DNA from: a virus
Taxonomy: Duplodnaviria > Caudoviricetes
Virus record (IMG/VR): IMGVR_UViG_3300033004_000003
Location: 1-53,646 of that record
DNA length: 53,646 bases
Strand: one strand, 5' to 3'
Part shown: piece by piece, positions 1-53,646 of the stretch
Layout of the letters: the number at the start of each line of letters is the position of its first letter
Position numbering within the stretch: position 1 is the first letter of the stretch
The notes under the pieces: model-generated
Databases searched by the model: none
Told to the model about the DNA's origin: nothing
What the model saw: only the letters and a program-made list of their open reading frames with translations
Position numbers and translations under genes: made by a program

Positions 1-123
1 CGATCCTGTTTTCTATAATTGTTTTTCTTCGCAAGGAGCTTTCATGTCAGAATCGCAGCCTGCTATGCAGTTAACTTTGCTTGATTGGCGTCCGATGAAG
101 CGCAACAGTTTGCGCGGTTTCGC
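1..123. repeat. Terminal direct repeat, copy 1 (circular assembly overlap)
   Basis: 1-123 (cgatcctgtt...gcggtttcgc) is identical to 53524-53646. Confidence 0.95.
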
Positions 124-376
124 CACCGTTAGGCTCGGTAAAGCCTTCAAAATCTCTGATATAGTCGTACACTGCAATAGCGGTAAGCGTTGGGCTTCTC
201 TTCCATCCAAGCCTCAAGTTGACGGAAATGGCGTTGCCGTAAAGGACGAACGCGGAAAGATTAAGTATCTCCCGGTTGTTTCCTGGATGGATAAGGATTC
301 ATCGGATCGATTTTCCATAGCTGTTATTGAAGCTGTAGAGCGGGAATATCCAGGCGCCACGCAAGGCGATGCTTAG
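44..376 (+). CDS. SpoVG-like/ssDNA-binding-type protein heading the replication operon
   Basis: AAGGAG RBS; LRGFATVRL...ISDIVVH...RWASLPSKP...YLPVVSW...FSIAVIEAV pattern of SpoVG-like phage proteins. Confidence 0.6.
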   Translation: MSESQPAMQLTLLDWRPMKRNSLRGFATVRLGKAFKISDIVVHCNSGKRWASLPSKPQVDGNGVAVKDERGKIKYLPVVSWMDKDSSDRFSIAVIEAVEREYPGATQGDA

Positions 377-378
377 TT

Positions 379-1161
379 GTGGGCGTCGTTGACGATGCCG
401 TAAGGCTGTCTGCGCGCTTTCCAGTATTTCCCTGTTTTGCCTCCAAGAAGCCAGCTTGCAAGCACGGCTTTAAGCAGGCAACCCAATCTCCGGAGGACAT
501 AGTTGATCTTTGGCGTGGCACGAATGCTACGCTAATAGGCGTCCCAACTGGTGAAGTCTCGGGCATAGATGTTCTTGACATCGATCCTCGTCATGACGGA
601 GATCAATGGCTAGAAACGGCGTGGGATCAAATACCCAAAACTAGAACGCACAAAACGCAATCGGGCGGATTGCATTTGCTGTTTCGGCATGTCGATGGCG
701 TGAAGAATAGCGAAAGCAAGATCGCGCCAGGCGTGGATACTCGGGGTTCAGGGGGGTATTTTATATATTGGCCCGCCCAAGAATTGCCCGTAGAAAATCC
801 ACAAATCCTAGCCGATTGGCCTGAATGGATTCTAAAAATCCTAAACCCACCGCCACAGAAGCGTCGTTATGTCATGCCGGCGACAAAATTAGAGGCTGAC
901 GTTCGCGCATCTAGAATGATCGAACGCGCGTATGAGCGTGTAAAAAACGCCCAGCCTGGCCGTAGGCATTTTGAGCTTAGGGCGGCTGCCGCTACTTTAG
1001 GCGGATTAGCTGGGCATCTCGGCAAATCTTTAGATCAAGTAGAGCGCGATTTAGTCGATTTAATTATGCAGACTGGCGCGGCCGACAGGAAAAACGCAGA
1101 AGCAACTGCACGATGGGCTATGTCTAAAGGATGCTCATCCCCATTATTGACTGGACGTTAA
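379..1161 (+). CDS. Bifunctional DNA primase/polymerase (Prim-Pol, AEP superfamily)
   Basis: VFPC...K.P...HGFKQAT, IGVPTG...GIDVLDID, TQSGGLHLLF, GVDTRGSGGY motifs. Confidence 0.9.
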   Translation: MGVVDDAVRLSARFPVFPCFASKKPACKHGFKQATQSPEDIVDLWRGTNATLIGVPTGEVSGIDVLDIDPRHDGDQWLETAWDQIPKTRTHKTQSGGLHLLFRHVDGVKNSESKIAPGVDTRGSGGYFIYWPAQELPVENPQILADWPEWILKILNPPPQKRRYVMPATKLEADVRASRMIERAYERVKNAQPGRRHFELRAAAATLGGLAGHLGKSLDQVERDLVDLIMQTGAADRKNAEATARWAMSKGCSSPLLTGR

Positions 1162-1162
1162 G

Positions 1163-2422
1163 ATGTCTGAAGATGCTACGGTTGTTGACCTTGGCTTTAA
1201 GCGCAGCACAGCCAAGCTTGAACAGATGCTCGCAAAGACAGAAAAAAACCAAGTGATTGCTAATGTATCAAATTTGATTTTGATTGTTGGGCATGATCCT
1301 GTTTTGTCGAACTTGTGCGGATATGACGAGTTCCAATGTCTTCCTGTCATCCATCACCCCGCGCCTTCTCCGATAGATGGTGCTCCCGATCTTCCGGGAC
1401 CTTATCCTCGCGCCTGGTCATCTGCCGATGTGTCTCAAATTCAGTCGTATATTCAACGTATTTGGGTGAGTGGTGCAAAAAAAAGCGACGTTGAGGACGC
1501 CATGAACGCCGTGGCTGCATCTAGGCGGTTCCATCCTATCAGAGATTGGCTTGCGGAACTTGAATGGGACTTAGAGCCTAGATTAAATCAATGGCTTAAA
1601 AAAGCGTTTGGTGCAGATGACACGCAATATATTGAGGATGTATCGTCGTGTATCCTCATTGCCGCCGTTCGGCGTATCAGAAGTCCTGGATGCAAGTTCG
1701 ACCATATGCCTGTGCTTGAAGGTGGACAAGGTATCGGAAAATCCACGGCGGTTAAGGTGCTATTTGGCGAAAAATACTTTACTGACAGTTTGCCGCTCGC
1801 TCTTGAGAGTAAGGACGCAGCCCTTGGGCTACAAGGCGCTTGGTGCGTCGAGTTTGCGGAGATCGAACAGTTAATTCGTACGGAAGAGCAAGTCGCCAAA
1901 GCGTTCCTGTCCCGCGCTATAGACCGTTTCCGCGCCCCTTATGGGCGGCAATATCTCACCTATCCAAGGCAGTGCGTGTTTATCGGCACCACCAACGATA
2001 CGGACTATCTACGCGATGCCACGGGAAACCGTCGCTACTGGCCAGTGCAATGCCATTTCGTGGAGATCGGCTGGCTCAACGAGAACCGGGAGCAGTTATG
2101 GGCTGAAGCAGCGGCGCGCGAGGCTATGGGCGAGGCGCATTGGCTAAGCGAACCTGACACAATCCAGCAGGCTAAAGAGGCACAAGAAGACCGTCAGGAA
2201 GAGGATGTGTGGGAAGACCGCGTGCAAAATTATCTGATAGGGCGATGCGAAACCACCACTGCCGAGATACTTACGGACGCCCTGCAAATCCCGGTGGAGA
2301 GGCAGACGAAGCGGGAACAAATGCGAGTGACGAAGATACTCAAAAAACATAGGTGGAAACGTGATACGGTAAGGGTGGGAACTAAAACTAAGAAAATTTG
2401 GCTTTCAGGTGGCAACAAATGA
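1163..2422 (+). CDS. VapE/VirE-family P-loop ATPase (putative replicative helicase)
   Basis: FHPIRDWL.EL.WD, PGCKFDHMPVLEGGQGIGKST (Walker A), FRAPYGR...YPRQCVFIGTTN...LRDATGNRRYWPV. Confidence 0.9.
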   Translation: MSEDATVVDLGFKRSTAKLEQMLAKTEKNQVIANVSNLILIVGHDPVLSNLCGYDEFQCLPVIHHPAPSPIDGAPDLPGPYPRAWSSADVSQIQSYIQRIWVSGAKKSDVEDAMNAVAASRRFHPIRDWLAELEWDLEPRLNQWLKKAFGADDTQYIEDVSSCILIAAVRRIRSPGCKFDHMPVLEGGQGIGKSTAVKVLFGEKYFTDSLPLALESKDAALGLQGAWCVEFAEIEQLIRTEEQVAKAFLSRAIDRFRAPYGRQYLTYPRQCVFIGTTNDTDYLRDATGNRRYWPVQCHFVEIGWLNENREQLWAEAAAREAMGEAHWLSEPDTIQQAKEAQEDRQEEDVWEDRVQNYLIGRCETTTAEILTDALQIPVERQTKREQMRVTKILKKHRWKRDTVRVGTKTKKIWLSGGNK

Positions 2423-2584
2423 ATAGGAGGGAACAAGTGGTAACACTAGGAAAAACCTACTTTGTTACCACCGTTACCACTGTTACCACATAATGTTGTA
2501 TGTATAGAAAGGATGTAAAGTATGCGCTCTATAGAGGTTTTAGAAAAAGGTGGAAATGTGGAAACAGGTAGTAACGTGGTAACA
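2409..2584. repeat. Cluster of 9-bp iteron-like repeats (GTGGTAACA/TGTTACCAC); candidate replication origin
   Basis: gtggcaaca 2409, gtggtaaca 2437, three tandem reverse copies 2463-2489, gtggaaaca 2558, gtagtaacg 2568, gtggtaaca 2576, in AT-rich DNA after vapE. Confidence 0.65.
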
Positions 2585-2767
2585 TCCCGCCCACTCCACA
2601 TCACCCACATCATCGCCGGCCTTAACCGCGTTCTGGATCACGAGCCGCTATTGCAGTCAGACCGCACGATCATCCGCATGGCTATCGCGGAGATCGCGCA
2701 TCAGCACCCTGAGGCATCGACCATCCCGCGCGCGACTATGCTTAACCCGGAGGGAGACGAACCGTGA
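2522..2767 (+). CDS. Hypothetical protein (start uncertain, possibly GTG 2558)
   Basis: Stop overlaps next start (GTGA). Confidence 0.45.
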   Translation: MRSIEVLEKGGNVETGSNVVTSRPLHITHIIAGLNRVLDHEPLLQSDRTIIRMAIAEIAHQHPEASTIPRATMLNPEGDEP

Positions 2768-3141
2768 CGACGCTGGAGGGCTTTCAGAGGGGGCTCGGCT
2801 ACCACCCTAGCGCCACATCCGACAAAGCCAGTTCTACGCCCCACAGCAACAGGGAAAAACGCATGATTAGGATCGACATCACCCACACGAAGAACGGCGG
2901 CGCGATTTGGAGCCACGACGGCATCAACGCCAAGAACCTAACCAACCTCGCTCGCGCAATCCTACCGACGGTTGGCGATGCACCATGGCAAGCTGGGCGC
3001 GAAGGCAAGATTGACCTGACCGGAAAAAGCTTGGCGAACTTGGCGCGGTTCACCGCGACCGAAGGCGATAAGATCGGCCCCAAGTTTGTAAAATGGTCGC
3101 CTAATCCATTTTTCGCCAAAACCGAAGGAGAAGAACCATGA
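2764..3141 (+). CDS. Hypothetical protein (alternative start 2863)
   Basis: GGAGGGAG RBS; ATGA coupling to gcrA. Confidence 0.6.
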   Translation: MTTLEGFQRGLGYHPSATSDKASSTPHSNREKRMIRIDITHTKNGGAIWSHDGINAKNLTNLARAILPTVGDAPWQAGREGKIDLTGKSLANLARFTATEGDKIGPKFVKWSPNPFFAKTEGEEP

Positions 3142-3599
3142 TCCGCCGCGACTGGACCGACGAGCTAACCGCCAAACTGCGCGCGCTCTGGGCCGAAGGG
3201 CTTTCAACCGCCGCAATCGGGCGCCGGCTGAATATCTCCAAAAACGCCGTCGCCGGTAAGGCGCACCGGCTTAACCTGCCTGCCAGGCCGTCGCCGATCA
3301 AACACGGCGGCAAATACGCCGGACGATTACAAGCTATTTCCGCGCGTAAAGCCTCTCAGGAGGCCGTACAGGGCATTATCCGCACCGAGCCGACACACAT
3401 AGTCCCCGTGATGCGCGAGCATCACAGGGCGCGCGTAGAGCCTTGTAGCTGGGTGGAGGGGGTTAAGGGTAGCTGGCGCTACTGCGATGAGCCTTCAGCG
3501 TCGGGGAGAGTTTACTGCCACGATCACTGCGCCGTGGCTTACGTCAGGACCGCCGCCAGCATCATGACGCCAGAAAACGCCAGCACGACCAGTAGGTAG
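3138..3599 (+). CDS. gcrA: GcrA-family cell-cycle transcriptional regulator
   Basis: WTDELTAKLRALWAEGLSTAAIGRRLNISKNAVAGKAHRLNL N-terminus; C-terminal CSW...YC...YC.DHCAVAY. Confidence 0.9.
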   Translation: MIRRDWTDELTAKLRALWAEGLSTAAIGRRLNISKNAVAGKAHRLNLPARPSPIKHGGKYAGRLQAISARKASQEAVQGIIRTEPTHIVPVMREHHRARVEPCSWVEGVKGSWRYCDEPSASGRVYCHDHCAVAYVRTAASIMTPENASTTSR

Positions 3600-3706
3600 A
3601 GCCACACAAGCGCCATGTCGTGCCAGGGCAAGTCGCGCCTTGGCACTTCTGGTTTCGTCATGCGGACGCTAAATGCAGGCGCGCCGGGTTTGAATACGTT
3701 GGCCAT
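3539..3706 (-). CDS. Small membrane protein, antisense overlap with gcrA 3' end
   Basis: GGAG RBS before ATG 3706; hydrophobic C-terminus LVWLYLLVVLAFSGVMMLAAVLT. Confidence 0.55.
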   Translation of the reverse strand: MANVFKPGAPAFSVRMTKPEVPRRDLPWHDMALVWLYLLVVLAFSGVMMLAAVLT

Positions 3707-3814
3707 AGGTTGTCTCCGTTCGATCTGCCGCATTTATGGCACAAGCATTCCGTGCGCGCAAACTGGGTGACGAAACTCTTCACAAATCACTGAAACATGG
3801 TGTATTTGTAAGAT

Positions 3815-4291
3815 ATGGCGTACGCACCTAAACCCAAGATTGACGTAGCAGGCCACACAACGGAAGAGTTGTGCGAGCTTATCATGGACGGCATCATGCT
3901 CACGCAGATTGCGCGGGATTGGTGCGTCAGCAAAGCCGCTTTGCTCGACTGGATTGCGGCGGATGAGGATCGCGCAATGCGAGTCAGGGAAGCGCGCTCG
4001 ATTGCCGGCCATTCATGGGATGAAATGGCGGTTAAGGCGCTTGACGATCTGCCGAAAGACGCAACGCCGGCCCAAATTACCAAAGCCCGAGAACTTGCCA
4101 GCCACTACCGTTGGCGCGCATCGAAGATCTCACCGCCATACGCGGACAAGTCGCACTCCATCGTTGAAGCCACGATCAAGCAGGCCAAGCCTTTGTCTGA
4201 CTTGGAGGCTCTGGCAGAAATCGCGGAGCTTAGCCAGCAGCTGGGTGGAAAATACCAACTTGTCGAAGTGGTTGACGAGGATGAGCCTTAA
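3815..4291 (+). CDS. terS: Terminase small subunit (Sf6-like HTH type)
   Basis: EELCELIMDG..LTQIAR...WI...R.ARS...YRWRASKISPPYADK pattern; upstream of TerL. Confidence 0.75.
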   Translation: MAYAPKPKIDVAGHTTEELCELIMDGIMLTQIARDWCVSKAALLDWIAADEDRAMRVREARSIAGHSWDEMAVKALDDLPKDATPAQITKARELASHYRWRASKISPPYADKSHSIVEATIKQAKPLSDLEALAEIAELSQQLGGKYQLVEVVDEDEP

Positions 4292-4300
4292 GCGGATAGA

Positions 4301-4423
4301 CTAATCCTCGTCGTCAATCTCCATATGTCGCGGGAATAGCATCTCGGCGGCACACATAATCGCCAGCCAAGTGAGCTGGACGGCATACAGAGCGCCGATA
4401 AATTCGAGGGCTAATCTGATCAT
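4301..4423 (-). CDS. Small hydrophobic protein (40 aa)
   Basis: Manually translated MIRLALEFIGALYAVQLTWLAIMCAAEMLFPRHMEIDDED. Confidence 0.45.
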   Translation of the reverse strand: MIRLALEFIGALYAVQLTWLAIMCAAEMLFPRHMEIDDED

Positions 4424-4462
4424 TTCTCGTCTCTTTCACTAAAAAAGCGATGCCGACCTTAC

Positions 4463-4509
4463 CCTCTTCGGCCGTAAAGCCTCGCCCTTCAGGGCGGGGA
4501 GGATGTCAG
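4463..4509 (+). mobile_element. Miniature/collapsed IS200/IS605-family element (single hairpin, PATE-like)
   Basis: Preceded by TTAC (4459-4462); AAAG at foot of hairpin CCTCGCCC-TTCA-GGGCGGGG; ends AGGATGTCA(G), typical IS605 right-end tail. Confidence 0.7.
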
Positions 4510-4763
4510 GGTTCGCTCTCCCGCCTAAGTAGAGTTACCGCCGCATCGAGCAAATCCACATGCGCCAGCCGCTCAGCCCGGCGAATAGCGGATTGCAGCC
4601 GATCGGCCTTGATGCGCCATTGGTGCGCGGACATGGGCAAGTCGCTCTGGACCTCAAGCACGCACAGCGCGAAGTTGCGCCGCGCACCGGCAAGGAGCTG
4701 GCGGTATTCGGTTATGGTTTCTGTGGTCATTTGAGCCACCAGAACGGCGTGAAGATCAGCCAC
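4506..4763 (-). CDS. Hypothetical protein (start probably 4730)
   Basis: Part of leftward, translationally coupled gene run. Confidence 0.5.
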   Translation of the reverse strand: MADLHAVLVAQMTTETITEYRQLLAGARRNFALCVLEVQSDLPMSAHQWRIKADRLQSAIRRAERLAHVDLLDAAVTLLRRESEP

Positions 4764-4918
4764 GGCGTTTCGCGCGCGGGTTCGACGTGTTCCGTAATGG
4801 CGAAATGAGGCCGGCGAAACTCTACAACTGTATCCGTATCCGTCACTCGCAGTTCAGTTTTGTCGCCACGCGGTGTCTCGTGAGCGATGGTAAGCCGCCC
4901 GAACGGGATTACGGTCAT
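4727..4918 (-). CDS. Hypothetical protein
   Basis: GGAGG RBS; ATGA coupling on both sides. Confidence 0.55.
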   Translation of the reverse strand: MTVIPFGRLTIAHETPRGDKTELRVTDTDTVVEFRRPHFAITEHVEPARETPWLIFTPFWWLK

Positions 4919-5181
4919 GGCGTTTCCTCCGCCAGCGCCGCGTCAATCATGGCGACATAAATGCCATGCACGCCGGCTATGCTCTCAACCCACGGTGCGC
5001 GGCATCCGGCGCTTAACATCGCGCCGTTCATCTCGCGCATTGCGGCGATGGCGGCGCGGGCTGTTGGTGCCCATCCGCTCCATTCACGCTCGACGAGATG
5101 GTCAACGTTCTCGCCCTCATAATCCATCTCTAGCCACTTACGACACATAGCCCGCGCCACGCGCTCAATCATCCCGCTCAT
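4915..5181 (-). CDS. Hypothetical protein (ERVARA...ARAAIAAM family)
   Basis: AAGGAG RBS before ATG 5181; paralog at 43410-43583. Confidence 0.65.
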   Translation of the reverse strand: MSGMIERVARAMCRKWLEMDYEGENVDHLVEREWSGWAPTARAAIAAMREMNGAMLSAGCRAPWVESIAGVHGIYVAMIDAALAEETP

Positions 5182-5205
5182 GCTTATCTCCTTTTCCGTC
5201 CTCGT

Positions 5206-5285
5206 AACTTGCCACCACGCATAACGCATCGTCAACACAAATCTAACGCAAAATGCTTGACACAAGATAGTGTTTTGCGTATGGG
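5206..5285. promoter_or_regulatory. Divergent sigma70-like promoter pair
   Basis: + strand TTGACA(5257-5262)-N17-TATGGG; - strand TTGACG-N17-GCAAGT. Confidence 0.5.
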
Positions 5286-5319
5286 GATAAGGCGCATGGA
5301 GCGCGTTACGGGAGATGCA

Positions 5320-5508
5320 GTGACCCCAACCGAACTAAAAGCCGCCGGCCTGGCGCTATACGGCGAGCCATGGCGCCGGGAGATGGCCAAAGACCTGAAC
5401 GTGCATATCTCCACGATCCAGCGCTACCTGGCGATGGATACCGTGCCACGCATCGTGGAGCTGGCTATAGACGGGCTGCATTATCGTGGCGTTAATAATG
5501 TTCGATAA
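5320..5508 (+). CDS. Small HTH DNA-binding protein
   Basis: TPTELKAAGLALYGEPWRREMAKDLNVHISTIQRYL HTH pattern; GGAG RBS. Confidence 0.65.
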   Translation: MTPTELKAAGLALYGEPWRREMAKDLNVHISTIQRYLAMDTVPRIVELAIDGLHYRGVNNVR

Positions 5509-5926
5509 AAACATCCCAATCCCCGTCGCCGCCCGTAAATGGGACTTCACACAAGCCGAGATTGGCGACAGCGTGGCGTTCATGAACGAGGCGGACGCTG
5601 ACAAGTTTGCCGCCGCTGTTCGCCACTATAGCCGCGTTCACGGCACAGACTGGGGCGCGAAAAAGCTGGCGGCTGGCGAGAAGTGGCGTGTGTGGATCGT
5701 CGCCGGCAGAGGCCGCAAGCCGGTCAAACTGGAGCCGGTCAAGTTGCCAAAACTGCAAGTGTTTGCCGCACCTACGCCGTTGACTGACGAGGATTTGCAG
5801 ATCGTCGTGGACTACCGGCGCGGTGAGGATGTGACGCTAGCAAAGCCAAGACAGTATGAAATGGGCGAGCCGGAGGCGGAAGAAACAACGCCAACGGGGC
5901 GGCGTAAGAGGCTTATTCCGGAGTAA
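5498..5926 (+). CDS. Hypothetical protein
   Basis: TAATG coupling to terL; IPIP...WDF.Q.EIGDSV N-terminus. Confidence 0.65.
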   Translation: MFDKNIPIPVAARKWDFTQAEIGDSVAFMNEADADKFAAAVRHYSRVHGTDWGAKKLAAGEKWRVWIVAGRGRKPVKLEPVKLPKLQVFAAPTPLTDEDLQIVVDYRRGEDVTLAKPRQYEMGEPEAEETTPTGRRKRLIPE

Positions 5927-7572
5927 TGGCTAACCCGGCCATCATGCGCGTGCTCAATGACATGCGCGCGAAGCGGAAGCAGCAAATCAAAGCGGAGTGC
6001 GAGGCGAACTTATATCAGTTCGTCAAGCATTTCTGGCACATTGTAGAGCCTGCAAATCCCCTCATCGAAGGGTGGGTTATGGAGGCCATCTGCGAGCATT
6101 TGCAGGCAGTGACAGAAGGAAGGATACTGCGTCTTATCATCAACGTGCCGCCTGGTTGTTCCAAGTCACTATTATCGTGCGTGTTTTTTCCGGCTTGGGA
6201 ATGGGGCGCAAGGGGCATGACTTCCATACGCTATGCCTCGTTCAGTTACACAAGCACCCTGACTGAGCGTGACAATGGCCGATTGCTCCATTTGATCAGC
6301 AGCCCGCTTTATCAGGAATATTGGGGCGAGCGCCTTAAGGTATTTGGCGGCAAGGTCAAGGTTGAAAACAACAATACCGGGTGGAAACTCGCCACATCCA
6401 TAGGTGGAGTGGGCACCGGAGAGCGCGCGGACAGGTTGTTGTTGGACGATTTAAATAACGTCAAGGAATCTGAATCAAAAGCGATCTTGACCACAACTAA
6501 TCAGTGGATACGAGAGGTTATGCCGACGCGACTTAATCATTTGGCGCGGTCTTCTATCATCGCCATCCAGCAGCGAACGTCAGAGGAGGATTGCACAGGA
6601 ACGCTGGTTGCGGCGCGTGACGATTGGTGTTGGCTCATGGTGCCGATGAAGTACGACCCAATGCGCCATTGTAGCACGGAGATTGGCTGGTCTGATCCGC
6701 GCACGGTCGAAGGAGAGTTGTGCTGGCCAGAGCGGTTTCCGCCTGATGAGGTCGCCAAACTAGAGCGCGAAATGGGGCCTTACGCTTGGGCCGGCCAGAT
6801 GCAACAATCCCCAAGCCCGCGCGGCGGCGGAATTATCAAGACCGAATGGTGGCAGGACTGGCCGTCCAAGCAAACCCCACCGCTGGATTACATCGTGGCA
6901 TCTCTCGATACCGCCATGACTGAAAAGGAAGAGAGCGACTATTCCGCGCTGACGGTCTGGGGCTCGTTCCAGGATAGCGGCGCGATCATAGGCGACGAGT
7001 TCGGCGGTTATGACTTTGTGGCCAGCAACGAGCCGCGCGACCGAAGTCTGTTCGGCCAGGAAAGCCGAGAGCGCATGTCTGTTGTGTCAGCTTCTCTGCC
7101 AAAGATATTGTTGCTGAATGCCTGGCGGGAGCGGCTGGGACTGCCGGAGCTGGTGGAGAAGGTTATTTCAACTTGTATCCGTTACCGGGTGGACGTTTTA
7201 ATTATCGAAAATAAAGCACACGGCCATGCGGTTAACCAGACTATACGCGAAATGCTTGCAAGAAAACCCTTTAGCGTTGTAATGTATGATCCGCGTCAAT
7301 ATGGCGACAAATCCGCGCGTCTATACTCGATACAGCATTTGTTTTCTGAGGGTCTGATATATGCTCCGTTGGAGAAAGCCTGGGCAGATATGGTGATCCA
7401 AGAGGTTGCGAACTTCCCGCGCGCCAAGAATGATGACCTAGTTGACACCGTGAGCCAGGCGCTCCAGCACCTACGACAGCGCGGTTTCGCGCCTCGCCGT
7501 GAGGATGCTGTATCTGGCGTTACCGATCGTCTGCGCCACAAGGGGACGGCTAAGCCGCTGTATAACACATGA
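5926..7572 (+). CDS. terL: Terminase large subunit
   Basis: LIINVPPGCSKS (Walker A), GERADRLLLDD (Walker B), RNase H-like nuclease SLDTA...DYSA...IIENKAHG...FPRAKNDDLVD. Confidence 0.95.
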   Translation: MANPAIMRVLNDMRAKRKQQIKAECEANLYQFVKHFWHIVEPANPLIEGWVMEAICEHLQAVTEGRILRLIINVPPGCSKSLLSCVFFPAWEWGARGMTSIRYASFSYTSTLTERDNGRLLHLISSPLYQEYWGERLKVFGGKVKVENNNTGWKLATSIGGVGTGERADRLLLDDLNNVKESESKAILTTTNQWIREVMPTRLNHLARSSIIAIQQRTSEEDCTGTLVAARDDWCWLMVPMKYDPMRHCSTEIGWSDPRTVEGELCWPERFPPDEVAKLEREMGPYAWAGQMQQSPSPRGGGIIKTEWWQDWPSKQTPPLDYIVASLDTAMTEKEESDYSALTVWGSFQDSGAIIGDEFGGYDFVASNEPRDRSLFGQESRERMSVVSASLPKILLLNAWRERLGLPELVEKVISTCIRYRVDVLIIENKAHGHAVNQTIREMLARKPFSVVMYDPRQYGDKSARLYSIQHLFSEGLIYAPLEKAWADMVIQEVANFPRAKNDDLVDTVSQALQHLRQRGFAPRREDAVSGVTDRLRHKGTAKPLYNT

Positions 7573-7751
7573 AACAGCCCGCTTTCACCGGGCATTGGTA
7601 TGCGCCTGAACAGCTAGGCTACGTGCGCGTGCCAGAGAAATGCACAGCCAAGGTTGAAGTCTACCGCGCGCCGGATGGCAAAATGCGTGAATGGGATGCC
7701 GAAAAAGGCCGTCCGCTGGTATTTGTTGACGATAATGCGGGGATTAGATGA
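7569..7751 (+). CDS. Hypothetical protein
   Basis: ATGA coupling between terL and portal. Confidence 0.6.
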   Translation: MKQPAFTGHWYAPEQLGYVRVPEKCTAKVEVYRAPDGKMREWDAEKGRPLVFVDDNAGIR

Positions 7752-9961
7752 GTTCTACACTAGGCGACCTCCTGGCATCCGCGAACATTCGGCAAACCCC
7801 CGCGCCGATTGCCGCGTTGCCACAACCTGATCTTGAGATTGCCATTGAAGGCGATGTTGCAGACCATAAGCTGGACCCGAAAACCGGCGTTATGGAGATC
7901 GAGGGGCCTGACGGAAGCATTACCATCGACTTCGCCCCTAATTTGGGCGGCAAGCTGTCCGACAAGTTCAACGACAATCTGGCTGTCTCGGGGAACATTG
8001 AATACGGCGCTCTGGCTAATGAGCTGATTAACGAGATTGATAGCGATCTAGGCTCTCGCTCCGAATGGATGGACCAGCGCGAGCAAGGGCTTGAATTGCT
8101 TGGTCTGAAGATCGAGAACCCACGCGGCGATACGGGCAATTCATCCGCGCCGCTTGAAGGCATGAGCACCATTCGCTCGCCTACGCTGCTGCAAGCCGTG
8201 CTGCGGTTCCAGGCCAATGCGCGCGGTGAATTGCTGCCAGCCATGGGGCCGATCAAGGTCATTGATAATTCGGCGGGCGGAACTGGCATTGCCGACGAAT
8301 GGGCGGAAATCCTAGAGCAAGACCTGAATATATACCTGACGCAGCGTTGCCCGGAGTATTATCCTGATACTGACCGCATGCTGTTCTATGTCGGTTTCGG
8401 CGGTTCTGGGTTTAAGAAGGTCTACCATTGTCCGCTGCGTCGCCGCCCTGTGTCCGAGAGCGTTGATGCGGCTGATCTGATCGTTGACGCCTCCGCTACC
8501 GATCTGCGCAACGCACGCCGCATAACGCATCGCATCCGCATGAGAGATAGCATGGTTAAGCGCATGCAGATTGCGGGAATTTACCGCGATGTTGCGTTAT
8601 CACAGGCCAGCTATAATCCAGATCAGGACGAAGTAATCGAGGCGCGTATCCAGGGCATCGACGTGATGCCGCAGCGGCCAGAGGACAACGACCGAACGAT
8701 CTATGAAATTCTGTGCGAGCGAGACTTTGGCGAGCATCCCAACCGAATGCCGCTGCCGTACAAGATCGTTCTTGACCGCGATAGCCAACAAGTCTTGGAA
8801 ATCCGCCGCAACTGGCGCGAAGACGATCCGATGTACATGCCGGTTAATATGTACGTGCGCTATCCGTACATCGAAGCAATGGGCATTTATGGCCTTGGCT
8901 TGCTGCATACAATCGGCAACCTGACAAAAGCCACGACGGCTGCTATCCGTGAAATGCTGGACGCCGGTATGTTCGCCAACTTCCCCGGTTTTGTGTACTC
9001 CGAGGGTGTCAATAGGCAGGAAACAAACGAGTTCCGTATTCCGCCAGGCGGAGGCATGCGCGTGCAGACGAACGGGCAGGACATCCGCACCGCATTGATG
9101 CCGTTGCCGTACAAAGATATATCTTCTGGGCTCATGTCGCTTGTTCAGGAGCTAATGAGCGCCACAGATAAGCTATCCGGCACGGCGGAAATGCCAACCG
9201 GCGAAGGTATGCAGAACGCGCCAGTAGGAACGACGCTGGCGATTATCGATCAGGCGTCTAAGGTGCTCGATGCCGTACATAAGCGTCTCCACGCGGCGCA
9301 GGCTGAAGAGTTCCGGCTGCTGAAAGATCGCCTTCTGGAAGACCCGGAGGCGTTTTGGCGCCATAATCCGGACGCCAGCACGAACTGGGACAAAGAGACG
9401 TTTGTCCAAGCTCTGAACCTGGTTGATCTGGTCCCGGTTGCGGACCCGAACACGCCGACGCATACGCACCGTCTGATGAAGGTCATGGGACTGATCCAGC
9501 TTGCCCAGCAGATGCCGCAAATGTTCAACATTCCAACTGTCATCGAGCATTCGCTGCGTCTGATCGGGTTCAACAATCCTAAAGAGTTCATGAACGACGG
9601 CACCCAGCCGCAGCAGCCCAATCCGGACATGATGAAGGCGCAGCTTGAACAGGCCAAACTACAGCAGCAGGGGCAAATCGCGGCGGCCAAGATGCAATCC
9701 GAACAGAACAAGTCTAAGTTGGAGCTTATCAAGGCTCAATTGCAGCAGAAAACCGACGTGATGGAAATTCAGGGCAAGCAGCAGATAGAAGCCGGATGGC
9801 TGCAGATCGAGGCAGGACGGCAGCGCCACGAAAAAACAAAGGATGGCGCTGCAATGGTTAGCGATGCTATGGAACACATGCAACCGGGATTGGGCGGATT
9901 GGCCGCTCCACCGCAAGCCGCGAGCGCCGGCCCTAGCGCTCCTGTTGGAGTGACACCATGA
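7748..9961 (+). CDS. Portal protein (P22-like, Gln-rich C-terminal barrel)
   Basis: Position after TerL; GSGFKKVY, YGLGLLH, LDAGMFANFPG, APVGTTLA...HKRLH motifs; coiled-coil tail. Confidence 0.9.
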   Translation: MSSTLGDLLASANIRQTPAPIAALPQPDLEIAIEGDVADHKLDPKTGVMEIEGPDGSITIDFAPNLGGKLSDKFNDNLAVSGNIEYGALANELINEIDSDLGSRSEWMDQREQGLELLGLKIENPRGDTGNSSAPLEGMSTIRSPTLLQAVLRFQANARGELLPAMGPIKVIDNSAGGTGIADEWAEILEQDLNIYLTQRCPEYYPDTDRMLFYVGFGGSGFKKVYHCPLRRRPVSESVDAADLIVDASATDLRNARRITHRIRMRDSMVKRMQIAGIYRDVALSQASYNPDQDEVIEARIQGIDVMPQRPEDNDRTIYEILCERDFGEHPNRMPLPYKIVLDRDSQQVLEIRRNWREDDPMYMPVNMYVRYPYIEAMGIYGLGLLHTIGNLTKATTAAIREMLDAGMFANFPGFVYSEGVNRQETNEFRIPPGGGMRVQTNGQDIRTALMPLPYKDISSGLMSLVQELMSATDKLSGTAEMPTGEGMQNAPVGTTLAIIDQASKVLDAVHKRLHAAQAEEFRLLKDRLLEDPEAFWRHNPDASTNWDKETFVQALNLVDLVPVADPNTPTHTHRLMKVMGLIQLAQQMPQMFNIPTVIEHSLRLIGFNNPKEFMNDGTQPQQPNPDMMKAQLEQAKLQQQGQIAAAKMQSEQNKSKLELIKAQLQQKTDVMEIQGKQQIEAGWLQIEAGRQRHEKTKDGAAMVSDAMEHMQPGLGGLAAPPQAASAGPSAPVGVTP

Positions 9962-10482
9962 CCACGACCCGCCGCGCCGCCTCTAACGCCTCCCATGACG
10001 CCAAGCTCAAGCGTATGCTTGGGGAGGCCACGCATCATGCTGATAAGCTGATGGACGAGCACAAGAAGATGGCAGATCATCTTAGCCCGAAAGAGGTTAA
10101 GAAGATTGCAGACAAAGAGATCGAGGTCAAAGGCTGTGAGACGAAGAAGCGCCTTGACCGCGCCGCCCGCAAGAAAGGTGGCCGCACTAAGGGCGACGTG
10201 AACATTATCATCGCCCAGAAGCCCGACATGCCGCAAGGTCCGATGGGTGGAGCGCCTATGGCTCCCCCGCCGCGTATCCCTATCCAGGCGCCGGTCCCCG
10301 CTGCCGCTCCTGCTCCCGGTGCAGCCATGCCGCCTCCGGGCGTTCCCGGTTCCATGCCGATGCCTGGCGCTGCCGCTGGTATCCCTGCCCGTAAGAAGGG
10401 CGGCGCGATTAAGATGGAGTTTGGCGCTGGAACTGGTTTGGGGCGTCTGGAAAAGGCTGCCCGCTACGGCAGTAAGAAGTAA
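9958..10482 (+). CDS. Basic, Pro-rich low-complexity protein with RKKGG motifs
   Basis: RKKGGRT, RKKGGAI, GAGTGLGRLEK. Confidence 0.8.
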   Translation: MTTTRRAASNASHDAKLKRMLGEATHHADKLMDEHKKMADHLSPKEVKKIADKEIEVKGCETKKRLDRAARKKGGRTKGDVNIIIAQKPDMPQGPMGGAPMAPPPRIPIQAPVPAAAPAPGAAMPPPGVPGSMPMPGAAAGIPARKKGGAIKMEFGAGTGLGRLEKAARYGSKK

Positions 10483-10679
10483 TGAACGCATTTTCTCTTG
10501 ACATACGCTCGCTTCGTAAAGCACAAGAGAAGATAACGGAAGAATTGAAAGAGCTTTGCGACGGAGTTTTAGCGGTTAAATGCCAGGATTACGCGGCCTA
10601 TACTGAAAAGGTAGGCCGGTATCATGGTCTTCGCAGGGCGATAGAGGTTCTTCAGGAAGTTGAGAAAGACCTGAAGTAG
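10482..10679 (+). CDS. Small helical protein
   Basis: DYAAYTEKVGRYHGLRRAIE; position between portal and GroES. Confidence 0.75.
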   Translation: MNAFSLDIRSLRKAQEKITEELKELCDGVLAVKCQDYAAYTEKVGRYHGLRRAIEVLQEVEKDLK

Positions 10680-10687
10680 GAGACATA

Positions 10688-11110
10688 ATGGCTACGACGC
10701 ATATGCTTCATGCGGTGGACCCGCGCACTGATCTGCAACACAAGATCGGCGATATCAGCCACATTCGGGTGCTTCACAATCAGGTTCTGGTGGCGACTTA
10801 TGTTCGCCCTGAGCGCACTTCTGGCGGCATCATCCTCGCCCAGTCAACGCGCAAAGAGGACGAATATCAGGGCAAGGTTGGCCTTGTCATCGCCAAGGGG
10901 CCGATGGCCTTTCGGGACGATGACCGCACGCAATTTCACGGGCAGGACGTGCAGATTGGCGAGTGGATTTCATACCGCATGTCTGATGGCTGGCAGCTTA
11001 TCGTGAAAGGCAAGCCGAGCGCGGAAAATCCCAAGGGCGAATATCACTGCCGCATGTTGCAGGACGTGGACATTAAGGCGGTGATTTCTTCACCGGATGA
11101 CGTGCTGTAA
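10688..11110 (+). CDS. groES: Phage co-chaperonin GroES-like protein
   Basis: LHNQVLV...ERTSGGIILAQ...GKVGLVIAKGP...VQIGEWI...RMLQDVDIKAVI. Confidence 0.85.
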   Translation: MATTHMLHAVDPRTDLQHKIGDISHIRVLHNQVLVATYVRPERTSGGIILAQSTRKEDEYQGKVGLVIAKGPMAFRDDDRTQFHGQDVQIGEWISYRMSDGWQLIVKGKPSAENPKGEYHCRMLQDVDIKAVISSPDDVL

Positions 11111-11367
11111 TGGCGAAGAAACTGACACACGCCCATGAGGCGGATAACGGGCTTGCCGAGAAGATTTTGAGCGGCGAGGTTTATCAGGTTGAAGCCACTG
11201 AAGATCCATTGGAGGCTGTAAACGCCGCAATTCGCGATCTTCGGGGGCGCGCCAAATCCCTTCTGGCTCACGTTTCCGAAATCGAAGCCTATTTGGTCCA
11301 TCTCGGCAAGACGATGGGCCATAACGGCACGCCGCAGTTTACCCCGCATGGAGAAAGTGATGACTGA
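11110..11367 (+). CDS. Hypothetical protein
   Basis: TAATG coupling to groES. Confidence 0.6.
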   Translation: MAKKLTHAHEADNGLAEKILSGEVYQVEATEDPLEAVNAAIRDLRGRAKSLLAHVSEIEAYLVHLGKTMGHNGTPQFTPHGESDD

Positions 11368-12229
11368 AGCTACGAACCAGGACGATATCGAGATCGTCCT
11401 CGATGATGGCTTGCCTGCGGTCGAAACTCCGGTAACGGAAGCGCCCAAGGTAACTGACGTTGACGAGGGCATTAACGATCTCAAGCGACAACTGGAAGCG
11501 GAGCGCGCCCGCGTTGCCCAGGCTGAGCAAGCTGCCAGCACGGCGCGCCAGGAAAGCCTGAAGTTCAAGACCGAGGCCGAACAGTCGCAATACGCCGCGA
11601 TCAGCCGCGCTCTTGAGGCCGCAAACGTCGCCGTTGATACGGTGCAGGGCGATTACGAGCGCGCTCTGGAGGCGGGCGACTACAAAGCCGCTGCTAAGCT
11701 CCAGGTGCAGATTACCAAGGCCGTAGCGCAGCAAGCGGCGCTGGAAAACGGCAAAGCGCAGATGGACGCCTACCGCGCCGATCCGCGTTACCAGCAGCAA
11801 CAGCAGCAACCCGCGCCGGATAGCTTCGACGCCAAGATTGCCGGCATGTCTCAGCGCACGCAGGCATGGCTTAAGGCGCATCCCGACGCGGTGACTGATC
11901 CTGTGCGGCAGAATAAGGTGGCGTCGGCTCACTACGCCGCTTTGGCTGATGGCCACGCGCCGGATACTGACGCGTATTTCGCGTTTGTCGAGAACCATGC
12001 CGGTTACACGAAGAAGCCCGCAACGTCGCAGCCGCAGCGCACCGCAAGCCCGTCCGCCCCGGTTTCTGGCCAGGCGCGCGCGCCAGCCGGAGAGCAAGTG
12101 AACGGCAACCGCGTTGTGATGACGCCCAAGATGCGCGAAGCGGCGAAGATTGCCGGTGTCACTGAGCAAGAATATGCCCGCGAATACCTGCGCGCCGTCA
12201 AGGCGGGCGACATTGAACGTTTGAATTAA
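11360..12229 (+). CDS. Capsid scaffolding protein (putative)
   Basis: Acidic N-terminus, Ala/Gln coiled coil, C-terminal MTPKMREAAKIAGVTEQEYARE helix; before capsid genes. Confidence 0.75.
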   Translation: MTEATNQDDIEIVLDDGLPAVETPVTEAPKVTDVDEGINDLKRQLEAERARVAQAEQAASTARQESLKFKTEAEQSQYAAISRALEAANVAVDTVQGDYERALEAGDYKAAAKLQVQITKAVAQQAALENGKAQMDAYRADPRYQQQQQQPAPDSFDAKIAGMSQRTQAWLKAHPDAVTDPVRQNKVASAHYAALADGHAPDTDAYFAFVENHAGYTKKPATSQPQRTASPSAPVSGQARAPAGEQVNGNRVVMTPKMREAAKIAGVTEQEYAREYLRAVKAGDIERLN

Positions 12230-12240
12230 GGAGCAAAACC

Positions 12241-12738
12241 ATGGGCCGTCCGCCGCTTCGCGCTGAACCTGATGCCGCCCGCGATACCGTTCGCGGTCCT
12301 CGCCGTCGCCGTCAGACCGACGACAAATTTGCCATTCCGCCTGAACTCAAGACGCCTGGCGTGTCTTATGAGTGGAAGAAGGAGAGCGTCCTTGGCGAGG
12401 AAGACCCGCAGTATCTTTCCGGGCTGCTGGAAAACGGTTGGGAACACGTCCAGCTTTCCGAGATGCCGGTCTTTGGGCGTCCTGGCGAAAGCGGCGCTAT
12501 CCGTCGCGGCGGCCAGGTGCTCATGAAGCGTCCGACTGAACTAACGCACGAAGCGCGCCTGGAAGATTACCAGATCGCCCGCGCTCAGGTGACTGGCAAC
12601 GCCAAGAAGATGATGGGCAGCGACTTCGACGCTGGCGTTCCGAACAAAGGCAGCCACGTTAACGTCAAATATGACACGTTGCCATCTGACGCGAAGGTGT
12701 TTAAGACTGCTACCACGCAGTTGACGCTTGAGGATTAG
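12241..12738 (+). CDS. Conserved head-module protein of unknown function
   Basis: AAGGAG RBS; PGVSYEW...LENGWEHV...IRRGGQVLMKRP. Confidence 0.8.
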   Translation: MGRPPLRAEPDAARDTVRGPRRRRQTDDKFAIPPELKTPGVSYEWKKESVLGEEDPQYLSGLLENGWEHVQLSEMPVFGRPGESGAIRRGGQVLMKRPTELTHEARLEDYQIARAQVTGNAKKMMGSDFDAGVPNKGSHVNVKYDTLPSDAKVFKTATTQLTLED

Positions 12739-12780
12739 ACCAGATCGGTGCGGCTTTTCTCCGGCCGTTTCTCCCTCGTT

Positions 12781-13035
12781 TGCCGGGTATGCGAGCCGAT
12801 AAAGACCCGGCGCTTTTTTGTATAAGATCAGAGGCAAGGCAGTAACCACCATCCCCCCTTGCCCGCCAACGGTCAGATGGATGCGCCGTCTGATAAAGAC
12901 CCATCACTTTTTGCATCAGATCAGGGCAGCGCGGATTATCCCGCGCGCTGACAGAGGGCCGATAAACCGAGCATTTGAACGAATTCTCGGCATTATTGAT
13001 CGATTCGCTCGCCCGCAGCCGGAGGATACCCGGCA
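12781..13035 (+). ncRNA. Candidate structured non-coding RNA (about 255 nt) overlapping a possible intrinsic terminator
   Basis: Long-range helix 12781-12800/12999-13035, internal hairpins, duplicated GATAAAGACCC...TTTTTG.AT.AGATCAG unit. Confidence 0.5.
12782..12819 (+). terminator. Possible intrinsic terminator
   Basis: GCCGGGT...ACCCGGC stem followed by GCTTTTTT. Confidence 0.5.
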
Positions 13036-13060
13036 TTCCTTCGTGTGTCGCAAAAACCTG

Positions 13061-13209
13061 TTGACAAGCCACGCCGCGCCATATTAGCCATTAAATGAAA
13101 TTCACTCTCGCCGGGCCGGTGAGAGATTAGCCATAGGTGACTATGGCGCGCTGTGATGGTTCCGGGCCGGGACTGGACACTGCATATCCGCTAAGGCGGA
13201 ACTTTTGCA
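13061..13209 (+). promoter_or_regulatory. Capsid-operon promoter (TTGACA -35) and four-hairpin 5' leader
   Basis: TTGACA 13061-13066; hairpins at 13105-13125, 13130-13147, 13157-13175, 13181-13209. Confidence 0.6.
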
Positions 13210-13218
13210 GGTGTTTTC

Positions 13219-13839
13219 ATGGCGAATACTTTCGCACCATACGGGTTTCGCGCTACCGCCCTTCTCGGGTACGGCTCCCCGAACTACGCCGTATCTCAGC
13301 GCCGCATTCTCAAGACCAACAGCACCGCCATCTATAAGGGCGATCCGGTCGTTCAGCTTTCCTCTGGTTACATTGCCCAGGCCACCGCCGGCACCACGCA
13401 GATCGCGGGCATTTTCGACGGCTGCGAATACCTGAGCGTGTCTCAGGGCCGCACCGTTCGCTCCCCCTACTGGCCGGGCTCTGACGCCGCCGCTGACGTG
13501 GCGTGCTTTATCATTGACGATCCCACTGCGGTTTTTGCGGTTCAGTCTGGCAATGGTGGCCCCATCGTGCTGGCAGACGTTGGCCAGAACATCAACTTCG
13601 CGATCGGCACGGGCAACACCGCCAACGGCATCTCTGGCGCCTACGCCGACTTCGCCACGCTCAGCCCCTCCACCACGACGCTGCCGTTCCGCGTACTCAA
13701 TTTCGCGGGCAACTCTGGCTACGTCACTGGCGACGGCCCGCCGCAAATTGCCGGAAATGGTTCGGATGGCAGCACTGCCTACAACACCGTTTACGTCACC
13801 TTCAATAACCAAGACTACAAAGTCCTGACGGGCATTTAA
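13219..13839 (+). CDS. Capsid decoration/cement protein (putative)
   Basis: MANTFAPYGFR...IYKGDPV...IAGIFDGCEY...IIDDP; immediately before MCP. Confidence 0.7.
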   Translation: MANTFAPYGFRATALLGYGSPNYAVSQRRILKTNSTAIYKGDPVVQLSSGYIAQATAGTTQIAGIFDGCEYLSVSQGRTVRSPYWPGSDAAADVACFIIDDPTAVFAVQSGNGGPIVLADVGQNINFAIGTGNTANGISGAYADFATLSPSTTTLPFRVLNFAGNSGYVTGDGPPQIAGNGSDGSTAYNTVYVTFNNQDYKVLTGI

Positions 13840-13853
13840 GGGGAGCATGACAG

Positions 13854-14768
13854 ATGCCTATTAATCTATCCTCGATCAAGAACGAACTGCTCCCCGGCCT
13901 TCGCGCTCTTACCGGCAAGTATGATCAAATCCCCCGCGAGTGGGACCAGATTTTCGACGTCGGTAAATCTGAGATGGCCCTGGAACGCACCGTCGAAATG
14001 GCGTACCTCGGCTATGCCCAGCTCAAGACCGAAGGCGCGGCTACCACGTTCGACAACTCGGCCGGCGAGCGCTTCACCTACAACCAGGAGCACACCGAGC
14101 TTGCGCTTGGTTACGCCATCACCCGCAAGGCGGTGGACGATAACCTCTACAAGCGCCAGTTCAACCCCGCCAACCTGAACATGATGCAGTCGTTCAATCA
14201 GACGCAGGAAATTCTTGCGGCGAACGTGCTGAACACTGCCGGCGTGTACAATGCGGCTGTGGGCGGTGACGGCGTTTCTCTGGTTAACGCCAGCCATCCG
14301 GTTGATGGCGGCACCTACTCCAACACCTTCAGCACGGCGGCTGATCTGAACGAAAGTTCCCTGCTGAACGCGATGATCCAGATCCGTACTGGCTTCGTCG
14401 ATCAGCGCGGCCTGAAGCTTTACGCCCGTGGCCGAAAGCTGGTCATCCCGCCGCAGCTTGAGCCGACTGCTCTGCGCCTCATCAAGACCGCGCTGCGCCC
14501 CGGCACCGCCGACAACGACATCAACGCCATCATGTTCACTACTGGTGGTCTGAAGGACGGCTATCTGGTCGATGACTACCTGACCAGCCCTTATGCCTGG
14601 TTCCTGCTGACCAACATCCCCGGCCTGCTCTACCTGGAGCGCGTGCCGTTCGAGATGGATATGCAGGTGGACTTCACCACAGATAACCTTCTCGTGAAGG
14701 GCTATCACCGGTACTCCTTCAGTTACTACAATCCAAGGGCCATCTTCGGCACCTTCCCGACCTCGTAA
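13854..14768 (+). CDS. Major capsid protein (HK97 fold)
   Basis: 304 aa; KTEGA...ALGYAITRKA.DDNLY...DGVSL...HP...DL.ESSL...KLVIPPQL...YLTSPYAWF; strongly biased codon use. Confidence 0.9.
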   Translation: MPINLSSIKNELLPGLRALTGKYDQIPREWDQIFDVGKSEMALERTVEMAYLGYAQLKTEGAATTFDNSAGERFTYNQEHTELALGYAITRKAVDDNLYKRQFNPANLNMMQSFNQTQEILAANVLNTAGVYNAAVGGDGVSLVNASHPVDGGTYSNTFSTAADLNESSLLNAMIQIRTGFVDQRGLKLYARGRKLVIPPQLEPTALRLIKTALRPGTADNDINAIMFTTGGLKDGYLVDDYLTSPYAWFLLTNIPGLLYLERVPFEMDMQVDFTTDNLLVKGYHRYSFSYYNPRAIFGTFPTS

Positions 14769-14780
14769 GGAGAGCAGATA

Positions 14781-15284
14781 ATGGCTGGCCCTGGTAGCAC
14801 TTATACCGGCCCCCTCATCTCGGGGCCTATCTGGAACCCTGGAGACTTTCGTGGCCCGGTTAACACCGGCCTTGTCCTCCTGACGCAGACGGTTACTCTG
14901 ACGCAGAACGGCGCGACTGCCGTTACCACGCCGGTTTACCTGCCCGCCGGTTCGCAGATCACGGATTTCAACATCGATACCACAACCGCGTGGAACTCTG
15001 GAACATCCGATCTTCTGACCATCGGCCTCGCTGCTGCTGGGACTGACTTCCTGAGTAACACTAGCGTTGCCGCCACTGGCCGCGCCAGCGTCGGTGCAGC
15101 TGGTTCAACCGTCCCGTACACTGCCGCGCAGCTCTCCGCGATGAAGTCGGTTGGCGCTACTACTGGCAACGGAGTGCCGATCTACATCACAGTAACGCCG
15201 GCCGGCACCACTGCGACGACTGGCTCTACTACCGTTACCGTCTTTTATATCCAGACCGTCCAGTTGAACGCTGGCGAGGCTTAA
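14781..15284 (+). CDS. Virion structural protein (head decoration/spike-like)
   Basis: Thr/Gly-rich beta protein LPAGSQITDFNID.TTAWNS after MCP. Confidence 0.65.
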   Translation: MAGPGSTYTGPLISGPIWNPGDFRGPVNTGLVLLTQTVTLTQNGATAVTTPVYLPAGSQITDFNIDTTTAWNSGTSDLLTIGLAAAGTDFLSNTSVAATGRASVGAAGSTVPYTAAQLSAMKSVGATTGNGVPIYITVTPAGTTATTGSTTVTVFYIQTVQLNAGEA

Positions 15285-15296
15285 TAGGAGCTTATC

Positions 15297-15737
15297 ATGG
15301 CATACAAACATGGCGGCGATGTTCACAAGGCCGTAAAGGAAAAGTCGATGCACCGCATTGCGAACCCGAAGCACCGCAAGACTGGTGGCCGCGCCGAGGA
15401 AGAGGAAGACGGCAATTCTGGCGTCGATACTCCGGAGCCGGATACCGACATGTCCTACACTTATCAGTCCAACGTCACCAAAGAGGCGAAGGACGAGAAG
15501 AAAAAGGGCGGCGCCATCAAGAAGGTCGCCAAAAAGAAGGGCGGTGAAGTCGCCAAGAAGAAGCATGTCGGTGAAGTCGAGGGCGAGGCCAAGAAGCACC
15601 GCCTGGACCGCCCTGGCCGCAAGCGCGGTGGCGGTGTTGGCGCCGATACTTCCCCGCTGACCACTGCCGCCAATACCAGCGAACGCCGTGGCCCGTCCAA
15701 GGCCGACGACGATCGGGGGATCACGGGGGAAGAGTAG
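15297..15737 (+). CDS. Charged low-complexity protein with five GG motifs; probably extended by -1 frameshift to 15976
   Basis: AGGAG RBS; YKHGGDV, RKTGGRA, KKKGGAI, KKKGGEV, RKRGGGV. Confidence 0.8.
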   Translation: MAYKHGGDVHKAVKEKSMHRIANPKHRKTGGRAEEEEDGNSGVDTPEPDTDMSYTYQSNVTKEAKDEKKKGGAIKKVAKKKGGEVAKKKHVGEVEGEAKKHRLDRPGRKRGGGVGADTSPLTTAANTSERRGPSKADDDRGITGEE

Positions 15738-15976
15738 CCCTTCACCGCAAATCCGGTGGCCGTGCAGACGGCCATTCGGGCGAAGGGCACGATAAGCCGG
15801 AAAAATGGATCGCAGGGGCAATAAAACACCCTGGCGCGCTCCATAAGGCGCTCCACGTTCCAGAGGGCGAGAAAATCCCGGCCAAAAAGCTGGAAAAGGC
15901 TGCGAATTCGGATAACCCTACACTCGCCAAGCGTGCTAATCTGGCTAAGACGCTTAAGGGCCTGCACAAGGGCTAA
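15728..15976 (+). CDS. -1 frame extension encoding small basic domain (EKWIAGAIKHPGALHKALHVP...LAKRANLAKTLK)
   Basis: Frame open 15575-15976 with no ATG/GTG/TTG; G GGG GAA at 15725-15731; downstream stem GCCCTTC/GAAGGGC. Confidence 0.65.
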   Translation, partial: GRVALHRKSGGRADGHSGEGHDKPEKWIAGAIKHPGALHKALHVPEGEKIPAKKLEKAANSDNPTLAKRANLAKTLKGLHKG

Positions 15977-15991
15977 TTTCTTGGAGGTCTG

Positions 15992-16333
15992 ATGCCTAAT
16001 CCATTTTACGCGACGGTAAGCACCACTGGAACTTCCACCGTTTGGCTGGCGGATTATCGTAACGCGCCGTTTAACGTGAGCGTGCAGGTATATGTTCCGG
16101 GCGGTACTACCGTTTCGTACGAAGTGGATTTCACGCTCGACGATCCGAACCTTCCCTATCCGAGCCTCCCGCCGCAAGAATGGACTGCGCTGGCACAGTT
16201 CCCGGCAGGTTCCACCACAACGATCACGGCGGCGATTACCAATCCGATCGTCGGGCTTCGTCTCAACGTGGCGTCGATTTCTGGCGGTCCTGTTTACTTC
16301 AAGATCATCCAGGGCGACTTTATCGGCACTTAA
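15992..16333 (+). CDS. Virion structural protein (beta-rich)
   Basis: GGAGG RBS; YEVDFTLDDP...W...PIVGLRLNV. Confidence 0.7.
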   Translation: MPNPFYATVSTTGTSTVWLADYRNAPFNVSVQVYVPGGTTVSYEVDFTLDDPNLPYPSLPPQEWTALAQFPAGSTTTITAAITNPIVGLRLNVASISGGPVYFKIIQGDFIGT

Positions 16334-16345
16334 GGAGGGTGTTAG

Positions 16346-17050
16346 ATGAGCAACACTCTCGGAGGCATGTCGGGCACATATAACTTCTCGCCCGCCTCTT
16401 CGCAGCTAATCCTCTATGCGTTTGGCCGGTGCGGCATACGTGGCCCGCAGTTGCAGGCCGAGCATATGCGCGACGCTTACACCGCCATGAACATGATACA
16501 GGCGGACTGGTCTAACGATCAGGTAAATCTCTGGACCGTCGAGCTTATCACCGTGCCTCTGGTATACGGCCAGACGGCCTATACAGTCCCCAGCAATGTC
16601 ATTCTGATCCTCGATGCCTACCTGGAAATGAACCCAGGCACATCGGACCCGATTGATCTCTATATGTATCCGATCAGCCGCACGGAATACGCGGCATTTC
16701 CGGACAAGGTGACGCCAGGCCGGCCAACGGTCTATTGGTTTGACCGCACGCTGTCGCCAAGCGTGTATCTGTGGCAACCGCCAGTAGATGCGTCGTGGAC
16801 GTTTAACATGTATTGTTGCCGTCAGATACAAGACGCGAACACGCAGAACCTGCAACAGCCGGAAATTCCGTATGGCTATCTCAAGGCGTTTTCCGATGCC
16901 TTGAGCGTTGAACTGGCCATGATCTATGCGCCGGATAAGGTGCCGATGCTGCAAGCCGCCGCCGCCGCGTCTTACAAGCGCGCCAAGGACATGGGTAGCG
17001 AGCGGGCTTCGTTGTACCTGTTCCCAGGCATGGGGAACTACTACAGATGA
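16346..17050 (+). CDS. Head-tail adaptor protein (putative)
   Basis: MNMIQADWSN..VNLWT...ISRTEYAAFPDKVTPGRP...YLWQPP. Confidence 0.7.
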   Translation: MSNTLGGMSGTYNFSPASSQLILYAFGRCGIRGPQLQAEHMRDAYTAMNMIQADWSNDQVNLWTVELITVPLVYGQTAYTVPSNVILILDAYLEMNPGTSDPIDLYMYPISRTEYAAFPDKVTPGRPTVYWFDRTLSPSVYLWQPPVDASWTFNMYCCRQIQDANTQNLQQPEIPYGYLKAFSDALSVELAMIYAPDKVPMLQAAAAASYKRAKDMGSERASLYLFPGMGNYYR

Positions 17051-17676
17051 GCTGGCGTCCACATGGCAGGGCATACGTAAGAAAACATAATCTCCAAGCT
17101 TGGGGGTCTTGTGATCGTTGCTCTATGTGGTGGAATCGAGACCAGCTAACCTTTCAATTTGAATGGTCATCGACCCAGCTTTACAATAAACGTCTGCTAG
17201 TCTGCCCTATCTGCCTGGATAAGCCCTTCGAGCACTACCGCGCCATCATCGTTCCCCCCGATCCGGTTCCGGTGATGAACCCGCGCCCTGATGTGTATCA
17301 GGTGCAGCAGGACGGCCCGACGAACCTTATGGACCAAAACCAGGAACTCCTAACCGACACCAACGGAGCGCCAATACTTGCGACATCTACGGGAACGCAG
17401 AATACGCCGCCATATCCATTTGCTGGCTTCACGATGCTTCGCGCTGATGGTGGTGGCCCAATCCAGCAAATCGCCGTGCGGGATGATGCGTATGCCGTTC
17501 AAGCCACGTTGCAAAACGACGTACAGGTAACAGATACGACGGGAAATCCGGTGTTTTCAACGACACCTTCGACAAATCCCAACACATCGTATAATAATCT
17601 GAACAGGTTCAACAATCCGCCGGGGCAAGTTAACGCTCAGTACGCATTTCCGGTCGTTTTGGATATAGAGGATTAG
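17047..17676 (+). CDS. Zinc-finger (CxxC...CxxC) protein with C-terminal extension
   Basis: CDRC...CPICLDKP...PDPVPVMNPRPD. Confidence 0.7.
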   Translation: MSWRPHGRAYVRKHNLQAWGSCDRCSMWWNRDQLTFQFEWSSTQLYNKRLLVCPICLDKPFEHYRAIIVPPDPVPVMNPRPDVYQVQQDGPTNLMDQNQELLTDTNGAPILATSTGTQNTPPYPFAGFTMLRADGGGPIQQIAVRDDAYAVQATLQNDVQVTDTTGNPVFSTTPSTNPNTSYNNLNRFNNPPGQVNAQYAFPVVLDIED

Positions 17677-17679
17677 TCC

Positions 17680-17934
17680 GTGAGTTTCGCCACATATCCC
17701 TCTCCAAATACGCCGCTGACCGGTGCGGAGCTATTTATGATAGCTCAATCGCAGAATGGGCGGCTTGTGACATGCACGGCGACACTGAATGACGTGACAA
17801 TCTCGAATGTAAGCATTGCACAGTTTGGGGCAGCTTTCGCGGCGTGGTTCGCAACGCTCCCTACATCTGATGTAGGCCAGCCTGTGGGCGCTTTCATCAA
17901 TAGCGGCGGTACGTTGCAGCAGGTGCAATCCTAA
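17680..17934 (+). CDS. Small fibre-associated protein (LTGAE motif)
   Basis: YPSPNTPLTGAELF; paralogous N-terminus in next gene. Confidence 0.65.
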   Translation: MSFATYPSPNTPLTGAELFMIAQSQNGRLVTCTATLNDVTISNVSIAQFGAAFAAWFATLPTSDVGQPVGAFINSGGTLQQVQS

Positions 17935-18458
17935 TGCCCGCAGGTAATTCATATCCAGCACCTAATCTCCCCCTGACTGGCGCTGAACAATTCACGCTGT
18001 TTCAGCAGCAAGGCTCAATCGTAGCGACGTGCACGGCGTCAATCTCTCAGCTTGCGGTCTCAATCGCTGCAAGTTCATTTTCGTCTCCCCCCCCAATTGG
18101 CAGCACAACGCCAAACACTGGCGCTTTTACTGATCTGACAGTTACAGAATATCTTGCTACATCAATTACGACTGGAATTGTCGCATCTGGAGCATCTCAG
18201 TCAACAGCTACGCTATTAACGACACAAATGAACGTCGTTAATAATGTCGGTTCAGGGACCGGAGTTTTGCTTGAGCCTGTTTCGGCGGGAACGTTCGTGC
18301 GCGTATTCCATCGCGCATCTGGTGGACACACGCTATCTGTCTATCCGCCATCGGGGCAGCAAATAGAAGCCTTGGGAACAAACAGCCCCTCTGGTATGAT
18401 ATACGGGCAATCGAATGATTATTGCTACGTTGGGAGCAACCTGTGGCTCGTGAAATAA
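17934..18458 (+). CDS. Fibre-associated protein (LTGAE motif)
   Basis: YPAPNLPLTGAEQF; IGSTTPNTGAFTDL shaft-like motif. Confidence 0.7.
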   Translation: MPAGNSYPAPNLPLTGAEQFTLFQQQGSIVATCTASISQLAVSIAASSFSSPPPIGSTTPNTGAFTDLTVTEYLATSITTGIVASGASQSTATLLTTQMNVVNNVGSGTGVLLEPVSAGTFVRVFHRASGGHTLSVYPPSGQQIEALGTNSPSGMIYGQSNDYCYVGSNLWLVK

Positions 18459-21400
18459 TGAAGAGATTTATCGCCGTGACTGCCGTTCTTGTAGGCGGCG
18501 TTGCCTACGCGCAGCCTATTCAGGGGCCATTAGAGGCGCAAAACTCTCTTGCGGAAATCACGGCGAATGGAACTCAAGCGACCGCCAGAAGCAATATTTC
18601 CGCCGCCGCAAGCGGTGCGAACTCCGACATTACGTCACTTACCGGCCTGACTACTCCGCTTGGCGGTGCTTACGGAGGGACTGGCATTAATAACGGATCG
18701 AAGACGATTACTCTGGGCGGATCACTAGCAACGTCTGGTGCCAATCCGCTGACGTTTACGACGACCGGCACGACTTCGGTAACTCTGCCGACCAGCGGAA
18801 CGCTGTTTTCCAGCGCATCAAGCATTCCGTATACAAATCTGCCGGCATTGTCAGCTAATCAGGTGCTCGGTTCTCTCACGGCAACCACACCTAGTGGCTT
18901 GTCGGTTCCTGCCTGTACGGGCGCTAATGCTGCGCTACAATGGGGCGCGGGCGCCGGATTTGGGTGTGTGACGATCAGCTCGGGGACAAATGCGCCAGGT
19001 GGGGCAAATACGAATGTCCAATATAACAACTCAACTGCATTCGGCGGCAATTCCAGCTTCACTTATAATGGCTCCGGCAGCATCGGGCTGGGAACCAGCG
19101 GTTCGACCACCGGCAATATCGCCTTCGCCAACGGCACAAGCGGCGTAGTCAATCTGACCGTCCCGACTGGCGCGCTTGGCACGGTGACAGATTATCTGCC
19201 GCTTGGCGGTACGCTGCTTACGCTCGGCACAGCGAACAATACCTATGCAACGCTGGGAGCGAACTCCAATATTACCAGCTTAACCGGGCTGACAACGCCT
19301 CTTTCCTCGTCTCAGGGCGGCAGCGGTGTGAATAATGGCTCTACCACGGAGACGCGCGCCGGCAATGTGACGTTTAGCGGTGCATATCCGGTTACACTTA
19401 CGGCGACGGGATCGACTGGCGTTACTCTGCCAACGACCGGCACTCTGCTGAATAACGTGGCGTCCAGCGTTAATACTGTAGTTGGTGCAGCATCCTCGAC
19501 GACGCGGACCGATCTGTCCGTGCCGTCCTGTTCCGGCTCGTCTAACGCGCTCCAATGGACTTCCGGTACCGGCTTCGGGTGCGGCTCCATTACCGGAACA
19601 GCGGCAACGCCTGGCGGCTCTACGGGACAGGTGCAGTACAACAACGCAGGTGCATTTGCGGCAGCGCCAGGCTTCACGTTCGACGGGTCTAGCGCCATCG
19701 GCCTCGGTGTCGCCGGTTCGACCGTCGGTAAAGCCGTGTTCAGCAACGCCACAAGCGGCTCGATCACGCTTCAAGCGCCTACGGGCGCGTTGGGGAGTGT
19801 AACGGATACGCTCCCGGATGGGGGTACGCTTCTCACCACGACTGGTAGCGGCGCGAGCCTGACGGGCGTGGCGTTCAGTGGTGCCAATAGCAATATCACG
19901 TCTTTGTCTGGATTGACCACCGCACTGTCTCCTTCCCAAGGCGGCACCGGCATAAACAACGGTTCAAAAACGGTTACGCTTGCAGGGAATTTAGCAACGT
20001 CCGGCGCGAATTCTCTGACGCTTACGACGACCGGCACAACTAATGTGACTATGCCGACCAGCGGAACTCTACTGAACACGGTAGGAAATTCAAGTTCTAC
20101 CACCGTGGAGCCATCCGACGCGACAACCGCCGTGTCTTTAGCAAACTTCTTTGATGAGACCAAAAATGTCTATTCTTATGGCGCAACTGGAAACGGTGTT
20201 TCCAATGACCTTGCGGCGGGGAATGCGGCTGCTGCTGCCGCTTCGTCAAGTGGTCAGGTTGTTTACTATCCGCCAGGGTCTTATAATTTTGGGGGAAGCA
20301 CTGGAAATACCGAAACAAACGATCCTCTAAACCTGCTCATCGGAGCAAGCTTCCCGAACGGCGCGCCTTTCGGATGCACCACGCAATTGTTCAATAATCC
20401 ATCGTTTGATCTGTGCCAGGCAATGAACGTCCAGACAGGAAATCAGTTCATGCAGGATGATACTGGCATCCTACAGCCGACCGCCGCGACAAATCCGGCA
20501 TATGAGAAAAACGTATTCAGCGCTTTTATGCAGCAAAACGATAGCAGCCCTGACTGGGCTTCCGGTGATACCCATGATGGCGTTGCCGTATTTGGTGACG
20601 CGACCATGGGGGCAAGCGTTGCTCTTGGCCGCGAATGGGGCGCAAATTTCGTAGCTAATAGCACTATGTCTGGCGCTGATGGGCTTCTGACTGGTATTGA
20701 GGTCGATATCGAGCCCGGTATAGCGCAGACGGCTCTTAATTCCCCCACATCTAAAGTAGGGTATACGGTTTTCAATCTCGGATCAGCCGAAGCGACAGCA
20801 GGCATGATCATTGGTGCGAACACATCTGGCGGCCCGACAAATGGCTTTTACAATGGCCTCGTATTCCAGTCATCCAATGATTTTGGAGGGGATGCTTGGG
20901 GGTTGTATAATACAGGCGGTAACTGGCCCGCTTGGGTAGATAATGCAGGGAGCGAAGGCGTAAACGCGCTGATTATTGGAGGCACCCCGCCATCTGGAGC
21001 TACGCCATCATTCCCGAGCCAGACGAATGGCACACTATCTGTCACATCGAGCACCACGGGCGCTATAGCTACGTTCACTGATACCGCCGCAAATGGTGCG
21101 ACCATTGCCATTACTGGGAATGGAGGAACAACTCCACATAAATTTTTGGCAGTCGGTAGCGGAAATCTATATATCAACAATAGTGCGGATTCTGGTCATA
21201 TTCTAACCCTGACTGATGCCGGAACATTAACCGTCCCTGCCGATATGCAATCGGCAGGGTTTGCGTTAACCAACCTCATGAATTATACAACAATTCCGAC
21301 GATCGCTTCCGGTTTTGGTACATCTCCATCAATTTCAAATGCAAATGGTACTGCTGCGTTTGTGTTGACGGTCGGTTCCAGCCCAAACGATACCGGCACC

Positions 21401-21595
21401 ATTACGATGCCTGCCGCCGCTCATGGGTGGGCTTGTGATGCGCAGGATGAATCCACAGTAAACTCCACGGTCTTCATGACTAGAGAGGTTGGGAATAGCA
21501 CGACATCCGTCACATTCGATCAGTTCAACAGTTCCGGTGTTGTGCAAAATTGGGCGGCGGGCGATTTATTGGTGATAAAATGCACGGCATTCTAA
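18458..21595 (+). CDS. Long fibre/spike protein with N-terminal signal peptide and internal repeats
   Basis: TAATG-coupled start MKRFIAVTAVLVGGVAYA|Q; GANS.ITSL.GLTT repeats; NVYSYGATGNGVSND...YYPPGSY tailspike entry motif. Confidence 0.85.
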   Translation: MKRFIAVTAVLVGGVAYAQPIQGPLEAQNSLAEITANGTQATARSNISAAASGANSDITSLTGLTTPLGGAYGGTGINNGSKTITLGGSLATSGANPLTFTTTGTTSVTLPTSGTLFSSASSIPYTNLPALSANQVLGSLTATTPSGLSVPACTGANAALQWGAGAGFGCVTISSGTNAPGGANTNVQYNNSTAFGGNSSFTYNGSGSIGLGTSGSTTGNIAFANGTSGVVNLTVPTGALGTVTDYLPLGGTLLTLGTANNTYATLGANSNITSLTGLTTPLSSSQGGSGVNNGSTTETRAGNVTFSGAYPVTLTATGSTGVTLPTTGTLLNNVASSVNTVVGAASSTTRTDLSVPSCSGSSNALQWTSGTGFGCGSITGTAATPGGSTGQVQYNNAGAFAAAPGFTFDGSSAIGLGVAGSTVGKAVFSNATSGSITLQAPTGALGSVTDTLPDGGTLLTTTGSGASLTGVAFSGANSNITSLSGLTTALSPSQGGTGINNGSKTVTLAGNLATSGANSLTLTTTGTTNVTMPTSGTLLNTVGNSSSTTVEPSDATTAVSLANFFDETKNVYSYGATGNGVSNDLAAGNAAAAAASSSGQVVYYPPGSYNFGGSTGNTETNDPLNLLIGASFPNGAPFGCTTQLFNNPSFDLCQAMNVQTGNQFMQDDTGILQPTAATNPAYEKNVFSAFMQQNDSSPDWASGDTHDGVAVFGDATMGASVALGREWGANFVANSTMSGADGLLTGIEVDIEPGIAQTALNSPTSKVGYTVFNLGSAEATAGMIIGANTSGGPTNGFYNGLVFQSSNDFGGDAWGLYNTGGNWPAWVDNAGSEGVNALIIGGTPPSGATPSFPSQTNGTLSVTSSTTGAIATFTDTAANGATIAITGNGGTTPHKFLAVGSGNLYINNSADSGHILTLTDAGTLTVPADMQSAGFALTNLMNYTTIPTIASGFGTSPSISNANGTAAFVLTVGSSPNDTGTITMPAAAHGWACDAQDESTVNSTVFMTREVGNSTTSVTFDQFNSSGVVQNWAAGDLLVIKCTAF

Positions 21596-21609
21596 TTCCG
21601 GGGTTCTAA

Positions 21610-22353
21610 ATGGCCTATAACTACACCCAATACCAGGTCAAACTTGGAACCCTAATGGCGCTTACGAGCGCCAATCCGGCATCGCCGCCGACTGATCCGT
21701 ATTTCGCGCAGATTTTGCCGGCGTGTATAGATTACGCTGAGCAGAGGATTTACCGCGATCTCGATATCCAGAGCACGACCACAGATGCGACAATTTATAC
21801 GACTGCCGGAACGCCGCTTGTAAGTCTGCCGTCTAATCCTCTAGTTTATGTTGTGGAGAGCATGAGTGTGGTGACGGTTGGTGGCAACGCGCCTTCAATC
21901 ACCGCGCAAACCAACATGAGCCCGGTTGATAAGAACTTCCTGACTGCCACATTCCCGCCTGCGTTCTGGTCTACGGCGCAGGGGATGCCGCAATACTACT
22001 ATATACAAGATCAGAACATCGCCTATATAGGGCCGACGCCTGATCAGGTCTACGGGCTGTACATCGTTTACACGTATCGTCCGACGACGCTTAGCGCGAC
22101 AAACACGACGACGCCGCTTACGCAGATATGGCCAGATTTGTTCTTGGCGTGCAGCATGGTATTCATGAGCGGATACATGAAGAATTTCGGTGCGCAATCC
22201 GACGATCCGCGCATGGCAGGCTCGTGGGAAGCGCAATATCAAGCGTTGCTCAAAGGCGCACTTGAGGAAGAGAGCCGCAAGAAATCGCTCGGAATTGTAT
22301 ACACGCCTCTGCGTGCTGCTGCGTTCAGCGGCAAGCCTACTCAGGCGCAGTAA
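21610..22353 (+). CDS. Tail adaptor/tubular protein (putative)
   Basis: IDYAEQRIYRDL...GMPQYYY...IGPTPDQVY...Y.YRP.TLS...WPDLFLAC. Confidence 0.75.
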   Translation: MAYNYTQYQVKLGTLMALTSANPASPPTDPYFAQILPACIDYAEQRIYRDLDIQSTTTDATIYTTAGTPLVSLPSNPLVYVVESMSVVTVGGNAPSITAQTNMSPVDKNFLTATFPPAFWSTAQGMPQYYYIQDQNIAYIGPTPDQVYGLYIVYTYRPTTLSATNTTTPLTQIWPDLFLACSMVFMSGYMKNFGAQSDDPRMAGSWEAQYQALLKGALEEESRKKSLGIVYTPLRAAAFSGKPTQAQ

Positions 22354-24377
22354 TGCCCATAGCCTCCGTTAAACTCCGCCCCGGCGTTGACGTAGAGCGG
22401 ACCTTCACGCTGAATGAGGCGGGGATTAGCCAGACGCAACTCGTGCGGTTTAAAGATTCACTAATTCAATCAATCGGCGGATGGGTCCAGTGGTATTCCC
22501 AAACTCTGCCATACGCGCCGCGCGTTATCCTTAGCTGGACAGACCTTAACGGCACCGTTTACACGGCAGTAGGGACGTCAAGCGATATTTACGTTATTAG
22601 CGGAAACACGGCGACTGACTTAACGCCAACCAACATTATCGAGAATGTCGCGCCCGAGTTCTCGACGGTTGCAGGGTCTAACGTTGTTACCGTGGACGCA
22701 TCTGGCACAACTCCGATTGTCGGCCTTGGTATATTCATCAACACCCCCGTTTCTGTTGGCGGCATCATCCTGATGGGTGGCTATACAATCGAAGCGCCGG
22801 TTTCCGGTGGTAATTACACGATCACGGTAGCGAACAACGCCACATCGACCGTGAATAATGGCGGCTCTGTGGCGCAATACACGACGACGATGGGCAGCAC
22901 GGCCATCAATGTCATGCTGAATAACCACACTGAAACTTTAGGCTCGCAGTGGACCGAGAAAGTATCTACTTCCGTTGGCGGAATCACGGTTTCGGGCAAT
23001 TACATCGTCTCAGCGATTGTTGACGCAAATAACTTCACGATCAATTCCACGTCTCCCGCCACATCTAGCGCGTCGGCTTATGAAAACGGTGGATTAGTCC
23101 AGACAGTCTATTACCAGAATGCCGTACCACCCACGCTACCAAACTACGGTTATGGCGTTGGCGGATATGGCCTCGGTGGCTACGGCCAGGGCAGCGTTTA
23201 CGTGCCGACTTCGCCTATCTCCGCACCGCTGTGGACGCTGGATCATTGGGGCGAGACGCTGTTGGCTTGTCCTGGGAGCGGCCCTATCTACTCATGGACG
23301 CCGGGGTTAGGAGAAACGACGCTCCAGATAATAGCCAATGCGCCTGCGGTCAACGGCGGCATCTTCGTGGCCATGCCGGCGCAAATCCTTGTGGCATGGG
23401 GCAGCAGCATAAATGGCGTGCAGCAGCCTAACCTTGTGCAGTGGAGCAATCAGCTCGATTACACAGACTGGACGCCTACAGTGACTAATCAGGCCGGAAA
23501 CGCGACGATCCCAACGGGAAGCCGGATCGTCGGGGCCATACAGGCTCCAAACCAAGCGCTGATATTCACGGATATTGACGTTTACGCCATGAACTATCTC
23601 GGCGCATCTGGCAATATCCAGCTTGTGTTCGGGTTCAACCAGATCGCCAAGGGCTGCGGACTTATCGCGCCTCGCGCCGTGGGTGTGCTGAATGGCTCTG
23701 TATTCTGGCTGTCTCCTGGGCAGTTCATGACGCTGGGACAGAGCGGCGTTGTTCCTATGCCATGTCCGGTATGGGATGAAATTTGGCAGGACTTGGACAC
23801 AAACAACCTGAATAAGATCATCGTCGCGCCGAATAGCGTGTTTAACGAAATCGCGTGGTATTACCCTTCGATTTCTGGCGGCACAGGTGAGAATGATAGC
23901 TACGTTAAGTTTAACATGCTGGAAAACGCATGGGACTACGGAAAACTTGTCCGCACGGCCTGGCAGGACTATTCGGCGGCTGGCAATCCATTGGGCGGCG
24001 ATGCTTCTGGCTATCTGTGGCAGCATGAGGTTGGGCAAACCGCAGGCGGCCAGCCCATGAATTGGAGCTTCAGCACTGGCGCGTTCATGATTGCGGAAGG
24101 TGACCAGATGGCTTTTGCCGACTGGATTTTGCCGGACATGCGATATGGGTTCATAAACAACTCGTCCACAAATCAGAATGTGTCTCTAGTTGTGTCGTCT
24201 TACCGATACGCGAATGACGCCCCCGTCACGTCTCCAACGCTGACAATGACGCCACAAGGAAACGGAGAGTTGTCTCTACGCATCCGAGGGCGTGCGATGC
24301 AGCTTACATTCAGTGGGAATGGTTTTGCCCGCATCGGCAATGTGCGCTATCGCTGGGCACCTGATGGGAAATACTGA
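22353..24377 (+). CDS. Tail nozzle/stabilization protein (P22 gp10/T7 gp12-like, putative)
   Basis: VKLRPGV...VRFK...IGGW; WTLDHWGETL; VQWSNQ.DY.DW; RIRGRAMQL. Confidence 0.75.
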   Translation: MPIASVKLRPGVDVERTFTLNEAGISQTQLVRFKDSLIQSIGGWVQWYSQTLPYAPRVILSWTDLNGTVYTAVGTSSDIYVISGNTATDLTPTNIIENVAPEFSTVAGSNVVTVDASGTTPIVGLGIFINTPVSVGGIILMGGYTIEAPVSGGNYTITVANNATSTVNNGGSVAQYTTTMGSTAINVMLNNHTETLGSQWTEKVSTSVGGITVSGNYIVSAIVDANNFTINSTSPATSSASAYENGGLVQTVYYQNAVPPTLPNYGYGVGGYGLGGYGQGSVYVPTSPISAPLWTLDHWGETLLACPGSGPIYSWTPGLGETTLQIIANAPAVNGGIFVAMPAQILVAWGSSINGVQQPNLVQWSNQLDYTDWTPTVTNQAGNATIPTGSRIVGAIQAPNQALIFTDIDVYAMNYLGASGNIQLVFGFNQIAKGCGLIAPRAVGVLNGSVFWLSPGQFMTLGQSGVVPMPCPVWDEIWQDLDTNNLNKIIVAPNSVFNEIAWYYPSISGGTGENDSYVKFNMLENAWDYGKLVRTAWQDYSAAGNPLGGDASGYLWQHEVGQTAGGQPMNWSFSTGAFMIAEGDQMAFADWILPDMRYGFINNSSTNQNVSLVVSSYRYANDAPVTSPTLTMTPQGNGELSLRIRGRAMQLTFSGNGFARIGNVRYRWAPDGKY

Positions 24378-24676
24378 TGACTTCTGACAACACCTTCCAA
24401 AACCAGACTAACACTACCAACAAGATACTGGCGCAGATGCTTACTACGCTGCAAAGCGTGGCGGTTGTTCCCGCCTCAACTGCTGGCGCCGTTGGGAGCT
24501 ATGCTATGGCCAAATCTACCGCAACCGTGGCGTTCGGTTCTACCGTGTCTGGATCATCGCTAACGCCGTCCAATGCTGCCGGATCATCCGTTGGATCGGC
24601 GCTTACCGGAACGTGGCGTTGCATGGGGACAATCGGAAGCTCTGGCGATGTCTCTTTGTTTGTCAGAACGGCGTAA
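24377..24676 (+). CDS. Small tail protein
   Basis: AVGSYAM...GSSL...GTWRCMG...LFVRTA fibre-tip-like motif. Confidence 0.65.
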   Translation: MTSDNTFQNQTNTTNKILAQMLTTLQSVAVVPASTAGAVGSYAMAKSTATVAFGSTVSGSSLTPSNAAGSSVGSALTGTWRCMGTIGSSGDVSLFVRTA

Positions 24677-24719
24677 AAGATATGGCTAGACGCTCCCCTA
24701 ACATGCTAGAAAGATTACA

Positions 24720-25250
24720 ATGTCTGACGCTATAGCCAAGGCGCTGCGGATAGCGCAAAAGCCGATTTGTCGCGCTGATGGCGGGGCTGCCAGCGCTGCG
24801 GATACCCGCGTTTCAGATGGCGTCTATTTTGGACACGGTTTGCTTAAATCATCCGGTTCTGGCCGCACGGATACGCTGCCCATTAACGTGCCGTCCGGCG
24901 CGTATGTCTTGCCCGCTGATATCGTGTCAGGTCTTGGGCAGGGCAACACCTTTGCAGGCGGTAAAATCCTGGATCGCATTTTTGCGGATATGCACCACGA
25001 GGCGCAGGCGCAAGGTGCAGCAGGGCAGCAAATGGGCGAACACAAAGGCGGACGTGCGCAAAGCAAAACCGGCGCGAATGTCCCTATCATCGCAGCGGGG
25101 GGCGAGTATATCATACATCCAGATGTCGTGCGGCATATTGGTGGAGGGGATATGAAGGCTGGGCATGAGTGGCTTGATGGGTTTGTAAAGGACGTCAGGA
25201 CTAGAACCCACAAGACGCTGGCGAAACTCCCTGGACCGGCAAAGGATTGA
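24720..25250 (+). CDS. Protein with duplicated D.lP...GeYvl.adiV..lG.G domain
   Basis: GRTDTLPINVPSGAYVLPADIVSGLGQG and NVPIIAAGGEYIIHPDVVRHIGGG. Confidence 0.8.
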   Translation: MSDAIAKALRIAQKPICRADGGAASAADTRVSDGVYFGHGLLKSSGSGRTDTLPINVPSGAYVLPADIVSGLGQGNTFAGGKILDRIFADMHHEAQAQGAAGQQMGEHKGGRAQSKTGANVPIIAAGGEYIIHPDVVRHIGGGDMKAGHEWLDGFVKDVRTRTHKTLAKLPGPAKD

Positions 25251-25252
25251 GC

Positions 25253-25723
25253 ATGAGCGAAGTCCGCATAGCAACGCCAGCCGACCGTGACGGGATGATT
25301 GATCTGCTGCACATGATGTACGCCGAAAATGGCGTTGCGTCATTGAGCGTGCAAAAGATGTTGGCGTTTCTTGATCGAGGGTTAGCGCGCGATTACTCGA
25401 TCATCGGCATTGTCGAAGATGAAGGTGTGATAAAGGCGAGCATTGGGCTTTTCCTGCACCAATGGTGGTACAGTGAAGATTATCACGTTGAAGATACGTG
25501 GTGTTTTGTGCATCCAGATTACCGGAAGTCAACTTATGCCAAGGACTTGCTGAAGTTCGCCAAGAAATGCGCGGATGATCTTGATATGCAACTGCTGATT
25601 GGCATCCTGTCTAGCGAGAGAACTGCGGCCAAGGTTCGGCTTTACGAGAAAGAATTTGGTCCTTCAATGGGATGTGGATTTGTTTACCCGCATCCTCGGG
25701 CAACTGATAAGGAAGTCGCGTAG
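25253..25723 (+). CDS. GNAT-family acetyltransferase
   Basis: VRIATPAD...FVHPDYRKSTYAKDLLKFA...RLYEK. Confidence 0.8.
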   Translation: MSEVRIATPADRDGMIDLLHMMYAENGVASLSVQKMLAFLDRGLARDYSIIGIVEDEGVIKASIGLFLHQWWYSEDYHVEDTWCFVHPDYRKSTYAKDLLKFAKKCADDLDMQLLIGILSSERTAAKVRLYEKEFGPSMGCGFVYPHPRATDKEVA

Positions 25724-28700
25724 TGGGCAAAGGTTCAAGCACGACTACCAGCAAGACGACGCCAGCCCCGCAAGCAGAAGCGATGGGCAACCAGGCATGG
25801 AGCGCGGCGCAGTCTGCGGCGTCTAATCCATACCAATATTACCCAGGCCAGCTTGTCGCCAATCTCAACCCCGACCAGATGCAGGCGTTTAATACCGTCG
25901 CGCAGTCTCAGGGTATTGCAAATCCGTATATCAATGCAGCGTCTCAGCTAACCAGCTCCGCTTCCCAACCAATTGGCGCGTCTCAGATCAATCAGTACAT
26001 GAACCCGTATATCGGGGATGTCGTTGGTACAACCGCCGCCGAGATTAACCAAAACAACGCCATTCAACAGAACCAGCTACAAGGCAACGCAGCGGCACTT
26101 GGCGCCCTCGGCGGCAACCGCGTGGGCATCGCACAGGCGGCGCTCGCCAACCAGCAGGCAATGGCGGAAAATCAGACTTTATCAGGACTGTATCAGGGCG
26201 GATACAATACCGCGTTGCAGGCCGCGCAGACACAGAACGCGCAGCAGCTACAGGGCGCTTACGAATACGCCAACCTTGGTACTGAGGCGCAGACAGCGGC
26301 GCTTACCGGCGCGAACGCTCAAATCCAGACGGGCGGCATCGAGCAGCAACAGCAACAGAACATCCTGAACCAAGCCTATTCGCAGTGGCTTGGAGCGCAG
26401 CAATACCCGTTTCAGACTGGCCAGTATCTCACGAATACGGCGGGTACACTGGCGGGGCTGTACGGTGGGACATCGTCCACGACAATTCCGGCGCCGTCTA
26501 CGTTCTCGCAGATTGTGGGTGGTTTGACTGGCGTTGCTGGTATCGTCGGCGCTGCGCGCGGCTCCAAAGTCGGTGGACGGATTAATAATGATCTCGGCGG
26601 CTTGGATGGATATGACAGCGGCGGGTTTGTCGGGCCTACTCAATTCGCAGGGCCAGAAGCGCCTCCGCCCTATGATCCAAATAAAAACGTTGAGGCTAAA
26701 GCGTTTGGCGGACGTATTGGCTATGACGATGGTGGATTTGTTGGCCCTACGCATTTCTCTGGTCCGCAAGCTCCACCGCCGTATAACCCCAATAAAAATG
26801 TTGAGATGAAAGCCGATGGCGGACGCATTGGCTACGATGGCGGCGGCGGTATCCCGTACCAAATTGGCGGCATACAGGCTCAAGACCTAACTGGGATGTC
26901 CCATCCTGTTGGATATGTATCAAGCGCTGGCACGGCTGGCGCTACACACTTTGCTGGTCCGCAGGCTCCGCAAGGGTACGATCCGAACAAAAATGTAGAT
27001 CAATCTTCCGGTTTGTCGAAGCAACAAGTGACAGATTTGGGAAGCCTATATGAAGGCGCAAAAAATTACATCAATGGAGCATACGGCCCGACGATGGGGG
27101 GAGGCATAGGAGGCGGGACCAGCGATGCAGCCATGGTTGCTCATCAAGGAGGCCAAAAATCAGGAGGTCGTGTAGGTCGCGCATCTGGCGGTCAATCGGG
27201 CAATACGCCTTCCACGGGCGGCTTGTCTGGCCTTACCGCGTCTCTGTCTAACCCGACCATGACAGAGGGGCAGCAGATTGAGAACTACCAATTCCTGTCG
27301 CCAATGATATCAACAGGCCGCGCGCCGGAAGTAGGGCAGCAGCAGCAACAGCAGCAAGAAAGCCCGCTGCAAGAGGAACAAGCCGAGGAACAAACGCTCG
27401 CCTCTATGGCTGGCCATGCTCATGGCGGACGTGCTGCAAAGGCTGGCGGTGGAAGTCTAGGCGCGCTGCCTACGCCGCAATATGTAGGCACTGGCCCCGC
27501 ACAAACGGCCCCGCAGCCGACAAGCACGGCGGGAACGCAACCCACGTCTTGGGGCAATGTGCAGATGCCATCTGCGCCGATGCTGGCGGCTCCTCAAGGC
27601 GCTGCGCCGGGCACGGGACAACTGCCAGCACTCGGCGGACAAGCTGCGCAGAATTTTGCGGCCAGTTACACCGGCTCGCAAGACCCATACGCGGCATACA
27701 TACAGAGCCTTACCGGCGCCAATCCGTCCGCTGGCAACCGTGCGCCGGGAGTGAACGCGACGACTGCATCAGCAACACCCGCAACCACGGTATCTCCCGG
27801 TTTGGCGGCGCTACTCAAGTCTTGGGGGGTTAATGCATCGGGCATGAAGTCTGGCGGTCGCGCTGGCTATGACGTGGGTGGCGATGTAGCGAATACGCCG
27901 CAAGATTTGGGCAGCACTGCCACGCCAGCCCCAGTTACTGCAACGCCAATTCCGGGCGTGTCGCCAGACTACGTTGCCCGCGTAAACCACATCGAGAGCG
28001 GCGGAAATCCTGCCGCGACTAGCTCGACCTCTACAGCTTCCGGCTTGGGGCAGATTACCGTCCCGACTGCTAAAGCGCTCGCCCCCAGTTTGGCTGGACT
28101 AAGTGACCAGCAGGTGCAGAAGATGGTCCAGCAGCCCGCTGTATCCAACGATCTAACTGCGGAGCTTGCCAAGAAAAACGCCGCATATCTCACGGCAAAT
28201 AATCTGCCTGCCAATGACGGAACTGTTTACCTCGCCCACAATTTCGGTGCAGGCGGGGCCAAGGCATTGCTGACTGCTGATCCGAATACACCAGTTGAAA
28301 ACGTGCTGCCGAAAGAGGACATTACGGCAAATCCCGATCTGGAAGGCAAGACAGTCGGACAAGTCATTGCCAGCCGTTATGCCGAAGTTGGCGCGAAAGT
28401 TGCTCAAAACACCGCCCAGCAGCCGAACTACGGTGGGAACCAGACCGCGACGGACACAAGTCCACTGCCTCCCATCGGTGGAGATCAGGGGCTTGCCACA
28501 TATCAGCAACAGGCTGGAAACGCTCAATACAACTTGACGCAGCCGCAACAGACTGAGGTTGACAAGTTTGCTAATTCGCCGTGGATGGCGCTGGCACAGG
28601 CTGGGCTTGCCACTATGGCCGGAACATCGCCGTTTGCGGGGGTGAACATCGGTGCTGGTGGTCTGGCGGGGCTGCAATATCTGCAAAGCACGCAGGGCCA

Positions 28701-29931
28701 AGAGCGCGCCAATGCTGGGTTGCTTGCGAATATCCAGCAGAACCAAGCAGAATTGCAGCAGCGTGGCCTTGGGCAAGTTTTGCAGGGCGTGCAGGCTGGA
28801 CAGAATGAGCAGCAAATCCGCGCCAATCTCGAGCAAACGATTATCAACGCAAATCCTAATTACACTCAGGCTCAGGTTGCAGCGGAAGCACAGAACCTTA
28901 TCAACGCCGTCACAAATCAGAGCGGCTCTCTTGGCTACAATCCGCCTGTCCAGGGACCGCAGATGCCTCCTGGCATTGTTCAGGGCGGCAATGTCACGCC
29001 GGCCACTCCTGCACCGGTTGTTACGCCACAGCCTGCCGCGCCTGCTCCTGCGCCGCAAACGACAACGGGCGCGGTAGGGCCTGCCCCGCAAGCTCCGCAA
29101 CAGCCATATGTTGCCGCTACGCCGCAATTCGCGCAATCCGCAACGGGCATGCCTCCGGTTGGCGCGGCGACGATCGACACGTCTGCGCCGTCTCCGATCG
29201 GCAACGGGACGCTGCCGCTTGCACAGGCGTACCAGAAGGCTCAACAGATGAGCATTGTCCCGCAGCTAAACACTGCGGCACAGTCTTTTTATTCTCGCAT
29301 GGAACCTCTGATGAACCGTCAGGGCGCCGTCGAGTTGCAGAAACAGGGCAACGCAGCCGCGCAGCAGATGCAGAACATGGATGAACTGGCGGCAGAGGCG
29401 GCTCAAATTCATACCGGACCGGTGACGGGGCAGTTCGTCGCTCATGCGGTTCAGGCTTATGAGGATATTTCTAGCGCTTTTGGATTGCCGATTGACCAGT
29501 CAATCACCGCAAGCTCTGACGCAAGCCAAGTTCTGCCGAAGCTCTCCGCAAACCTGTTGGCCACTATCGGGCGCATGGGGTCTGACGTAGGTGGCGCTGA
29601 AACGCTACGTATGATGGGGCCGGCTGTTCCGACGTCCGCAAACACCGTGTCAGGCATCCCGAAACTAGTGCAAGTTTACAATACCATGAGCCAGCGAACC
29701 ATGGCGCTCGGCAACTATGTTAATGCTGCAGTGTCTCAAAATACGATGACTTACGCGCAGGCTATCGGCGCCTTCAACCAGCAATATCCGCCCGCAATGT
29801 GGGCATCGCACGTTACGCCATTGGCGTTACCTGACAATGTTGCCGCGTTGAAGCCTGGTTTCGCTTACCAAGCGAACGGCAATTATGCTATATGGAATGG
29901 GCAGAGCTTCCAACCCATGAGCGGACAATAA
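25723..29931 (+). CDS. Internal virion/DNA-ejection protein with lysozyme-like (SLT) domain
   Basis: MGKGSSTTTS start; YMNPY...ALGGNR; HIESGGNP...ASGLGQIT...YLAHNFGAGGA muramidase motifs; about 12 GG motifs. Confidence 0.8.
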   Translation: MGKGSSTTTSKTTPAPQAEAMGNQAWSAAQSAASNPYQYYPGQLVANLNPDQMQAFNTVAQSQGIANPYINAASQLTSSASQPIGASQINQYMNPYIGDVVGTTAAEINQNNAIQQNQLQGNAAALGALGGNRVGIAQAALANQQAMAENQTLSGLYQGGYNTALQAAQTQNAQQLQGAYEYANLGTEAQTAALTGANAQIQTGGIEQQQQQNILNQAYSQWLGAQQYPFQTGQYLTNTAGTLAGLYGGTSSTTIPAPSTFSQIVGGLTGVAGIVGAARGSKVGGRINNDLGGLDGYDSGGFVGPTQFAGPEAPPPYDPNKNVEAKAFGGRIGYDDGGFVGPTHFSGPQAPPPYNPNKNVEMKADGGRIGYDGGGGIPYQIGGIQAQDLTGMSHPVGYVSSAGTAGATHFAGPQAPQGYDPNKNVDQSSGLSKQQVTDLGSLYEGAKNYINGAYGPTMGGGIGGGTSDAAMVAHQGGQKSGGRVGRASGGQSGNTPSTGGLSGLTASLSNPTMTEGQQIENYQFLSPMISTGRAPEVGQQQQQQQESPLQEEQAEEQTLASMAGHAHGGRAAKAGGGSLGALPTPQYVGTGPAQTAPQPTSTAGTQPTSWGNVQMPSAPMLAAPQGAAPGTGQLPALGGQAAQNFAASYTGSQDPYAAYIQSLTGANPSAGNRAPGVNATTASATPATTVSPGLAALLKSWGVNASGMKSGGRAGYDVGGDVANTPQDLGSTATPAPVTATPIPGVSPDYVARVNHIESGGNPAATSSTSTASGLGQITVPTAKALAPSLAGLSDQQVQKMVQQPAVSNDLTAELAKKNAAYLTANNLPANDGTVYLAHNFGAGGAKALLTADPNTPVENVLPKEDITANPDLEGKTVGQVIASRYAEVGAKVAQNTAQQPNYGGNQTATDTSPLPPIGGDQGLATYQQQAGNAQYNLTQPQQTEVDKFANSPWMALAQAGLATMAGTSPFAGVNIGAGGLAGLQYLQSTQGQERANAGLLANIQQNQAELQQRGLGQVLQGVQAGQNEQQIRANLEQTIINANPNYTQAQVAAEAQNLINAVTNQSGSLGYNPPVQGPQMPPGIVQGGNVTPATPAPVVTPQPAAPAPAPQTTTGAVGPAPQAPQQPYVAATPQFAQSATGMPPVGAATIDTSAPSPIGNGTLPLAQAYQKAQQMSIVPQLNTAAQSFYSRMEPLMNRQGAVELQKQGNAAAQQMQNMDELAAEAAQIHTGPVTGQFVAHAVQAYEDISSAFGLPIDQSITASSDASQVLPKLSANLLATIGRMGSDVGGAETLRMMGPAVPTSANTVSGIPKLVQVYNTMSQRTMALGNYVNAAVSQNTMTYAQAIGAFNQQYPPAMWASHVTPLALPDNVAALKPGFAYQANGNYAIWNGQSFQPMSGQ

Positions 29932-32900
29932 ATGCCACTCGACCAGTCCGTCTTGTCGCAATTTAGCCAGGTAGCCACGCCACTTCCTGGCGGAAATACG
30001 CCTGCACAGACGCCGCAACAACTATTTAATGCCCCGCAGCCACAGCAACAAGGTGCGCCGATTTCGTCGGTCATGGGGCAATTCCAGAAGGCCGCGCAGC
30101 CGTTACCGGGGACGTCTGCCCCAGATGATCAGCAACCAACAGGACCGCCGCAACGGGGTGGATTTTTTCGCAACGTGGCTGCTGGAGTTCTTGGAGTTCC
30201 GCAGGAAATCGCGGATGTCGGCAAGACGTTTTATGAACGCACTTTTAATCCTGAATATCAGCCGACATTGCCGACTTCTGCTGGACAGAAAGAATATGCT
30301 TCTCGCGGGGCTAATGTAAGGTACGGATTTACGCCAAATTCCACGCCCCTAACTCCGGTGCCGGAAGCTAACATTCCGGGCGTAACACCGTTTATTCAAG
30401 GAACCACACAAAAAGGACCGATGGACTACGTTGGTCAAGGCATCGGGCAAATGCTGCCTATGGCTTTGGCGCCGGAAGCTGAGGCGGGATTGCTTGTACG
30501 TGGCGCCAAGGCTGCAGCGACTGGCGCAGCTAGTGGCTTAGGGTCAATAGCTGGAGGTGCTTTGGCGAGTGCCGTTGGCGCGCCTCGGCAAGCCGGCGAG
30601 TTCTGGGGCAGCCTAGTCGGCGGCTTCGGTGCGGCTGGCGCTGGTGCGCTGGCATCCAAGGCTGGTTTGGGAGCCCAGGGGCTTTCTGAGATCGCTCCGG
30701 TCACGCAAGGTATGCAGGAGCGCTATGCGGCCAGCAAAATACGCCAGTTTGGCGGTGAGAATATAGGCCAACAAGTGGAAGCGGCGCGTGGGACGCAGCC
30801 AATCGTTCCTGGCTCCATGCCTACTGCCGCGCAAGCCGCTCGCAGTCCTGAATTGGCAAGACTAGAGACGGCTCTGACAGAGAGCGGACAAGGCGTTTAT
30901 CTGCAAGAGGCGCAGGCGGCGCAAGGTGCAGCGCGTTCTGCGCATATCCAAGGCGCGCAATTTACACCCGAACAGGCCGAGGCGGCGCGTATTTCCGGCG
31001 TAGCGCCAACACCGGGAACGCCTAGCAATCTTAGCGAATATCTGACACAAGCCCGCGCCACGGATGAACAGAACTTGGCGTCTCCGATAGCGGTTGCAGA
31101 GCAATCGCGCGCTGCTGGAATCAATGAGCCGCTAATGGCAACGCCTGGCGCAAAACAACCCGCTCTGGCATCGGTTGCCAATGCTCCTGAGGCTTACCAG
31201 GCTGGCGCGGCATTGCGAGCGCCTATTAGTGCTGGAGATCAGACAAGGCAGATCGCCACGTCCAGGCTTTACAAGGCTTTGGATGAGCGAAATCCAGTTC
31301 TGAATATGGCGCCAATGGCTGATGCCACGGGCGCAATTCAGAAGAATATTGAAGAGGCAGGCCTACAAAACGTCTCTGGAGATGAGAAGAATATCTACCA
31401 GCGCGCCCAGGAAATGGGCCAATCCGATGGCGTGACGTGGAAAAAAGTTAATGGATTCCGAGCGGAACTGAACGACGCCGTAACTAGCTCTATAGACCCA
31501 AAAACTGGACGCTCTACCGCTTCAACTGCGCGACTTCAGGGGCTGAAGCGTGCTACTGACGACGCGATCAACACGGCAATTGACCGACACGTCGAACAAA
31601 ATCCGGACGTTTATCAAGCGCCTCTGGCGGAACAGGCGCGTTTGTGGAAGCAGGCAAAGACACAAGATGAACGACAAGCCGCAATCTCTGGACAAGGATC
31701 TACTGGAACTCCGCAGGGTAATCTTGCAACATACGGACAGCCTAGCGGAGCAGGCCGAGTTGGCGCAGCACCTGGAACAATGGGCGCGCAGCCGACAGGA
31801 CTTCCGAACGCTCCGGGCGCTGGCGGAATGGCGCAAAGAGGGGCCGAAGGCAGCATAAACCCAGAGTGGTCACAAGAGGACGTTGACAACTATCGCGAGG
31901 CTTTGAAGTCTCATGCCCAGCGCATGGGGCTGTATTGGAACAAGTACATATCGCCAATTCTAGCAACCGATCCGGGCGGAGATTTCCGTATGCCGGATGA
32001 GGCGGTCATTAAAGCTGCGCTGCCTGGTGGCGACAAATCTAGGCAAGCGGCGAAACTCATAAAGAGCATCGCAGCCGACAAGCCTAGCGTACTGGACGCA
32101 TACGGACAGGCGATGGCGCTAAGCCTGCGAAATGCCGCAGTGAAGGATGGCGTTAACGTCGATCAGAACGCGCTCAACCGATGGATGGAAAACCATTCAG
32201 GGATGCTTTCCGTGTTCCCAGAAGTGGCGCAGAAAGTGCGCAACATCAAAGGCGCACAGGATATGGTGGAGAAGGCAACTGCCGCACGAGAAGCGGGGCT
32301 TGAACAGTATAACCATCGCGCTATCCAAGGGATACTGAACGGAGACGATCCTGAAGTCGCCATGAAGACCGTGATGGGGGGCTCGCCAAGCGATGCCCGG
32401 AAATTTATGGCGACAATACAGAAAAATCCCGCCGCGATAGCCGGCGCTCGAGCTGCTGCGGCGAACAATCTTGTTGACCGTTTAGTTAAGAGCGGCGACA
32501 AGCCAGACGCGCGGATTGCGTCTCTTGAGGCGATCTTGCGCGATCCTAAGCAGCGCCAAAACATGGGGATTGTCCTAGGACCGCAAGCGGAGATAGCATT
32601 ACGTCGAGTGCTCGAGGATGAGCGCGCGACGAATAGCTACGCTTTGGCACGCGCCGCTAAAGCCGGGAGCCCAACCGCTTTCTATGGTGCAGCTAAGGAA
32701 GAATTGCAGCGCCCTACAACTTGGCTTGGAAGCATCCTTCATAGCATCAATCCGCTTGAGGCAATGGTTGGCGTTGGCGAAGCCGCGCCGTTTCCTGTCC
32801 GCGCTGCCGTTGGCGTGTTCGACAGCATTCTCAGAAACTTCTCGACAAATCGTGTACAAGCCGCGCAAAGATTTCTGGCCAAAACATTAACAAGCCCGGA

Positions 32901-33021
32901 AGCAACTGCCGCCGTGTTGCGGAAGTATTCGGATAAGCCCAGCGCCATTAAGCAGTTTACGCGCTCAATGGCTAAGATTATTCTCGCCCACCAAGCTCAA
33001 CCGCAAGGCCAGAACCAATGA
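29932..33021 (+). CDS. Large internal virion/ejection protein
   Basis: 1029 aa, Ala/Gln/Gly-rich helical, follows ejection protein. Confidence 0.7.
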   Translation: MPLDQSVLSQFSQVATPLPGGNTPAQTPQQLFNAPQPQQQGAPISSVMGQFQKAAQPLPGTSAPDDQQPTGPPQRGGFFRNVAAGVLGVPQEIADVGKTFYERTFNPEYQPTLPTSAGQKEYASRGANVRYGFTPNSTPLTPVPEANIPGVTPFIQGTTQKGPMDYVGQGIGQMLPMALAPEAEAGLLVRGAKAAATGAASGLGSIAGGALASAVGAPRQAGEFWGSLVGGFGAAGAGALASKAGLGAQGLSEIAPVTQGMQERYAASKIRQFGGENIGQQVEAARGTQPIVPGSMPTAAQAARSPELARLETALTESGQGVYLQEAQAAQGAARSAHIQGAQFTPEQAEAARISGVAPTPGTPSNLSEYLTQARATDEQNLASPIAVAEQSRAAGINEPLMATPGAKQPALASVANAPEAYQAGAALRAPISAGDQTRQIATSRLYKALDERNPVLNMAPMADATGAIQKNIEEAGLQNVSGDEKNIYQRAQEMGQSDGVTWKKVNGFRAELNDAVTSSIDPKTGRSTASTARLQGLKRATDDAINTAIDRHVEQNPDVYQAPLAEQARLWKQAKTQDERQAAISGQGSTGTPQGNLATYGQPSGAGRVGAAPGTMGAQPTGLPNAPGAGGMAQRGAEGSINPEWSQEDVDNYREALKSHAQRMGLYWNKYISPILATDPGGDFRMPDEAVIKAALPGGDKSRQAAKLIKSIAADKPSVLDAYGQAMALSLRNAAVKDGVNVDQNALNRWMENHSGMLSVFPEVAQKVRNIKGAQDMVEKATAAREAGLEQYNHRAIQGILNGDDPEVAMKTVMGGSPSDARKFMATIQKNPAAIAGARAAAANNLVDRLVKSGDKPDARIASLEAILRDPKQRQNMGIVLGPQAEIALRRVLEDERATNSYALARAAKAGSPTAFYGAAKEELQRPTTWLGSILHSINPLEAMVGVGEAAPFPVRAAVGVFDSILRNFSTNRVQAAQRFLAKTLTSPEATAAVLRKYSDKPSAIKQFTRSMAKIILAHQAQPQGQNQ

Positions 33022-33803
33022 CCACCACATTCACCCCAAACCGAAACTACTCCCTTCCCGGAACCGGCGATGACGTAAACTCATGGGGGCCGGTTATCAA
33101 CGCGAATTTTAGCGCGATTGATAGCAATATCTCTGCCCAGAATATTATAACCACGACTGGCGGAACTACGACGCTCACGACGGCACAGGGCGCTAATTTA
33201 TATTTCCCAATTACCGGCGCCCTCACGTCGAACGCAACAATCATATTCCCTGGCACTGCCACATTTTTCTTCGCGTCCAACCAAACCACAGGGACATATA
33301 CGACAACTTTGTCTGCCGCTGGCGGCGGGGCTAGTGTTGTTCTGCTCCAAGGAACTGCTGGCGTTTTCTGGACCGACGGCACGAATATATACCAAGTTGG
33401 CGGCGCTCCCGTAAATTCTATCCCATCTGGCACCATCATGGGTTCGTTCTTGCAGGCTAGCGCCCCTACGGGATGGGTTCAGATCAATACGTTCAACGAC
33501 CAGGTTATCCGTGTGGTTAATAACACTGGGACAGGTGGCGCGACGGGCGGCTCTTGGACCGTGAGCGGGTTTAACGACAATCCAATCGCGCTGACGATCG
33601 CGCAAATTCCATCGCATAATCATACGATTGAACTTAATATCAATGGGCATGTAGCGGCTGGCGGAAGCCTTGCTCCAGGTGAAAACACAGGGACATTTAC
33701 GACAGATAATACTGGCGGCGGCGGAACTCACAATCACGGCGTTTATAATGACGGCACTTGGAGGCCAAGTTTCGTGAACGCCATCGTTTGCCAGAAAAGC
33801 TAG
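33018..33803 (+). CDS. Tail fibre/collar-like protein (no signal peptide)
   Basis: SWGPVINANF..ID; IPSGTIM..F.QASAPTGW; LTIAQIPSHNH; GGGGTHNH. Confidence 0.8.
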   Translation: MTTTFTPNRNYSLPGTGDDVNSWGPVINANFSAIDSNISAQNIITTTGGTTTLTTAQGANLYFPITGALTSNATIIFPGTATFFFASNQTTGTYTTTLSAAGGGASVVLLQGTAGVFWTDGTNIYQVGGAPVNSIPSGTIMGSFLQASAPTGWVQINTFNDQVIRVVNNTGTGGATGGSWTVSGFNDNPIALTIAQIPSHNHTIELNINGHVAAGGSLAPGENTGTFTTDNTGGGGTHNHGVYNDGTWRPSFVNAIVCQKS

Positions 33804-33811
33804 GAGAAATC

Positions 33812-34135
33812 ATGGCATATCGAAACGCAAATAACTGCAAGAAATGCCCCAAAAATAACGGGCCTGATGGATGCCCTTGGTGGTGGGAATACACAGAAAC
33901 CAATGCAAGCGGCGAAACTCGTATCACGAAGGAATGCGGCATCGCGGCGCTGCCTAAATTTCTCGGTCACGTGCTGGCCGCGAGCAATCGCCCTGCTGCG
34001 GCCATAGAAAGCACACGAAACGCTTTAGTCGAAGCGCTAAACGGTGTAGGGCAGGTACTGGATAAGCGCATAGATCAATCGGTCGCAAAGCTGGCGCAAG
34101 ATAGCGTGGCGCTGATAGGAAAAGACAATGCGTAG
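33812..34135 (+). CDS. Cys-rich small protein, possible fibre assembly factor
   Basis: AGGAG RBS; CKKC...CPWW...ECGIAALP. Confidence 0.7.
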   Translation: MAYRNANNCKKCPKNNGPDGCPWWWEYTETNASGETRITKECGIAALPKFLGHVLAASNRPAAAIESTRNALVEALNGVGQVLDKRIDQSVAKLAQDSVALIGKDNA

Positions 34136-34595
34136 TTTATGGATCGCTGTATTTCTTCTGTTTGCGCCTATTGTCGCACATGCGCAATCCACGCCTAATC
34201 CCGTATCAACGTGGTGCGCGTCATCCGCCGCAGGTCCGTGGACGCCTTGCGTTGGTAGTGGAGGCGGCTCCCCGTCATCGCCATCTTACATCAAGCCCGG
34301 CACATATACTGAAGTACCTCTCGATATTGCTACAACCACATCAGCAAATGTTGCTGTTGCGGCTTTAAGTGCCGGGCATCGATCTGCCGGCGGGTGGATA
34401 CAAAATCCGCCAACGGCGACAACCGTCATCTGTGTGAATACGATCACCACAGCGGCTTTCTCCAGCGGTGCATGCATCGGCAGCAACAATGCGATTTCTC
34501 CGGGGCAGGTATTTAATATCCCGGCCAATGCAAATGCGGTCTCGGTTGTATCGTCTGATGCAACGCATCCGTTTAGCGGGGAAGGGTTGCAGTAA
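34128..34595 (+). CDS. Secreted-type small beta protein (signal peptide, 2 Cys pairs)
   Basis: MRSLWIAVFLLFAPIVAHA|Q. Confidence 0.8.
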   Translation: MRSLWIAVFLLFAPIVAHAQSTPNPVSTWCASSAAGPWTPCVGSGGGSPSSPSYIKPGTYTEVPLDIATTTSANVAVAALSAGHRSAGGWIQNPPTATTVICVNTITTAAFSSGACIGSNNAISPGQVFNIPANANAVSVVSSDATHPFSGEGLQ

Positions 34596-36172
34596 TGAAA
34601 AAGCTATTCACCACATTATTTCTGCTGTTGTGCGCCCCTACCTTCGCGCAAGTTCAGAACGCTGGCGGCTTCGGCCCTGGTCCAACTCCCGGCATCGCAG
34701 CCAATGGCGGCACCGGCAACAACATCACTCTGAACGGCACCACGAACATCACGGGCAGTGCCAGCAACGCCGTGACGCAGCCGCCTGTGGATAATACCGT
34801 CCGCATTGCCACCGATCAGTTTGTGCAGTCCCTATTCGCCGTCACGCGCTCTACCGTGTACCTCTCCGGCGTGACAGGCGGGACGCTGAGCTTTGCCTCC
34901 GTCGGCACCGGGGCGGCGTTCAGCTTCACCGCGACAGGCGGCGTTATTACGTCCATCGATTCCGTATACGCGGGCGGCTCCGGCTACAAAGTCGGCGACG
35001 TGCTGTATATACCGCGAGGCAACTATGACAACTATATCATGGTCACGGGGGTTTCCGGGACCGCGATCACGTCGGTCAAAATCCTCAATGGCGGCACCGG
35101 CAATACGAGCGGCCTCGACATTACCGCAATGGCGGCTATCGAAGCGCCGATTATCTACAATATATCCGGCACGCTTACTTCCAACCTCCAGGTCATCGCC
35201 TCTAACGGTGCGGTGCTTGGCTATTCCGGCATCTTCCTGCTCATCAACAATACCACGGGCAACTATACCGAGAGCGTTTGCATCAGCAACGGCTCTGACG
35301 CCTGCAACGGCAACGGCAGCGTGGTTATCCCCCAGGGCAGCGGGAATAGCTGCGCCACTCTGACATATACGGATGGCTCTACGCCCTGGCTGGTGTCTCC
35401 TACGGAGTGTGGCGCGGCGCAGTTTGCCTCGGTCAATCTTGGCTCCAACGTCTCCGCCGCTAACTGGTCCACCACAAGCCCGATGTTCAATGTCCCGGCC
35501 ACCACGCTCACGGATACCACGGGCAGCGGAACGATTGCACTGCGCGCGGCGGAGACGATTAATAACTGCACGTTTGCGGCGTCGAGCAGCGAGACGATCA
35601 CGAATGCGGCGTGTTTGTATGTAGGAAGTCCTGCCAACGGAACGAATGTAACGGAAACAAGCAGCTATTCCATTTATGCAACTGGAGCCATTGATACTAC
35701 AAGCAATTTGGTTGCTTCAGGTAACATACTCGGAAATAGCGTACAGGCTACCGGAAATAATTCCGTTGATGCTGGTATTAACAGGCCATCAAGTCACACA
35801 TTAGGATTTCAAACTAGCGCAACCTCAGCTGGTGTGATTGACGCAAACCAAAACTGGCGCATCGGCGGCGCCGGTACGCCTACCATATCCAGCGGCGCAT
35901 GCGGCACAGGCACCAATGGCAGTATCGCAGCAAATGGTAACAATCAGGGCTTTGAAGTTGATATCGGCTCTGCCGCCACAACTACCTGCACGATTACTTT
36001 TGCCAATTCTGGCTTTGTGACAGCGCCGCGAGAGGCACAACTTACCGCGCACAACGCCGCCGCCGCAGCGCAGGGCACAACGCTCGCCTATGTAAGCAGC
36101 CTCGGAACCACAACGATGGTGATTACCGGGAGCGCCCTAGCTAATGCCAATTATTATGTGCAGGTTCAATAA
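34595..36172 (+). CDS. Fibre-like protein with signal peptide
   Basis: MKKLFTTLFLLLCAPTFA|Q; DNTVRIATDQFVQ fibre motif; GGSGYKVGD. Confidence 0.8.
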   Translation: MKKLFTTLFLLLCAPTFAQVQNAGGFGPGPTPGIAANGGTGNNITLNGTTNITGSASNAVTQPPVDNTVRIATDQFVQSLFAVTRSTVYLSGVTGGTLSFASVGTGAAFSFTATGGVITSIDSVYAGGSGYKVGDVLYIPRGNYDNYIMVTGVSGTAITSVKILNGGTGNTSGLDITAMAAIEAPIIYNISGTLTSNLQVIASNGAVLGYSGIFLLINNTTGNYTESVCISNGSDACNGNGSVVIPQGSGNSCATLTYTDGSTPWLVSPTECGAAQFASVNLGSNVSAANWSTTSPMFNVPATTLTDTTGSGTIALRAAETINNCTFAASSSETITNAACLYVGSPANGTNVTETSSYSIYATGAIDTTSNLVASGNILGNSVQATGNNSVDAGINRPSSHTLGFQTSATSAGVIDANQNWRIGGAGTPTISSGACGTGTNGSIAANGNNQGFEVDIGSAATTTCTITFANSGFVTAPREAQLTAHNAAAAAQGTTLAYVSSLGTTTMVITGSALANANYYVQVQ

Positions 36173-38571
36173 TGAAAAAACTCATCGCAGCTATTTGGCT
36201 TCTTGCAACTCCGGCGCTCGCCGCCAATTATGCCAGCCCGACATATAACAACATCACGACCACCGGAAATATCACATCAAACAGCGGAAAAATCATCGCT
36301 GTTGTCCCTACCGACGCGGCGCTAAAGGCTCTCCCACTGACGGGATTTAGCGCCGGAACCATTGTGCAGGATACTGGATATTATGCTGATGGAGATATGC
36401 CGCCTGTCGAGTATTCGCTGCAAAACTCGGCATGCTCGCTGAATGCTGGCGCGGGTGATGGCGGATCGCAAATCCCCTCCAATACCTCTGGACACTGCTG
36501 GGTTTTGACGCCGCAGAATAGCTACGACGCGCGCATTTGGGGTGTGGTAGCGGATTATAATGGGACGACCGGGACCGAAAACACGACGGCGCTGGCGAAT
36601 GCTATCTCGTTCGCGGAAGGAAGCGCCGTCCAGGGTGCCGCACGACACCTGACACTGCCTGCTGGTGAAATCCTCACTGGGGCGCAAACGGTAAATGGTA
36701 GTATCAGGATAACCGGCGCTTCTGCGATTGCAACCACGCTTGTTCTGAAAAGCGGCGTCAATGCTCCGATCCTCACGACACTGATCACTAGCACAACGGG
36801 GCCATACGCGACAGCGCCCGAGGTGTATTATTCTGATCTATATCTCACCAGCGTTGATGGTCAGTCGGCAGTTAGTGAGACGGGTGCTTACGGCCTATCC
36901 TTCCCAAGCGGCGGCACGAACACTTTTGTATATCTCGACCGCATCAGCGTGGACAATATGCCGGCCGACGGTATAAACGGACATGGGTTCGTCGGATTTG
37001 TGCGCGCGAGTGTCGTGTACCTGCGCGCAAACGGAGGCAACGGCCTTTCCAGTAATTCCGACGAGGATTGGATACTCATAGGGGCCAATATTGACGGCAA
37101 TACCAGCAACGGCATCTTAAGCTCCGGTGACGGTCAATTTTATCTGAATAACATAAACTCGTTTGACAATCACGCAAATGGCGTTGAATTGTACGGGCAT
37201 GAAGCGGTAACTTTCGACGGCCACAACGAGTTCAACCTGAACGATCAAGATGGACTGCTCGTCGCCAACCAATCAAGCGGCAGCAATCTTTCCGTGATCT
37301 CTTTTAATGGGAATGTTGTGTTTGGGAATAACTCGTACACCGCTCCTAATACCTATTCAGCTATCGAGGTAAAGGGTGGCAGCGGAGCAGTCATAAACCT
37401 GCTTGGTGCATCGTTCATTGCTCCTTACGGGCAAAATTCCAGCAACCAAGAGAAATATAACGTCAATTTCACGAACTCCACGACAAATAATGTTTTTTGC
37501 GTCTCGTGTAATTTCTCTGGAGGATCTGGCGGGGCTTATGTCACCAACAACTTATCGCTACTAAATACGCTAGAATTTCCGTCTTCCGGCTCAGGCTGGA
37601 CGGTTAATGGTGCGCTGGCCGTTGCAAATGGAGCGACGTTTAACGGCACAACGAGTTTCGTTGGTGATTCTACGTTTGGAAGCACAGCCAGCTTCGCAGG
37701 GGCGGTTCAGCTGGGCGGCGGAATTAATGCCGGCAGCAACAATGTCCAAGTCACAGCCTCGACTCAATATCGAGGAATTACCGTAAGCAACGGGACGAAC
37801 ACGATTGCAGCAATCCAGGGCCATTCGTCCACAAACGATAATGGCGTTTTAACGCTGTATAACTCTGGCGTTCAGTCCGTTTCTATCGGCGGAACTGGCA
37901 GTAATTCGTTGTCAAATACGCTTTTATTAGGATCACCCGCTTCTGGATCAACGCCGGGAAATGGGCAGGTGCAGGCGCAGGCTGCGTCTGGTACAAATAT
38001 CAACGGCGGATCATTATATCTAATCGGATCGCTCGCTACAGGCACCGGCATTGACGGTGACATTGTGATAAAAACCGGCACCAACCCGGGATCGTCCGGT
38101 ACGACGCAGGCTACCGCAAACACTGCCGTGACGATTAAAGGAGAGACGCAAGCCCTAATCGCCAATGCGGGCTTGGAGGTTGGCTCCCCATCCGGCACTT
38201 TTGAAGGCACCGGCACAACCAATCAAGCTTCCGATTTCTACCTCAACGGCAAGAAAACCATGAGCGAAACGGCGTCTACGATCTCGTCCGGCTTCGGAAC
38301 TGGCGATGCGATCTCCCAGGCTAACGGTGATGTGGCGTTTGTCGATACCGTTGGATCAAGTTCCGGCTCTACGGCAACCTTCACAATGCCAGCCGCGACT
38401 AACGGATGGGATTGTTCGGCCTACGATCAGACAACCAATACGATTGATATTGTCCAAAGTGGTCAAACATCAACTAGCATCACCTTTAAAAGCTACCTCC
38501 GTACCACTGGGGCACTGACCGCCCCTACGGTAGGTGATGCTATCCAGATCGGTCCGTGTGTGGGGCATTGA
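36172..38571 (+). CDS. Tailspike-like parallel beta-helix protein with signal peptide
   Basis: MKKLIAAIWLLATPALA|A; TGYYADGD, DARIWGVVAD...ALANAI, N..NG repeats. Confidence 0.8.
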   Translation: MKKLIAAIWLLATPALAANYASPTYNNITTTGNITSNSGKIIAVVPTDAALKALPLTGFSAGTIVQDTGYYADGDMPPVEYSLQNSACSLNAGAGDGGSQIPSNTSGHCWVLTPQNSYDARIWGVVADYNGTTGTENTTALANAISFAEGSAVQGAARHLTLPAGEILTGAQTVNGSIRITGASAIATTLVLKSGVNAPILTTLITSTTGPYATAPEVYYSDLYLTSVDGQSAVSETGAYGLSFPSGGTNTFVYLDRISVDNMPADGINGHGFVGFVRASVVYLRANGGNGLSSNSDEDWILIGANIDGNTSNGILSSGDGQFYLNNINSFDNHANGVELYGHEAVTFDGHNEFNLNDQDGLLVANQSSGSNLSVISFNGNVVFGNNSYTAPNTYSAIEVKGGSGAVINLLGASFIAPYGQNSSNQEKYNVNFTNSTTNNVFCVSCNFSGGSGGAYVTNNLSLLNTLEFPSSGSGWTVNGALAVANGATFNGTTSFVGDSTFGSTASFAGAVQLGGGINAGSNNVQVTASTQYRGITVSNGTNTIAAIQGHSSTNDNGVLTLYNSGVQSVSIGGTGSNSLSNTLLLGSPASGSTPGNGQVQAQAASGTNINGGSLYLIGSLATGTGIDGDIVIKTGTNPGSSGTTQATANTAVTIKGETQALIANAGLEVGSPSGTFEGTGTTNQASDFYLNGKKTMSETASTISSGFGTGDAISQANGDVAFVDTVGSSSGSTATFTMPAATNGWDCSAYDQTTNTIDIVQSGQTSTSITFKSYLRTTGALTAPTVGDAIQIGPCVGH

Positions 38572-38622
38572 CCTACAGGAACCCCTTGCCGAATTACACA
38601 CTATCCATGTAGGATTGTGCAC

Positions 38623-38856
38623 ATGAACGCCACCACCGGAACCGTAGTCGGGACGTCTGGAGCCAGCACAATGCTGGCTACGGTGCTTGTCTGGCTGCTG
38701 TCTCTGCGCGGTATCGTCGTTCCGGACGACGTGGCGCTAGCGTTTACCGGCCTGTTCACCATGGCCGCGCATTATCTCGTCGCATCTCATATCCAGAATA
38801 CCGCCACTGGTGCAGGCGGTACGTCTTTAACCGCACCGCAAGGAAATCAGTCATGA
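38623..38856 (+). CDS. Putative holin (two hydrophobic segments)
   Basis: MLATVLVWLLSL and VALAFTGLFTMAAHYLV; follows tail genes. Confidence 0.55.
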   Translation: MNATTGTVVGTSGASTMLATVLVWLLSLRGIVVPDDVALAFTGLFTMAAHYLVASHIQNTATGAGGTSLTAPQGNQS

Positions 38857-39173
38857 CCGTCGAAAACACTACCGCCACCGTCGAAGGCATCGTTAACGAG
38901 ATCGCGCCCGTCGCCGGAGCTGTCGCCACCGCCATCGCGCCCGGCTCGGCTGCTGCAGTTGCCACCGCCGAGGGCGCGCTGACCGCTGCCGAGACCGTCG
39001 CCAACGCCGTCGAGGGCAATCTGCCGCACCACACCGCCCTGGACGACGTGGCGGCTGGTGTGGCGGCGCTCGCCAAGACCCCGATCGTGCAGTCCCATCC
39101 GACCGCCGCCGCCCATGTGTCGGCTCTCTCTGCTCTGCTCGCCGACATCGTGGCGTTCTTCAAGAGCCTCTAA
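38853..39173 (+). CDS. Ala-rich hypothetical protein (lysis region)
   Basis: AAGGA RBS, strong codon bias. Confidence 0.7.
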   Translation: MTVENTTATVEGIVNEIAPVAGAVATAIAPGSAAAVATAEGALTAAETVANAVEGNLPHHTALDDVAAGVAALAKTPIVQSHPTAAAHVSALSALLADIVAFFKSL

Positions 39174-39244
39174 TCCGGGTTGCGGTTCCCGGAGGGCTGA
39201 AAAGCCCGTGGCGGCGGTACTGGTGTATCGCCGCCACAACTGCA
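39174..39244 (+). ncRNA. Compact pseudoknotted RNA structure (three stems plus loop-tail pairing)
   Basis: TCCGGG/CCCGGA; GGGCT-GAAA-AGCCC; 13-bp stem 39208-39237; loop TGCGGTT pairs with AACTGCA. Confidence 0.55.
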
Positions 39245-39272
39245 CAGAGATAACGTTTTATGGGATGCCTAT

Positions 39273-39569
39273 ATGTCCGAAGTTGATTTGCACGCTATCG
39301 TTAAAGAGCACGCCGAGAGGCTTAACGATCACGATGACCGGCTGGATGACCATGAAGAGGTCATATCCAGGCACAGCATCATTTTAGAGCAATTAAAAAA
39401 CAACATCGTCGAAAGCCGCGCTAGTCTTACCCGCATCGAGACGAAGCTGGACGGCACTGTAAAAGATGCGCTGAACGCTATCCCTGTCTGGCTCGGCGTA
39501 TTGTTGGCGCTCTTGGCTCTTATGATAGCCGCTATGCAGTTTGGTCATGATCTATGGCCGCTTCACTGA
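39273..39569 (+). CDS. Coiled-coil plus C-terminal TM protein (holin/XhlA-like)
   Basis: RLNDHDDRLDDHEE coiled coil; WLGVLLALLALMIAAM. Confidence 0.6.
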   Translation: MSEVDLHAIVKEHAERLNDHDDRLDDHEEVISRHSIILEQLKNNIVESRASLTRIETKLDGTVKDALNAIPVWLGVLLALLALMIAAMQFGHDLWPLH

Positions 39570-39913
39570 CATTAGGACAACGGGCTGCTGATTTCGCCGC
39601 CGCTCGTATTGGCTCATGGGCGTTTTTGATCGGGTTTAACGTATTCGTGGCGTCTTGGATGGCGCTTAATTTTTTTCTCCGCGATCGTGCGTTTGATCCG
39701 TTTCCATGGATACTGTTAAATCTCGTGTTTTCCTGGCTGGCGGGCGTGCAAGCGCCGCTGATTATGATTTCCCAAAACCGCCAAGAAGAGATTTCACGCC
39801 AGCAACAGAAATACATGCTCAACATGCAGGAGGCGGTCTATGCGTTCATCCTCGAAAAAAACCCTGAACTGGCGCATCCGGCTGATCATACTGAGGCTGA
39901 TGGCGTGGTGTAG
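39554..39913 (+). CDS. DUF1003-like membrane protein
   Basis: TLGQRAAD....IGSW.F...FDPFPWILLNLVFS...QAPLIMISQNRQ. Confidence 0.85.
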   Translation: MAASLTLGQRAADFAAARIGSWAFLIGFNVFVASWMALNFFLRDRAFDPFPWILLNLVFSWLAGVQAPLIMISQNRQEEISRQQQKYMLNMQEAVYAFILEKNPELAHPADHTEADGVV

Positions 39914-39932
39914 TAATCTTTAAGGAGCCCTC

Positions 39933-41168
39933 ATGGCTGAGACAGAAGACCAGATTTTGGCCCGATGCCGTGAGACCTGCGATGCTATTGAAAAATACGG
40001 AGAGCGAGGCGCGGCGCGGGCTTTGGGGATTAGCCGGGGGGCATTAAGAAGCCGGAAGCACGCTATGGAGACGAGGGGTTTTTTACCTCACGCAAGGCTG
40101 GTTACCGATCGCCGGTCAGAACTTAGAACTGCCGACGGAACTCTAAAGCAATATTGGGATAAGCGGCGTCGAGACCGGATGGACGCAGAAGATGCGATCC
40201 ATATGCCGGACCCTAAAGTCATCACCAGCATATCCACAAATTATGACAGCGAAGGCCGTGTTGCTCAACAGTGGGTGACTGAAAAGCCAAAAGAGGCAGA
40301 GCGCGAAAAGCTCTGGCAAGCGCTCGCGGAGGAAATGGCAAGGCCTACCCCGCGCGTTACGCCATCCGAAGTGCCCGCACACGTCAACGCCGATCTGTGC
40401 ACATGTTATCCGGTGGGCGATCACCACATGGGCATGTATGCCTGGGCGGCGGAAACTGGCGCAAATTACGACATCGCCATCGCCGAACGGTTGCTGGCCG
40501 ATGCGATGAACCATCTAGTTTCCGCCGCGCCACCTAGCCACACTGCGATAGTGGCGGTTTTGGGTGACTTTTTGCATTATGACTCGACCGAGGCCGTGAC
40601 GCCGGCACATCGCAACCTGCTGGATTCAGATGGCCGGGCGCAAAAGATGGCGGCATCTGCGGTACACGCCCTGCGCCACCTCGTTGCTGCGGCTCTGGGG
40701 CGGCATGAGCGTGTGCACGTCATTGTAGAGAACGGAAATCACGACCCCCATAGCACCGTTTTCCTGCGCCTGCTGCTCTCGGTCCAGTACGAGAATGAGC
40801 CACGAGTGACGGTCGATATGTCGCCGTCGCATTATCATTATTTCGAATGGGGCGCGAACCTGGTTGGAACGCACCACGGACACGGGGCGAAGCTGGACCA
40901 GCTGGAAGGCATCATGGCGGCTGACCGGCCAGAAGCATGGGGGCGCACTCGCCACCGGGTCTGGTGGACCGGACACGTGCACCACCAGCAGCTAAAGGAC
41001 TATCGCGGATGTACGGTTGAGAGCTTTCGTGTTCTGCCTCCCGTCGATGCGTACGCCGCTGGGCAGGGTTATCGCTCTAAGCGCGGCATGCAGAGCATAA
41101 TCCTGCACCGCGAACACGGCGAGGTCGCTCGCCACATAGTGTGTCCCCGCATGTTTGAGGTGTCATAA
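39933..41168 (+). CDS. Calcineurin-like metallophosphoesterase with N-terminal HTH
   Basis: GDHHMG, GDFLH, GNHD, HHGH, GHVHH motifs; ERGAARALGISRGAL HTH. Confidence 0.85.
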   Translation: MAETEDQILARCRETCDAIEKYGERGAARALGISRGALRSRKHAMETRGFLPHARLVTDRRSELRTADGTLKQYWDKRRRDRMDAEDAIHMPDPKVITSISTNYDSEGRVAQQWVTEKPKEAEREKLWQALAEEMARPTPRVTPSEVPAHVNADLCTCYPVGDHHMGMYAWAAETGANYDIAIAERLLADAMNHLVSAAPPSHTAIVAVLGDFLHYDSTEAVTPAHRNLLDSDGRAQKMAASAVHALRHLVAAALGRHERVHVIVENGNHDPHSTVFLRLLLSVQYENEPRVTVDMSPSHYHYFEWGANLVGTHHGHGAKLDQLEGIMAADRPEAWGRTRHRVWWTGHVHHQQLKDYRGCTVESFRVLPPVDAYAAGQGYRSKRGMQSIILHREHGEVARHIVCPRMFEVS

Positions 41169-41389
41169 TGCCCCAACTCCGCATCATCAAAAACAGCGAC
41201 AAGCCGGGCCAGACATTCGAAGACGCATCCCGTGCGACGTTCGAGCGCGTGCTGGCAGAAACATCCGGCGCGATTGTATTTATTTACGAGACTGAGAACG
41301 GTGTTGAAATTGGGTCAACGCCATCGCTCTGGGCCGTGAGGCGCGGTTTGATCGACATCGCGTTTGAGACGATACATGGGGACGAATAA
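41168..41389 (+). CDS. Hypothetical protein
   Basis: GAGG RBS, TAATG coupling. Confidence 0.6.
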   Translation: MPQLRIIKNSDKPGQTFEDASRATFERVLAETSGAIVFIYETENGVEIGSTPSLWAVRRGLIDIAFETIHGDE

Positions 41390-41580
41390 TGCTCTGGGCT
41401 GGCGTTGACGGCTCCGGCGCGGTCTGCGTGTACGGCCTAAGCGAGGCGAAACTGGACGATCTCACTCCGGACGAGGCGCGCGTTTTTGCGCACAACCTGC
41501 TGCACTTAGCTGACGTGGTGGAGGACCTGAATGATGCGCCGGATAGTCATAGAGCGCGAGACCAAGCTGACGCGGCTTAG
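41389..41580 (+). CDS. Hypothetical protein
   Basis: TAATG coupling; LTPDEARVFAHNLLHLAD. Confidence 0.55.
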   Translation: MLWAGVDGSGAVCVYGLSEAKLDDLTPDEARVFAHNLLHLADVVEDLNDAPDSHRARDQADAA

Positions 41581-41672
41581 CTTCGCAGCGCAGTTCAAGC
41601 CGCGCCAGGATGATCCCTGGGCGGCTTGGTGGGCGTTGTGGTTTTGGTGGGTGTGAGGGGCAGTTGTTGGAC

Positions 41673-42581
41673 TCAGGGCAGGCACTCCATCGCAGCCGCG
41701 ATGAACTCGCGCGCGACGACAGCATTTATGGCGTTACCAGCACCGCGGATGATGCCCACGTCGCCGGTATTCCTTGGAGCCACAGGGTAAAGGCCGGGTT
41801 GAGTAGGCCGCTTCTTCCCGTCGAGGCAGTCGAGCCATTCAAGCTCGCGCCAGGGATCGTGTGGGCCACCTGATTGTTCAACTGCTCGCCCTTCTTCGCT
41901 CCACCGCGTTCCGCAAAGGCTTTGTGGTTCGGGGTCCGCCAGTCCCTCGCGGATGGGGTGGCCCACCCCGTCACTAGCTGGACGAAGTCTTGGAGATCGT
42001 TCGCATGACCACCCAGAGCGCGGGCTAGAACCTTCTGCGGGTCTATCGTCGCCCCGCCGCTCTTGCCTTTGACGGTCGGCGTAGGCAACCCAGAATCGGC
42101 GGTGGCGGATGTTTGGGGCGCCGAAGCCCGCAGAATTGAGTACGACCGACCCGCAGGCGTAGCTTCCACCTTCCAGGTCTGTCGATACAGCGTCGAACCA
42201 CACCCTTGCTGCCGGGCTATCAACTTGCTCGCCAAAGATCGCGTGAGGTCCACACTCTTTGATGAGACGCCACCAATCCGGCCACAAATGGCGGTCGTCA
42301 GCGATTCCAGCGGCGTCTGGGTTTGCCCCGCTGAACGGCTGGCATGGGCAGCTTCCAGTCCAAATAGGTCGGCTATCTGGCCACCCTGCCTCGCGTAGCG
42401 CGTGCGACCAGATGCCGATGCCGGCGAAGAAATGGCATTGCACGTAGCCTTCAAGGTCGGCAGATCGAACGTCGCAAATAGATCGGTCATCAACATCCCC
42501 AGGAGCGATAAGCCCGGCTGCAATCAGATTTCGCAGCCATTGAACCGCGAACGGCTCAATCTCGTTGTAGTACGCCGTCAC
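41673..42581 (-). CDS. DNA cytosine-5 methyltransferase, large (alpha) subunit
   Basis: FFAGIG (I), GSCPCQPFS (IV), GEQV (VI), APNIRHRRFWV (VIII), GAGNAI (X); GTG start coupled to upstream stop. Confidence 0.9.
   Translation of the reverse strand: MTAYYNEIEPFAVQWLRNLIAAGLIAPGDVDDRSICDVRSADLEGYVQCHFFAGIGIWSHALREAGWPDSRPIWTGSCPCQPFSGANPDAAGIADDRHLWPDWWRLIKECGPHAIFGEQVDSPAARVWFDAVSTDLEGGSYACGSVVLNSAGFGAPNIRHRRFWVAYADRQRQERRGDDRPAEGSSPRSGWSCERSPRLRPASDGVGHPIREGLADPEPQSLCGTRWSEEGRAVEQSGGPHDPWRELEWLDCLDGKKRPTQPGLYPVAPRNTGDVGIIRGAGNAINAVVAREFIAAAMECLP
41726..42490 (-). CDS. Overprinted beta subunit of the C5 methyltransferase (TRD + motif IX)
   Basis: Stop-free alternate frame inside the MTase; LPTPT, WATPSARDWR, LLNPAFTLWLQGIPATW. 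Confidence 0.7.
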   Translation of the reverse strand: MTDLFATFDLPTLKATCNAISSPASASGRTRYARQGGQIADLFGLEAAHASRSAGQTQTPLESLTTAICGRIGGVSSKSVDLTRSLASKLIARQQGCGSTLYRQTWKVEATPAGRSYSILRASAPQTSATADSGLPTPTVKGKSGGATIDPQKVLARALGGHANDLQDFVQLVTGWATPSARDWRTPNHKAFAERGGAKKGEQLNNQVAHTIPGASLNGSTASTGRSGLLNPAFTLWLQGIPATWASSAVLVTP

Positions 42582-42754
42582 TCTGCGGCACCTTCCGCGC
42601 CGAGCCAAAAGCTGAACGATTGCAGGCAATCACTCGGCCCGGCCCAATACGTCGTGATGTTGCGGTACGCGACAGTGCGGTCAACCACATTTAAACAGAC
42701 GATGCAGTTCTTGGGCTCACCGCGCGAAGCGTTTTTGGTTTTCTTGCTCATCAT
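42578..42754 (-). CDS. Hypothetical protein (58 aa)
   Basis: Manually translated; GGAG RBS; stop overlaps MTase GTG. Confidence 0.5.
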   Translation of the reverse strand: MMSKKTKNASRGEPKNCIVCLNVVDRTVAYRNITTYWAGPSDCLQSFSFWLGAEGAAE

Positions 42755-42780
42755 CGCGTCTCCAGTTTGTGTCGATAAGC

Positions 42781-42847
42781 CTTTTAACTATGCCGAATAC
42801 AATCTGTCAATCTTTTTGTTGACGCTTGTCTTACATTCTTCTATAAA
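42781..42847. promoter_or_regulatory. Divergent sigma70-like promoters
   Basis: + TTGACG-N17-TATAAA (42819-42847); - TTGACA-N17-TTAAAA. Confidence 0.7.
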
Positions 42848-42852
42848 AAGAC

Positions 42853-43020
42853 ATGCCGAAAACACCGACAAAACCAAAACTTACCAGCATTACCATTCGC
42901 GTATCGGAAGAACTTAAGGCCCACGCGACGGAGGCCGCGAGTGATGATAGTCGCTCGCTCTCATCGTGGCTTGAGCAGATCATAAAGAAAGCATTGAAAG
43001 GAAAGCGCCGTGCCAGTTAA
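42853..43020 (+). CDS. Arc/ribbon-helix-helix DNA-binding protein
   Basis: Manually translated: ...TSITIRVSEELKAHATEAASDDSRSLSSWLEQIIKKAL. Confidence 0.75.
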   Translation: MPKTPTKPKLTSITIRVSEELKAHATEAASDDSRSLSSWLEQIIKKALKGKRRAS

Positions 43021-43216
43021 TTACATCTATGTGATGCGCTACGGCGAAAACCTGCATAAGATCGGGTTTTCAATCAAGCCTTTGGCACGACTTCGCGCGC
43101 TACGCTCACCAAGCATGGACATCGGTTTAGTGGCAAGCTGGGAGCGCCGTTTGTTTGGACCAAAGGGAACACCGGTATTCGGGCGCCCGAAAACAGAAAG
43201 GAAGTCAAAACCATGA
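43010..43216 (+). pseudogene. Truncated GIY-YIG (T5orf172-like) nuclease
   Basis: YIYVM....HKIGFS.KP..RLRAL; the downstream catalytic-Glu helix appears missing. Confidence 0.55.
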
Positions 43217-43413
43217 GCAAAGCTGGAGACTTATGGCGCGAGGTCATGGACGGCCTGCGCGCTGGTGGCAGATCGTGCGCTGACTGCGGCCACTATAGCG
43301 CTTTCATCGCGCCCGGCATGAAGAGCCGCACATGTACGATGCAGGACGGCGGCGGATGCTTTGTGCCCGTTGATCCGTCGCACCTGTGTTCTGATTGGAA
43401 GGAAAGAAAATGA
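43213..43413 (+). CDS. Small Cys-rich protein
   Basis: CADCGHY...C...C...CSDW. Confidence 0.6.
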   Translation: MSKAGDLWREVMDGLRAGGRSCADCGHYSAFIAPGMKSRTCTMQDGGGCFVPVDPSHLCSDWKERK

Positions 43414-43583
43414 GGCTCGAGGAGCGTGTCGCGCGGGCAATCTGCCGCGTGGAACTTGACATAATCGACGGAAATTCCCAGCGCCACTACGACATCGACG
43501 CGCGTGTTAATGCCGAGTGGCCGGAATGGATACCCCATGCACGCGCCGCGATTGCGGCTATGACAGAAGGAGCCATCAAATGA
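43410..43583 (+). CDS. Hypothetical protein (ERVARA family)
   Basis: Paralog of 4915-5181. Confidence 0.6.
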   Translation: MRLEERVARAICRVELDIIDGNSQRHYDIDARVNAEWPEWIPHARAAIAAMTEGAIK

Positions 43584-44011
43584 GCGAAACCGCCGATCTG
43601 AGGCCGTTCGGCTACGCGCCGGGCGACTACATGGTGAGATGCCGCCAGTGCAATAAGCAGACGTTCGGCGCCGATAAGCGCGCAATCGCCTGCCGCCCAT
43701 GCGCCGAAAAGCGGATGGCCGAGTATGTGCCCCCTATGCTGACCGACCACGACAAAGCAATCACGGCGGCGATGGCCACGCACGGACGCCTGATCAGCAC
43801 TTATAGCCGCGAGTTTCTGGGGGAAGCCATCGCCGCCTATCTCGCCGCCAGGACCGACGCGGTGTTGATGCCGAGGGAGTTGGATGACGAATTGGCCGAA
43901 ATTGGCAGCGATGCAAGTTGCTGCGCCTCACGGTATGATGTGAAAGCCAGCCATGCCGCCCTGGTCGCGGAGATAGACCGGCGCGCAAAGACAGAAGAGG
44001 TCCACAAATGA
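43580..44011 (+). CDS. Zinc-ribbon hypothetical protein
   Basis: GYAPGDY...CRQC...ADKRAIACRPCA. Confidence 0.65.
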   Translation: MSETADLRPFGYAPGDYMVRCRQCNKQTFGADKRAIACRPCAEKRMAEYVPPMLTDHDKAITAAMATHGRLISTYSREFLGEAIAAYLAARTDAVLMPRELDDELAEIGSDASCCASRYDVKASHAALVAEIDRRAKTEEVHK

Positions 44012-44301
44012 GCCACACATGCCAAAGCTGCGGCGGCCAGATCGGGCGCGACTGCTTCAATCCCGGCGAGTGCGCCGGCATCACGGCGCAGATGGCGCAA
44101 CAGGAACATAGCCAGTGGCAACCAATCGAGACCGCGCCGAAAGATACGGCCGTGCTGACCTATGGCTTTGGGTATGAGATTGCGCATTACAACACGGATT
44201 TGGATGCCTGGGTTGCCTGCTGGGACCATCGCCCCATCCGGACGCCTGTAGGATGGATGCCGTTGCCGGAATCACCGATGGCAGATAAGGCCCGGAAATG
44301 A
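44008..44301 (+). CDS. DUF551-like protein
   Basis: WQPIETAPKD...WMPLPESP. Confidence 0.7.
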   Translation: MSHTCQSCGGQIGRDCFNPGECAGITAQMAQQEHSQWQPIETAPKDTAVLTYGFGYEIAHYNTDLDAWVACWDHRPIRTPVGWMPLPESPMADKARK

Positions 44302-44783
44302 GCGCCGTAAACCTAACACAATTCAAATCCCGCATAATCCAGCCGATGCTTAACCTGCTGCCGTCCGTGTGGAACAGCCGGGCGGCGTGTAATATTCTGT
44401 CTTACACATTCCTGGCCGAGAGCAACGGCGGCCAGTTTATCGCGCAGATCGGAGGCGGTCCCGGCACTGGGCCGTTCCAAATGGAGACGGCCACGCACGA
44501 CGACTGCTGGACGAATTACCTGGCGTTCAACCCAGAGCTGGCGCGCGTTGGGCGGTTGCTCGCTTGCGGCGGCGTGCCGAGTGCGACGCAGATGGCTGGG
44601 AATTGGAGCTATGCGGCGTTTATGGCTAGGGTGCGTTATATCCGCAGTCCTCTGGCATTGCCTGCGGCTGGTGACGCGGTTGGCATTGTCACCGCATGGA
44701 AAAATATTTATAACACCGCAGGCGGCGCCGGGGTTATCGACACCGCCCACATCGCGCTGGCCGAACAAGCTATAGCCGCTTAG
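44298..44783 (+). CDS. Lysozyme-like protein, probable endolysin
   Basis: LAES.GG...GGGPGTGPFQMETATHDD.W...ARVRY.R.P..LP...WKNIYNT..GAG. Confidence 0.7.
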   Translation: MSAVNLTQFKSRIIQPMLNLLPSVWNSRAACNILSYTFLAESNGGQFIAQIGGGPGTGPFQMETATHDDCWTNYLAFNPELARVGRLLACGGVPSATQMAGNWSYAAFMARVRYIRSPLALPAAGDAVGIVTAWKNIYNTAGGAGVIDTAHIALAEQAIAA

Positions 44784-44924
44784 CCGCCCGTACCTCGGAC
44801 AAATCCACAATCTCCGCGCTGCGTTTCTCGACGCGGCGCGTATTTTTGTCCCGTATCTCGCGTAAGATCGTCTCTCGCTCGATCATCGGGAGCGCGGCGA
44901 GTTGGGCGAGGGTCATGTTGGGAT

Positions 44925-45200
44925 TCATGGCTTCAACTCCTTGTAGCGGGCGAGGGCGGCTTGCATATTCTCAATCATGCTATCAAGCGGGATTGTCCCA
45001 TTCTCAAAATGCGCCAGAGCCTCGGCAAGAAAATCGGCGAGTTCATCTGCGCCGGTTACGCGCAGGGCGGTGGTGAGCGTTTCGCCAGCAAGACGCGAGA
45101 AGTTATCCTTGAACCAAAAATCAGGCATTTGCCCTTCATTGGTTGACACGCACACAATCTCCGCCGCCGCCTCCAGCCGCTTGTCTTTCAGTTCAGTCAT
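44925..45200 (-). CDS. Hypothetical protein
   Basis: Member of leftward coupled gene run. Confidence 0.55.
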   Translation of the reverse strand: MTELKDKRLEAAAEIVCVSTNEGQMPDFWFKDNFSRLAGETLTTALRVTGADELADFLAEALAHFENGTIPLDSMIENMQAALARYKELKP

Positions 45201-45642
45201 GGCGGATTACCTTAAGCGGCTGGGCGGGGACGATGGTGAAGCCTGCGGCGTCGAGCGCGATCAGCAGTCCTTGCCGAAGACCTTTGTCATACGGATCATC
45301 AGATTCATCCACGCTTCGCATCTGGTATTCACCTTCGCGGCGCAGGGAGTTTAGCGCTTGCTCGGCTTTCCTAGCCCGTTCCTTACAGTGGGCTACGTCA
45401 TCACCAAGGCGCCTCATGGCATCCGCGACTTGCTCGGCAAACTGGGGCGCCAACAATTCGCGGGCGCGGCGGGCAGTTTTAATCCACAGCTTTCCGAATT
45501 GAGAGCCTGGAAGACCTTTGTCGTATTCGTTGAAAACATTCACCAGCTCCGCCGCAAGCGCCTCATCCGTAAGCACCAGCCTTTCACCGGCTTGGGGTTT
45601 CGAATCGGCCAATGCGCCAGCCTCGTCAAATTCGATTTTCAT
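45193..45642 (-). CDS. Hypothetical protein
   Basis: AAGGAG RBS; coupled. Confidence 0.6.
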   Translation of the reverse strand: MKIEFDEAGALADSKPQAGERLVLTDEALAAELVNVFNEYDKGLPGSQFGKLWIKTARRARELLAPQFAEQVADAMRRLGDDVAHCKERARKAEQALNSLRREGEYQMRSVDESDDPYDKGLRQGLLIALDAAGFTIVPAQPLKVIRHD

Positions 45643-45751
45643 TTCTCATCTCCTTTCGGTTCATCGCCAGGCGCCCAAGAGGCGCGTTTCTTGGCGTGCA
45701 TTTTGTCGCGTAGCCGCTCGATCTCGTGGATCAAGGCGGTGATTTCGTCGG

Positions 45752-46177
45752 TCATTTGTCCTTCACGCTAAACGGCGTGTTGCCGCACATCTCCCCGGCG
45801 CGGGCGCAAGCGCCGGCGCTGTACGCGTCGATGTCGCCCTGGATGAACCCCTGGCTGCGCAGCATCGTACGGGTGCATTCCGCATGCTCGTCGGTGAGTT
45901 CGATGATGGCGAGGGCCATGCGGCGGATCATCGCGTTTTTCTGCGCGGGGACGTAGGCGCGAATTGCCGCCTCGGCCTTGTCGATCATTTCGGCGAAGGT
46001 GCCGCCTTCAATCTTCGCGATTGATGAGCTTGTCGCAACGTCCAAGCAAACGTTTATTCTGGGCTCTCCGCAATAGCTCCAGAAATTCAGAGACACGTTG
46101 CATGTGCCGCCAAGGATGGCGGCAAGCCGCTTCAGTTCGGCTTGGATGCCAGCAGGCGTCGTCAAATCGATTTTCAT
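45752..46177 (-). CDS. Hypothetical protein
   Basis: IRRMALAIIELTD motif; coupled run. Confidence 0.65.
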   Translation of the reverse strand: MKIDLTTPAGIQAELKRLAAILGGTCNVSLNFWSYCGEPRINVCLDVATSSSIAKIEGGTFAEMIDKAEAAIRAYVPAQKNAMIRRMALAIIELTDEHAECTRTMLRSQGFIQGDIDAYSAGACARAGEMCGNTPFSVKDK

Positions 46178-46190
46178 TGTCTTGTTCCAG

Positions 46191-46421
46191 TCAGTTAAAG
46201 ATCAAAAGAGCCACAACCGGCGCGCACATAACTAGCAACGCCGCTACAAACCACCCGGCCCTATCCAGCGCCGTTACCGTACGCCCGGCATAAACGCCAT
46301 ACCGCGCGGCGGGGATAGACGCGGCGATGACGTGCAGCAGCCAGTCCAGCGCCATGGGGATAGAGACCAGGATAGCGCCGGACACCAACGGATGGGCGTC
46401 AAGGAATTGCCACCAGGTCAT
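46191..46421 (-). CDS. Small two-TM membrane protein
   Basis: [11 protein letters not shown]...; two hydrophobic segments. Confidence 0.55.
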
Positions 46422-47029
46422 GTGTTGTCTTCCATCCCAGAGGCAATTTCCACGCCGCGACCAGCCGAAGCGGCAAGCGACAACAGCGCATCCTTGTGCG
46501 CCTTCCAAAAATTAGCCGATCGCAGGCCGTCCATCTGTGCGATACGTCTATCGTCAAAATCGCGCCATTCAGAGAGTACGTGCAGCTCACAGCCGATCTG
46601 CATGTGGTCGTCCAGGATCGTCACAGAATAATCAAGGCCGTAAAGCTGCAGCGGGCGCTTATTGATAATGATGCCATCGCTCCACTTGGCGTTCGCGAGG
46701 TAGGCGCCCGCGAGGTAGGCGCCCGCGAGGTAGGCGCCCGCGAGGTTGGCGCCCACGAGGTAGGCGCCCGCGAGGTTGGCGCCCGCGAGGTTGGCGCCCA
46801 CGAGGTTGGCGTCCGCGAGGTTGGCGTCCGCGAGGTTGGCGCCCACGAGGTTGGCGCTCGCGAGGTTGGCGCCCACGAGGTAGGCGCCCGCGAGGTTGGC
46901 GCCCGCTTCAACTGCCTTCTTCACGGCAAAGCCGAGCTGGAAACGATATTCTTTGCCCGCGACATCGGCGGAAAGTTCGCACTCAAAAATCACTGCGCCG
47001 GTAAAACGGTTTTTAATCTGAAACATCAA
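46418..47029 (-). CDS. Pentapeptide-repeat protein
   Basis: A(N/Y)L(A/V)(G/D/S) repeats encoded by 15-bp tandem repeats; C-terminal IGCELH...W. Confidence 0.9.
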
Positions 47030-47241
47030 ACTTCCTCCTTAACTTCCATCCCAGCGGCAACCCGCCGCAGTTTCACACGCGCCACAGCAGCGCGCATGAG
47101 CAGTTCCAAAGCCGCGCGCTCCATCGGACTGAAATCGTCTGGCGCGTGCATCCGAGCGATCGACAGGTCGCGCTCGAACGCCTCGGCCTCTTCCAGCGCC
47201 TCATCGGCATAGATGCTGGCTATCATGGTGGCGGCGGTCAT
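47026..47241 (-). CDS. Hypothetical protein
   Basis: Coupled on both sides. Confidence 0.55.
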
Positions 47242-47417
47242 TGTTCGAATACCTTTTCATCTTCGATCTTCCCCAGCAAATCATCAACGGCTTCCTGCTC
47301 AGTCGATCCAAATCCAATCGGGCAACCCACGCCGTCGTAAGTCTCACTGTCAACCGCACTCCAATCGCAGTTACGCGAAGGGATGGGCGGGAAGATGTAA
47401 TTGGTTTGGATTTTCAC
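47238..47417 (-). CDS. Small phage protein
   Basis: Manually translated MKIQTNYIFPPIPSRNCDWSAVDSETYDGVGCPIGFGSTEQEAVDDLL...; fills gap with coupled start and stop. Confidence 0.65.
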   Translation of the reverse strand: MKIQTNYIFPPIPSRNCDWSAVDSETYDGVGCPIGFGSTEQEAVDDLLGKIEDEKVFEQ

Positions 47418-47734
47418 AGCCCCAAACTCCTATCCTTGCGTTCCTCGCGCGCCATATCGGACCACGTATCCTCGGCCTCGCAGACGTGTTCACGCTCGGC
47501 CTCGTCAACATACTCTTCCACGTCCTCCGCGCGCGGGATGCAGCAATCGTGCATCACGTCTTTTACGGCCTGGAGTAGTGTTTCCTGCTTGTCAAAGGTG
47601 TAGCGGAAGTTAAGCCGCCCAAGTTCGGCATAAATCTGCTGTACGAATTCGGCGGATTTCTCGTGGATAAGGCCGAACGTCTCAATATCCGCGTCGCGTA
47701 GGCGTTCGGTGTTGGGTTTGCGGTAGGGTTGCAT
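47414..47734 (-). CDS. Hypothetical protein
   Basis: In leftward operon. Confidence 0.6.
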   Translation of the reverse strand: MQPYRKPNTERLRDADIETFGLIHEKSAEFVQQIYAELGRLNFRYTFDKQETLLQAVKDVMHDCCIPRAEDVEEYVDEAEREHVCEAEDTWSDMAREERKDRSLGL

Positions 47735-47742
47735 TATTTAAC

Positions 47743-48468
47743 CTACTCTGGCTTGCCGTCCACGCCGAGCGTGTACCAAACGTTCGGCTTGATGCCGTCG
47801 CGCCCAACGATCCCGGCCCATGCGTGGATAATGTTCCATTTGTCGTCGCGGTAAACCAGAAATATTGCGCAACCGTCCGCGCCCATCGCTTTTCCATAAC
47901 GGCCAGCCGACATGGCGGCGGACTGGTAGCCCGTGCTGCTGGCGGCGGACTGGTAGCCCGTGCTGCTGGCCGCGGACCGGTCGCCCGTGCTGCTGGCCGC
48001 GGACCAGTCGCCCGTGCTGCTGGCCGCGGACTGGTAGCCCGTGCTGCTGGCGGCGGACTGGTCGCCCGTGCTGCTGGCCGCGGACTGGTAGCCCGTGGCG
48101 TGCTCTGTATTCCCGAGCTTGGCGTGGTCGAAAACCCACTTAACGGCGCGCTGGATCAGATCGTGTAGATGCAACTCAACACCGATTGTGATCTTCGCAG
48201 ACGCGACCTTGCTATCGGCGTCGTGACGCGCAAGCTGGCCGCTCTGCTTCACCTCGGCATAACGGCTGATGCCCGGCGCATAATATCCAAACACTTCCAG
48301 CGGATGGCCTTCGATAGCGTGAAAGCCATTCTGGCAGGCGACAATATCGCCGGGCTGCTCGTAGGTCTTGCCGACCTCAAACTGGAAATCTCGGCATTTC
48401 AGGTCTTTGTCAAATCCCTTGATCGAGTTAACAATCTCTTCAGTCGCGGTCTTGTTGTCTTCGGTCAT
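47743..48468 (-). CDS. Protein with KGFDKDLKCR/GFH N-domain and 9-aa SAASSTGxx repeats
   Basis: KGFDKDLKCRDFQFEVGKTY...CQNGFHA; 27-bp tandem repeats; DGIKPNVWYTL end. Confidence 0.85.
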   Translation of the reverse strand: MTEDNKTATEEIVNSIKGFDKDLKCRDFQFEVGKTYEQPGDIVACQNGFHAIEGHPLEVFGYYAPGISRYAEVKQSGQLARHDADSKVASAKITIGVELHLHDLIQRAVKWVFDHAKLGNTEHATGYQSAASSTGDQSAASSTGYQSAASSTGDWSAASSTGDRSAASSTGYQSAASSTGYQSAAMSAGRYGKAMGADGCAIFLVYRDDKWNIIHAWAGIVGRDGIKPNVWYTLGVDGKPE

Positions 48469-48496
48469 CGTCTCTCACCGTGGTTGATGAAACGAA

Positions 48497-48566
48497 CATT
48501 ATGCCAAACAAAAAACGATTGCAAGAGCGCAAATAGCATTGACGCAATCTTTTGGCATGGTAGGAT
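48497..48566. promoter_or_regulatory. Divergent promoter region (early switch)
   Basis: + TTGACG-N16-TAGGAT; - TTGCAA...CATAAT. Confidence 0.6.
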
Positions 48567-48572
48567 AAGAGC

Positions 48573-48767
48573 ATGGACAATATCTTATCCCCATATGCAC
48601 TACAGCAGCTTGCCAAGGATAACGGGCGCAAAATCGCCGAATGTTGCCACGAGGCGGGTATTTCTTTCACCACTTTCTGGCGCTGGAAAGAGCGGGGCGC
48701 GAAAATCAGCCTCGAAAACTACCAGCGCTTGCTGGCCGCCGCTAGCCGGAAGATCGTTAAGGATTAA
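48573..48767 (+). CDS. Cro/XRE-like HTH regulator
   Basis: KIAECCHEAGISFTTFWRWK. Confidence 0.75.
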   Translation: MDNILSPYALQQLAKDNGRKIAECCHEAGISFTTFWRWKERGAKISLENYQRLLAAASRKIVKD

Positions 48768-48779
48768 CAGGAGATAGTA

Positions 48780-48965
48780 ATGTTTTGGACGAAAACCAAG
48801 GTTTGTGTGTACGCAGCGTCTGTACTCTTCAATATACTTACGTATCTAAAGGACAGAAATGAGATCAAAGTTTTCATTGCTAGCATAGCTCTGGGGCTTT
48901 TCCTGCTGAGCTACATGGAATGGGCCGAAGCGCCCACGCCCAGCGACGAATCTGCCAACAAATAA
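48780..48965 (+). CDS. Small two-TM protein
   Basis: AGGAG RBS; two hydrophobic segments. Confidence 0.55.
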   Translation: MFWTKTKVCVYAASVLFNILTYLKDRNEIKVFIASIALGLFLLSYMEWAEAPTPSDESANK

Positions 48966-48988
48966 CCACCAACACTCAGGAGCAAAAC

Positions 48989-49273
48989 ATGGAAAAAATC
49001 AACGTAACCGAATTGGCCAGCCATCTCATCACCAAGAAGCGCGACGATTTAAGCGTGCGCCAGCTCGCCGTGCTGATGGCGTGCAAACTCGCCAAGCAAA
49101 CCGTGCGCGGCCTGGCTGAGCGGTTTAACCTGCACAAGCCGGCGATCACCCGTGCGGCGGATAAGCTGGAGGAACTGGGCTTTATCGTCCGCGCCAAAGA
49201 CCCCAGTGACGGGCGCTCTGTGCTGCTGTCGATTACGGCGGATGGGCGGAAGTTCAGTAGGGATTTTGTGTGA
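48989..49273 (+). CDS. MarR-family winged-helix regulator
   Basis: DLSVRQLAVL...TVRGLAERFNLHKPAITRAADKLEELGFIVRAKDPSDGRSVL. Confidence 0.85.
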   Translation: MEKINVTELASHLITKKRDDLSVRQLAVLMACKLAKQTVRGLAERFNLHKPAITRAADKLEELGFIVRAKDPSDGRSVLLSITADGRKFSRDFV

Positions 49274-49773
49274 TGCCCAGCCAATGGCAGATTGACCAGG
49301 CGCTGTCCTGCGTAGCTGCGCTACGCCACCGTGAGGCAGCGGGAGATGACGACACGTTCCTCATGGAGCGCATTGACGAGGCGGAAACTGACGTGTTCGC
49401 GTTGTTGCGTTCCGTGGTTCTGGCCGTGCAGGAAAACGAGGCTCTGGCCGGTTCCGTGGCAGAGCGCATTAAGTCCCTGACTGAGCGCAAAGACCGCTTC
49501 ACACGCCGCGCGGAAAGCCTGCGCGGCACCGCTTTGGCGATGATGGATGCGTTGGATATCACGAAACACCAAGCGGCGGAGTTTACGATCAGCGTTGGCA
49601 AGCCGCGCGCTGGGCTGCTGATTACGGATGAGGATGCAATTCCGGCTGAGTATATGCGCGTAAAGTCGGAGCCGGATAAGAAGAAAATTCTCGACGATTT
49701 GAAAGAAGGTGTCTGCATCACTGGGGCCGTGTTGGCCAATAGCATGCCGAGCCTAACCGTGAGGAGCAAATAA
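49270..49773 (+). CDS. Siphovirus Gp157-like protein
   Basis: ITDEDAIPAEY....EPDKKKI...LKEG..ITGA.L...SLTVR. Confidence 0.8.
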   Translation: MMPSQWQIDQALSCVAALRHREAAGDDDTFLMERIDEAETDVFALLRSVVLAVQENEALAGSVAERIKSLTERKDRFTRRAESLRGTALAMMDALDITKHQAAEFTISVGKPRAGLLITDEDAIPAEYMRVKSEPDKKKILDDLKEGVCITGAVLANSMPSLTVRSK

Positions 49774-49774
49774 C

Positions 49775-50596
49775 GTGAGCGTCACCATTTCCAAGCCCAC
49801 TAACAACATGGTCCTGCGCCCGCAGTCGTTCGCGGAACTGAGCCAATTCGCCCAGATGGCGGCTAAGTCGGCTCTCGTGCCACGCGATTACCAGGGCAAG
49901 CCTGAAAATGTGATGCTGGCCGTGCAGATGGGCAGCGAAGTCGGTCTGGCGCCAATGCAGGCGCTGCAGAACATCGCCGTTGTCAATGGCCGCCCCGCGA
50001 TCTGGGGTGATGCGATGCTCGGGCTGGTCAAGGCATCTGGCCTACTCACCGACATCATCGAGACGATCGAAGGCGAAGGCGACGCCATGACCGCGATCTG
50101 CACGGTCAAGCGCGCCAATTCTTCTCCGGTCACAGTGTCGTTTTCCGTGGCCGACGCGAAGAAGGCCGGGCTTTGGGGTAAACAGGGACCGTGGACGCAA
50201 TACCCGCGCCGGATGCTCCAGATGCGTGCTCGCGGTTTCGCGTGCCGCGATGGGTTTCCCGACGTGCTCAAGGGCCTGATCAGCGCGGAGGAGGCGCAGG
50301 ATATCCCCACGAACGCGCCGGAGCAGACGGGGCGGATTATCGACGTTGAGACGGAACAGCCGAAGGCCGAGCCGCGCAAGCCGACGTGGAGGGAATGGAT
50401 CGGCGCGCTTCATGCTGACATCGAGAACGCGAAAGATCGTGAAGCCGTGACGTCGATCATGTGGCGTGCGGATGTGCAACGCGCGTTTGCCGCCGTGACC
50501 GGCGACAAGGCTGACGAACTGCAAAAGCTGCAGGATATGGCCGACGCGAAGTTCCCGCCGCCCGAAGAAGCCGATTTCGCAGAGGAATCGCCTTGA
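49775..50596 (+). CDS. RecT-like single-strand annealing recombinase
   Basis: LVPRDYQGKPEN...GSEVGLAPMQALQNIAVVNGRP...AKKAGLWGK.GPW..YPRRML..RAR.FA.RD.FPDVLKG. Confidence 0.8.
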   Translation: MSVTISKPTNNMVLRPQSFAELSQFAQMAAKSALVPRDYQGKPENVMLAVQMGSEVGLAPMQALQNIAVVNGRPAIWGDAMLGLVKASGLLTDIIETIEGEGDAMTAICTVKRANSSPVTVSFSVADAKKAGLWGKQGPWTQYPRRMLQMRARGFACRDGFPDVLKGLISAEEAQDIPTNAPEQTGRIIDVETEQPKAEPRKPTWREWIGALHADIENAKDREAVTSIMWRADVQRAFAAVTGDKADELQKLQDMADAKFPPPEEADFAEESP

Positions 50597-50705
50597 ACCC
50601 CTTCGTTTTCCTGCCGCCGATGGTGCGGCAAACCGTGCGCTGGGAGTGGCAACCCAGCGCGTTCGGATGGCTGCTGGTGCCGGTTATGGTTTGGAGTTTG
50701 GCGAA

Positions 50706-50813
50706 TTGATCATATCACCAGATTATGCGGAGTTTCTGTCCACCAAGGCTCCACGTCCGCAATCTTGCGGCTTTGAGCCTAGTCCGATGCATGATGAGCT
50801 ATTTGATATTTAA
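50706..50813 (+). pseudogene. 5' remnant of phage SNF2-like helicase
   Basis: DYAEFLSTKAPRPQSCGFEPSPMHDELFD then stop; resembles N-termini that normally continue LFDFQ. Confidence 0.5.
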
Positions 50814-50828
50814 ATAAATCATCCAAGA

Positions 50829-50856
50829 GGCGGCGTTTTATGGCGCCGCCCCTTTT
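50829..50856 (+). terminator. Possible intrinsic terminator
   Basis: GGCGGCG...CGCCGCC stem followed by CCTTTT. Confidence 0.5.
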
Positions 50857-50896
50857 GCTACTTGAACAAGCTTTAATAATATGGCAAAGTGACGTA

Positions 50897-51091
50897 ATGG
50901 ATGCTATCGAAGTGATGCTATTATTGAATAAGGCCGTTCGCGATGCTGGATCACAAAAGGCATTTGCCGAACAGTGTGGGATTTCACAACAGTTTTTGCA
51001 TGACGTTCTGAACGCGAGGCGGGCACCGTCAGAAAAAATACTTTCGGTTATTGGCATACGGAAAGTCGTTAGGTTTGAGAGTGTCAAATGA
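50897..51091 (+). CDS. HTH regulator (paralog of 52091-52303)
   Basis: AGSQKAFAEQCGISQQFLHDVLNARRAP. Confidence 0.75.
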   Translation: MDAIEVMLLLNKAVRDAGSQKAFAEQCGISQQFLHDVLNARRAPSEKILSVIGIRKVVRFESVK

Positions 51092-51876
51092 TATCTGATA
51101 TTGAAAATCATTATCTTAACCTTCAAAGGCCTAGGAAATATCGTCCGGCAGAAGAGCTGCCACGCCATATTTACATGCTAGTTGATCCGTTTACCGATGA
51201 AATAAGATACGTCGGAAAAGCCGTTTATCCGAAAGATCGGCTAAAAGATCATCTGAAAGATACTAGCAACACTCACAAAGTACATTGGATTCAGTCTGTC
51301 ATTCGCAAGGGCGCGGTTCCCATTATGGTTCTTTTAGAGACCATAGAGGGAAGCGCAGATTGGACTTGGCAAGAAGCAGAAAAACGCTGGATCGCAAAGT
51401 TTAGGGCGATGGGCGCTCGTCTCGTTAATTCCACAGACGGCGGTGATGGGGTAGAAAATATAGCCCCTGAATCCAAAGAGAAAATGCTTAAGACATGGAC
51501 TGGACGAAAGCATACGACCGAGACAAAGAAAAAGATTAGCGCGTACAGGAAAACATGGAAAGCATCTGCTGAAACGCGAGCAGCTATGAGTGCAGCTCAT
51601 ACAGGACGCGAAATAACATGGGGAAATAAAATCTCTGAAGCCACGAGAAAGCTATCTGAAGAACAATGCAACTCTATTCGTCTTAAGAAGATGAGCGGAG
51701 AGAAAATCTCTGATATCGCTCAAGAGTTTGGGGTTCACAAAGACACGATTAGAAAAGTTATAAAAGGAACCTACTTTATGAAGGAAAAAGACAGGCTTGC
51801 GAACCGCCGAAAAGCCGTGAAGCATCTGACTGCATATAGCCAAAACGCGATAGACCTGTTCTCGGTGGCATCATGA
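51088..51876 (+). CDS. Free-standing GIY-YIG homing endonuclease with NUMOD3-like repeats and C-terminal HTH
   Basis: HIYMLVDP...IRYVGKA...RLKDH...AEKRWI...NSTDGGDG; GRKHTTETKKKIS; IAQEFGVHKDTIRKV. Confidence 0.9.
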   Translation: MISDIENHYLNLQRPRKYRPAEELPRHIYMLVDPFTDEIRYVGKAVYPKDRLKDHLKDTSNTHKVHWIQSVIRKGAVPIMVLLETIEGSADWTWQEAEKRWIAKFRAMGARLVNSTDGGDGVENIAPESKEKMLKTWTGRKHTTETKKKISAYRKTWKASAETRAAMSAAHTGREITWGNKISEATRKLSEEQCNSIRLKKMSGEKISDIAQEFGVHKDTIRKVIKGTYFMKEKDRLANRRKAVKHLTAYSQNAIDLFSVAS

Positions 51877-52094
51877 CCCAACGCCAGCGCGTCTTATCCG
51901 TCATCGCCGACGCAATGGCGGCCAACGAACCAATGCCCGTTTACAAGGTCATCGCGTTTCGCGCTGGCCTCAGTTTGACCAACACGGCAAAATACATCGC
52001 CTGGATGCGGAACAGGGGGAAACTGGTCACGCATGGAACGCGGATTATGGAGCTTCGACTTAGTGCCAACGAGGCTAAAGTGGTGCTGGCGTGA
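51873..52094 (+). CDS. Small winged-helix-like protein
   Basis: MTQRQRVL...P.YKVIA...GLS. Confidence 0.6.
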   Translation: MTQRQRVLSVIADAMAANEPMPVYKVIAFRAGLSLTNTAKYIAWMRNRGKLVTHGTRIMELRLSANEAKVVLA

Positions 52095-52303
52095 GTGACG
52101 CATCCCCCCTTAACCTGTTGCAGTTATACACTGAATTGCGTACAGCTATAAGGCAAGCTGGGGATCAGAAGAAATTCTGCCAGCAACACGGCCTATCAGA
52201 ATCCATCTTGTCTGATACGCTTAATGCAAGACGAGACCCAGGGCCAGCGCTGCTTAAGGCGCTGGGGTATGAGAAAATATCAATGTATCGGAGGCTTCAG
52301 TGA
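52091..52303 (+). CDS. HTH regulator
   Basis: AGDQKKFCQQHGLSESILSDTLNARRDPGP. Confidence 0.75.
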   Translation: MSDASPLNLLQLYTELRTAIRQAGDQKKFCQQHGLSESILSDTLNARRDPGPALLKALGYEKISMYRRLQ

Positions 52304-52563
52304 ACGAAACTGCACAACAAGGACACAATTCCGGCAACGTCGCGGGCGAGCGCCTGCGGTCAGTCATCGAGAGATGGGAAAGACTTGAAGAGGAAAAGAA
52401 GGCTTTGTCCAGCGACCAGAAGGACATAATGGCAGAAGCCAAGAGCGCGGGTTATGATTGCAAAGTCATCCGCCAGCTTATCCGCATTCGCGCGCAAGAC
52501 CCCGGCGAGTTTAGCGATCAGGAACAGTTACTCCACGTTTATATGTCGGCGATTGGGATGTAA
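52300..52563 (+). CDS. gapR: GapR (DUF2312) nucleoid-associated protein
   Basis: GHNS...AGERLRSVIER.ERLEEEKKALSSD.KDI.AEAKSAGYD.KVIRQLIRIR...LL.VY..AIGM. Confidence 0.92.
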   Translation: MNETAQQGHNSGNVAGERLRSVIERWERLEEEKKALSSDQKDIMAEAKSAGYDCKVIRQLIRIRAQDPGEFSDQEQLLHVYMSAIGM

Positions 52564-53039
52564 TGATGGATTTTTCTGACATACCACAGACGCCGGCCAA
52601 AAGACGCCGCAAACGCGCCACAACACAGGAATTCCTCGACAAGTACGCAAAGCCGCGAAAAAAGCCAGAGCGCAAAGAAGATAAGCTGCATGAGCAAGTC
52701 GCCAAGCTGCTTACGGCGGTTATCGCCAAGCCTGGCGTAGCAAGCGCAGACCATGTGCTATGGTATAGCGTGGAGACACGGGCGAGGCGCTCCATGCGAG
52801 AGGGTGCGGCGAACAAAAAGCGCGGATGCATCCGAGGCGTTCCGGACATTGATATATATTATGGCGGGCGCGCCTATAAGATCGAGCTCAAGGCGCCGGG
52901 TGGCGTGGTGAGCGATGCTCAGGATGAATTGCACATACAGCTAGAGCTGGCCGGAGTGTCGAACGCCATAGCGCGTTCTATAGATGATGTGCTGCATTCC
53001 CTCGCGTTTTGGCGAATTCCGCACCGGTGGATTGCATGA
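52563..53039 (+). CDS. VRR-NUC (PD-(D/E)XK) nuclease
   Basis: EDKLH...GVPDI...IELKAPGGVVSDAQ...ARSIDDV. Confidence 0.85.
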   Translation: MMDFSDIPQTPAKRRRKRATTQEFLDKYAKPRKKPERKEDKLHEQVAKLLTAVIAKPGVASADHVLWYSVETRARRSMREGAANKKRGCIRGVPDIDIYYGGRAYKIELKAPGGVVSDAQDELHIQLELAGVSNAIARSIDDVLHSLAFWRIPHRWIA

Positions 53040-53221
53040 AACAACCATCGCTCCCGTTTAAGCGCTACACCAAGGATAAACCAACCCAAACCCAGATAAG
53101 GTTCGCGGCCAATGAAAGCAGGCCGGCTATGGATGGGGATACGTGCCGGTTATGTGAGGGAGAAGGCGGCGACTGCCCGTGGTGTTTAGGGGCTAGTGTT
53201 ATCCGGATGCCGAGGGATTGA
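53036..53221 (+). CDS. Small zinc-finger protein
   Basis: CRLCEGEGGDCPWCLG; ATGA coupling. Confidence 0.5.
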   Translation: MKQPSLPFKRYTKDKPTQTQIRFAANESRPAMDGDTCRLCEGEGGDCPWCLGASVIRMPRD

Positions 53222-53275
53222 CAGATTGATGTGCACCCATATATTGTAAAGCACAATTCCCCATAAGGCTTTACA

Positions 53276-53464
53276 ATGACAAAGAATGTTAAGACATCCC
53301 TTGTTTTCTCAGGGCCGCAATTTCATTATTTGAAGTGCGAAGCGGAGAGACAAGGTATATCTATAGCCGAGGTTATACGCAAGGCTATTAGCGAAGCGCG
53401 ACCAGGGTTTAGCGCTCCAGAACACAAGGTAAAGAACAGGCTTCCGCACAGCGCTGAAGGTTAA
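53276..53464 (+). CDS. CopG-like ribbon-helix-helix protein
   Basis: KTSLVF....HYLKCEAERQGISIAEVIRKAI; TTGACA promoter at 53218. Confidence 0.75.
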   Translation: MTKNVKTSLVFSGPQFHYLKCEAERQGISIAEVIRKAISEARPGFSAPEHKVKNRLPHSAEG

Positions 53465-53523
53465 GTCGTACCAGCAACGACAATCTTGACAAATAAGCCT
53501 GAAATTTGATAGTCGATAGTGTA

Positions 53524-53646
53524 CGATCCTGTTTTCTATAATTGTTTTTCTTCGCAAGGAGCTTTCATGTCAGAATCGCAGCCTGCTATGCAGTTAACTT
53601 TGCTTGATTGGCGTCCGATGAAGCGCAACAGTTTGCGCGGTTTCGC
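53524..53646. repeat. Terminal direct repeat, copy 2
   Basis: Identical to 1-123. Confidence 0.95.

Follow-up and report, generated by a model that had tools for sequence, protein, structure and literature searches.

A startless basic domain joined to a phage head-module protein by a probable programmed −1 ribosomal frameshift

Locus and reading frames

The window, i.e. the whole stretch of DNA analysed, is a complete virus record of 53,646 bp (IMGVR_UViG_3300033004_000003) flanked by direct terminal repeats. Its head module contains the genes for the large terminase (5926–7572), the portal (7748–9961), the major capsid protein (13854–14768; Mu gpT-like, phrog_371) and an SU10-type adaptor (16346–17050). 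ORF0 lies in this module, with the major capsid protein on one side and the adaptor on the other. A 1402-aa protein (25723–29931) has PHROG matches to DNA ejection protein at its N-terminus and to transglycosylase over residues 731–895, which would fit an internal core protein of the T7 gp16 kind in a podovirus-like virion. Tape-measure and sheath families were not found in a scan of ten window ORFs longer than 400 aa, and the genome content is podovirus-like. The locus had been read as a podovirus head gene from the sequence alone; the bounding capsid and adaptor genes and the T7-like ejection/transglycosylase protein agree with that reading.

ORF0 (15297–15737; plus strand, as for all junction features given below) encodes a basic, Lys/Gly-rich protein of 146 aa with the motifs HRKTGGRA and RLDRPGRKRGGGVG. 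It ends in ...DDDRGITGEE, followed by the stop codon TAG at 15735–15737. The open stretch of the −1 frame, 15575–15976, contains no ATG, GTG or TTG, as the earlier reading had reported; near-cognate codons are missing as well, with no CTG, ATT, ATC or ATA from 15575 until the ATC at 15809, which comes one codon after the invariant Trp in the domain encoded in this frame. The −1 extension (15731–15976) comprises 81 codons (15731–15973) and TAA at 15974–15976, and encodes a linker containing HRKSGGRA and then a conserved basic domain of 57 aa (15803–15973; KWIAGAIKHPGALH...). The echo between HRKSGGRA in the −1 frame and HRKTGGRA in ORF0, which had been remarked on before, is present.

A short motif recurs in the window at 15372–15395, 15614–15640 and 15749–15772, as HRKTGGRA and GRKRGGGVG in ORF0 and as HRKSGGRA in the −1 linker. 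Elsewhere it was seen as HRKYGGDV at the C-termini of free-standing domain proteins and as RKSGGR, repeated many times, in relatives of 450–540 aa. This recurring sequence could be a linear motif for binding or processing.

Pfam and PHROG give no function for ORF0 or its long relatives, a PDB sequence search with ORF0 gave no match and a tblastn search of ORF0 against 50,697 phage records likewise gave none. A DNA search of 13800–17100 against cultured phages returned one record (MW202675), in which the capsid gene alone matched. Peptide patterns retrieved no ORF0 relatives from viral contigs; these were reached instead through the domain and the capsid protein.

Slippery heptamer

The heptamer G GGG GAA is located at 15725–15731, in phase with ORF0 as had been described, with the Gly codon GGG at 15726–15728 and the Glu codon GAA at 15729–15731, three codons ahead of the stop. 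It is an in-phase slippery sequence that permits tRNA re-pairing in the −1 frame. The heptamer alone is no better than chance, with 11 occurrences of GGGGGAR in the window against 11.2 expected; its phase, position and conservation do exceed chance. In the head genes of the window GGG makes up 12.8% of Gly codons and NCG makes up 34% of NCN codons.

In the PRFect paper (PMC10885494) GGGGGAA is documented as the slippery motif of actinophage tail-chaperone frameshifts, where it is the sole sequence of the 'fivetwo' motif class, for about a thousand SEA-PHAGES frameshifts, and where tRNA-Glu is described as pairing with GGA through G:U. The earlier statement that this motif is a slippery site of phage tail chaperones is thereby borne out for actinophages.

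Junctions in related phages

Relatives were collected from viral contigs by a domain search (best 80 of 393 relatives used) and by a capsid-protein search (best 80 of 272 relatives used). In L084, the closest informative relative among those used (88% capsid-protein identity), the junction reads ACG GGG GAA TAC TAG and is followed by the same structure as in the window. A larger group of relatives has ORF0 homologues of 95–144 aa which end in ...HRLDRPxRK...TPAGRxVxxGES* and whose junction is NCG GGG GAG TCN TAA/TGA GCCG.... The arrangement NCG GGG GAR NNN stop, followed by a hairpin, was counted by hand in at least 41 distinct contigs including the window, and the spacing from GGG to the stop is invariably three codons. 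Several contigs have a −1 frame that is open only from 9 nt ahead of the G-run, so that the shift must fall within 22 nt.

A further G-run, the SD-like GGGGGA at 15715–15720, lies upstream in the window. It had been pointed out before; the sequence is indeed there, but L084 has CGTGGT in its place and it is not conserved in 20 other unique junctions. It was rejected as a conserved stimulator and is probably incidental. A slip at this first G-run (15714–15720) was likewise rejected as the conserved site, since L084 is without the run and has a −1 frame stop there, just upstream of where the window has GGGGGA. Because the −1 frame of L084 opens 12 nt before the second G-run, it is this second run that was taken as the slip site.

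For a census of junctions, every ORF0 homologue in the retrieved loci (recognized by the RLDRPxRK motif) was taken and collapsed to unique 210-nt junctions. All 29 unique junctions whose −1 domain is startless have an in-phase G GGG GAR (in five of them a GTG, two codons before the Trp, is the only start), and none of the 21 junctions arranged otherwise has it; the junctions are related by descent and are not 50 independent events. The 21 others have the domain with its own ATG, an in-frame fusion, the domain in the 0 or +1 frame, or no domain. Five close relatives keep the ...PAGRxVxxGES* tail without the domain and have a terminator and a different gene downstream. Among domain-less relatives the G-run is broken synonymously: TCG GGA GAG in L104, CCC GGC GAG in L109, CCG GGT GAA in L144, TCG GGC GAA in L145 and L146, and GCT GGA GAA in L147. 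The signal is therefore kept across relatives but has disappeared from those that lack the downstream ORF. The association of the heptamer with the startless domain is the pattern predicted for a functional slippery site. A comparison of homologous loci had been proposed as a check on the slip site and the structure; by this census the former is conserved, and a predicted downstream hairpin is kept as well.

In L053 a single ORF of 176 aa contains an ORF0-like part (37% identity, E = 1e-14) followed by the extension domain (81% identity, E = 9e-30). This single ORF is colinear with the predicted trans-frame product, so that the predicted architecture exists as an ordinary protein.

As a separate observation, L104, L109, L144 and L145–L147 carry another conserved small gene in the slot of the domain, about 100 nt past the ORF0 stop and after a terminator (MTAAWTRKEGKS.SGGLN.KGR...HSETGGTLKAPTKD...).

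Downstream RNA structure

A stimulatory RNA structure is predicted at 15737–15788, beginning 5 nt after the heptamer. In its outer stem GCCCUUC (15737–15743) pairs with GAAGGGC (15782–15788), and an extended GGUGGCCGU/ACGGCCAUU hairpin is enclosed. The fold of 15725–15800 has a minimum free energy (MFE) of −34.1 kcal/mol (z = −2.77), and three of 200 shuffled sequences fold as well. The sequence-only reading had described an outer stem around two hairpins, formed by the pairings ACCG (15744–47)/CGGT (15754–57) and GGCCGT (15758–63)/ACGGCC (15768–73). All of these sequences are found where they were placed, and the outer stem and the GGCCGT/ACGGCC pairing are part of the MFE fold; the small ACCG/CGGT hairpin is not, its place being taken by a CCG/CGG pairing and a longer inner helix.

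The structure is common to the window and L084, with one UA-to-CG compensatory pair, while the other relatives, in both subgroups, have a 9-bp hairpin beginning 6 nt after the heptamer. In the 11-sequence subgroup pairing extends to 100% of the hairpin cells, with covariation at one pair (AU in five and CG in four distinct rows); the score of this hairpin was matched by ten of 500 shuffles, and slid registers were 21–82% paired. The covariation is modest, amounting to one compensatory pair per group. Eight relatives were also folded individually: seven 51-nt junctions gave MFE values of −19.1 to −21.2 kcal/mol and the longer junction of L084 (79 nt) gave −34.8 kcal/mol. The z-scores over these eight range from −0.8 to −4.0, and three of them (L020, L037 and L161) are unremarkable at −0.8 to −1.4. 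By prediction, a downstream structure thus lies at the distance of about 5–9 nt from the slip site at which a stimulator is sought.

A G-run can also be read as a site of transcriptional slippage, in which RNA polymerase would add a G within the run of five and a share of the mRNAs would encode the fusion. The site is a homopolymer and an added G would yield a protein of the same architecture, but five G residues are far below the lengths of the A/T runs that support slippage. Productive transcriptional slippage is known on A/T runs much longer than five. The conserved hairpin 5–6 nt downstream and the conserved GAR codon are, moreover, features of ribosomal −1 frameshifting, and transcriptional slippage is considered very unlikely here.

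Natural variation

Contigs of four wetland metagenome runs were compared with the window over 15400–16100. A contig from another sample representing a variant strain (X3 record 7, 893 nt) covers 15432–16100 with ten substitutions and no gaps; X4 record 11 covers 15663–15737 with zero differences; X2 record 3 is identical to the window and may be its source. No insertions or deletions were found in the contigs of the four runs over 15400–16100, a count that refers to assemblies, in which minority length variants of the G-run would escape. A homopolymer error had been named earlier as something to exclude, and at the level of assembled contigs the region of the G-run is free of indels.

The substitutions change their reading frame along the locus. 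Variants at 11 positions between 15431 and 15683 were assessed in frame 0: eight are synonymous and the other three make up one replaced codon. Between 15763 and 15880 none of the eight variant positions alters the protein of frame −1, and every one alters that of frame 0. From these patterns, frame 0 is the frame under selection as far as 15683 at least, and frame −1 from 15763 at the latest, a position that is 14 codons upstream of the domain Trp and within the startless stretch. The −1 ORF is accordingly without an initiation codon of its own and under selection at the protein level.

These data bear on two other explanations. If the frames were the product of a sequencing or assembly error, the true DNA would be one ORF; if the locus were a decaying pseudogene, the domain would be dead. 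Homopolymers are error-prone and the window is a metagenome assembly. Against this, the same frames are present without gaps in contigs from other samples and in 40 other viral contigs, and purifying selection acts on the domain, in which all eight changes are synonymous and which shares 74–86% identity with 47 aligned homologues. An error or a pseudogene is hence scarcely credible.

The domain might instead be translated independently, from a non-canonical start or by termination–reinitiation, to give a free small protein and no fusion. Relatives do exist in which it is a separate gene: its ATG overlaps the ORF0 stop as ATGACTGA in L007, L042, L157 and L038, and in others it follows a terminator and an SD, or an SD alone; L044 and L046 carry a startless domain without a G-run. 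In the window, however, no cognate or near-cognate start precedes 15809, which is already past the invariant Trp, and the substitutions at 15763 and 15790, ahead of the Trp, are synonymous in the −1 frame. Independent translation also leaves the perfect link between G-run and startlessness and the fixed spacing of the hairpin unexplained. It is judged improbable.

Extension domain

The domain belongs to a family of 1626 homologues of 31–100 aa, all of which are unnamed or annotated as 'hypothetical', and matches phrog_15706 and phrog_20603. An AF2 model consists of four helices (pLDDT 71.8). Elsewhere among the contigs the domain occurs on its own, at a C-terminus or within Pro-rich proteins of 450–540 aa with repeated RKxGGR; the free-standing genes among relatives confirm the earlier remark that it is a stand-alone gene in related phages. 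A tblastn search of the domain against phages gave nine weak matches, none with the present arrangement.

A Foldseek search of the model against the PDB gave nothing at E ≤ 0.001 (best E = 1.3). The best match in a profile search against the PDB was cargo protein 1 (gp45) of crAss001 (7qog_M), which covered 29 residues with E = 0.095 and is not significant; it is a lead towards capsid cargo proteins only. The ESM Atlas gave only unnamed phage clusters, together with a VP2-like cluster at 0.88, under the lead threshold of 0.9. The Pfam family PF25632 (Fusello_VP2_Capsid) scores 21.5 bits against the window domain, below its cutoff of 27, over profile positions 2–20 of 74, so that the domain is not placed in this family; 38 of 48 aligned homologues reach E ≤ 0.01. 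The likeness of the domain to fusellovirus VP2 is weak and N-terminal, and a distant kinship between the two is possible. SSV1 VP2 is described as a DNA-binding virion protein in PMC3367457. Like VP2, the window domain is small and basic and would be associated with the virion.

Proposed mechanism

A programmed −1 ribosomal frameshift at the junction of ORF0 and the domain is the preferred reading, with an estimated probability of about 0.86. It had been put forward by the sequence-only reading, and both the comparison of relatives and the natural variation strongly support it. The cis-elements, their conservation, the switch of frame in selection and the colinear single-ORF homologue are directly seen. 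We infer that the shift itself is made by the ribosome, as follows. Most ribosomes on ORF0 would stop at the TAG and release the 146-aa basic protein. A fraction would pause at the RNA structure (15737–15788) while positioned on G GGG GAA and slip one base back, tRNA-Gly re-pairing from GGG to GGG and tRNA-Glu from GAA to GGA by G:U; alternatively, only the P-site tRNA-Gly would slip. Shifted ribosomes would resume with AGA at 15731 and end at TAA 15974–15976. The trans-frame protein would have 226 aa, made up of ORF0 residues 1–144, one E or G and 81 further residues, with the predicted junction ...ITGERVALHRK... after a tandem slip or ...ITGGRVALHRK... after a P-site-only slip.

We also infer an efficiency and a function for the shift: through it the virion may receive a head-associated protein, possibly one that binds DNA or the capsid, of which a set minority of copies bear the domain. 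The fixed ratio of two products put forward in the sequence-only reading is hypothetical and found no support of its own here. There is weak support for ORF0 being a disordered basic head-associated protein, a minority of whose copies would receive a small basic binding module through the frameshift. Since the domain of some relatives has its own ATG, the fusion is dispensable for the function of the domain.

Comparison with known systems

The −1 signals of dnaX and of the IS3/IS911 type consist of a heptamer and a stem-loop or branched structure 5–6 nt downstream. They use an A AAA AAG site with an upstream SD, whereas the window has a G-run and no conserved upstream SD. The tail chaperones of actinophages, as PMC10885494 describes them, share the heptamer and the G:U re-pairing, and one start likewise gives a short and a C-terminally extended product. 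There the gene is flanked by tail tube and tape measure, whereas here a basic Gly/Lys-rich gene lies between the capsid protein and the adaptor. The lineage of the window is, in contrast to the phages of that source, uncultured, from wetland and freshwater, and podovirus-like; most relatives of the window use GGGGGAG, and the overlap ends three codons after the slip and is followed by a strong hairpin. A tail-chaperone gene would be expected in a long-tailed phage, with the major tail gene on one side and the tape-measure gene on the other, which is not where ORF0 is found.

Frameshifted C-terminal extensions of virion proteins are described, in PMC5009743, for gene 10A/10B of T7 and T3, for Lactobacillus phage A2 and for the Listeria phages A118, A500 and PSA. 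These are likewise cases of recoding in a structural module that places an extra C-terminal domain on a fraction of the molecules; in them it is the gene for the major capsid or tail protein that is shifted, often with an Ig-like extension, whereas the extension here is small, basic and helical. ORF0 is not a capsid gene of the T7 10A/10B type: the capsid protein has a gene of its own further upstream, and ORF0 is without a Pfam or PHROG match. A frameshift in this gene family was not described in the literature covered. The mechanism itself is familiar, and what is new is its use in this gene family, for this extension domain and in this phage group.

Other junctions and implications

Several relatives show other arrangements at the same junction. 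In L002 (3635–4168) a 108-aa ORF0 homologue ends at an in-frame TAG (3959–3961), after which the domain continues in the same frame without a start codon, and a small UAGCC/GGCUA hairpin takes in the stop; this junction is a candidate for a stop-codon readthrough or suppressor-dependent version. On two different contigs, L044 and L046 (3956–4168 in both), the startless domain is in the +1 frame relative to ORF0 and there is no G-run; these read AAGACTGA where L007 and L042 have the overlapping start. In L054 (3960–4003) and L010 (3950–4003) an ORF0-like sequence is followed by a −1 domain with no nearby start. The former reads CAC CGG GGG TAG, with the G-run right at the stop, and the latter GCG AAG AAG TAG; both junctions may be alternative slip sites.

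It is conceivable, though doubtful at present, that the junction of ORF0 and the domain is a hotspot at which related phages dose one basic domain by different routes. The routes meant are the G-run −1 frameshift (41 contigs), the possible slips of L054 and L010, the candidate readthrough of L002 and the +1 startless arrangement of L044 and L046, together with coupling by overlapping starts, separate genes and full fusion. If so, the stoichiometry of the domain to its disordered basic carrier would be a selected trait in a large group of uncultured phages, and the domain would be VP2-like, internal to the capsid and associated with DNA or cargo.

At this locus gene callers would report either a 146-aa ORF followed by some 240 nt of 'non-coding' sequence or a fragment that lacks a start. 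With at least 41 viral contigs carrying the arrangement, a protein isoform would be missing from the annotations of a widespread group of freshwater and wetland phages. The family would also provide a clean natural experiment, in which one and the same junction can be compared between phages that have the domain and phages that lack it, the slippery run being present only where it is needed.

Follow-up and report, generated by a model that had tools for sequence, protein, structure and literature searches.

Tailed phages, as a rule, assemble their virions in the cytoplasm. In the stretch of DNA analysed here (the window, 53,646 nucleotides), four fibre- or spike-like proteins, designated A to D, begin with what look like Sec signal peptides. 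Where do these proteins go, and do they become part of the virion? The window is the complete 53.6-kb genome of an uncultured, SU10-like podophage from soil. It encodes a portal of the SU10 type (PF23899, E = 5e-16), two paralogs of the SU10-type adaptor (PF24175, E = 1.2e-22 and 3.5e-9) and a nozzle (phrog_3287, E = 2.9e-57), which make up an SU10-like podovirus structural module. A megablast search with 10 kb of the window against GenBank phages gave no match. A GcrA-like gene is present; the related phage contig L004 (= L029) falls in the bin of a Terriglobia MAG, and L031, a phage contig with stub-domain and signal-bearing fibre genes, in a Pseudomonadota MAG.

The genes for A to D are located within a late structural operon, flanked by the two adaptor paralogs and 3' of internal-protein genes. 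The features discussed below are the following.

17680..17934, + strand: 84-aa ORF without a signal peptide, N-terminus YPSPNTPLTGAELF...
17934..18458, + strand: stub fibre, 174 aa, without a signal; C-terminal knob at about residues 77-174
18458-21595, + strand: protein A, 1045 aa, N-terminus MKRFIAVTAVLVGGVAYA followed by Q
18458..18511, + strand: predicted Sec signal peptide of A, residues 1-18, ending A-Y-A before Q
21290..21577, + strand: C-terminal domain of A, common to D; holds the conserved Cys993, with Cys1042 just past the span
33018..33803, + strand: fibre E, 261 aa, with one Cys (phrog_12796 tail fiber, E = 5.6e-10)
34128-34595, + strand: protein B, 155 aa, N-terminus MRSLWIAVFLLFAPIVAHA followed by Q
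34595-36172, + strand: protein C, 525 aa, N-terminus MKKLFTTLFLLLCAPTFA followed by Q
36172-38571, + strand: protein D, 799 aa, N-terminus MKKLIAAIWLLATPALA followed by A
38617..39913, + strand: putative lysis/membrane-protein cluster, adjoining D on its 3' side

Signal peptides were called by reading the sequences and by our own crude rule rather than by SignalP. The rule asks for a basic n-region, a hydrophobic h-region of 7-15 residues and small residues at -3 and -1 of the c-region. Both the direct reading and the strict form of the rule give all four proteins the Sec-type (signal peptidase I) layout, and export is thereby predicted. The four N-termini are exactly those given in a preliminary description of this DNA, with signals of 17-19 residues (A residues 1-18, B 1-19, C 1-18, D 1-17). 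The strict rule left the stub fibre (17934) and fibre E unflagged, in line with the earlier statement that the latter has no signal. A looser scan took in 78 window ORFs, called greedily, and flagged B, C and D but none of 74 others; A was missed because the input used a longer TTG start at 18422. One earlier signal rule erred both ways, wrongly flagging P0047 and P0052, among others, and overlooking P0038. Since cleavage positions output by the strict rule are unreliable, no statistics on the +1 residue were drawn.

Other export classes fit these leaders less well. The Tat twin-arginine motif (S/T-R-R-x-F-L-K) is absent, and the n-regions (MKR, MR, MKK and MKK) contain no RR pair. With regard to the lipobox L-[AS]-[GA]-C, the leaders of A, B and D have no Cys; that of C has Cys13 after L-L-L, which only 7 of 24 aligned homologs share and which does not make the leader a lipoprotein signal. 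Some A-like relatives have G-A-C-A-Q, a borderline lipobox.

Behind the leaders, A consists of shaft repeats, two Cys-pair modules (153/170 and 358/375), the pectate-lyase-like start motif NVYSYGATGNG and the C-terminal domain, which is 45% identical to that of D over 97 residues (BLASTP, E = 9e-21). An AlphaFold2 model of this common domain was too uncertain to use (mean pLDDT 58). Protein D has a predicted right-handed beta-helix at about residues 40-450, followed by the domain common to A. In its AlphaFold2 model, 10-residue blocks within residues 41-420 have pLDDT values of 73-95, with dips to 57-58 at 91-100 and 151-160; the whole-chain mean is 60.4, and the model is unreliable past residue 450. 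A Foldseek search of the PDB with this model gave 58 matches at E <= 0.001, the best being CBA120 TSP2 (E = 5.6e-9, TM 0.37/0.42). As judged from the model, D folds as a tailspike-type parallel beta-helix. D had no Pfam match at E <= 0.01, Beta_helix and Pectate_lyase_3 included, and its homolog P0204 has weak, sub-threshold matches to Beta_helix and NosD. Protein C carries a conserved fibre N-domain, DNTVRIATDQFV, and four Cys pairs. The mature part of B is a small beta-sandwich-like domain with 4 Cys; in an Atlas search, its matches were small hypothetical proteins of viruses (125-133 aa, score 0.92) and, weakly, cupin/jelly-roll structures (TM < 0.5). L004 and L003 each have an ORF in the place of B; BLASTP between B and these was not significant (E = 4 and 21), and homology was not upheld. 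None of the four proteins matched a Pfam or PHROG family, and tblastn of A and of C against GenBank phages gave no match, although the low-complexity filter may mask shaft repeats. The motifs singled out earlier, NVYSYGATGNG, DNTVRIATDQFV and C-TGANAALQWGAGAGFG-C, are all present in the translations.

A partner for A is suggested by the gene immediately upstream. The stub fibre lacks a signal, as do 16 of its 17 homologs (the exception, P0200, carries a leader). In L004 and L031, the gene that immediately precedes a signal-bearing fibre gene has conserved the C-terminal domain of the stub, and this gene order is thus kept in three otherwise different contigs, the window included. By eye, the N-terminus of the 84-aa ORF, which matched no Pfam family, appears to be a paralog of the stub N-terminus. 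We modelled a complex of three copies of stub residues 70-174 with three copies of A residues 19-110. The ipSAE scores were 0.94, 0.93 and 0.94, against 0.21 for the best of 3 controls, with partner pLDDT of at least 77 and 100% contact agreement between runs. In the calibration of the complex tool, 58 of 80 solved complexes and 2 of 110 mismatched pairs attained its mark; our job, with 3+3 chains and its own alignments, differs from that calibration, and the score expresses model confidence, not binding.

In the predicted interface, A residues 19-36, starting at the predicted +1 residue, contact stub residues 133-161 and 173-174. The knob of the stub is thus the predicted docking site for mature A, and at least A is predicted to be a virion-attached fibre. 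Since the N-terminus used for docking would arise by cleavage and the stub has no signal, the model fits joining of virions at or after lysis. The preliminary description had the exported proteins either joining virions or acting as secreted adhesins, depolymerases or receptor decoys; through this model the former gains ground for A, whereas B, C and D may instead be secreted depolymerases or decoys.

We favour the view that these fibres are exported, disulfide-bonded in the periplasm and attached at lysis to virions made in the cytoplasm, a reading that in our judgement has about an even chance of being right. Its main competitor, which is rather unlikely, is that the proteins are exported and are not virion components: they would be soluble periplasmic or released proteins that bind and cleave polysaccharides. 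Such depolymerases could possibly trim host exopolysaccharide or O-antigen, destroy receptors that would trap progeny, or block superinfection. The fold of D suits this role, as it matches depolymerase tailspikes and also WceF of Pantoea (rank 26, E = 2.5e-6), which is described as a bacterial, signal-bearing (Tat), tailspike-like glycanase (PMC7949094). In L004, moreover, a leader-bearing SASA carbohydrate esterase (PF03629, E = 6.9e-8) adjoins leader-bearing fibres, and B, C and D have no known virion partner. Against a soluble role stand the predicted docking of A on a signal-less fibre and the gene pair kept in three phages, as well as the typical fibre shaft repeats and fibre N-domains and the location of the genes in translationally coupled late structural operons. 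The four genes also account for some 7.5 kb of the 53.6-kb genome, whose remaining fibre complement is no more than a single 261-aa fibre and two small stubs.

Conservation of the signals in homologs had been named beforehand as a check, and it came out in favour of real signals: the rule was passed by 29 of 33 homologs of C and 14 of 17 homologs of D. Homologs of C whose mature parts are 67-90% identical have wholly different leaders. In general, the leaders diverge in sequence and conservation starts 3-5 residues past the predicted cleavage site. Because the signal property is kept while the sequence drifts, the hydrophobic N-termini behave like real, selected signal peptides and not like chance stretches, a conclusion supported by these alignments. 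In 12 of 12 relatives that have the motif G-P-L-Q-A-Q-N, it is found at residue 21-28, right behind a hydrophobic leader, and never internally; the permissive rule rejected one of these 12 leaders, that of P0038, because its start was over-extended. Some relatives have the same mature modules without a signal, which counts against export and attachment. An ORF at L004 12357-12710 starts M-ANYPSPTFNNLTL, like mature D, and has no signal, and the L003 ORF at the position of B has neither leader nor Cys.

The second line of evidence comes from cysteines. They occur at positions 153, 170, 358, 375, 640, 653, 993 and 1042 of A; 30, 41, 102 and 116 of B; 229, 237, 253, 272, 325, 340, 436 and 465 of C, plus Cys13 within its signal; and 88, 109, 443, 446, 748 and 796 of D. 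The mature chains therefore have 8, 4, 8 and 6, which bears out the counts made by eye. The amount of Cys in A (0.77%) and D (0.75%) is not unusual, being at or below that of cytoplasmic proteins of the same phage (terminase, 1.64%); it is the pairing pattern that is informative. For Cys pairs of the C family, both residues were present in 59 cases, neither in 13 and one only in 2; the corresponding numbers are 16, 9 and 3 for the D family and 10, 1 and 1 for A. In a control with shifted pairings, 15 of 54 and 10 of 17 were discordant. These alignments support the view that Cys residues are kept or lost as neighbouring pairs, although swapping of whole modules may explain part of the co-variation. 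Even numbers of Cys, conserved and co-varying in pairs, are the pattern expected of disulfides, and bonds are accordingly predicted. An exhaustive search found the module P-x-C...L-x-W...F-x-C in 17 of 52 signal-like versus 3 of 97 signal-less matches, and two of these three do bear a signal, their starts having been misplaced or cut off. Among the same matches, the median Cys content was 0.65% in signal-like and 0.24% in signal-less proteins (Mann-Whitney p = 3e-4).

These data bear on a further alternative, which we regard as improbable, namely that the hydrophobic N-termini are uncleaved structural elements, such as a trimerisation plug or an anchor in the virion or membrane, of proteins that fold and attach in the cytoplasm. 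It would agree with the general knowledge that tailed-phage assembly is cytoplasmic and with the lack of leaders on all other virion proteins of this phage and on some homologous modules. However, the n-, h- and c-regions and the small residues at -3 and -1 are all retained despite free sequence drift, a pattern typically seen in cleaved signals rather than in structural contacts. The alternative is also at odds with conservation that begins 3-5 residues past the predicted site, with the Cys-pair module that tracks the presence of a leader, and with the predicted contact of the stub with residues 19-24 of A, the first ones past the site.

The start codons are likewise well placed. The overlaps of stop and start cited earlier in their support are real at 18458, 34595 and 36172 (17934-18458/18458, 34128-34595/34595 and 34595-36172/36172). 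A start located past the hydrophobic segment would have undone the proposal, and A to D offer no usable start codon there: B has no other ATG, GTG or TTG from the upstream stop to codon 70, D has no alternative before codon 65 and A none after codon 7, and C has a TTG at codon 12, within the hydrophobic core, and then GTG only at codons 60 and 65. Wrong starts or chance hydrophobic stretches are thus scarcely credible: ORF callers can over-extend starts, as with the TTG at 18422, but there are no downstream alternatives, the strict rule was passed by all four proteins while the looser scan flagged 0 of 74 other greedy ORFs, and the leaders are conserved across dozens of homologs.

The analyses computed the signal-like N-termini and their conservation, the co-variation of Cys pairs, the gene order, the fold of D and the predicted A-stub interface; what we infer is that the proteins are exported, cleaved and disulfide-bonded, and when and where they attach. 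According to the favoured route of export and attachment at lysis, A, C and D would be distal modules of tail fibres or tailspikes, with B as a small accessory protein, and each of the four would carry a cleavable Sec signal. Late in infection, they would be exported unfolded to the host periplasm, where signal peptidase I would remove the leader and the chains would fold and trimerise with local disulfide bonds. Capsids, tails and the short signal-less stub fibres would meanwhile be assembled in the cytoplasm. Holin-driven lysis would merge the compartments, and the new N-terminus of mature A (QPIQGPLEAQN...) would plug into the C-terminal knob of the stub. This end-to-end joining would complete the virion; the T4 long tail fibre is put together from separate proteins in much the same way. 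D and probably A have bodies that resemble beta-helix depolymerases; it would then be the ends that bind and cleave receptors that are exported, and oxidative folding would make these ends robust.

Candidates for the lysis step are found next to D. The 38617..39913 cluster encodes a DUF1003 protein (PF06210, E = 4.7e-25), a 79-aa ORF with two hydrophobic segments and a 98-aa ORF with a C-terminal hydrophobic segment; from their translations, the small ORFs are putatively holin-like. A crude lipobox scan of the window found no lipoprotein spanin, only two implausible reverse-strand ORFs. Among 59 window ORFs scanned against Pfam, none matched Dsb, thioredoxin or signal-peptidase families, which counts against the route.

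If the route is correct, the phage would need host Sec, signal peptidase and Dsb functions to be infectious, intracellular particles would stay non-adsorbing until lysis, and producing or engineering these receptor-binding proteins would need oxidative or periplasmic expression. More broadly, we propose, with confidence a little short of even, a previously unrecognised two-compartment mode of tailed-phage assembly, in which distal receptor-binding and depolymerase fibres are Sec-exported, oxidatively folded in the periplasm and clicked onto stubs only at lysis, through an N-terminus made by signal peptidase. This mode would be widespread among phages with Gram-negative hosts in soil and water, cultured Burkholderia and Shewanella phages among them. 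Two points speak against attachment at lysis: the parts would be diluted once the cell bursts, and our searches gave no in-vivo example of a virion put together from two compartments at that stage. No description of Sec-exported tail fibres came up in a full-text search of the literature (main texts); in the phiCbK and JC1 papers, signals are mentioned for lysis proteins only, and in the eCIS catalogue "signal peptides" appears only within the reference list.

Individual elements of the proposed route are known from other systems. The pIII and pVIII proteins of filamentous phages are virion proteins whose Sec-type leaders are cleaved off, and pIII acquires its disulfides in the periplasm. Inoviruses, however, are assembled at the membrane by extrusion, whereas the genome in the window, with its terminase, portal and nozzle, is that of a tailed phage. 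In the T4 long tail fibre (gp34-37) and the tailspike complexes of CBA120 and G7C, a distal receptor-binding protein joins another fibre protein through its N-terminus, and addition to particles in vitro is possible for T4 fibres and P22 tailspikes. To our knowledge, the fibre partners of T4, CBA120 and G7C are all cytoplasmic and none has a signal peptide.

Export of late phage proteins through host Sec before lysis is also known: a review describes Lys44 of fOg44 (with a Sec signal), SAR endolysins and the T4 antiholin RI, whose action is coupled to holin triggering (PMC6116005). These are lysis enzymes or regulators, not virion components. WceF of Pantoea stewartii (PDB 6TGF) is a trimeric beta-helix of the tailspike fold that carries an export signal at its N-terminus; its substrate is the exopolysaccharide of the cell itself (PMC7949094). 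It differs in having a Tat signal, which exports folded proteins, while the window proteins lack the twin arginine and look Sec-type; it is also encoded in a chromosomal EPS cluster, not among phage structural genes, and has no fibre shaft or docking N-terminus. With Sec-like leaders and genes in a phage structural operon, the window proteins do not belong to the WceF/AmsF-like EPS glycanases.

The closest likenesses are in cultured phages. The earlier remark that signal peptides are normally absent from fibres has to be qualified, as gp49 of the Burkholderia myophage Bcep781 (and gp48 of Bcep43) is recorded in GenBank as 'possible tail fiber; possible signal peptide domain'. This Cys-rich protein has the leader MKKNKHVLFGVLLTACGLPAFA followed by Q, is 37% identical to D residues 45-150, including the Cys pair of A-C-S-L...C-W, and is encoded at the expected tail-fibre position, 3' of the baseplate genes. 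It differs in belonging to a contractile tail rather than the podovirus tail seen here, and its leader is known from the GenBank note. In Shewanella phage vB_Sb_QDWS, a 687-aa ORF follows the 'tail fiber protein' gene; we found nothing in print on this leader-bearing ORF. It has the leader MIKKILLTALLVPAMALA followed by Q, then YPSPTFNSLTL as at the start of mature D, the same Cys-pair module as here and a pectate-lyase-like beta-helix (PF12708, E = 2.6e-5). In contrast to the window genes, its deposited start lies 807 bases downstream, leaving the leader outside the annotated protein. Gene callers and curators tend to trim such leaders, as in this record, and host-range prediction from fibre sequences would then overlook a whole class of proteins.

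The proteins for which a Sec signal peptide (leader) had been proposed, and two further fiber genes, are as follows:

18458-21595: protein A, 1045 aa, with leader
34128-34595: protein B, 155 aa, with leader
34595-36172: protein C, 525 aa, with leader
36172-38571: protein D, 799 aa, with leader
17934-18458: stub fiber, 174 aa, no leader, just upstream of A
33018-33803: fiber E, 261 aa, no leader

Translation reproduced the reading frames and N-termini of A to D in the preliminary description, as well as the cysteine counts of the mature chains (8, 4, 8 and 6, respectively). Cysteine density is not unusual, at 0.77% in A and 0.75% in D versus 1.64% in the terminase. A start-codon scan ruled out translation beginning after the hydrophobic segments: no other start codon occurs in the first 70 codons of B, before codon 65 in D or past codon 7 in A, and the alternatives in C are a TTG within the hydrophobic core and GTGs at codons 60 and 65, past residues conserved in homologs. 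Leaders were called with a purpose-written, crude n/h/c rule rather than SignalP. It flagged A, B, C and D and left the stub and, as described earlier, fiber E unflagged. When 78 greedily called window ORFs were scanned, the flags fell on B, C and D alone; A was missed because it had been entered with a longer TTG start.

The leaders are conserved in homologs, as 29 of 33 C homologs and 14 of 17 D homologs pass the n/h/c rule; among stub homologs, 1 of 17 does. The C homologs, found by a word-indexed search, are all metagenomic, and the four negatives comprise one N-terminally cut protein and three that match just the C-terminal fifth of C. Their leaders are completely different (e.g., MKKALLAFLFVICQSIPAIA, MKTILKLLCFVVLALGTSGAYA and MIFRKLAAALGLLGLLLPAAAGAQA, followed by SPPP, Q and T, respectively), though the mature parts are 67-90% identical. 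A property that is conserved while its sequence varies freely is what marks a working signal peptide. Residues 1-175 of A, used as query in an exhaustive profile-free search, returned 2051 proteins at E <= 0.001, the high number reflecting how widespread the shaft repeat is. Among the matches listed, 12 proteins have the motif G-P-L-Q-A-Q-N, in 12/12 at residue 21-28, right after a hydrophobic leader, and never internally; one of these leaders, that of homolog P0038, was rejected by a permissive rule because of an over-extended start. The leaders of A to D are very probably functional export signals.

We propose that A to D are distal fiber and tailspike modules that would be exported by Sec, lose their leaders by cleavage, fold in the periplasm, forming local disulfides, and join cytoplasmically built particles once lysis merges the compartments, with A docking end to end on the stub fiber. 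Taken as a whole, this chain of events has about an even chance of being correct.

Residues 41-420 of D gave a confident right-handed beta-helix model (pLDDT 73-95 in 10-residue blocks except for 91-100 and 151-160, where it falls to 57-58). The model matches solved tailspike depolymerases, including CBA120 TSP2 (E = 5.6e-9), Klebsiella Depo32 and DpK2, and Acinetobacter tailspikes. WceF, a bacterial protein, is a further match, and the main alternative, which we regard as rather unlikely, is that the proteins are exported yet soluble, WceF-like enzymes that trim glycans or destroy receptors. WceF carries a Tat signal and is encoded within an EPS cluster (PMC7949094), whereas the window leaders lack a twin arginine.

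The C-terminal domain of A is also found in D (45% identity over 97 residues, E = 9e-21). Gene order also bears on whether these are virion parts. The C-terminal domain of the stub, some 100 residues long, is also encoded directly upstream of a leader-bearing G-P-L-Q-A-Q-N fiber in two phage contigs, L004 and L031, that are otherwise different:

L004, 8474-9265: stub-domain gene, followed by leader-bearing fiber at 9266-10315
L031, 62-1570: stub-domain gene, followed by leader-bearing fiber at 1555-3297

In L031, the fiber gene is followed by a lysis cassette in which one ORF is lysozyme-like and another has a lipobox. We predicted a complex of stub residues 70-174 with mature A residues 19-110, in three copies each, with alignments as input. 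Scores were 0.94, 0.93 and 0.94 (best control, 0.21), with partner pLDDT of at least 77 and 100% contact agreement between runs; the tool's mark is reached by 58/80 solved complexes and 2/110 mismatched pairs, a calibration unlike our 3+3 design with custom alignments. In the predicted interface, stub residues 133-161 and 173-174 contact A residues 19-36, a segment beginning at the predicted new N-terminal residue after signal-peptidase cleavage; that the hydrophobic ends are instead uncleaved structural elements of cytoplasmically assembled fibers is improbable.

In homolog alignments, cysteines are retained or lost as neighboring pairs. Both, neither or only one member was present in 59, 13 and 2 cases in the C family, in 16, 9 and 3 in the D family, and in 10, 1 and 1 for pair 153/170 of the A family. 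When each cysteine was paired with the next pair's partner as a control, 15/54 cells (C) and 10/17 (D) were discordant. Exchange of entire modules may account for part of this co-variation. Among the best 149 of the 2051 matches to A, the module P-x-C...L-x-W...F-x-C occurred in 17/52 leader-like proteins versus 3/97 others, and median cysteine content was 0.65% versus 0.24% (Mann-Whitney p = 3e-4), the split being made by a permissive rule with some false positives. Two of the three 'leader-less' carriers, P0038 and P0108, in fact bear leaders, their starts being misplaced or cut.

Several observations count against periplasmic maturation and attachment at lysis. Among A to D, a docking partner is predicted for A only; the same mature modules occur leader-less in L004 (12357-12710) and in an ORF at the position of B in the related contig L003; a stub-domain homolog, P0200, has its own leader; and a Pfam scan of 59 window ORFs detected no phage-encoded Dsb or peptidase. 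B itself has a leader, four cysteines and a weak resemblance, of beta-sandwich type, to small viral proteins.

The window, a whole virus record of 53,646 bases with direct terminal repeats, is estimated to be 100% complete. A megablast of 10 kb of it against GenBank phages found no near DNA-level relative. On sequence grounds the phage is an SU10-like podovirus, because of its structural gene set (terminase, portal, adaptors, nozzle). Structural and other genes include:

Large terminase, family PF17289
SU10-type portal, PF23899 (E = 5e-16)
16346-17050, +: SU10-type adaptor paralog 1 (E = 3.5e-9)
21610-22353, +: SU10-type adaptor paralog 2 (E = 1.2e-22)
22353-24377: nozzle or 'stabilization' protein (phrog_3287, E = 2.9e-57)
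25723-29931 and 29932-33021: two very large proteins
3138-3599, +: GcrA cell-cycle-regulator-like protein (PF07750, E = 1.5e-18)
10688-11110, +: Cpn10/GroES-like co-chaperonin (PF00166, E = 6.9e-7), within the head-gene region
25247-25723, +: GNAT acetyltransferase (PF13508/PF00583), immediately before the gene for the 1402-aa internal protein
33812-34135, +: small ORF beginning MAYRNANNCKKCPKNNGPDGCPWWWE, between fiber E and B, with four cysteines in CxxC-like spacing and no family match in a domain search
47743-48468, -: DUF7666 protein (PF24703, E = 1.4e-32)

The adaptor paralogs bracket a block (17047-21595) containing a Cys-rich 209-aa ORF, two stub fibers and A. The nozzle matched 126 GenBank records, the top one being MW202675.1, an uncultured spring-water phage (40% identity, 95% coverage), whose fiber gene lacks a leader and which likewise has a 'putative acetyltransferase' annotated before 'internal virion protein D'. 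GcrA proteins typically come from Alphaproteobacteria or phages that infect them, and this gene is at odds with the Terriglobia label of a related phage contig. The DUF7666 homolog in L003 (13751-14620, -) has a long run of STGDYGAAS-like repeats. A crude lipobox scan of 38600-45000 found no lipoprotein-type outer-membrane spanin, and the window ORFs tested did not match endolysin families.

In L004, a run of leader-bearing fiber genes in this related 60-kb phage ends with a leader-bearing SASA carbohydrate esterase (12620-14596; PF03629, E = 6.9e-8), likely a receptor-modifying enzyme. A full-text literature search found no paper on Sec-exported tail fibers or assembly at lysis; leader-bearing fibers are mentioned in passing in one GenBank record. 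The known exported phage proteins are lysis factors, namely the fOg44 endolysin with its Sec signal, SAR endolysins and T4 RI (review PMC6116005).

Residues 41-150 of D matched six records, among them a Shewanella phage, an identical record filed under Hujiaoplasma, and Burkholderia phages Bcep781 and Bcep43. Like the window proteins, Bcep781 gp49 starts with a leader (MKKNKHVLFGVLLTACGLPAFA, followed by Q), and is annotated in GenBank as 'possible tail fiber; possible signal peptide domain'. In Shewanella phage vB_Sb_QDWS (OK094664.1), the ORF after the 'tail fiber protein' gene resembles the window fibers in its leader (MIKKILLTALLVPAMALA, followed by QTYPSPTFNSLTL) and Cys-pair module, and has a pectate-lyase-like helix. 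The full open frame, with signal peptide and fiber motifs, spans 3473-5536; the deposited start, 4280, lies 807 bases further in, leaving the leader out, and an opposite-strand 'hypothetical protein' (3355-3939) is annotated over the 5' part, probably a mis-annotation of this locus. With such fibers present in cultured phages, the question of export is directly testable.

Follow-up and report, generated by a model that had tools for sequence, protein, structure and literature searches.

The two large fibre-like proteins P0001 and P0003 of the virus record IMGVR_UViG_3300033004_000003 end in the same module, CTD1, which represents an unnamed but very large domain family at the C-terminus of phage fibre- and tailspike-like proteins, one that has neither a curated model nor a solved structure. 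The family is usually found on proteins with an export signal, which is an unusual trait for tailed-phage fibres. The explanation that best accounts for these findings, and to which we give roughly even chances, is that CTD1 is a mobile, trimerising distal knob on exported fibre- or tailspike-like proteins.

A C-terminal module shared by two fibre-like proteins

The window analyzed here is the complete 53.6-kb virus record, which encodes a terminase, a portal, an SU10-type adaptor and ejection proteins; the window's fibre-like and signal-peptide genes described below lie on the + strand. P0001 (18458..21595, 1045 aa) consists of a signal peptide, a repeat-rich fibre region, a probable beta-helix region and CTD1 (21278..21592), and it includes a weak rhamnogalacturonidase-like stretch (E = 0.029). 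P0003 (36172..38571, 799 aa) consists of a signal peptide, a body and CTD1 (38251..38568), and its close relatives P0005 and P0006 contain the Beta_helix domain PF13229. Both N-termini are predicted Sec signal peptides, called from the sequence and a heuristic, and the presumed cleavage would fall between MKRF...AYA and QP in P0001 (18458..18511) and between MKKL...ALA and AN in P0003 (36172..36222). The window also encodes P0158 (33018..33803; phrog_12796 tail fiber protein, E = 5.6e-10), a short tail fibre of conventional type that has no signal peptide, with what we take, by eye, to be an 'INANF' N-terminal motif and HxH motifs.

The C-terminal sequences quoted in the preliminary description of this DNA were found as written in the translations, and the module coordinates used here differ from its own by small refinements. 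Its claim that all three large signal-peptide fibres share a C-terminal domain held for P0001 and P0003; P0002 ends in a different, marginally related sister module. Residues 957-1035 of P0001 and 700-775 of P0003 form the sole significant BLASTP segment between the two proteins (51% identity over 79 aa, E = 6e-16), and since all the remaining segments had E >= 22, the two bodies are otherwise unrelated at the BLASTP level, as had been stated. The elements shared by the two proteins are the signal peptide and the ~105-aa C-terminal module only. An HMM of 152 sequences matched both proteins over the whole domain (E = 2.3e-38 for P0001 and 3.2e-35 for P0003), and tblastn with the P0003 module hit the phage's own genome at two sites only, 38239-38568 and 21290-21577 (E = 1.5e-19).

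The end of P0002 (34595..36172, 525 aa, with a signal peptide) is harder to place. Pairwise comparisons with the other two proteins were not significant (E = 0.8 and 7.8), and an HMM built from 6 sequences did not recover P0002 at E <= 10. The 152-sequence HMM gave E = 0.0014 among 1435 ORF segments, with a score of 15.1 bits and a bias of 13.7. Aligning the P0002 end to CTD1 with hhalign gave E = 0.005 at a probability of 6.9%, and the comparison of the two profiles gave E = 2.6e-4 at a probability of 42% over 47 columns, which cover the N-terminal half only. The P0002 module, CTD2 (about 35873..36169), has its own family of 36 proteins, signal-peptide-like in 30 of them, and would be a sister module with marginal homology to CTD1.

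The CTD1 family, its signal peptides and its cysteines

A profile search with CTD1 retrieved 2970 cluster representatives at E <= 1e-3, of which 2343 also passed E <= 1e-10. In each of the 152 members examined, the shortest of 116 aa and the longest of 1536 aa, the match is followed by 0-5 residues, and in 80 IMG/VR loci all 82 CTD1 ORFs end 0-2 residues past the module. At the short extreme are proteins that are nearly module-only, i.e. P0022 (116 aa), the 119-aa proteins of loci L049, L052 and L075, and P0154 (158 aa). The carriers are viral or prophage; the Atlas clusters nearest to CTD1 are 84-100% viral, and the named carriers, from 9 genome loci, are Terriglobia or Acidobacteriota, Undibacterium, Caballeronia and Gallionella. 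The module is found across podovirus-like, lambda-like and further virion types. Locus L004, for example, is a lambda-like prophage tail module in which J is followed by a 257-aa fibre stub, a signal-peptide beta-helix protein with CTD1, and the endolysin. No Pfam family matched at E <= 0.01 in any of 35 members, no NCBIfam model at E <= 0.1 matched within the module of 8 proteins, no PHROG model matches CTD1, and a search of 50,697 deposited phage genomes gave nothing similar to the CTD1 proteins.

Signal peptides were called with our own heuristic of hydrophobicity and charge, based on a positive start, a hydrophobic core and small residues at -3/-1. Four window proteins have Sec-type signal-peptide-like N-termini with AxA-type sites by this heuristic: P0001 (AYA/Q), P0002 (TFA/Q), P0003 (ALA/A) and P0159 (AHA/Q). 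The last of these, a 155-aa protein (34128..34595), is without the module and had no match in PHROG or Pfam. Strong co-occurrence of the module with signal peptides, a check suggested in the preliminary description, extends across the family, with signal-peptide-like N-termini in 105 of the 152 members (~70%, by the heuristic) and in 48 of the 82 ORFs in the IMG/VR loci. Both module cysteines are present in 102 of these 105 members, compared to 24 of the other 47; several of these 24 are miscalled or truncated proteins. When relatedness was controlled for, the link between signal peptide and cysteine pair was not significant (median sign-test p = 0.25); of the 6 independent pairs that lay on supported branches, ~2.6 agreed with the link, 0 opposed it and 3.3 showed no change. 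The mature forms of the window's four signal-peptide proteins contain 8, 8, 6 and 4 cysteines, all in sequence-local pairs (four pairs in P0001 and likewise in mature P0002, two in P0159), and the capsid protein and both ejection proteins contain none. Given the signal peptides and the cysteine pairs, in the family as well as in the window, export is probably real.

Predicted fold and self-association

AlphaFold, run with 35 alignment rows, predicted CTD1 of P0003 as an 8-strand beta-sandwich (pLDDT 89.3, pTM 0.81). A three-copy model scored 0.47, compared to 0.00 for the best of 3 controls; the three-copy runs gave 0.44, 0.83 and 0.47, with at least 50% of the contacts in agreement and a partner pLDDT of at least 72. 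The most conserved motif of the module, PTISSGFGT...NGTAAF, falls outside the predicted trimer interface. The mark attained by the three-copy model was reached by 20 of 30 one-chain-pair structures and by 1 of 23 single-chain structures, counts that hold only roughly for CTD1, as the calibration used two copies and the tool's own alignments, and the CTD1 run three copies and a custom alignment. The three-copy model favours self-association, in line with the trimerisation option raised earlier for the module. A Foldseek search of the PDB with the CTD1 model returned 0 matches at E <= 0.001 (best E = 0.078, TM 0.42). The closest structural neighbours, all weak, were domains from the distal parts of fibres or tailspikes, together with carbohydrate-binding modules (CBM29, CBM4); CTD1 may bind a receptor or glycan.

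Polarity of the proteins and alternative explanations

It had been proposed that the polarity of these fibres is inverted, the argument being that the N-terminus is spent on secretion and so the C-terminal module, as a docking or export unit, would attach all three fibres to the virion. It could be said in favour of docking that CTD1 is the sole element besides the signal peptide shared by P0001 and P0003, as expected of a shared docking unit, and that the face with the conserved PTISSGFGT motif is not part of the predicted self-interface. Moreover, fibre-like proteins without a signal peptide are encoded directly upstream, with overlapping stop and start codons, both in the window (P0157, 17934..18458, 174 aa, whose stop overlaps the start of P0001) and in L004 (P0156). 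P0157 has 18 homologues, mostly of 174 aa, and its C-terminal 101 aa are 54% identical to P0160 (E = 4e-36), which directly precedes a P0001-like gene in locus L003; the N-termini of P0157 and P0160 differ, and the conserved C-terminal domain accompanies the P0001-like gene between otherwise different phages. However, relatives of ordinary polarity, shared N-termini and cassette swaps all count against an inverted arrangement. In one lineage of ~26 loci, a CTD1 protein of 179-180 aa without a signal peptide is followed by a fibre protein of ~850 aa, and the two have their first ~70 residues in common (48% identity, E = 3e-8 and 5e-9). The shared N-terminus and differing C-termini indicate the ordinary fibre arrangement, with the module at the other end. 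In loci L041 and L082, adjacent signal-peptide proteins share N-terminal regions, but CTD1 is on only one of each pair. Similarly, the N-terminal body of P0002 has counterparts, 69-76% identical, that are joined in some cases to a P0003-type module and in others to a P0002-type end, a swap of C-terminal cassettes behind an N-terminal body that is conserved. In addition, no gene family neighbouring CTD1 recurs across lineages, the module spans podovirus-like, lambda-like and further virion types, and the two copies in this phage are just 45-51% identical. Docking through CTD1 is, in our estimate, quite improbable. Much the same can be said of the idea that CTD1 is a mere folding or trimerisation aid, akin to an intramolecular chaperone, possibly removed later and without a binding function of its own. 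The endosialidase-type chaperone Peptidase_S74 is a conserved C-terminal module on fibres and spikes with unrelated bodies, where it is needed for trimer formation, and CTD1 resembles it in being always C-terminal, on unrelated bodies, with a three-copy model that favours self-association. On the other hand, CTD1 is predicted to be all-beta, has no Pfam match to Peptidase_S74 or any other family, and also occurs nearly alone, in the 116- to 158-aa proteins named above, which leave no body to fold.

More weight, though still on the unlikely side, can be given to the possibility that the signal-peptide proteins are exported enzymes or adhesins that are not part of the virion, for instance free depolymerases or factors that destroy receptors or act in exclusion, with the module anchoring them to envelope glycan. 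The signal peptides and cysteine pattern indicate export, P0003 has relatives with the Beta_helix domain, and WceF of Pantoea stewartii is a bacterial precedent, an exported tailspike-like trimer with a Tat signal (PMC7949094). Against this, the genes form part of late structural operons, with translational coupling to fibre-like genes, and the L004 phage, without the partner, would keep just a 257-aa fibre stub with no distal part. P0001, furthermore, has long fibre-type repeats and, right behind its signal peptide, what we take to be the N-terminal motifs of fibres. That CTD1 is a T9SS-like C-terminal sorting signal, by which the proteins would cross the outer membrane or be attached to it, is very improbable. 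T9SS cargo has a Sec signal peptide, then a body that varies, and at the C-terminus a beta-sandwich of ~100 aa, and the CTD1 proteins are alike in all three respects. However, no sorting-domain model matched (Pfam, 35 of 35 members; NCBIfam, 8 proteins), ~30% of the members have no signal peptide, the named carriers (Terriglobia, Undibacterium, Caballeronia and Gallionella) are not Bacteroidota, and P0001 and P0003 are without a C-terminal transmembrane segment.

A possible pathway and its implications

Building on the homology, C-terminal position, signal-peptide-like N-termini, cysteine pattern and mosaicism of the CTD1 proteins, and on the predicted fold and self-association, a pathway for the distal knob can be envisioned. 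CTD1 would fold on its own, as an eight-strand beta-sandwich at the end of the polypeptide, and form a knob of three chains, and it would move as a recombination cassette among unrelated bodies. With a Sec signal peptide and a cysteine pair kept in most members, the signal-peptide CTD1 proteins would most likely be exported unfolded, and folding and trimerisation in the periplasm would begin at the C-terminal knob, locked by a disulfide. The knob would most likely form the distal end, where it would lock the trimer and probably serve as a glycan or receptor adhesin, and is probably neither the virion-docking end nor an export signal; CTD2 of P0002 may be used likewise. Attachment to the virion would be likeliest at or after lysis, by way of non-exported adaptors such as P0157, which is a candidate adaptor for P0001. 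A more general proposal, which we put forward only tentatively and at well under even chances, is that many fibres and tailspikes of tailed phages form a widespread class that matures outside the cytoplasm: they would be exported by Sec, fold oxidatively in the periplasm from a trimeric, disulfide-locked knob, and join virions built in the cytoplasm only at lysis, when the two compartments become one, via non-exported adaptors (such as P0157 or the L004 stub), so that CTD1 and its sister family would mark a two-compartment route.

To our knowledge, tailed-phage virions are taken to assemble wholly in the cytoplasm, and a full-text literature search found no description of tail fibres bearing signal peptides. 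Through CTD1, a family of ~3000 sequence clusters, Sec signals and paired cysteines are associated with fibre-like proteins of phages. Should the CTD1 proteins belong to the virion, fibres must be attached across compartments or after lysis; otherwise, exported enzymes or adhesins of fibre-like type are commonly encoded by phages within their structural operons. In either case, a CTD1 profile would annotate thousands of unexplained proteins, and would also mark fibre genes in soil and freshwater viromes, the environments suggested by the named carriers.

Comparison with known fibre and tailspike proteins

The top structural neighbours of CTD1, all weak, are the foot of the R1/R2 pyocin fibre (6cl5, 6cxb, 6ct8) and the gp53-like C-terminal domain of AP22 (4mtm, PF21882), each of which, as predicted for CTD1, is a small beta-sandwich that terminates a trimeric fibre. 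Domains of this type are carried by cytoplasmically assembled fibres, and we know of no signal peptide on such fibres. Atlas clusters carrying PF21882 align to CTD1 at TM 0.57-0.59, below the bar, and CTD1 was not assigned to Gp53-like_C (PF21882), as there was no Pfam match and 4mtm gave E = 0.52 and TM 0.36. WceF is a tailspike-like trimeric beta-helix protein in which an export signal replaces the virion-binding N-terminus, and in this it can be likened to the CTD1 proteins; it is encoded by a chromosomal exopolysaccharide-cluster gene and uses a Tat signal (PMC7949094). The CTD1 proteins differ from WceF in that they are encoded by phages, within structural operons, and have Sec-type signals and the C-terminal module.

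Extent of the shared module

Our translations of the three large signal-peptide fibre-like proteins, P0001 (18458-21595), P0002 (34595-36172) and P0003 (36172-38571), agreed with the sequences quoted in the preliminary description, which had placed one C-terminal domain on all three. That domain stands for P0001 and P0003, which share one significant segment of 79 aa (51% identity, E = 6e-16) and, as had also been claimed, no match beyond it, the bodies being otherwise unrelated at BLASTP level. Searched against the window genome by tblastn, the end of P0003 was found in two places only, its own copy and the end of P0001. It does not stand in the same form for P0002, which gave pairwise E values of 0.8 and 7.8 and was absent from the matches of a six-sequence HMM of the ~105-aa module of P0001 and P0003, here called CTD1, at E <= 10. 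When 1435 ORF segments were scanned with a 152-sequence HMM, the P0002 end scored E = 0.0014 and its compositional bias was high. The module that ends P0002, here called CTD2, has its own family of 36 proteins (297-895 aa), 30 of them signal-peptide-like, and profile-profile comparison with CTD1 gave E = 2.6e-4 and a probability of 42% over the N-terminal half only; the two are probably distant relatives. Two of the three proteins, then, truly have a module in common, and it is part of a large, undescribed family.

The CTD1 family and its carriers

Searched against 1.84 billion representatives, a six-sequence profile matched 2970 proteins at E <= 1e-3, of which 2343 reached E <= 1e-10. In all 152 members examined (the 150 matches listed and the window's own), which are 116-1536 aa long, 0-5 residues follow the match. 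In P0003 the module covers residues 694-799. Pfam gave no match in the three window proteins and none within the module of the 35 members scanned, and no PHROGs or NCBIfam model covered CTD1 in the window proteins or their relatives. Nor was the module found when three family members were searched by tblastn against 50,697 deposited phage genomes, the single match spanning only the linker motif of P0154, a 158-aa family member. Nine large members carried, by Pfam, only Collar (one protein) and Beta_helix (one protein), and when N-terminal anchors were sought with PHROGs in 10 members without a signal peptide, nine had no family and the sole match lay in the body.

CTD1 is nevertheless a viral module, because its nearest Atlas clusters are 84-100% viral, it is encoded on 193 IMG/VR stretches (the locus search being made with a 6-row alignment), and those genome matches that could be judged are prophages. 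It is present as a single copy in 78 of 80 IMG/VR loci. A lambda-like tail module in Undibacterium (L004) reads J, a 257-aa fibre stub, a signal-peptide protein with CTD1 and an endolysin, and in Caballeronia calidae (L006) a signal peptide, a linker and CTD1 make up the whole of a 158-aa protein encoded after the capsid genes. At L010, where prophage status was examined, the 10 ORFs around the module gene had no Pfam match.

Predicted fold and self-association

From a 35-row alignment AlphaFold modelled CTD1 as an eight-strand beta-sandwich (pLDDT 89.3, pTM 0.81; pLDDT 77.6 with a 6-row alignment). Neither model had a Foldseek match in the PDB at E <= 0.001; the best stood at E = 0.078 and TM 0.42, and the weak top matches were to pyocin fibre feet, a cyanophage tailspike end, a Klebsiella tailspike, CBM29, CBM4 and AP22 gp53. 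Against BFVD, Foldseek returned one true family member and weak tail-fibre matches.

The module had been proposed to act in docking, trimerisation or export, and the trimerisation option gained support from a predicted three-copy model, which scored 0.47 against 0.00 for the best of three controls. This passes the mark set for the method. Among proteins of solved structure, 20 of 30 in which one chain pairs with itself and 1 of 23 single chains attain that mark, a calibration that is only rough here, as our own alignment and three copies were used. The three-copy runs scored 0.44, 0.83 and 0.47, with at least 50% of contacts in agreement and partner pLDDT of at least 72. The predicted self-interface would occupy the C-terminal half of CTD1 (residues 55-110 of the 110-aa query), leaving the best-conserved motif, PTISSGFGT...NGTAAF, outside it.

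Signal peptides and cysteines

By a heuristic of hydrophobicity and charge, 105 of the 152 members have a Sec signal-peptide-like start, so that the co-occurrence of module and signal peptide holds across the family; several of the remaining 47 are truncated genes or begin with evident signal peptides that escaped the rule. Two Cys columns prevail in CTD1 (131/152 and 129/152 members), and signal-peptide members have both residues in 102 of 105 cases, the other members in 24 of 47 (Fisher p = 2e-11, relatedness ignored). P0003 has the pair Cys748/Cys796. Tree-based contrasts on supported branches, only six in number, gave about 2.6 in the same direction for the Cys pair and 0 in the opposite one (sign test p ~0.25). 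The trend thus runs in the expected direction but falls short of proof, since the Fisher value takes no account of descent and a test on six independent contrasts is underpowered.

In the window a fourth signal-peptide protein, the 155-aa P0159 (34128-34595), is encoded directly upstream of P0002; it has two local Cys pairs, no CTD1 module and no family match. The mature parts of P0001, P0002, P0003 and P0159 contain 8, 8, 6 and 4 Cys, all in sequence-local pairs; no Cys occurs in the capsid protein or in either of the large ejection proteins. Given this pattern and the AxA-type sites, we infer that real export and oxidative folding of the window's signal-peptide proteins is likeliest. P0001 also appears to hold two to three long internal repeats at residues ~60-560 (18458-20100), each with a Cys pair (153/170, 358/375), and the N-terminus of one relative matches it in two places. 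In three members of the CTD1 family (P0092, P0130 and P0147) a fibre-type motif, P..GD.S...A.TAFV, follows right after the signal peptide, flanked by an extra Cys pair, which suggests ordinary fibre shafts whose virion anchor would have been replaced by a signal peptide.

Distal knob, docking end or export signal

The preliminary description had read CTD1 as a docking unit of inverted polarity. Within the window phage this has some appeal, since P0001 and P0003 have nothing but the module and the signal peptide in common, but comparison across lineages makes it improbable. In one lineage of ~26 IMG/VR loci, a small CTD1 protein (119-180 aa) without a signal peptide has first ~70 residues that match, at 48% identity (E = 3e-8, 5e-9), the N-terminus of the ~850-aa protein encoded next, so that the N-terminus is shared and CTD1 sits at the other end, which is the ordinary arrangement. 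Adjacent signal-peptide proteins likewise have N-terminal regions in common at L082 (6199-10333; ~190 aa, 46% identity, E = 2e-42) and L041 (7657-10348; 48 aa, 69% identity), but they differ at the C-terminus and only one of each pair carries CTD1. P0008, a relative of 396 aa, matches P0002 over residues 13-287 at 69% identity and P0003 over the last 118 residues at 77%, and P0167 joins this P0002-like N-terminal body (76%) to an end of the P0002 type; different C-terminal cassettes can therefore be fitted to one N-terminal body, as is usual in tail fibres, where the distal end is the variable one. Moreover, no neighbour gene family accompanies CTD1 across all lineages, the recurrent neighbours each being confined to single lineages. 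Together these observations argue against CTD1 as a general docking unit. Runs of signal-peptide genes adjoin the module gene at four loci (L003, L045, L050 and L076).

That CTD1 is instead an export signal seems very remote. The C-terminal domain of the T9SS gives its proteins the same architecture as those with CTD1, but the model matches and the host range fail. The endosialidase-type chaperone domain is distributed in much the same way, but it gave no match, CTD1 is predicted to be all-beta, and some proteins are CTD1 almost alone. A PEP-CTERM or LPXTG-type anchor was rejected, as the sequence lacks a C-terminal hydrophobic segment. The best-supported reading, to which we would give an even chance, makes CTD1 the distal knob of fibre-like proteins that are mostly exported, a knob that would be mobile, trimerising and disulfide-locked. 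Its unusual part is the family-wide link of phage fibre proteins with Sec export: a full-text search, with most subscription journals outside its coverage, found no description of signal-peptide-bearing phage tail fibres. In bacteria, WceF shows that an exported tailspike-like trimer exists (PMC7949094).

How such a knob-bearing fibre might meet the particle is hinted at by P0157 (17934-18458), which lacks a signal peptide and whose stop overlaps the start of P0001. At 54% identity, its C-terminal domain of 101 aa (residues 74-174) matches P0160, encoded directly upstream of a short P0001-like gene in L003, while the N-termini differ; in L004 the 257-aa stub has a side-tail-fibre N-terminus and overlaps the start of the signal-peptide protein. 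Candidate adaptor and exported fibre look like a cassette that travels together, which suggests that the exported proteins reach the virion.

Genome context

The window record is a complete virus of 53,646 bp with direct terminal repeats. On its forward strand lie genes for the large terminase (5926-7572), portal (7748-9961), major head protein (13854-14768), an SU10-type adaptor (21610-22353; PF24175, E = 1.2e-22), a nozzle-like virion protein (22353-24377; phrog_3287), an ejection protein with a transglycosylase region (25723-29931) and a short tail fibre without a signal peptide, P0158 (33018-33803; phrog_12796). P0158 has no Pfam match at E <= 0.01, and we take the HNH-type histidine motifs near its end to resemble a phage tail collar domain. 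No close deposited phage was found, the sole blastn match to the window being 390 bp at 67% identity. The contig that carries the closest relatives of the window's fibres (L003) was binned with a Terriglobia genome, a hint that the host may be acidobacterial.

The region 33758-34135, between P0158 and the signal-peptide genes, encodes a small protein in which four Cys lie close to the N-terminus (CKKCPKNNGPDGC...) and which might, as a guess only, be a zinc-binding assembly factor. An acetyltransferase-like gene (25247-25723; phrog_1249, E = 2.3e-13) lies inside the tail/ejection module just upstream of the 1402-aa ejection protein. A 99-aa ORF (24377-24676) has matches (E = 2.5e-6 to 8e-5) to tail-fibre and fibre-assembly PHROGs, confined to their C-terminal ends, and a 61-aa ORF (48780-48965) with a hydrophobic N-terminal segment is possibly a lysis membrane protein.

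Follow-up and report, generated by a model that had tools for sequence, protein, structure and literature searches.

Which function could be served by the 176-residue protein encoded between the tail genes and the ejection gene of a podophage? The window, i.e., the whole stretch of 53,646 nucleotides that was analysed (IMG/VR record IMGVR_UViG_3300033004_000003), is a complete 53.6-kb podophage genome. A sequence-only reading of this locus had described a stand-alone, internally duplicated domain, which would act as the reader or enzyme of free GG tags and would form, together with an adjacent GNAT, a three-gene tag/reader/modifier system. The features of the locus are collected in Table 1, where the two copies of the domain are called units and the protein that carries them the twin-unit protein.

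Table 1. Features of the twin-unit locus, in positions of the window.
Feature	Position	Strand	Description
SU10-type head-to-tail adaptor	21610..22353	+	PF24175 SU10_adaptor, E 1.2e-22
Nozzle-type tail protein	22353..24377	+	674 aa; phrog_3287, E 2.9e-57
Small gene between nozzle and twin-unit gene	24377..24676	+	99 aa; weak PHROG matches
Twin-unit protein gene	24720..25250	+	176 aa, ATG start, from the ORF list
GG tag 1	24768..24788	+	residues 17-23 around G21-G22, predicted disordered
Unit 1	24849..24995	+	residues 44-92; beta-hairpin, short helix, long helix
GG tag 2	25038..25058	+	residues 107-113, K-GG-R-A, predicted disordered
Unit 2, repeat of unit 1	25065..25205	+	residues 116-162
C-terminal tail L-P-G-P-x-K-D	25227..25247	+	residues 170-176; here L170-P-G-P-A-K-D176
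GNAT acetyltransferase gene	25247..25723	+	Pfam and phrog_1249; start overlaps the twin-unit stop by 4 nt
Ejection protein	25723..29931	+	1402 aa, lytic transglycosylase region; PHROG
Tag region of the ejection protein	26566..27888	+	residues 282-722, six GGR[IVLA]-x(3-5)-GG tags

The duplication described by the sequence-only reading was recovered, with one GG before each copy (residues 21-22 and 110-111). Residues 53-91 and 121-159 gave a local self-alignment score of 60, while shuffled sequences scored 25.8 +/- 4.8 and none of 500 reached 60, and the copy-1 and copy-2 family profiles were aligned by hhalign with a probability of 97.0% (E 1.1e-10, 42 columns). The unit HMMs matched reading-frame residues 50-98 (unit 1, iE 3.6e-24) and 124-166 (unit 2, iE 7.7e-24), the copy-1 and copy-2 HMMs each matched the opposite copy (iE 0.0035 and 7.3e-5, respectively), and none of the remaining frames of the window matched the copy HMMs at iE 0.4 or better. 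In the AF2 model, unit 1 is made of strands 53-58 and 62-64 and helices 66-72 and 77-101 (block pLDDT 91-96), and unit 2 of strands 120-125 and 130-132 and helices 134-140 and 145-168 (block pLDDT 93-97); residues 14-22 around tag 1 and 108-116 around tag 2 have a pLDDT below 50.

An alignment of 96 sequences showed that L170, P171 and P173 of the C-terminal tail are invariant and that G172 of the tail and both G21 and G22 of tag 1 are at least 90% conserved. Nine polar residues are invariant as well (R49, T50, D51, Y62, D67, S70, E129, D153 and R160), and N76, T77 and H149 are at least 90% conserved, in sequences that are merely about 45-50% identical. From the residue pattern, an enzyme or metal site would also fit. 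The protein could be an enzyme in its own right, whose targets would be, for example, nucleotides or the cell envelope and whose active site would be formed by the invariant polar residues of both units. We regard this explanation as highly improbable, because no enzyme family or fold was matched. The twin-unit protein matched no family in Pfam (including its LPD entries), PHROGs or NCBIfam, and sequence and profile searches of the PDB returned no match. Foldseek, which had been suggested as a check for a peptide-handling fold, returned no PDB match at E<=0.001 for the AF2 model and no enzyme-like fold, and a fold search of BFVD returned just four phage proteins, all uncharacterised. Moreover, glycine, proline and hydrophobic residues make up most of what both units have in common with the single unit described below; neither the S/T-D of unit 1 nor the E of unit 2 recurs in the other copy, and the invariant polar residues are shared neither between the units nor with the single-unit family. 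The architecture, in which the units always stand last at the C-terminus, is that of an address module rather than of an enzyme. At the other end of the protein, the DUF6496 model (PF20106) has no match in the window, where a short N-terminal helix alone aligns with the end of the DUF6496 region, but it was detected at the N-termini of the relatives P0048 and P0054 (28.5 and 25 bits, cut-off 24). No literature was found under the name DUF6496.

The family of the twin-unit protein is large, with 707 near-length homologues and 2392 representative clusters at E<=1e-3; two of 50,697 phage records, both uncultured, matched at the same threshold. The following counts rest on the 355 members that were retrieved. 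In all 355, exactly two units stand at the extreme C-terminus, with a median of 15 residues after the last unit; 340 have an LPGP-type tail, 337 have a GG in the 45 residues before unit 1, and 318 have one in the 25 residues before unit 2. What stays constant in the family is the C-terminal pair of units of about 45-50 residues closed by the LPGPxKD tail, and the segment before the units and the linker between them are variable and bear enzymes in relatives. The window protein has both traits that define the family, namely the two C-terminal units with the LPGP tail and the gene slot. Across the loci, the twin-unit ORF ranges from 132 to 997 aa and exceeds 250 aa in 36 of 118 cases, lengths that are possibly overestimated because the ORF starts are first-start calls.

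The enzymes borne by relatives indicate what these variable segments may be for. A pyrophosphatase-like domain (InPase, 2.6e-50) and an ADP-ribosyltransferase domain (ART-PolyVal, 2e-10) are fused in twin-unit relatives, and a NUDIX domain is inserted between the two units in others (2.5e-18 and 7.4e-19). Additional cargo comprises Phage_lysozyme, PG_binding_1, a methyltransferase and a weak LPD23, and inserted cargo domains are flanked on both sides by GG tags, as illustrated by P0312 and P0314. No metallopeptidase domain was found by Pfam in the scanned relatives, although P0138 does have an H-E-x-x-H string. InPase, lysozyme and LPD domains have been assigned to phage-type polyvalent proteins, for which packaging and injection are predicted in the sections concerned of Iyer et al. 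(2017, PMC5512222). The relatives resemble polyvalent proteins in their fusions to ART-PolyVal, InPase, NUDIX, lysozyme and weak LPD23 domains and in the position of their genes beside virion genes. In contrast, the window protein carries none of these domains; it has no Pfam domain and hence lacks the several-domain organisation of polyvalent proteins. The protein is thus stand-alone, as had been proposed, in the window genome, but many of its relatives are fused to other domains. Because these fusions are of the injected-effector type, they argue for a role in virion loading or ejection rather than for a tag/reader/modifier system. We hold, with moderate confidence, that the twin-unit protein is a cargo-less member of a family of virion-loaded, ejected carriers, in which docking would be the task of the constant twin unit and the GG(R) motifs would act as conserved linear tags. 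Since the window protein is without cargo, “carrier” is here the label of the family and not a role shown for this gene. More generally, the unit ends proteins encoded between the tail nozzle and the ejection proteins in thousands of uncultured phages, where it probably serves to load these proteins, and enzymes fused to them, into the particle for injection.

The gene slot is in line with such a role. The loci that were compared are the best matches of each scan and, having been chosen in this way, represent related phages and not independent samples. Their gene order is kept, i.e., adaptor, nozzle, small gene, twin-unit gene, GNAT and ejection protein. Among 81 viral loci, the nozzle was found in 75, the adaptor in 72, the GNAT in 76 and an ejection-protein homologue in 59, and the five viral loci without GNAT stop less than 200 nt past the twin-unit gene. 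The same order, including the downstream GNAT, was found in 35 of 41 loci of bacterial genomes and MAGs. Cultured strains in which prophages carry the gene include Rhizobium lusitanum P1-7 and Opo-234, Rhizobium sp. BK316, Boseaceae BT-24-1 and Acidisoma cellulosilyticum HW T5.17. In MW202675, the counterpart of the nozzle by synteny is annotated “phage stabilization protein”. The 99-aa product of the small gene, possibly a tail tip or needle piece, has weak PHROG matches, at E 2.5e-6 to 1.6e-3, to tail fibre families in their C-terminal parts. In most loci, the genes on either side of this position are about 350 nt apart, and no sequence homologue of the 99-aa gene was found in the loci at E<=1e-3.

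Copies of the twin-unit gene also occur in two satellite-like islands. One island, with an integrase, a primase and a helicase, has no tail genes in 20 kb, and the other has the order copy, TerS-like gene and integrase; both are without GNAT. A scan with the island's own protein for more satellite-like copies matched itself alone, and in a sample of 401 genomes from the class of one prophage host, two had a match, one of them being that host. These copies bear on a further explanation, in which the protein would plug the tail lumen as a structural component or help in assembly (in head completion, in nozzle gating or as chaperone of the ejection proteins) and would not itself be delivered to the host. 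The location of the gene, immediately downstream of the nozzle gene and a small gene of tail type, with overlaps of 1-4 nt with its neighbours, would suit this explanation, as would the strict conservation of the extreme C-terminal tail and the lack of cargo in the window copy. However, ART, NUDIX, InPase and lysozyme fusions, i.e., enzymes acting on host targets or on the cell wall, are ill-suited to a protein that is not delivered, and private copies in satellite-like islands suggest a consumable, injected component. We consequently judge a plug or assembly factor unlikely.

The two neighbours named by the sequence-only reading were found in place, the first as a probable GNAT. The GNAT scores above the Pfam cut-offs for Acetyltransf_7 (28.9 bits, cut-off 27) and Acetyltransf_1 (27.6 bits, cut-off 20.7), and its best solved relative is a phosphinothricin N-acetyltransferase, with a weak match at E 0.049. 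GNAT enzymes bind acetyl-CoA through a loop of the form R/Q-x-x-G-x-G/A, which reads R-K-G-G-R-A in the consensus of 93 homologues and R-K-S-T-Y-A in the window copy. Residues 1-277 of the large downstream protein match phrog_4287, “DNA ejection protein”, and residues 731-895 match phrog_4067, “transglycosylase”. Free GG tags, as assumed by the sequence-only reading, do occur in this neighbouring protein, at residues 284, 329, 366, 481, 568 and 711; six occurrences of GGR[IVLA]-x(3-5)-GG compare with a shuffle mean of 0.1, and none of 2000 shuffles reached six. The unit HMMs did not match the ejection protein, and no DNA-level tandem repeats underlie the protein repeats of its gene. A generic GG density was rejected as a hallmark of the ejection protein, since its 1.59 GG per 100 aa compare with 1.35 for the nozzle protein; the enrichment is confined to specific motifs, and the nozzle control likewise lies above shuffles because homologues share sites.

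Could the units then be readers of these tags? According to this explanation, the units would bind GG(R) tags by strand complementation, or cleave them, in cis and in trans, and the GNAT would modify the tags or the new termini. The presence of a GG tag ahead of nearly every unit, the six tags of a neighbouring ejection protein that has no unit, and the tags on both flanks of cargo insertions speak for it. On the other hand, AF2 places neither tag on the units and leaves both at low pLDDT, protease-like or other enzyme folds were not found, the residues conserved across units are not those of a shared polar site, and the motif counts of homologues are non-independent, with the nozzle control enriched over shuffles too. 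A complex prediction of the twin-unit protein with ejection-protein residues 276-395 (three GG tags), run without controls, scored 0.00 and is neutral on binding. By Pfam, no peptidase able to cut tags was found among 27 window proteins, which is weak evidence as many ORFs have no family at all.

Further evidence on both sides came from a sister family with a single unit, which is homologous to the twin-unit family (hhalign 98.2%, E 2.8e-14) and occupies the same slot, the adaptor being found some 3.1 kb upstream in 53 of the 80 loci and the ejection gene starting at the stop of the single-unit gene in 30. The sister proteins end in GGR(I/A/T): one tag is contiguous with the hairpin and the second forms the extreme C-terminus (119 of 120 listed proteins; 79 of 80 loci). 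A membrane-like hydrophobic segment was found in 87 of 120 single-unit proteins versus 1 of 355 twin-unit proteins. For the single-unit relative P0406 (alignment A3), AF2 gave a poor model (mean pLDDT 57), in which the unit region has a pLDDT of 42-78 and no strands and the tags are below 50, so that folding of a single unit by itself is not predicted. The contiguous and terminal tags and this result would suit tag reading, but a domain-releasing cut would be oddly placed at a tag just two residues before the C-terminus. Besides, no GNAT was found in any of the 80 sister loci. Hence, of the proposed three-gene system, the link to the GNAT stands as strict within the lineage of the window, but it is not general, being absent from the sister loci and from both islands; the GNAT association is limited to one lineage. 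As a whole, tag reading by the units seems improbable to us.

The unit extends beyond podophages. The tape measure motif given in the sequence-only reading exists, and it is homologous to the unit: in the siphovirus Stenotrophomonas phage DLP_3, the tape measure matched the single-unit profile with 31 bits over residues 1121-1165, and Caulobacter phage GB2A gp065, annotated “tape measure”, matched the unit with an iE of 7e-13. In DLP_3, some 90 residues separate the unit and its contiguous GG tag from the protein end, with the GG standing immediately before the hairpin and two more GG tags following the unit. The match is limited to the tag, the hairpin and the first helix (profile positions 14-58 of 99). 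The twin-unit protein itself differs from a tape measure in having two units instead of one, in its length and in its genome, which has an SU10-type adaptor and a nozzle and no long tail; no tube or tape measure gene was found in the window.

The C-terminal regions of siphovirus tape measures taken for comparison were those of lambda (gpH/gpHC), T5 (pb2C) and DLP_3. In the passages of the 2025 Ur-lambda study that concern these proteins (PMC12617516), the lambda tape measure is described as cleaved in its glycine-rich C-terminal region, at a site and by a catalyst stated there to be unknown, the last residues of the cut-off region are seen to remain on the tail-tip hub, and tape measure and podophage ejection proteins alike are said to exit the particle before the DNA. 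The hub-bound position of C-termini that share the unit would also suit a plug or assembly factor. Lambda gpH was rejected as a unit carrier: its scores of 2.6-5.1 bits, with shuffles reaching 9.7, give no evidence of homology. Its residues 726-771 display a tag-plus-hairpin pattern that is not significant by score, and gpH has three GG tags. For tag reading, the cleavage in a glycine-rich region and this pattern would count in favour, and the non-significant lambda match against.

A wider form of tag reading, in which unit and tag would make a self-associating or self-processing module common to tape measure C-termini, shares the low probability given to tag reading as a whole. Its most far-reaching version, which we consider a long shot, is that the unit of about 45 residues and the GG(R) tags are one widespread module of podophage ejection-module proteins and siphovirus tape measure C-termini, in which the unit would recognise a tag, in the same chain or in a neighbouring one, either through donor-strand-like pairing or through cleavage. 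If true, this module would determine how the first-exiting proteins oligomerise, dock and are processed, would explain why tags flank cargo, end single-unit proteins and are scattered over the ejection protein, and would offer a specific candidate for both the site and the catalyst in the cleavage of lambda gpH into gpH* and gpHC.

Returning to the family of virion-loaded, ejected carriers, we compared the twin-unit protein with ejected proteins of known systems. By language-model features, the nearest named cluster is crAss001 gp45 (cargo protein C1, PF25725 crAss_CARG1), with 0.83 for the twin-unit protein and 0.84-0.85 for the single-unit domain; as these values fall below the 0.9 line of the tool, crAss cargo is a lead only. 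In the parts of PMC10172136 that deal with it, gp45 is a virion protein whose compact domain is docked on the portal with its N-terminal part in the tail, and it is proposed to be the first to leave the particle. Its gene lies immediately behind the tail tubular and muzzle (“stabilization protein”) genes, in a position similar to that of the twin-unit gene, and precedes those for further cargo and giant ejected proteins. Kinship was nevertheless rejected: PF25725 (cut-off 27 bits) did not hit the window, GB2A, MinM2, L126 or L014 even at E<=10, when crAss001 gp45, as positive control, scored 227.9 bits (2.6e-69). The unit HMMs scored no higher than 0 bits on gp45, and no crAss chain was among the 50 matches listed by Foldseek against the PDB. 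Unlike the twin-unit proteins, which have no transmembrane helix, gp45 has one. It may be viewed as a positional analogue only.

The ejection proteins, or internal virion proteins, of podoviruses are gp14, gp15 and gp16 in T7 and gp7, gp20 and gp16 in P22, whose gene order and roles offer a second comparison. In these phages as in the window, a small protein is encoded after the nozzle and before a large protein with a lytic transglycosylase region, and MW202675 annotates its large lytic protein as “internal virion protein D”. However, no sequence or fold similarity was found between T7 gp14-16 or P22 gp7/20/16 and the twin-unit protein, a GNAT gene is interposed, and the twin-unit protein has no hydrophobic segment of the pore-former type.

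A possible course of events can be drawn for the carrier family. The twin unit would be the intramolecular form of a dimer that single-unit relatives make between chains, and it could act as the address by which the protein is docked within the particle, be it at the channel of the nozzle or portal or on the complex of ejection proteins. The twin-unit protein and any fused cargo would then exit with the DNA or before it. The GG(R) motifs before the units and in the ejection protein may be flexible linear tags for docking or processing by a partner, and the GNAT would be a lineage-specific accessory, either a co-packaged enzyme or a modifier of the twin-unit and ejection proteins.

Proteins that are carried in the particle and injected before the DNA are already known, and how they are addressed is understood in few model phages. 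What is new here is a compact, duplicated, address-like domain found in thousands of protein clusters of uncultured podophages and left without a name by Pfam, PHROGs and NCBIfam. Should the twin unit suffice for packaging, laboratory systems could use it as a natural handle to load phage particles with chosen proteins. The homology of the unit to the C-terminal part of a tape measure links the delivery proteins of podophages and siphophages and, together with the GG tags, provides a testable lead on tape measure processing.

The twin-unit gene encodes a 176-aa protein with two copies of a unit of about 45 residues. Both stretches quoted in the sequence-only reading were present in this protein, with a GG ahead of each (at residues 21-22 and 110-111), and the internal duplication it described was confirmed by a self-alignment score of 60, against 25.8 ± 4.8 for shuffled sequences (0/500 as high). 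A copy 1 profile and a copy 2 profile, both derived from 96 homologues, matched each other with a probability of 97.0% (E 1.1e-10). Unit HMMs gave no match below iE 0.4 outside the twin-unit gene when all six window frames were scanned, and nothing beyond this gene in 81 related loci. According to an AlphaFold2 prediction based on the 96-sequence alignment (mean pLDDT 80.3, pTM 0.69), both copies form a beta-hairpin followed by a short and then a long helix, in blocks with a pLDDT of 91-97, and the GG-holding segments (residues 14-22 and 108-116) stay below 50.

The protein belongs to no family in Pfam, PHROGs or NCBIfam, and its sole matches in BFVD were four uncharacterised phage proteins. 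Homologues comprised 707 proteins of near-equal length and 199 longer ones, and an exhaustive HMMER search recovered 2392 representative clusters at E<=1e-3, 1548 of them at E<=1e-10. Among deposited phage genomes, 2 of 50,697 carry the gene, both uncultured; as a prophage gene it occurs in a few cultured Alphaproteobacteria and many MAGs, and it is rare in hosts (2/401 sampled genomes of one host's class). All 355 retrieved members have exactly two units, with a median of 15 residues between the last unit and the C-terminus and an LPGP-type tail in 340. The inter-unit linker has a median of 33 residues and exceeds 100 in nine members. The ORF at the twin-unit locus ranges from 132 to 997 aa, with more than 250 aa in 36 of 118, these lengths being first-start ORF calls and thus possibly too long in part. 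Ahead of or between the units, relatives carry InPase, ART-PolyVal, NUDIX, Phage_lysozyme, PG_binding_1 and methyltransferase domains, together with a weak LPD23 match, and DUF6496 stands at many N-termini. In two of them (P0201 and P0322) an entire NUDIX domain lies between unit 1 and unit 2; hence the linker tolerates a folded domain. The window's protein is a bare module, with none of these extra domains. In Iyer et al. (PMC5512222), phage-type polyvalent proteins are predicted to be packaged and injected, and InPase, lysozyme and LPD domains are listed as specific to them. Podophage ejection and cargo proteins are a known kind of system, in which the twin unit represents a domain family that is new, widespread and unnamed.

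The virus record is complete (53,646 bases, direct terminal repeats), and neighbouring genes of its late region abut or overlap by 1-4 nt. From this late gene set, the virus is therefore a tailed phage of the short-tail (podophage) type. Between the portal and head genes, a 140-aa protein (10688-11110, +) matched Pfam Cpn10, a GroES-like co-chaperonin (E 6.9e-7; 29.7 bits, cut-off 21.1). Upstream of the fibre gene, a second protein matching SU10_adaptor was found at 16346-17050 (+; E 3.5e-9). Prim-Pol and VapE-like helicase, a RecT-like recombinase and a GIY-YIG/NUMOD3 homing-endonuclease-like gene, the latter close to the right end, were located at 379-2422, 49775-50596 and 51088-51876 (+).

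Coordinates of the structural and ejection-module genes in the window
Feature	Position	Strand
Large terminase	5926-7572	
Portal	7748-9961	
Major head protein	13854-14768	
Fibre, 1057 aa	18422-21595	
SU10-type adaptor	21610-22353	
Nozzle-type protein	22353-24377	
99-aa gene	24377-24676	
Twin-unit gene	24720-25250	
GNAT	25247-25723	+
Ejection protein, 1402 aa ('DNA ejection protein' N-terminus and transglycosylase region)	25723-29931	
1029-aa protein	after the 1402-aa ejection protein, late region	

The order adaptor, nozzle, small gene, twin-unit gene, GNAT and ejection protein was kept in the best 80 viral loci and in MW202675, the record of a relative. Among the 81 viral loci, the nozzle was found in 75, the adaptor in 72, the GNAT in 76 and the ejection protein in 59, and among genome-collection loci the GNAT was found in 35 of 41, both sets being the best matches of their scans, from related phages, and not independent samples. 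The GNAT starts at most 33 nt from the twin-unit stop in 69 of the 76 viral loci, and in the five lacking it the sequence ends less than 200 nt past the twin-unit gene. As for the six genome-collection loci without a GNAT, two are truncated at the contig end (L118, L120), one is a short contig with 1.3 kb of GNAT-free downstream sequence (L119) and one encodes a single-unit protein (L126). The last two, L094 and L111, are contigs of one alphaproteobacterial MAG and are not phages. L094 (3762-10510) holds an integrase, a Toprim/DUF7146 primase, a DUF3987 helicase, two small genes and the twin-unit gene, with no tail genes within 20 kb; L111 (2-4994) holds the twin-unit gene, a TerS-like gene, small genes and an integrase. 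Neither twin-unit gene had a GNAT, nozzle or ejection gene nearby, and these islands look like phage satellites with a private copy of the gene. The twin-unit gene, its duplication and its conserved neighbourhood are all real.

Searching with only copy 2 gave weak matches in cultured phages, and unit profiles identified two clear single-unit proteins with a C-terminal unit, Synechococcus phage MinM2 gp22 (L083, iE 1e-18) and Caulobacter phage GB2A gp065 (L084, iE 7e-13). Both occupy the ejection-module slot, under the deposited names 'calcium-binding protein' and 'tail length tape measure protein', respectively; in MinM2, a giant RelA/SpoT-annotated protein lies two genes after gp22. At least 1712 proteins of 319-1015 aa were recruited by the GB2A-type domain, whose profile matched that of the twin unit at 98.2% (E 2.8e-14). 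In the single-unit proteins listed (P0356-P0475) and in sister-family viral loci (L139-L218), about 90 C-terminal residues are 70-75% identical over total lengths of 221 to 992 aa, and GGR(I/A/T) falls within the last 8 residues in 119/120 and 79/80, respectively. Of these 80 loci, 53 have an adaptor homologue about 3.1 kb upstream, and 30 an ejection-protein homologue that begins at the stop codon. A membrane-like hydrophobic segment occurs in 87/120 single-unit versus 1/355 twin-unit proteins, and the former are predicted to insert into membranes. The link to tape measure proteins through a GG-strand motif, raised in the sequence-only reading, held for Stenotrophomonas phage DLP_3, a genuine siphovirus, whose 1254-aa tape measure protein matches the single-unit profile (31 bits, residues 1121-1165) with GG immediately before the hairpin and two more GG tags downstream. 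Lambda gpH (L085, gene H) has the same pattern at residues 726-771 with GG motifs further on; its score of 2.6-5.1 bits fell within the shuffle range, so it was left out of the family. Its residues 726-853, in the region cut off as gpHC, hold three GG motifs, one a few residues from the end, and a hairpin-like stretch (750-771); all this is a resemblance of pattern only, the HMM score not being significant.

The GG tags precede the units throughout the family, within 45 residues of unit 1 in 337/355 members and within 25 residues of unit 2 in 318/355, which bears out the proposed association of tag and unit. In the cargo-bearing relatives P0312 and P0314, R-A-x-GG-type motifs flank the inserted domain on both sides. 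Free tags, as assumed in the sequence-only reading, were found in the neighbouring ejection protein, with six GGR[IVLA]-x(3-5)-GG motifs (residues 284, 329, 366, 481, 568 and 711), all between the N-terminal and transglycosylase regions (shuffle mean 0.1; 0/2000 shuffles attain six). At residues 284-400 or so (window 26566-26900, +), this protein shows three repeats of about 37 residues, each opening with a GGR-I tag and continuing through GG-F-V-G-P into a proline-rich part; Tandem Repeats Finder detected no underlying DNA repeat. In 61 homologous ejection proteins, A-x-GG-x-[VIL] was counted 126 times (shuffles: 27.9 ± 5.2); the nozzle control was enriched as well (53 versus 15.6) because homologues share sites, and plain GG density differed little (1.59 versus 1.35 per 100 aa in the nozzle). 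Conservation, enrichment and low pLDDT show the GG tags to be real and conserved as linear motifs within predicted-disordered segments. The general system of tag, reader and GNAT modifier was not supported, since the GNAT is a strict companion in the twin-unit lineage only (0/80 sister-family viral loci by profile search) and its acetyl-CoA loop, R-K-G-G-R-A in the consensus of 93 homologues, reads R-K-S-T-Y-A in the window, where it may bind the cofactor poorly. As for the proposed reading or cutting of tags by the unit, the AlphaFold2 model of the twin-unit protein leaves the tags unplaced, no enzyme fold was identified for the unit, and the 27 window proteins scanned included no peptidase family.

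The C-terminal twin unit is constant and its slot in the ejection module is fixed, with enzyme fusions and free variation elsewhere; private copies exist in satellite-like islands, and the unit is homologous to C-terminal parts of single-unit proteins and of one tape measure protein. From these features, we infer that the twin unit is a docking address. Since a unit on its own is not predicted to fold, the duplication would substitute for a dimer between single-unit chains. By analogy, docking may occur on either the portal or the nozzle side. In phage crAss001, the gp45 gene directly follows the muzzle gene, and one report (PMC10172136) places a compact gp45 domain on the portal and its N-terminal segment in the tail. 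For lambda, another (PMC12617516) describes a C-terminal tape measure fragment that stays bound to the tail-tip hub once a cut has been made, and reports both the site and the catalyst of this cut as unknown. The twin unit would thus be a virion-loading module, an address that docks its protein in the particle, from which the protein and any fused cargo would be released at infection.
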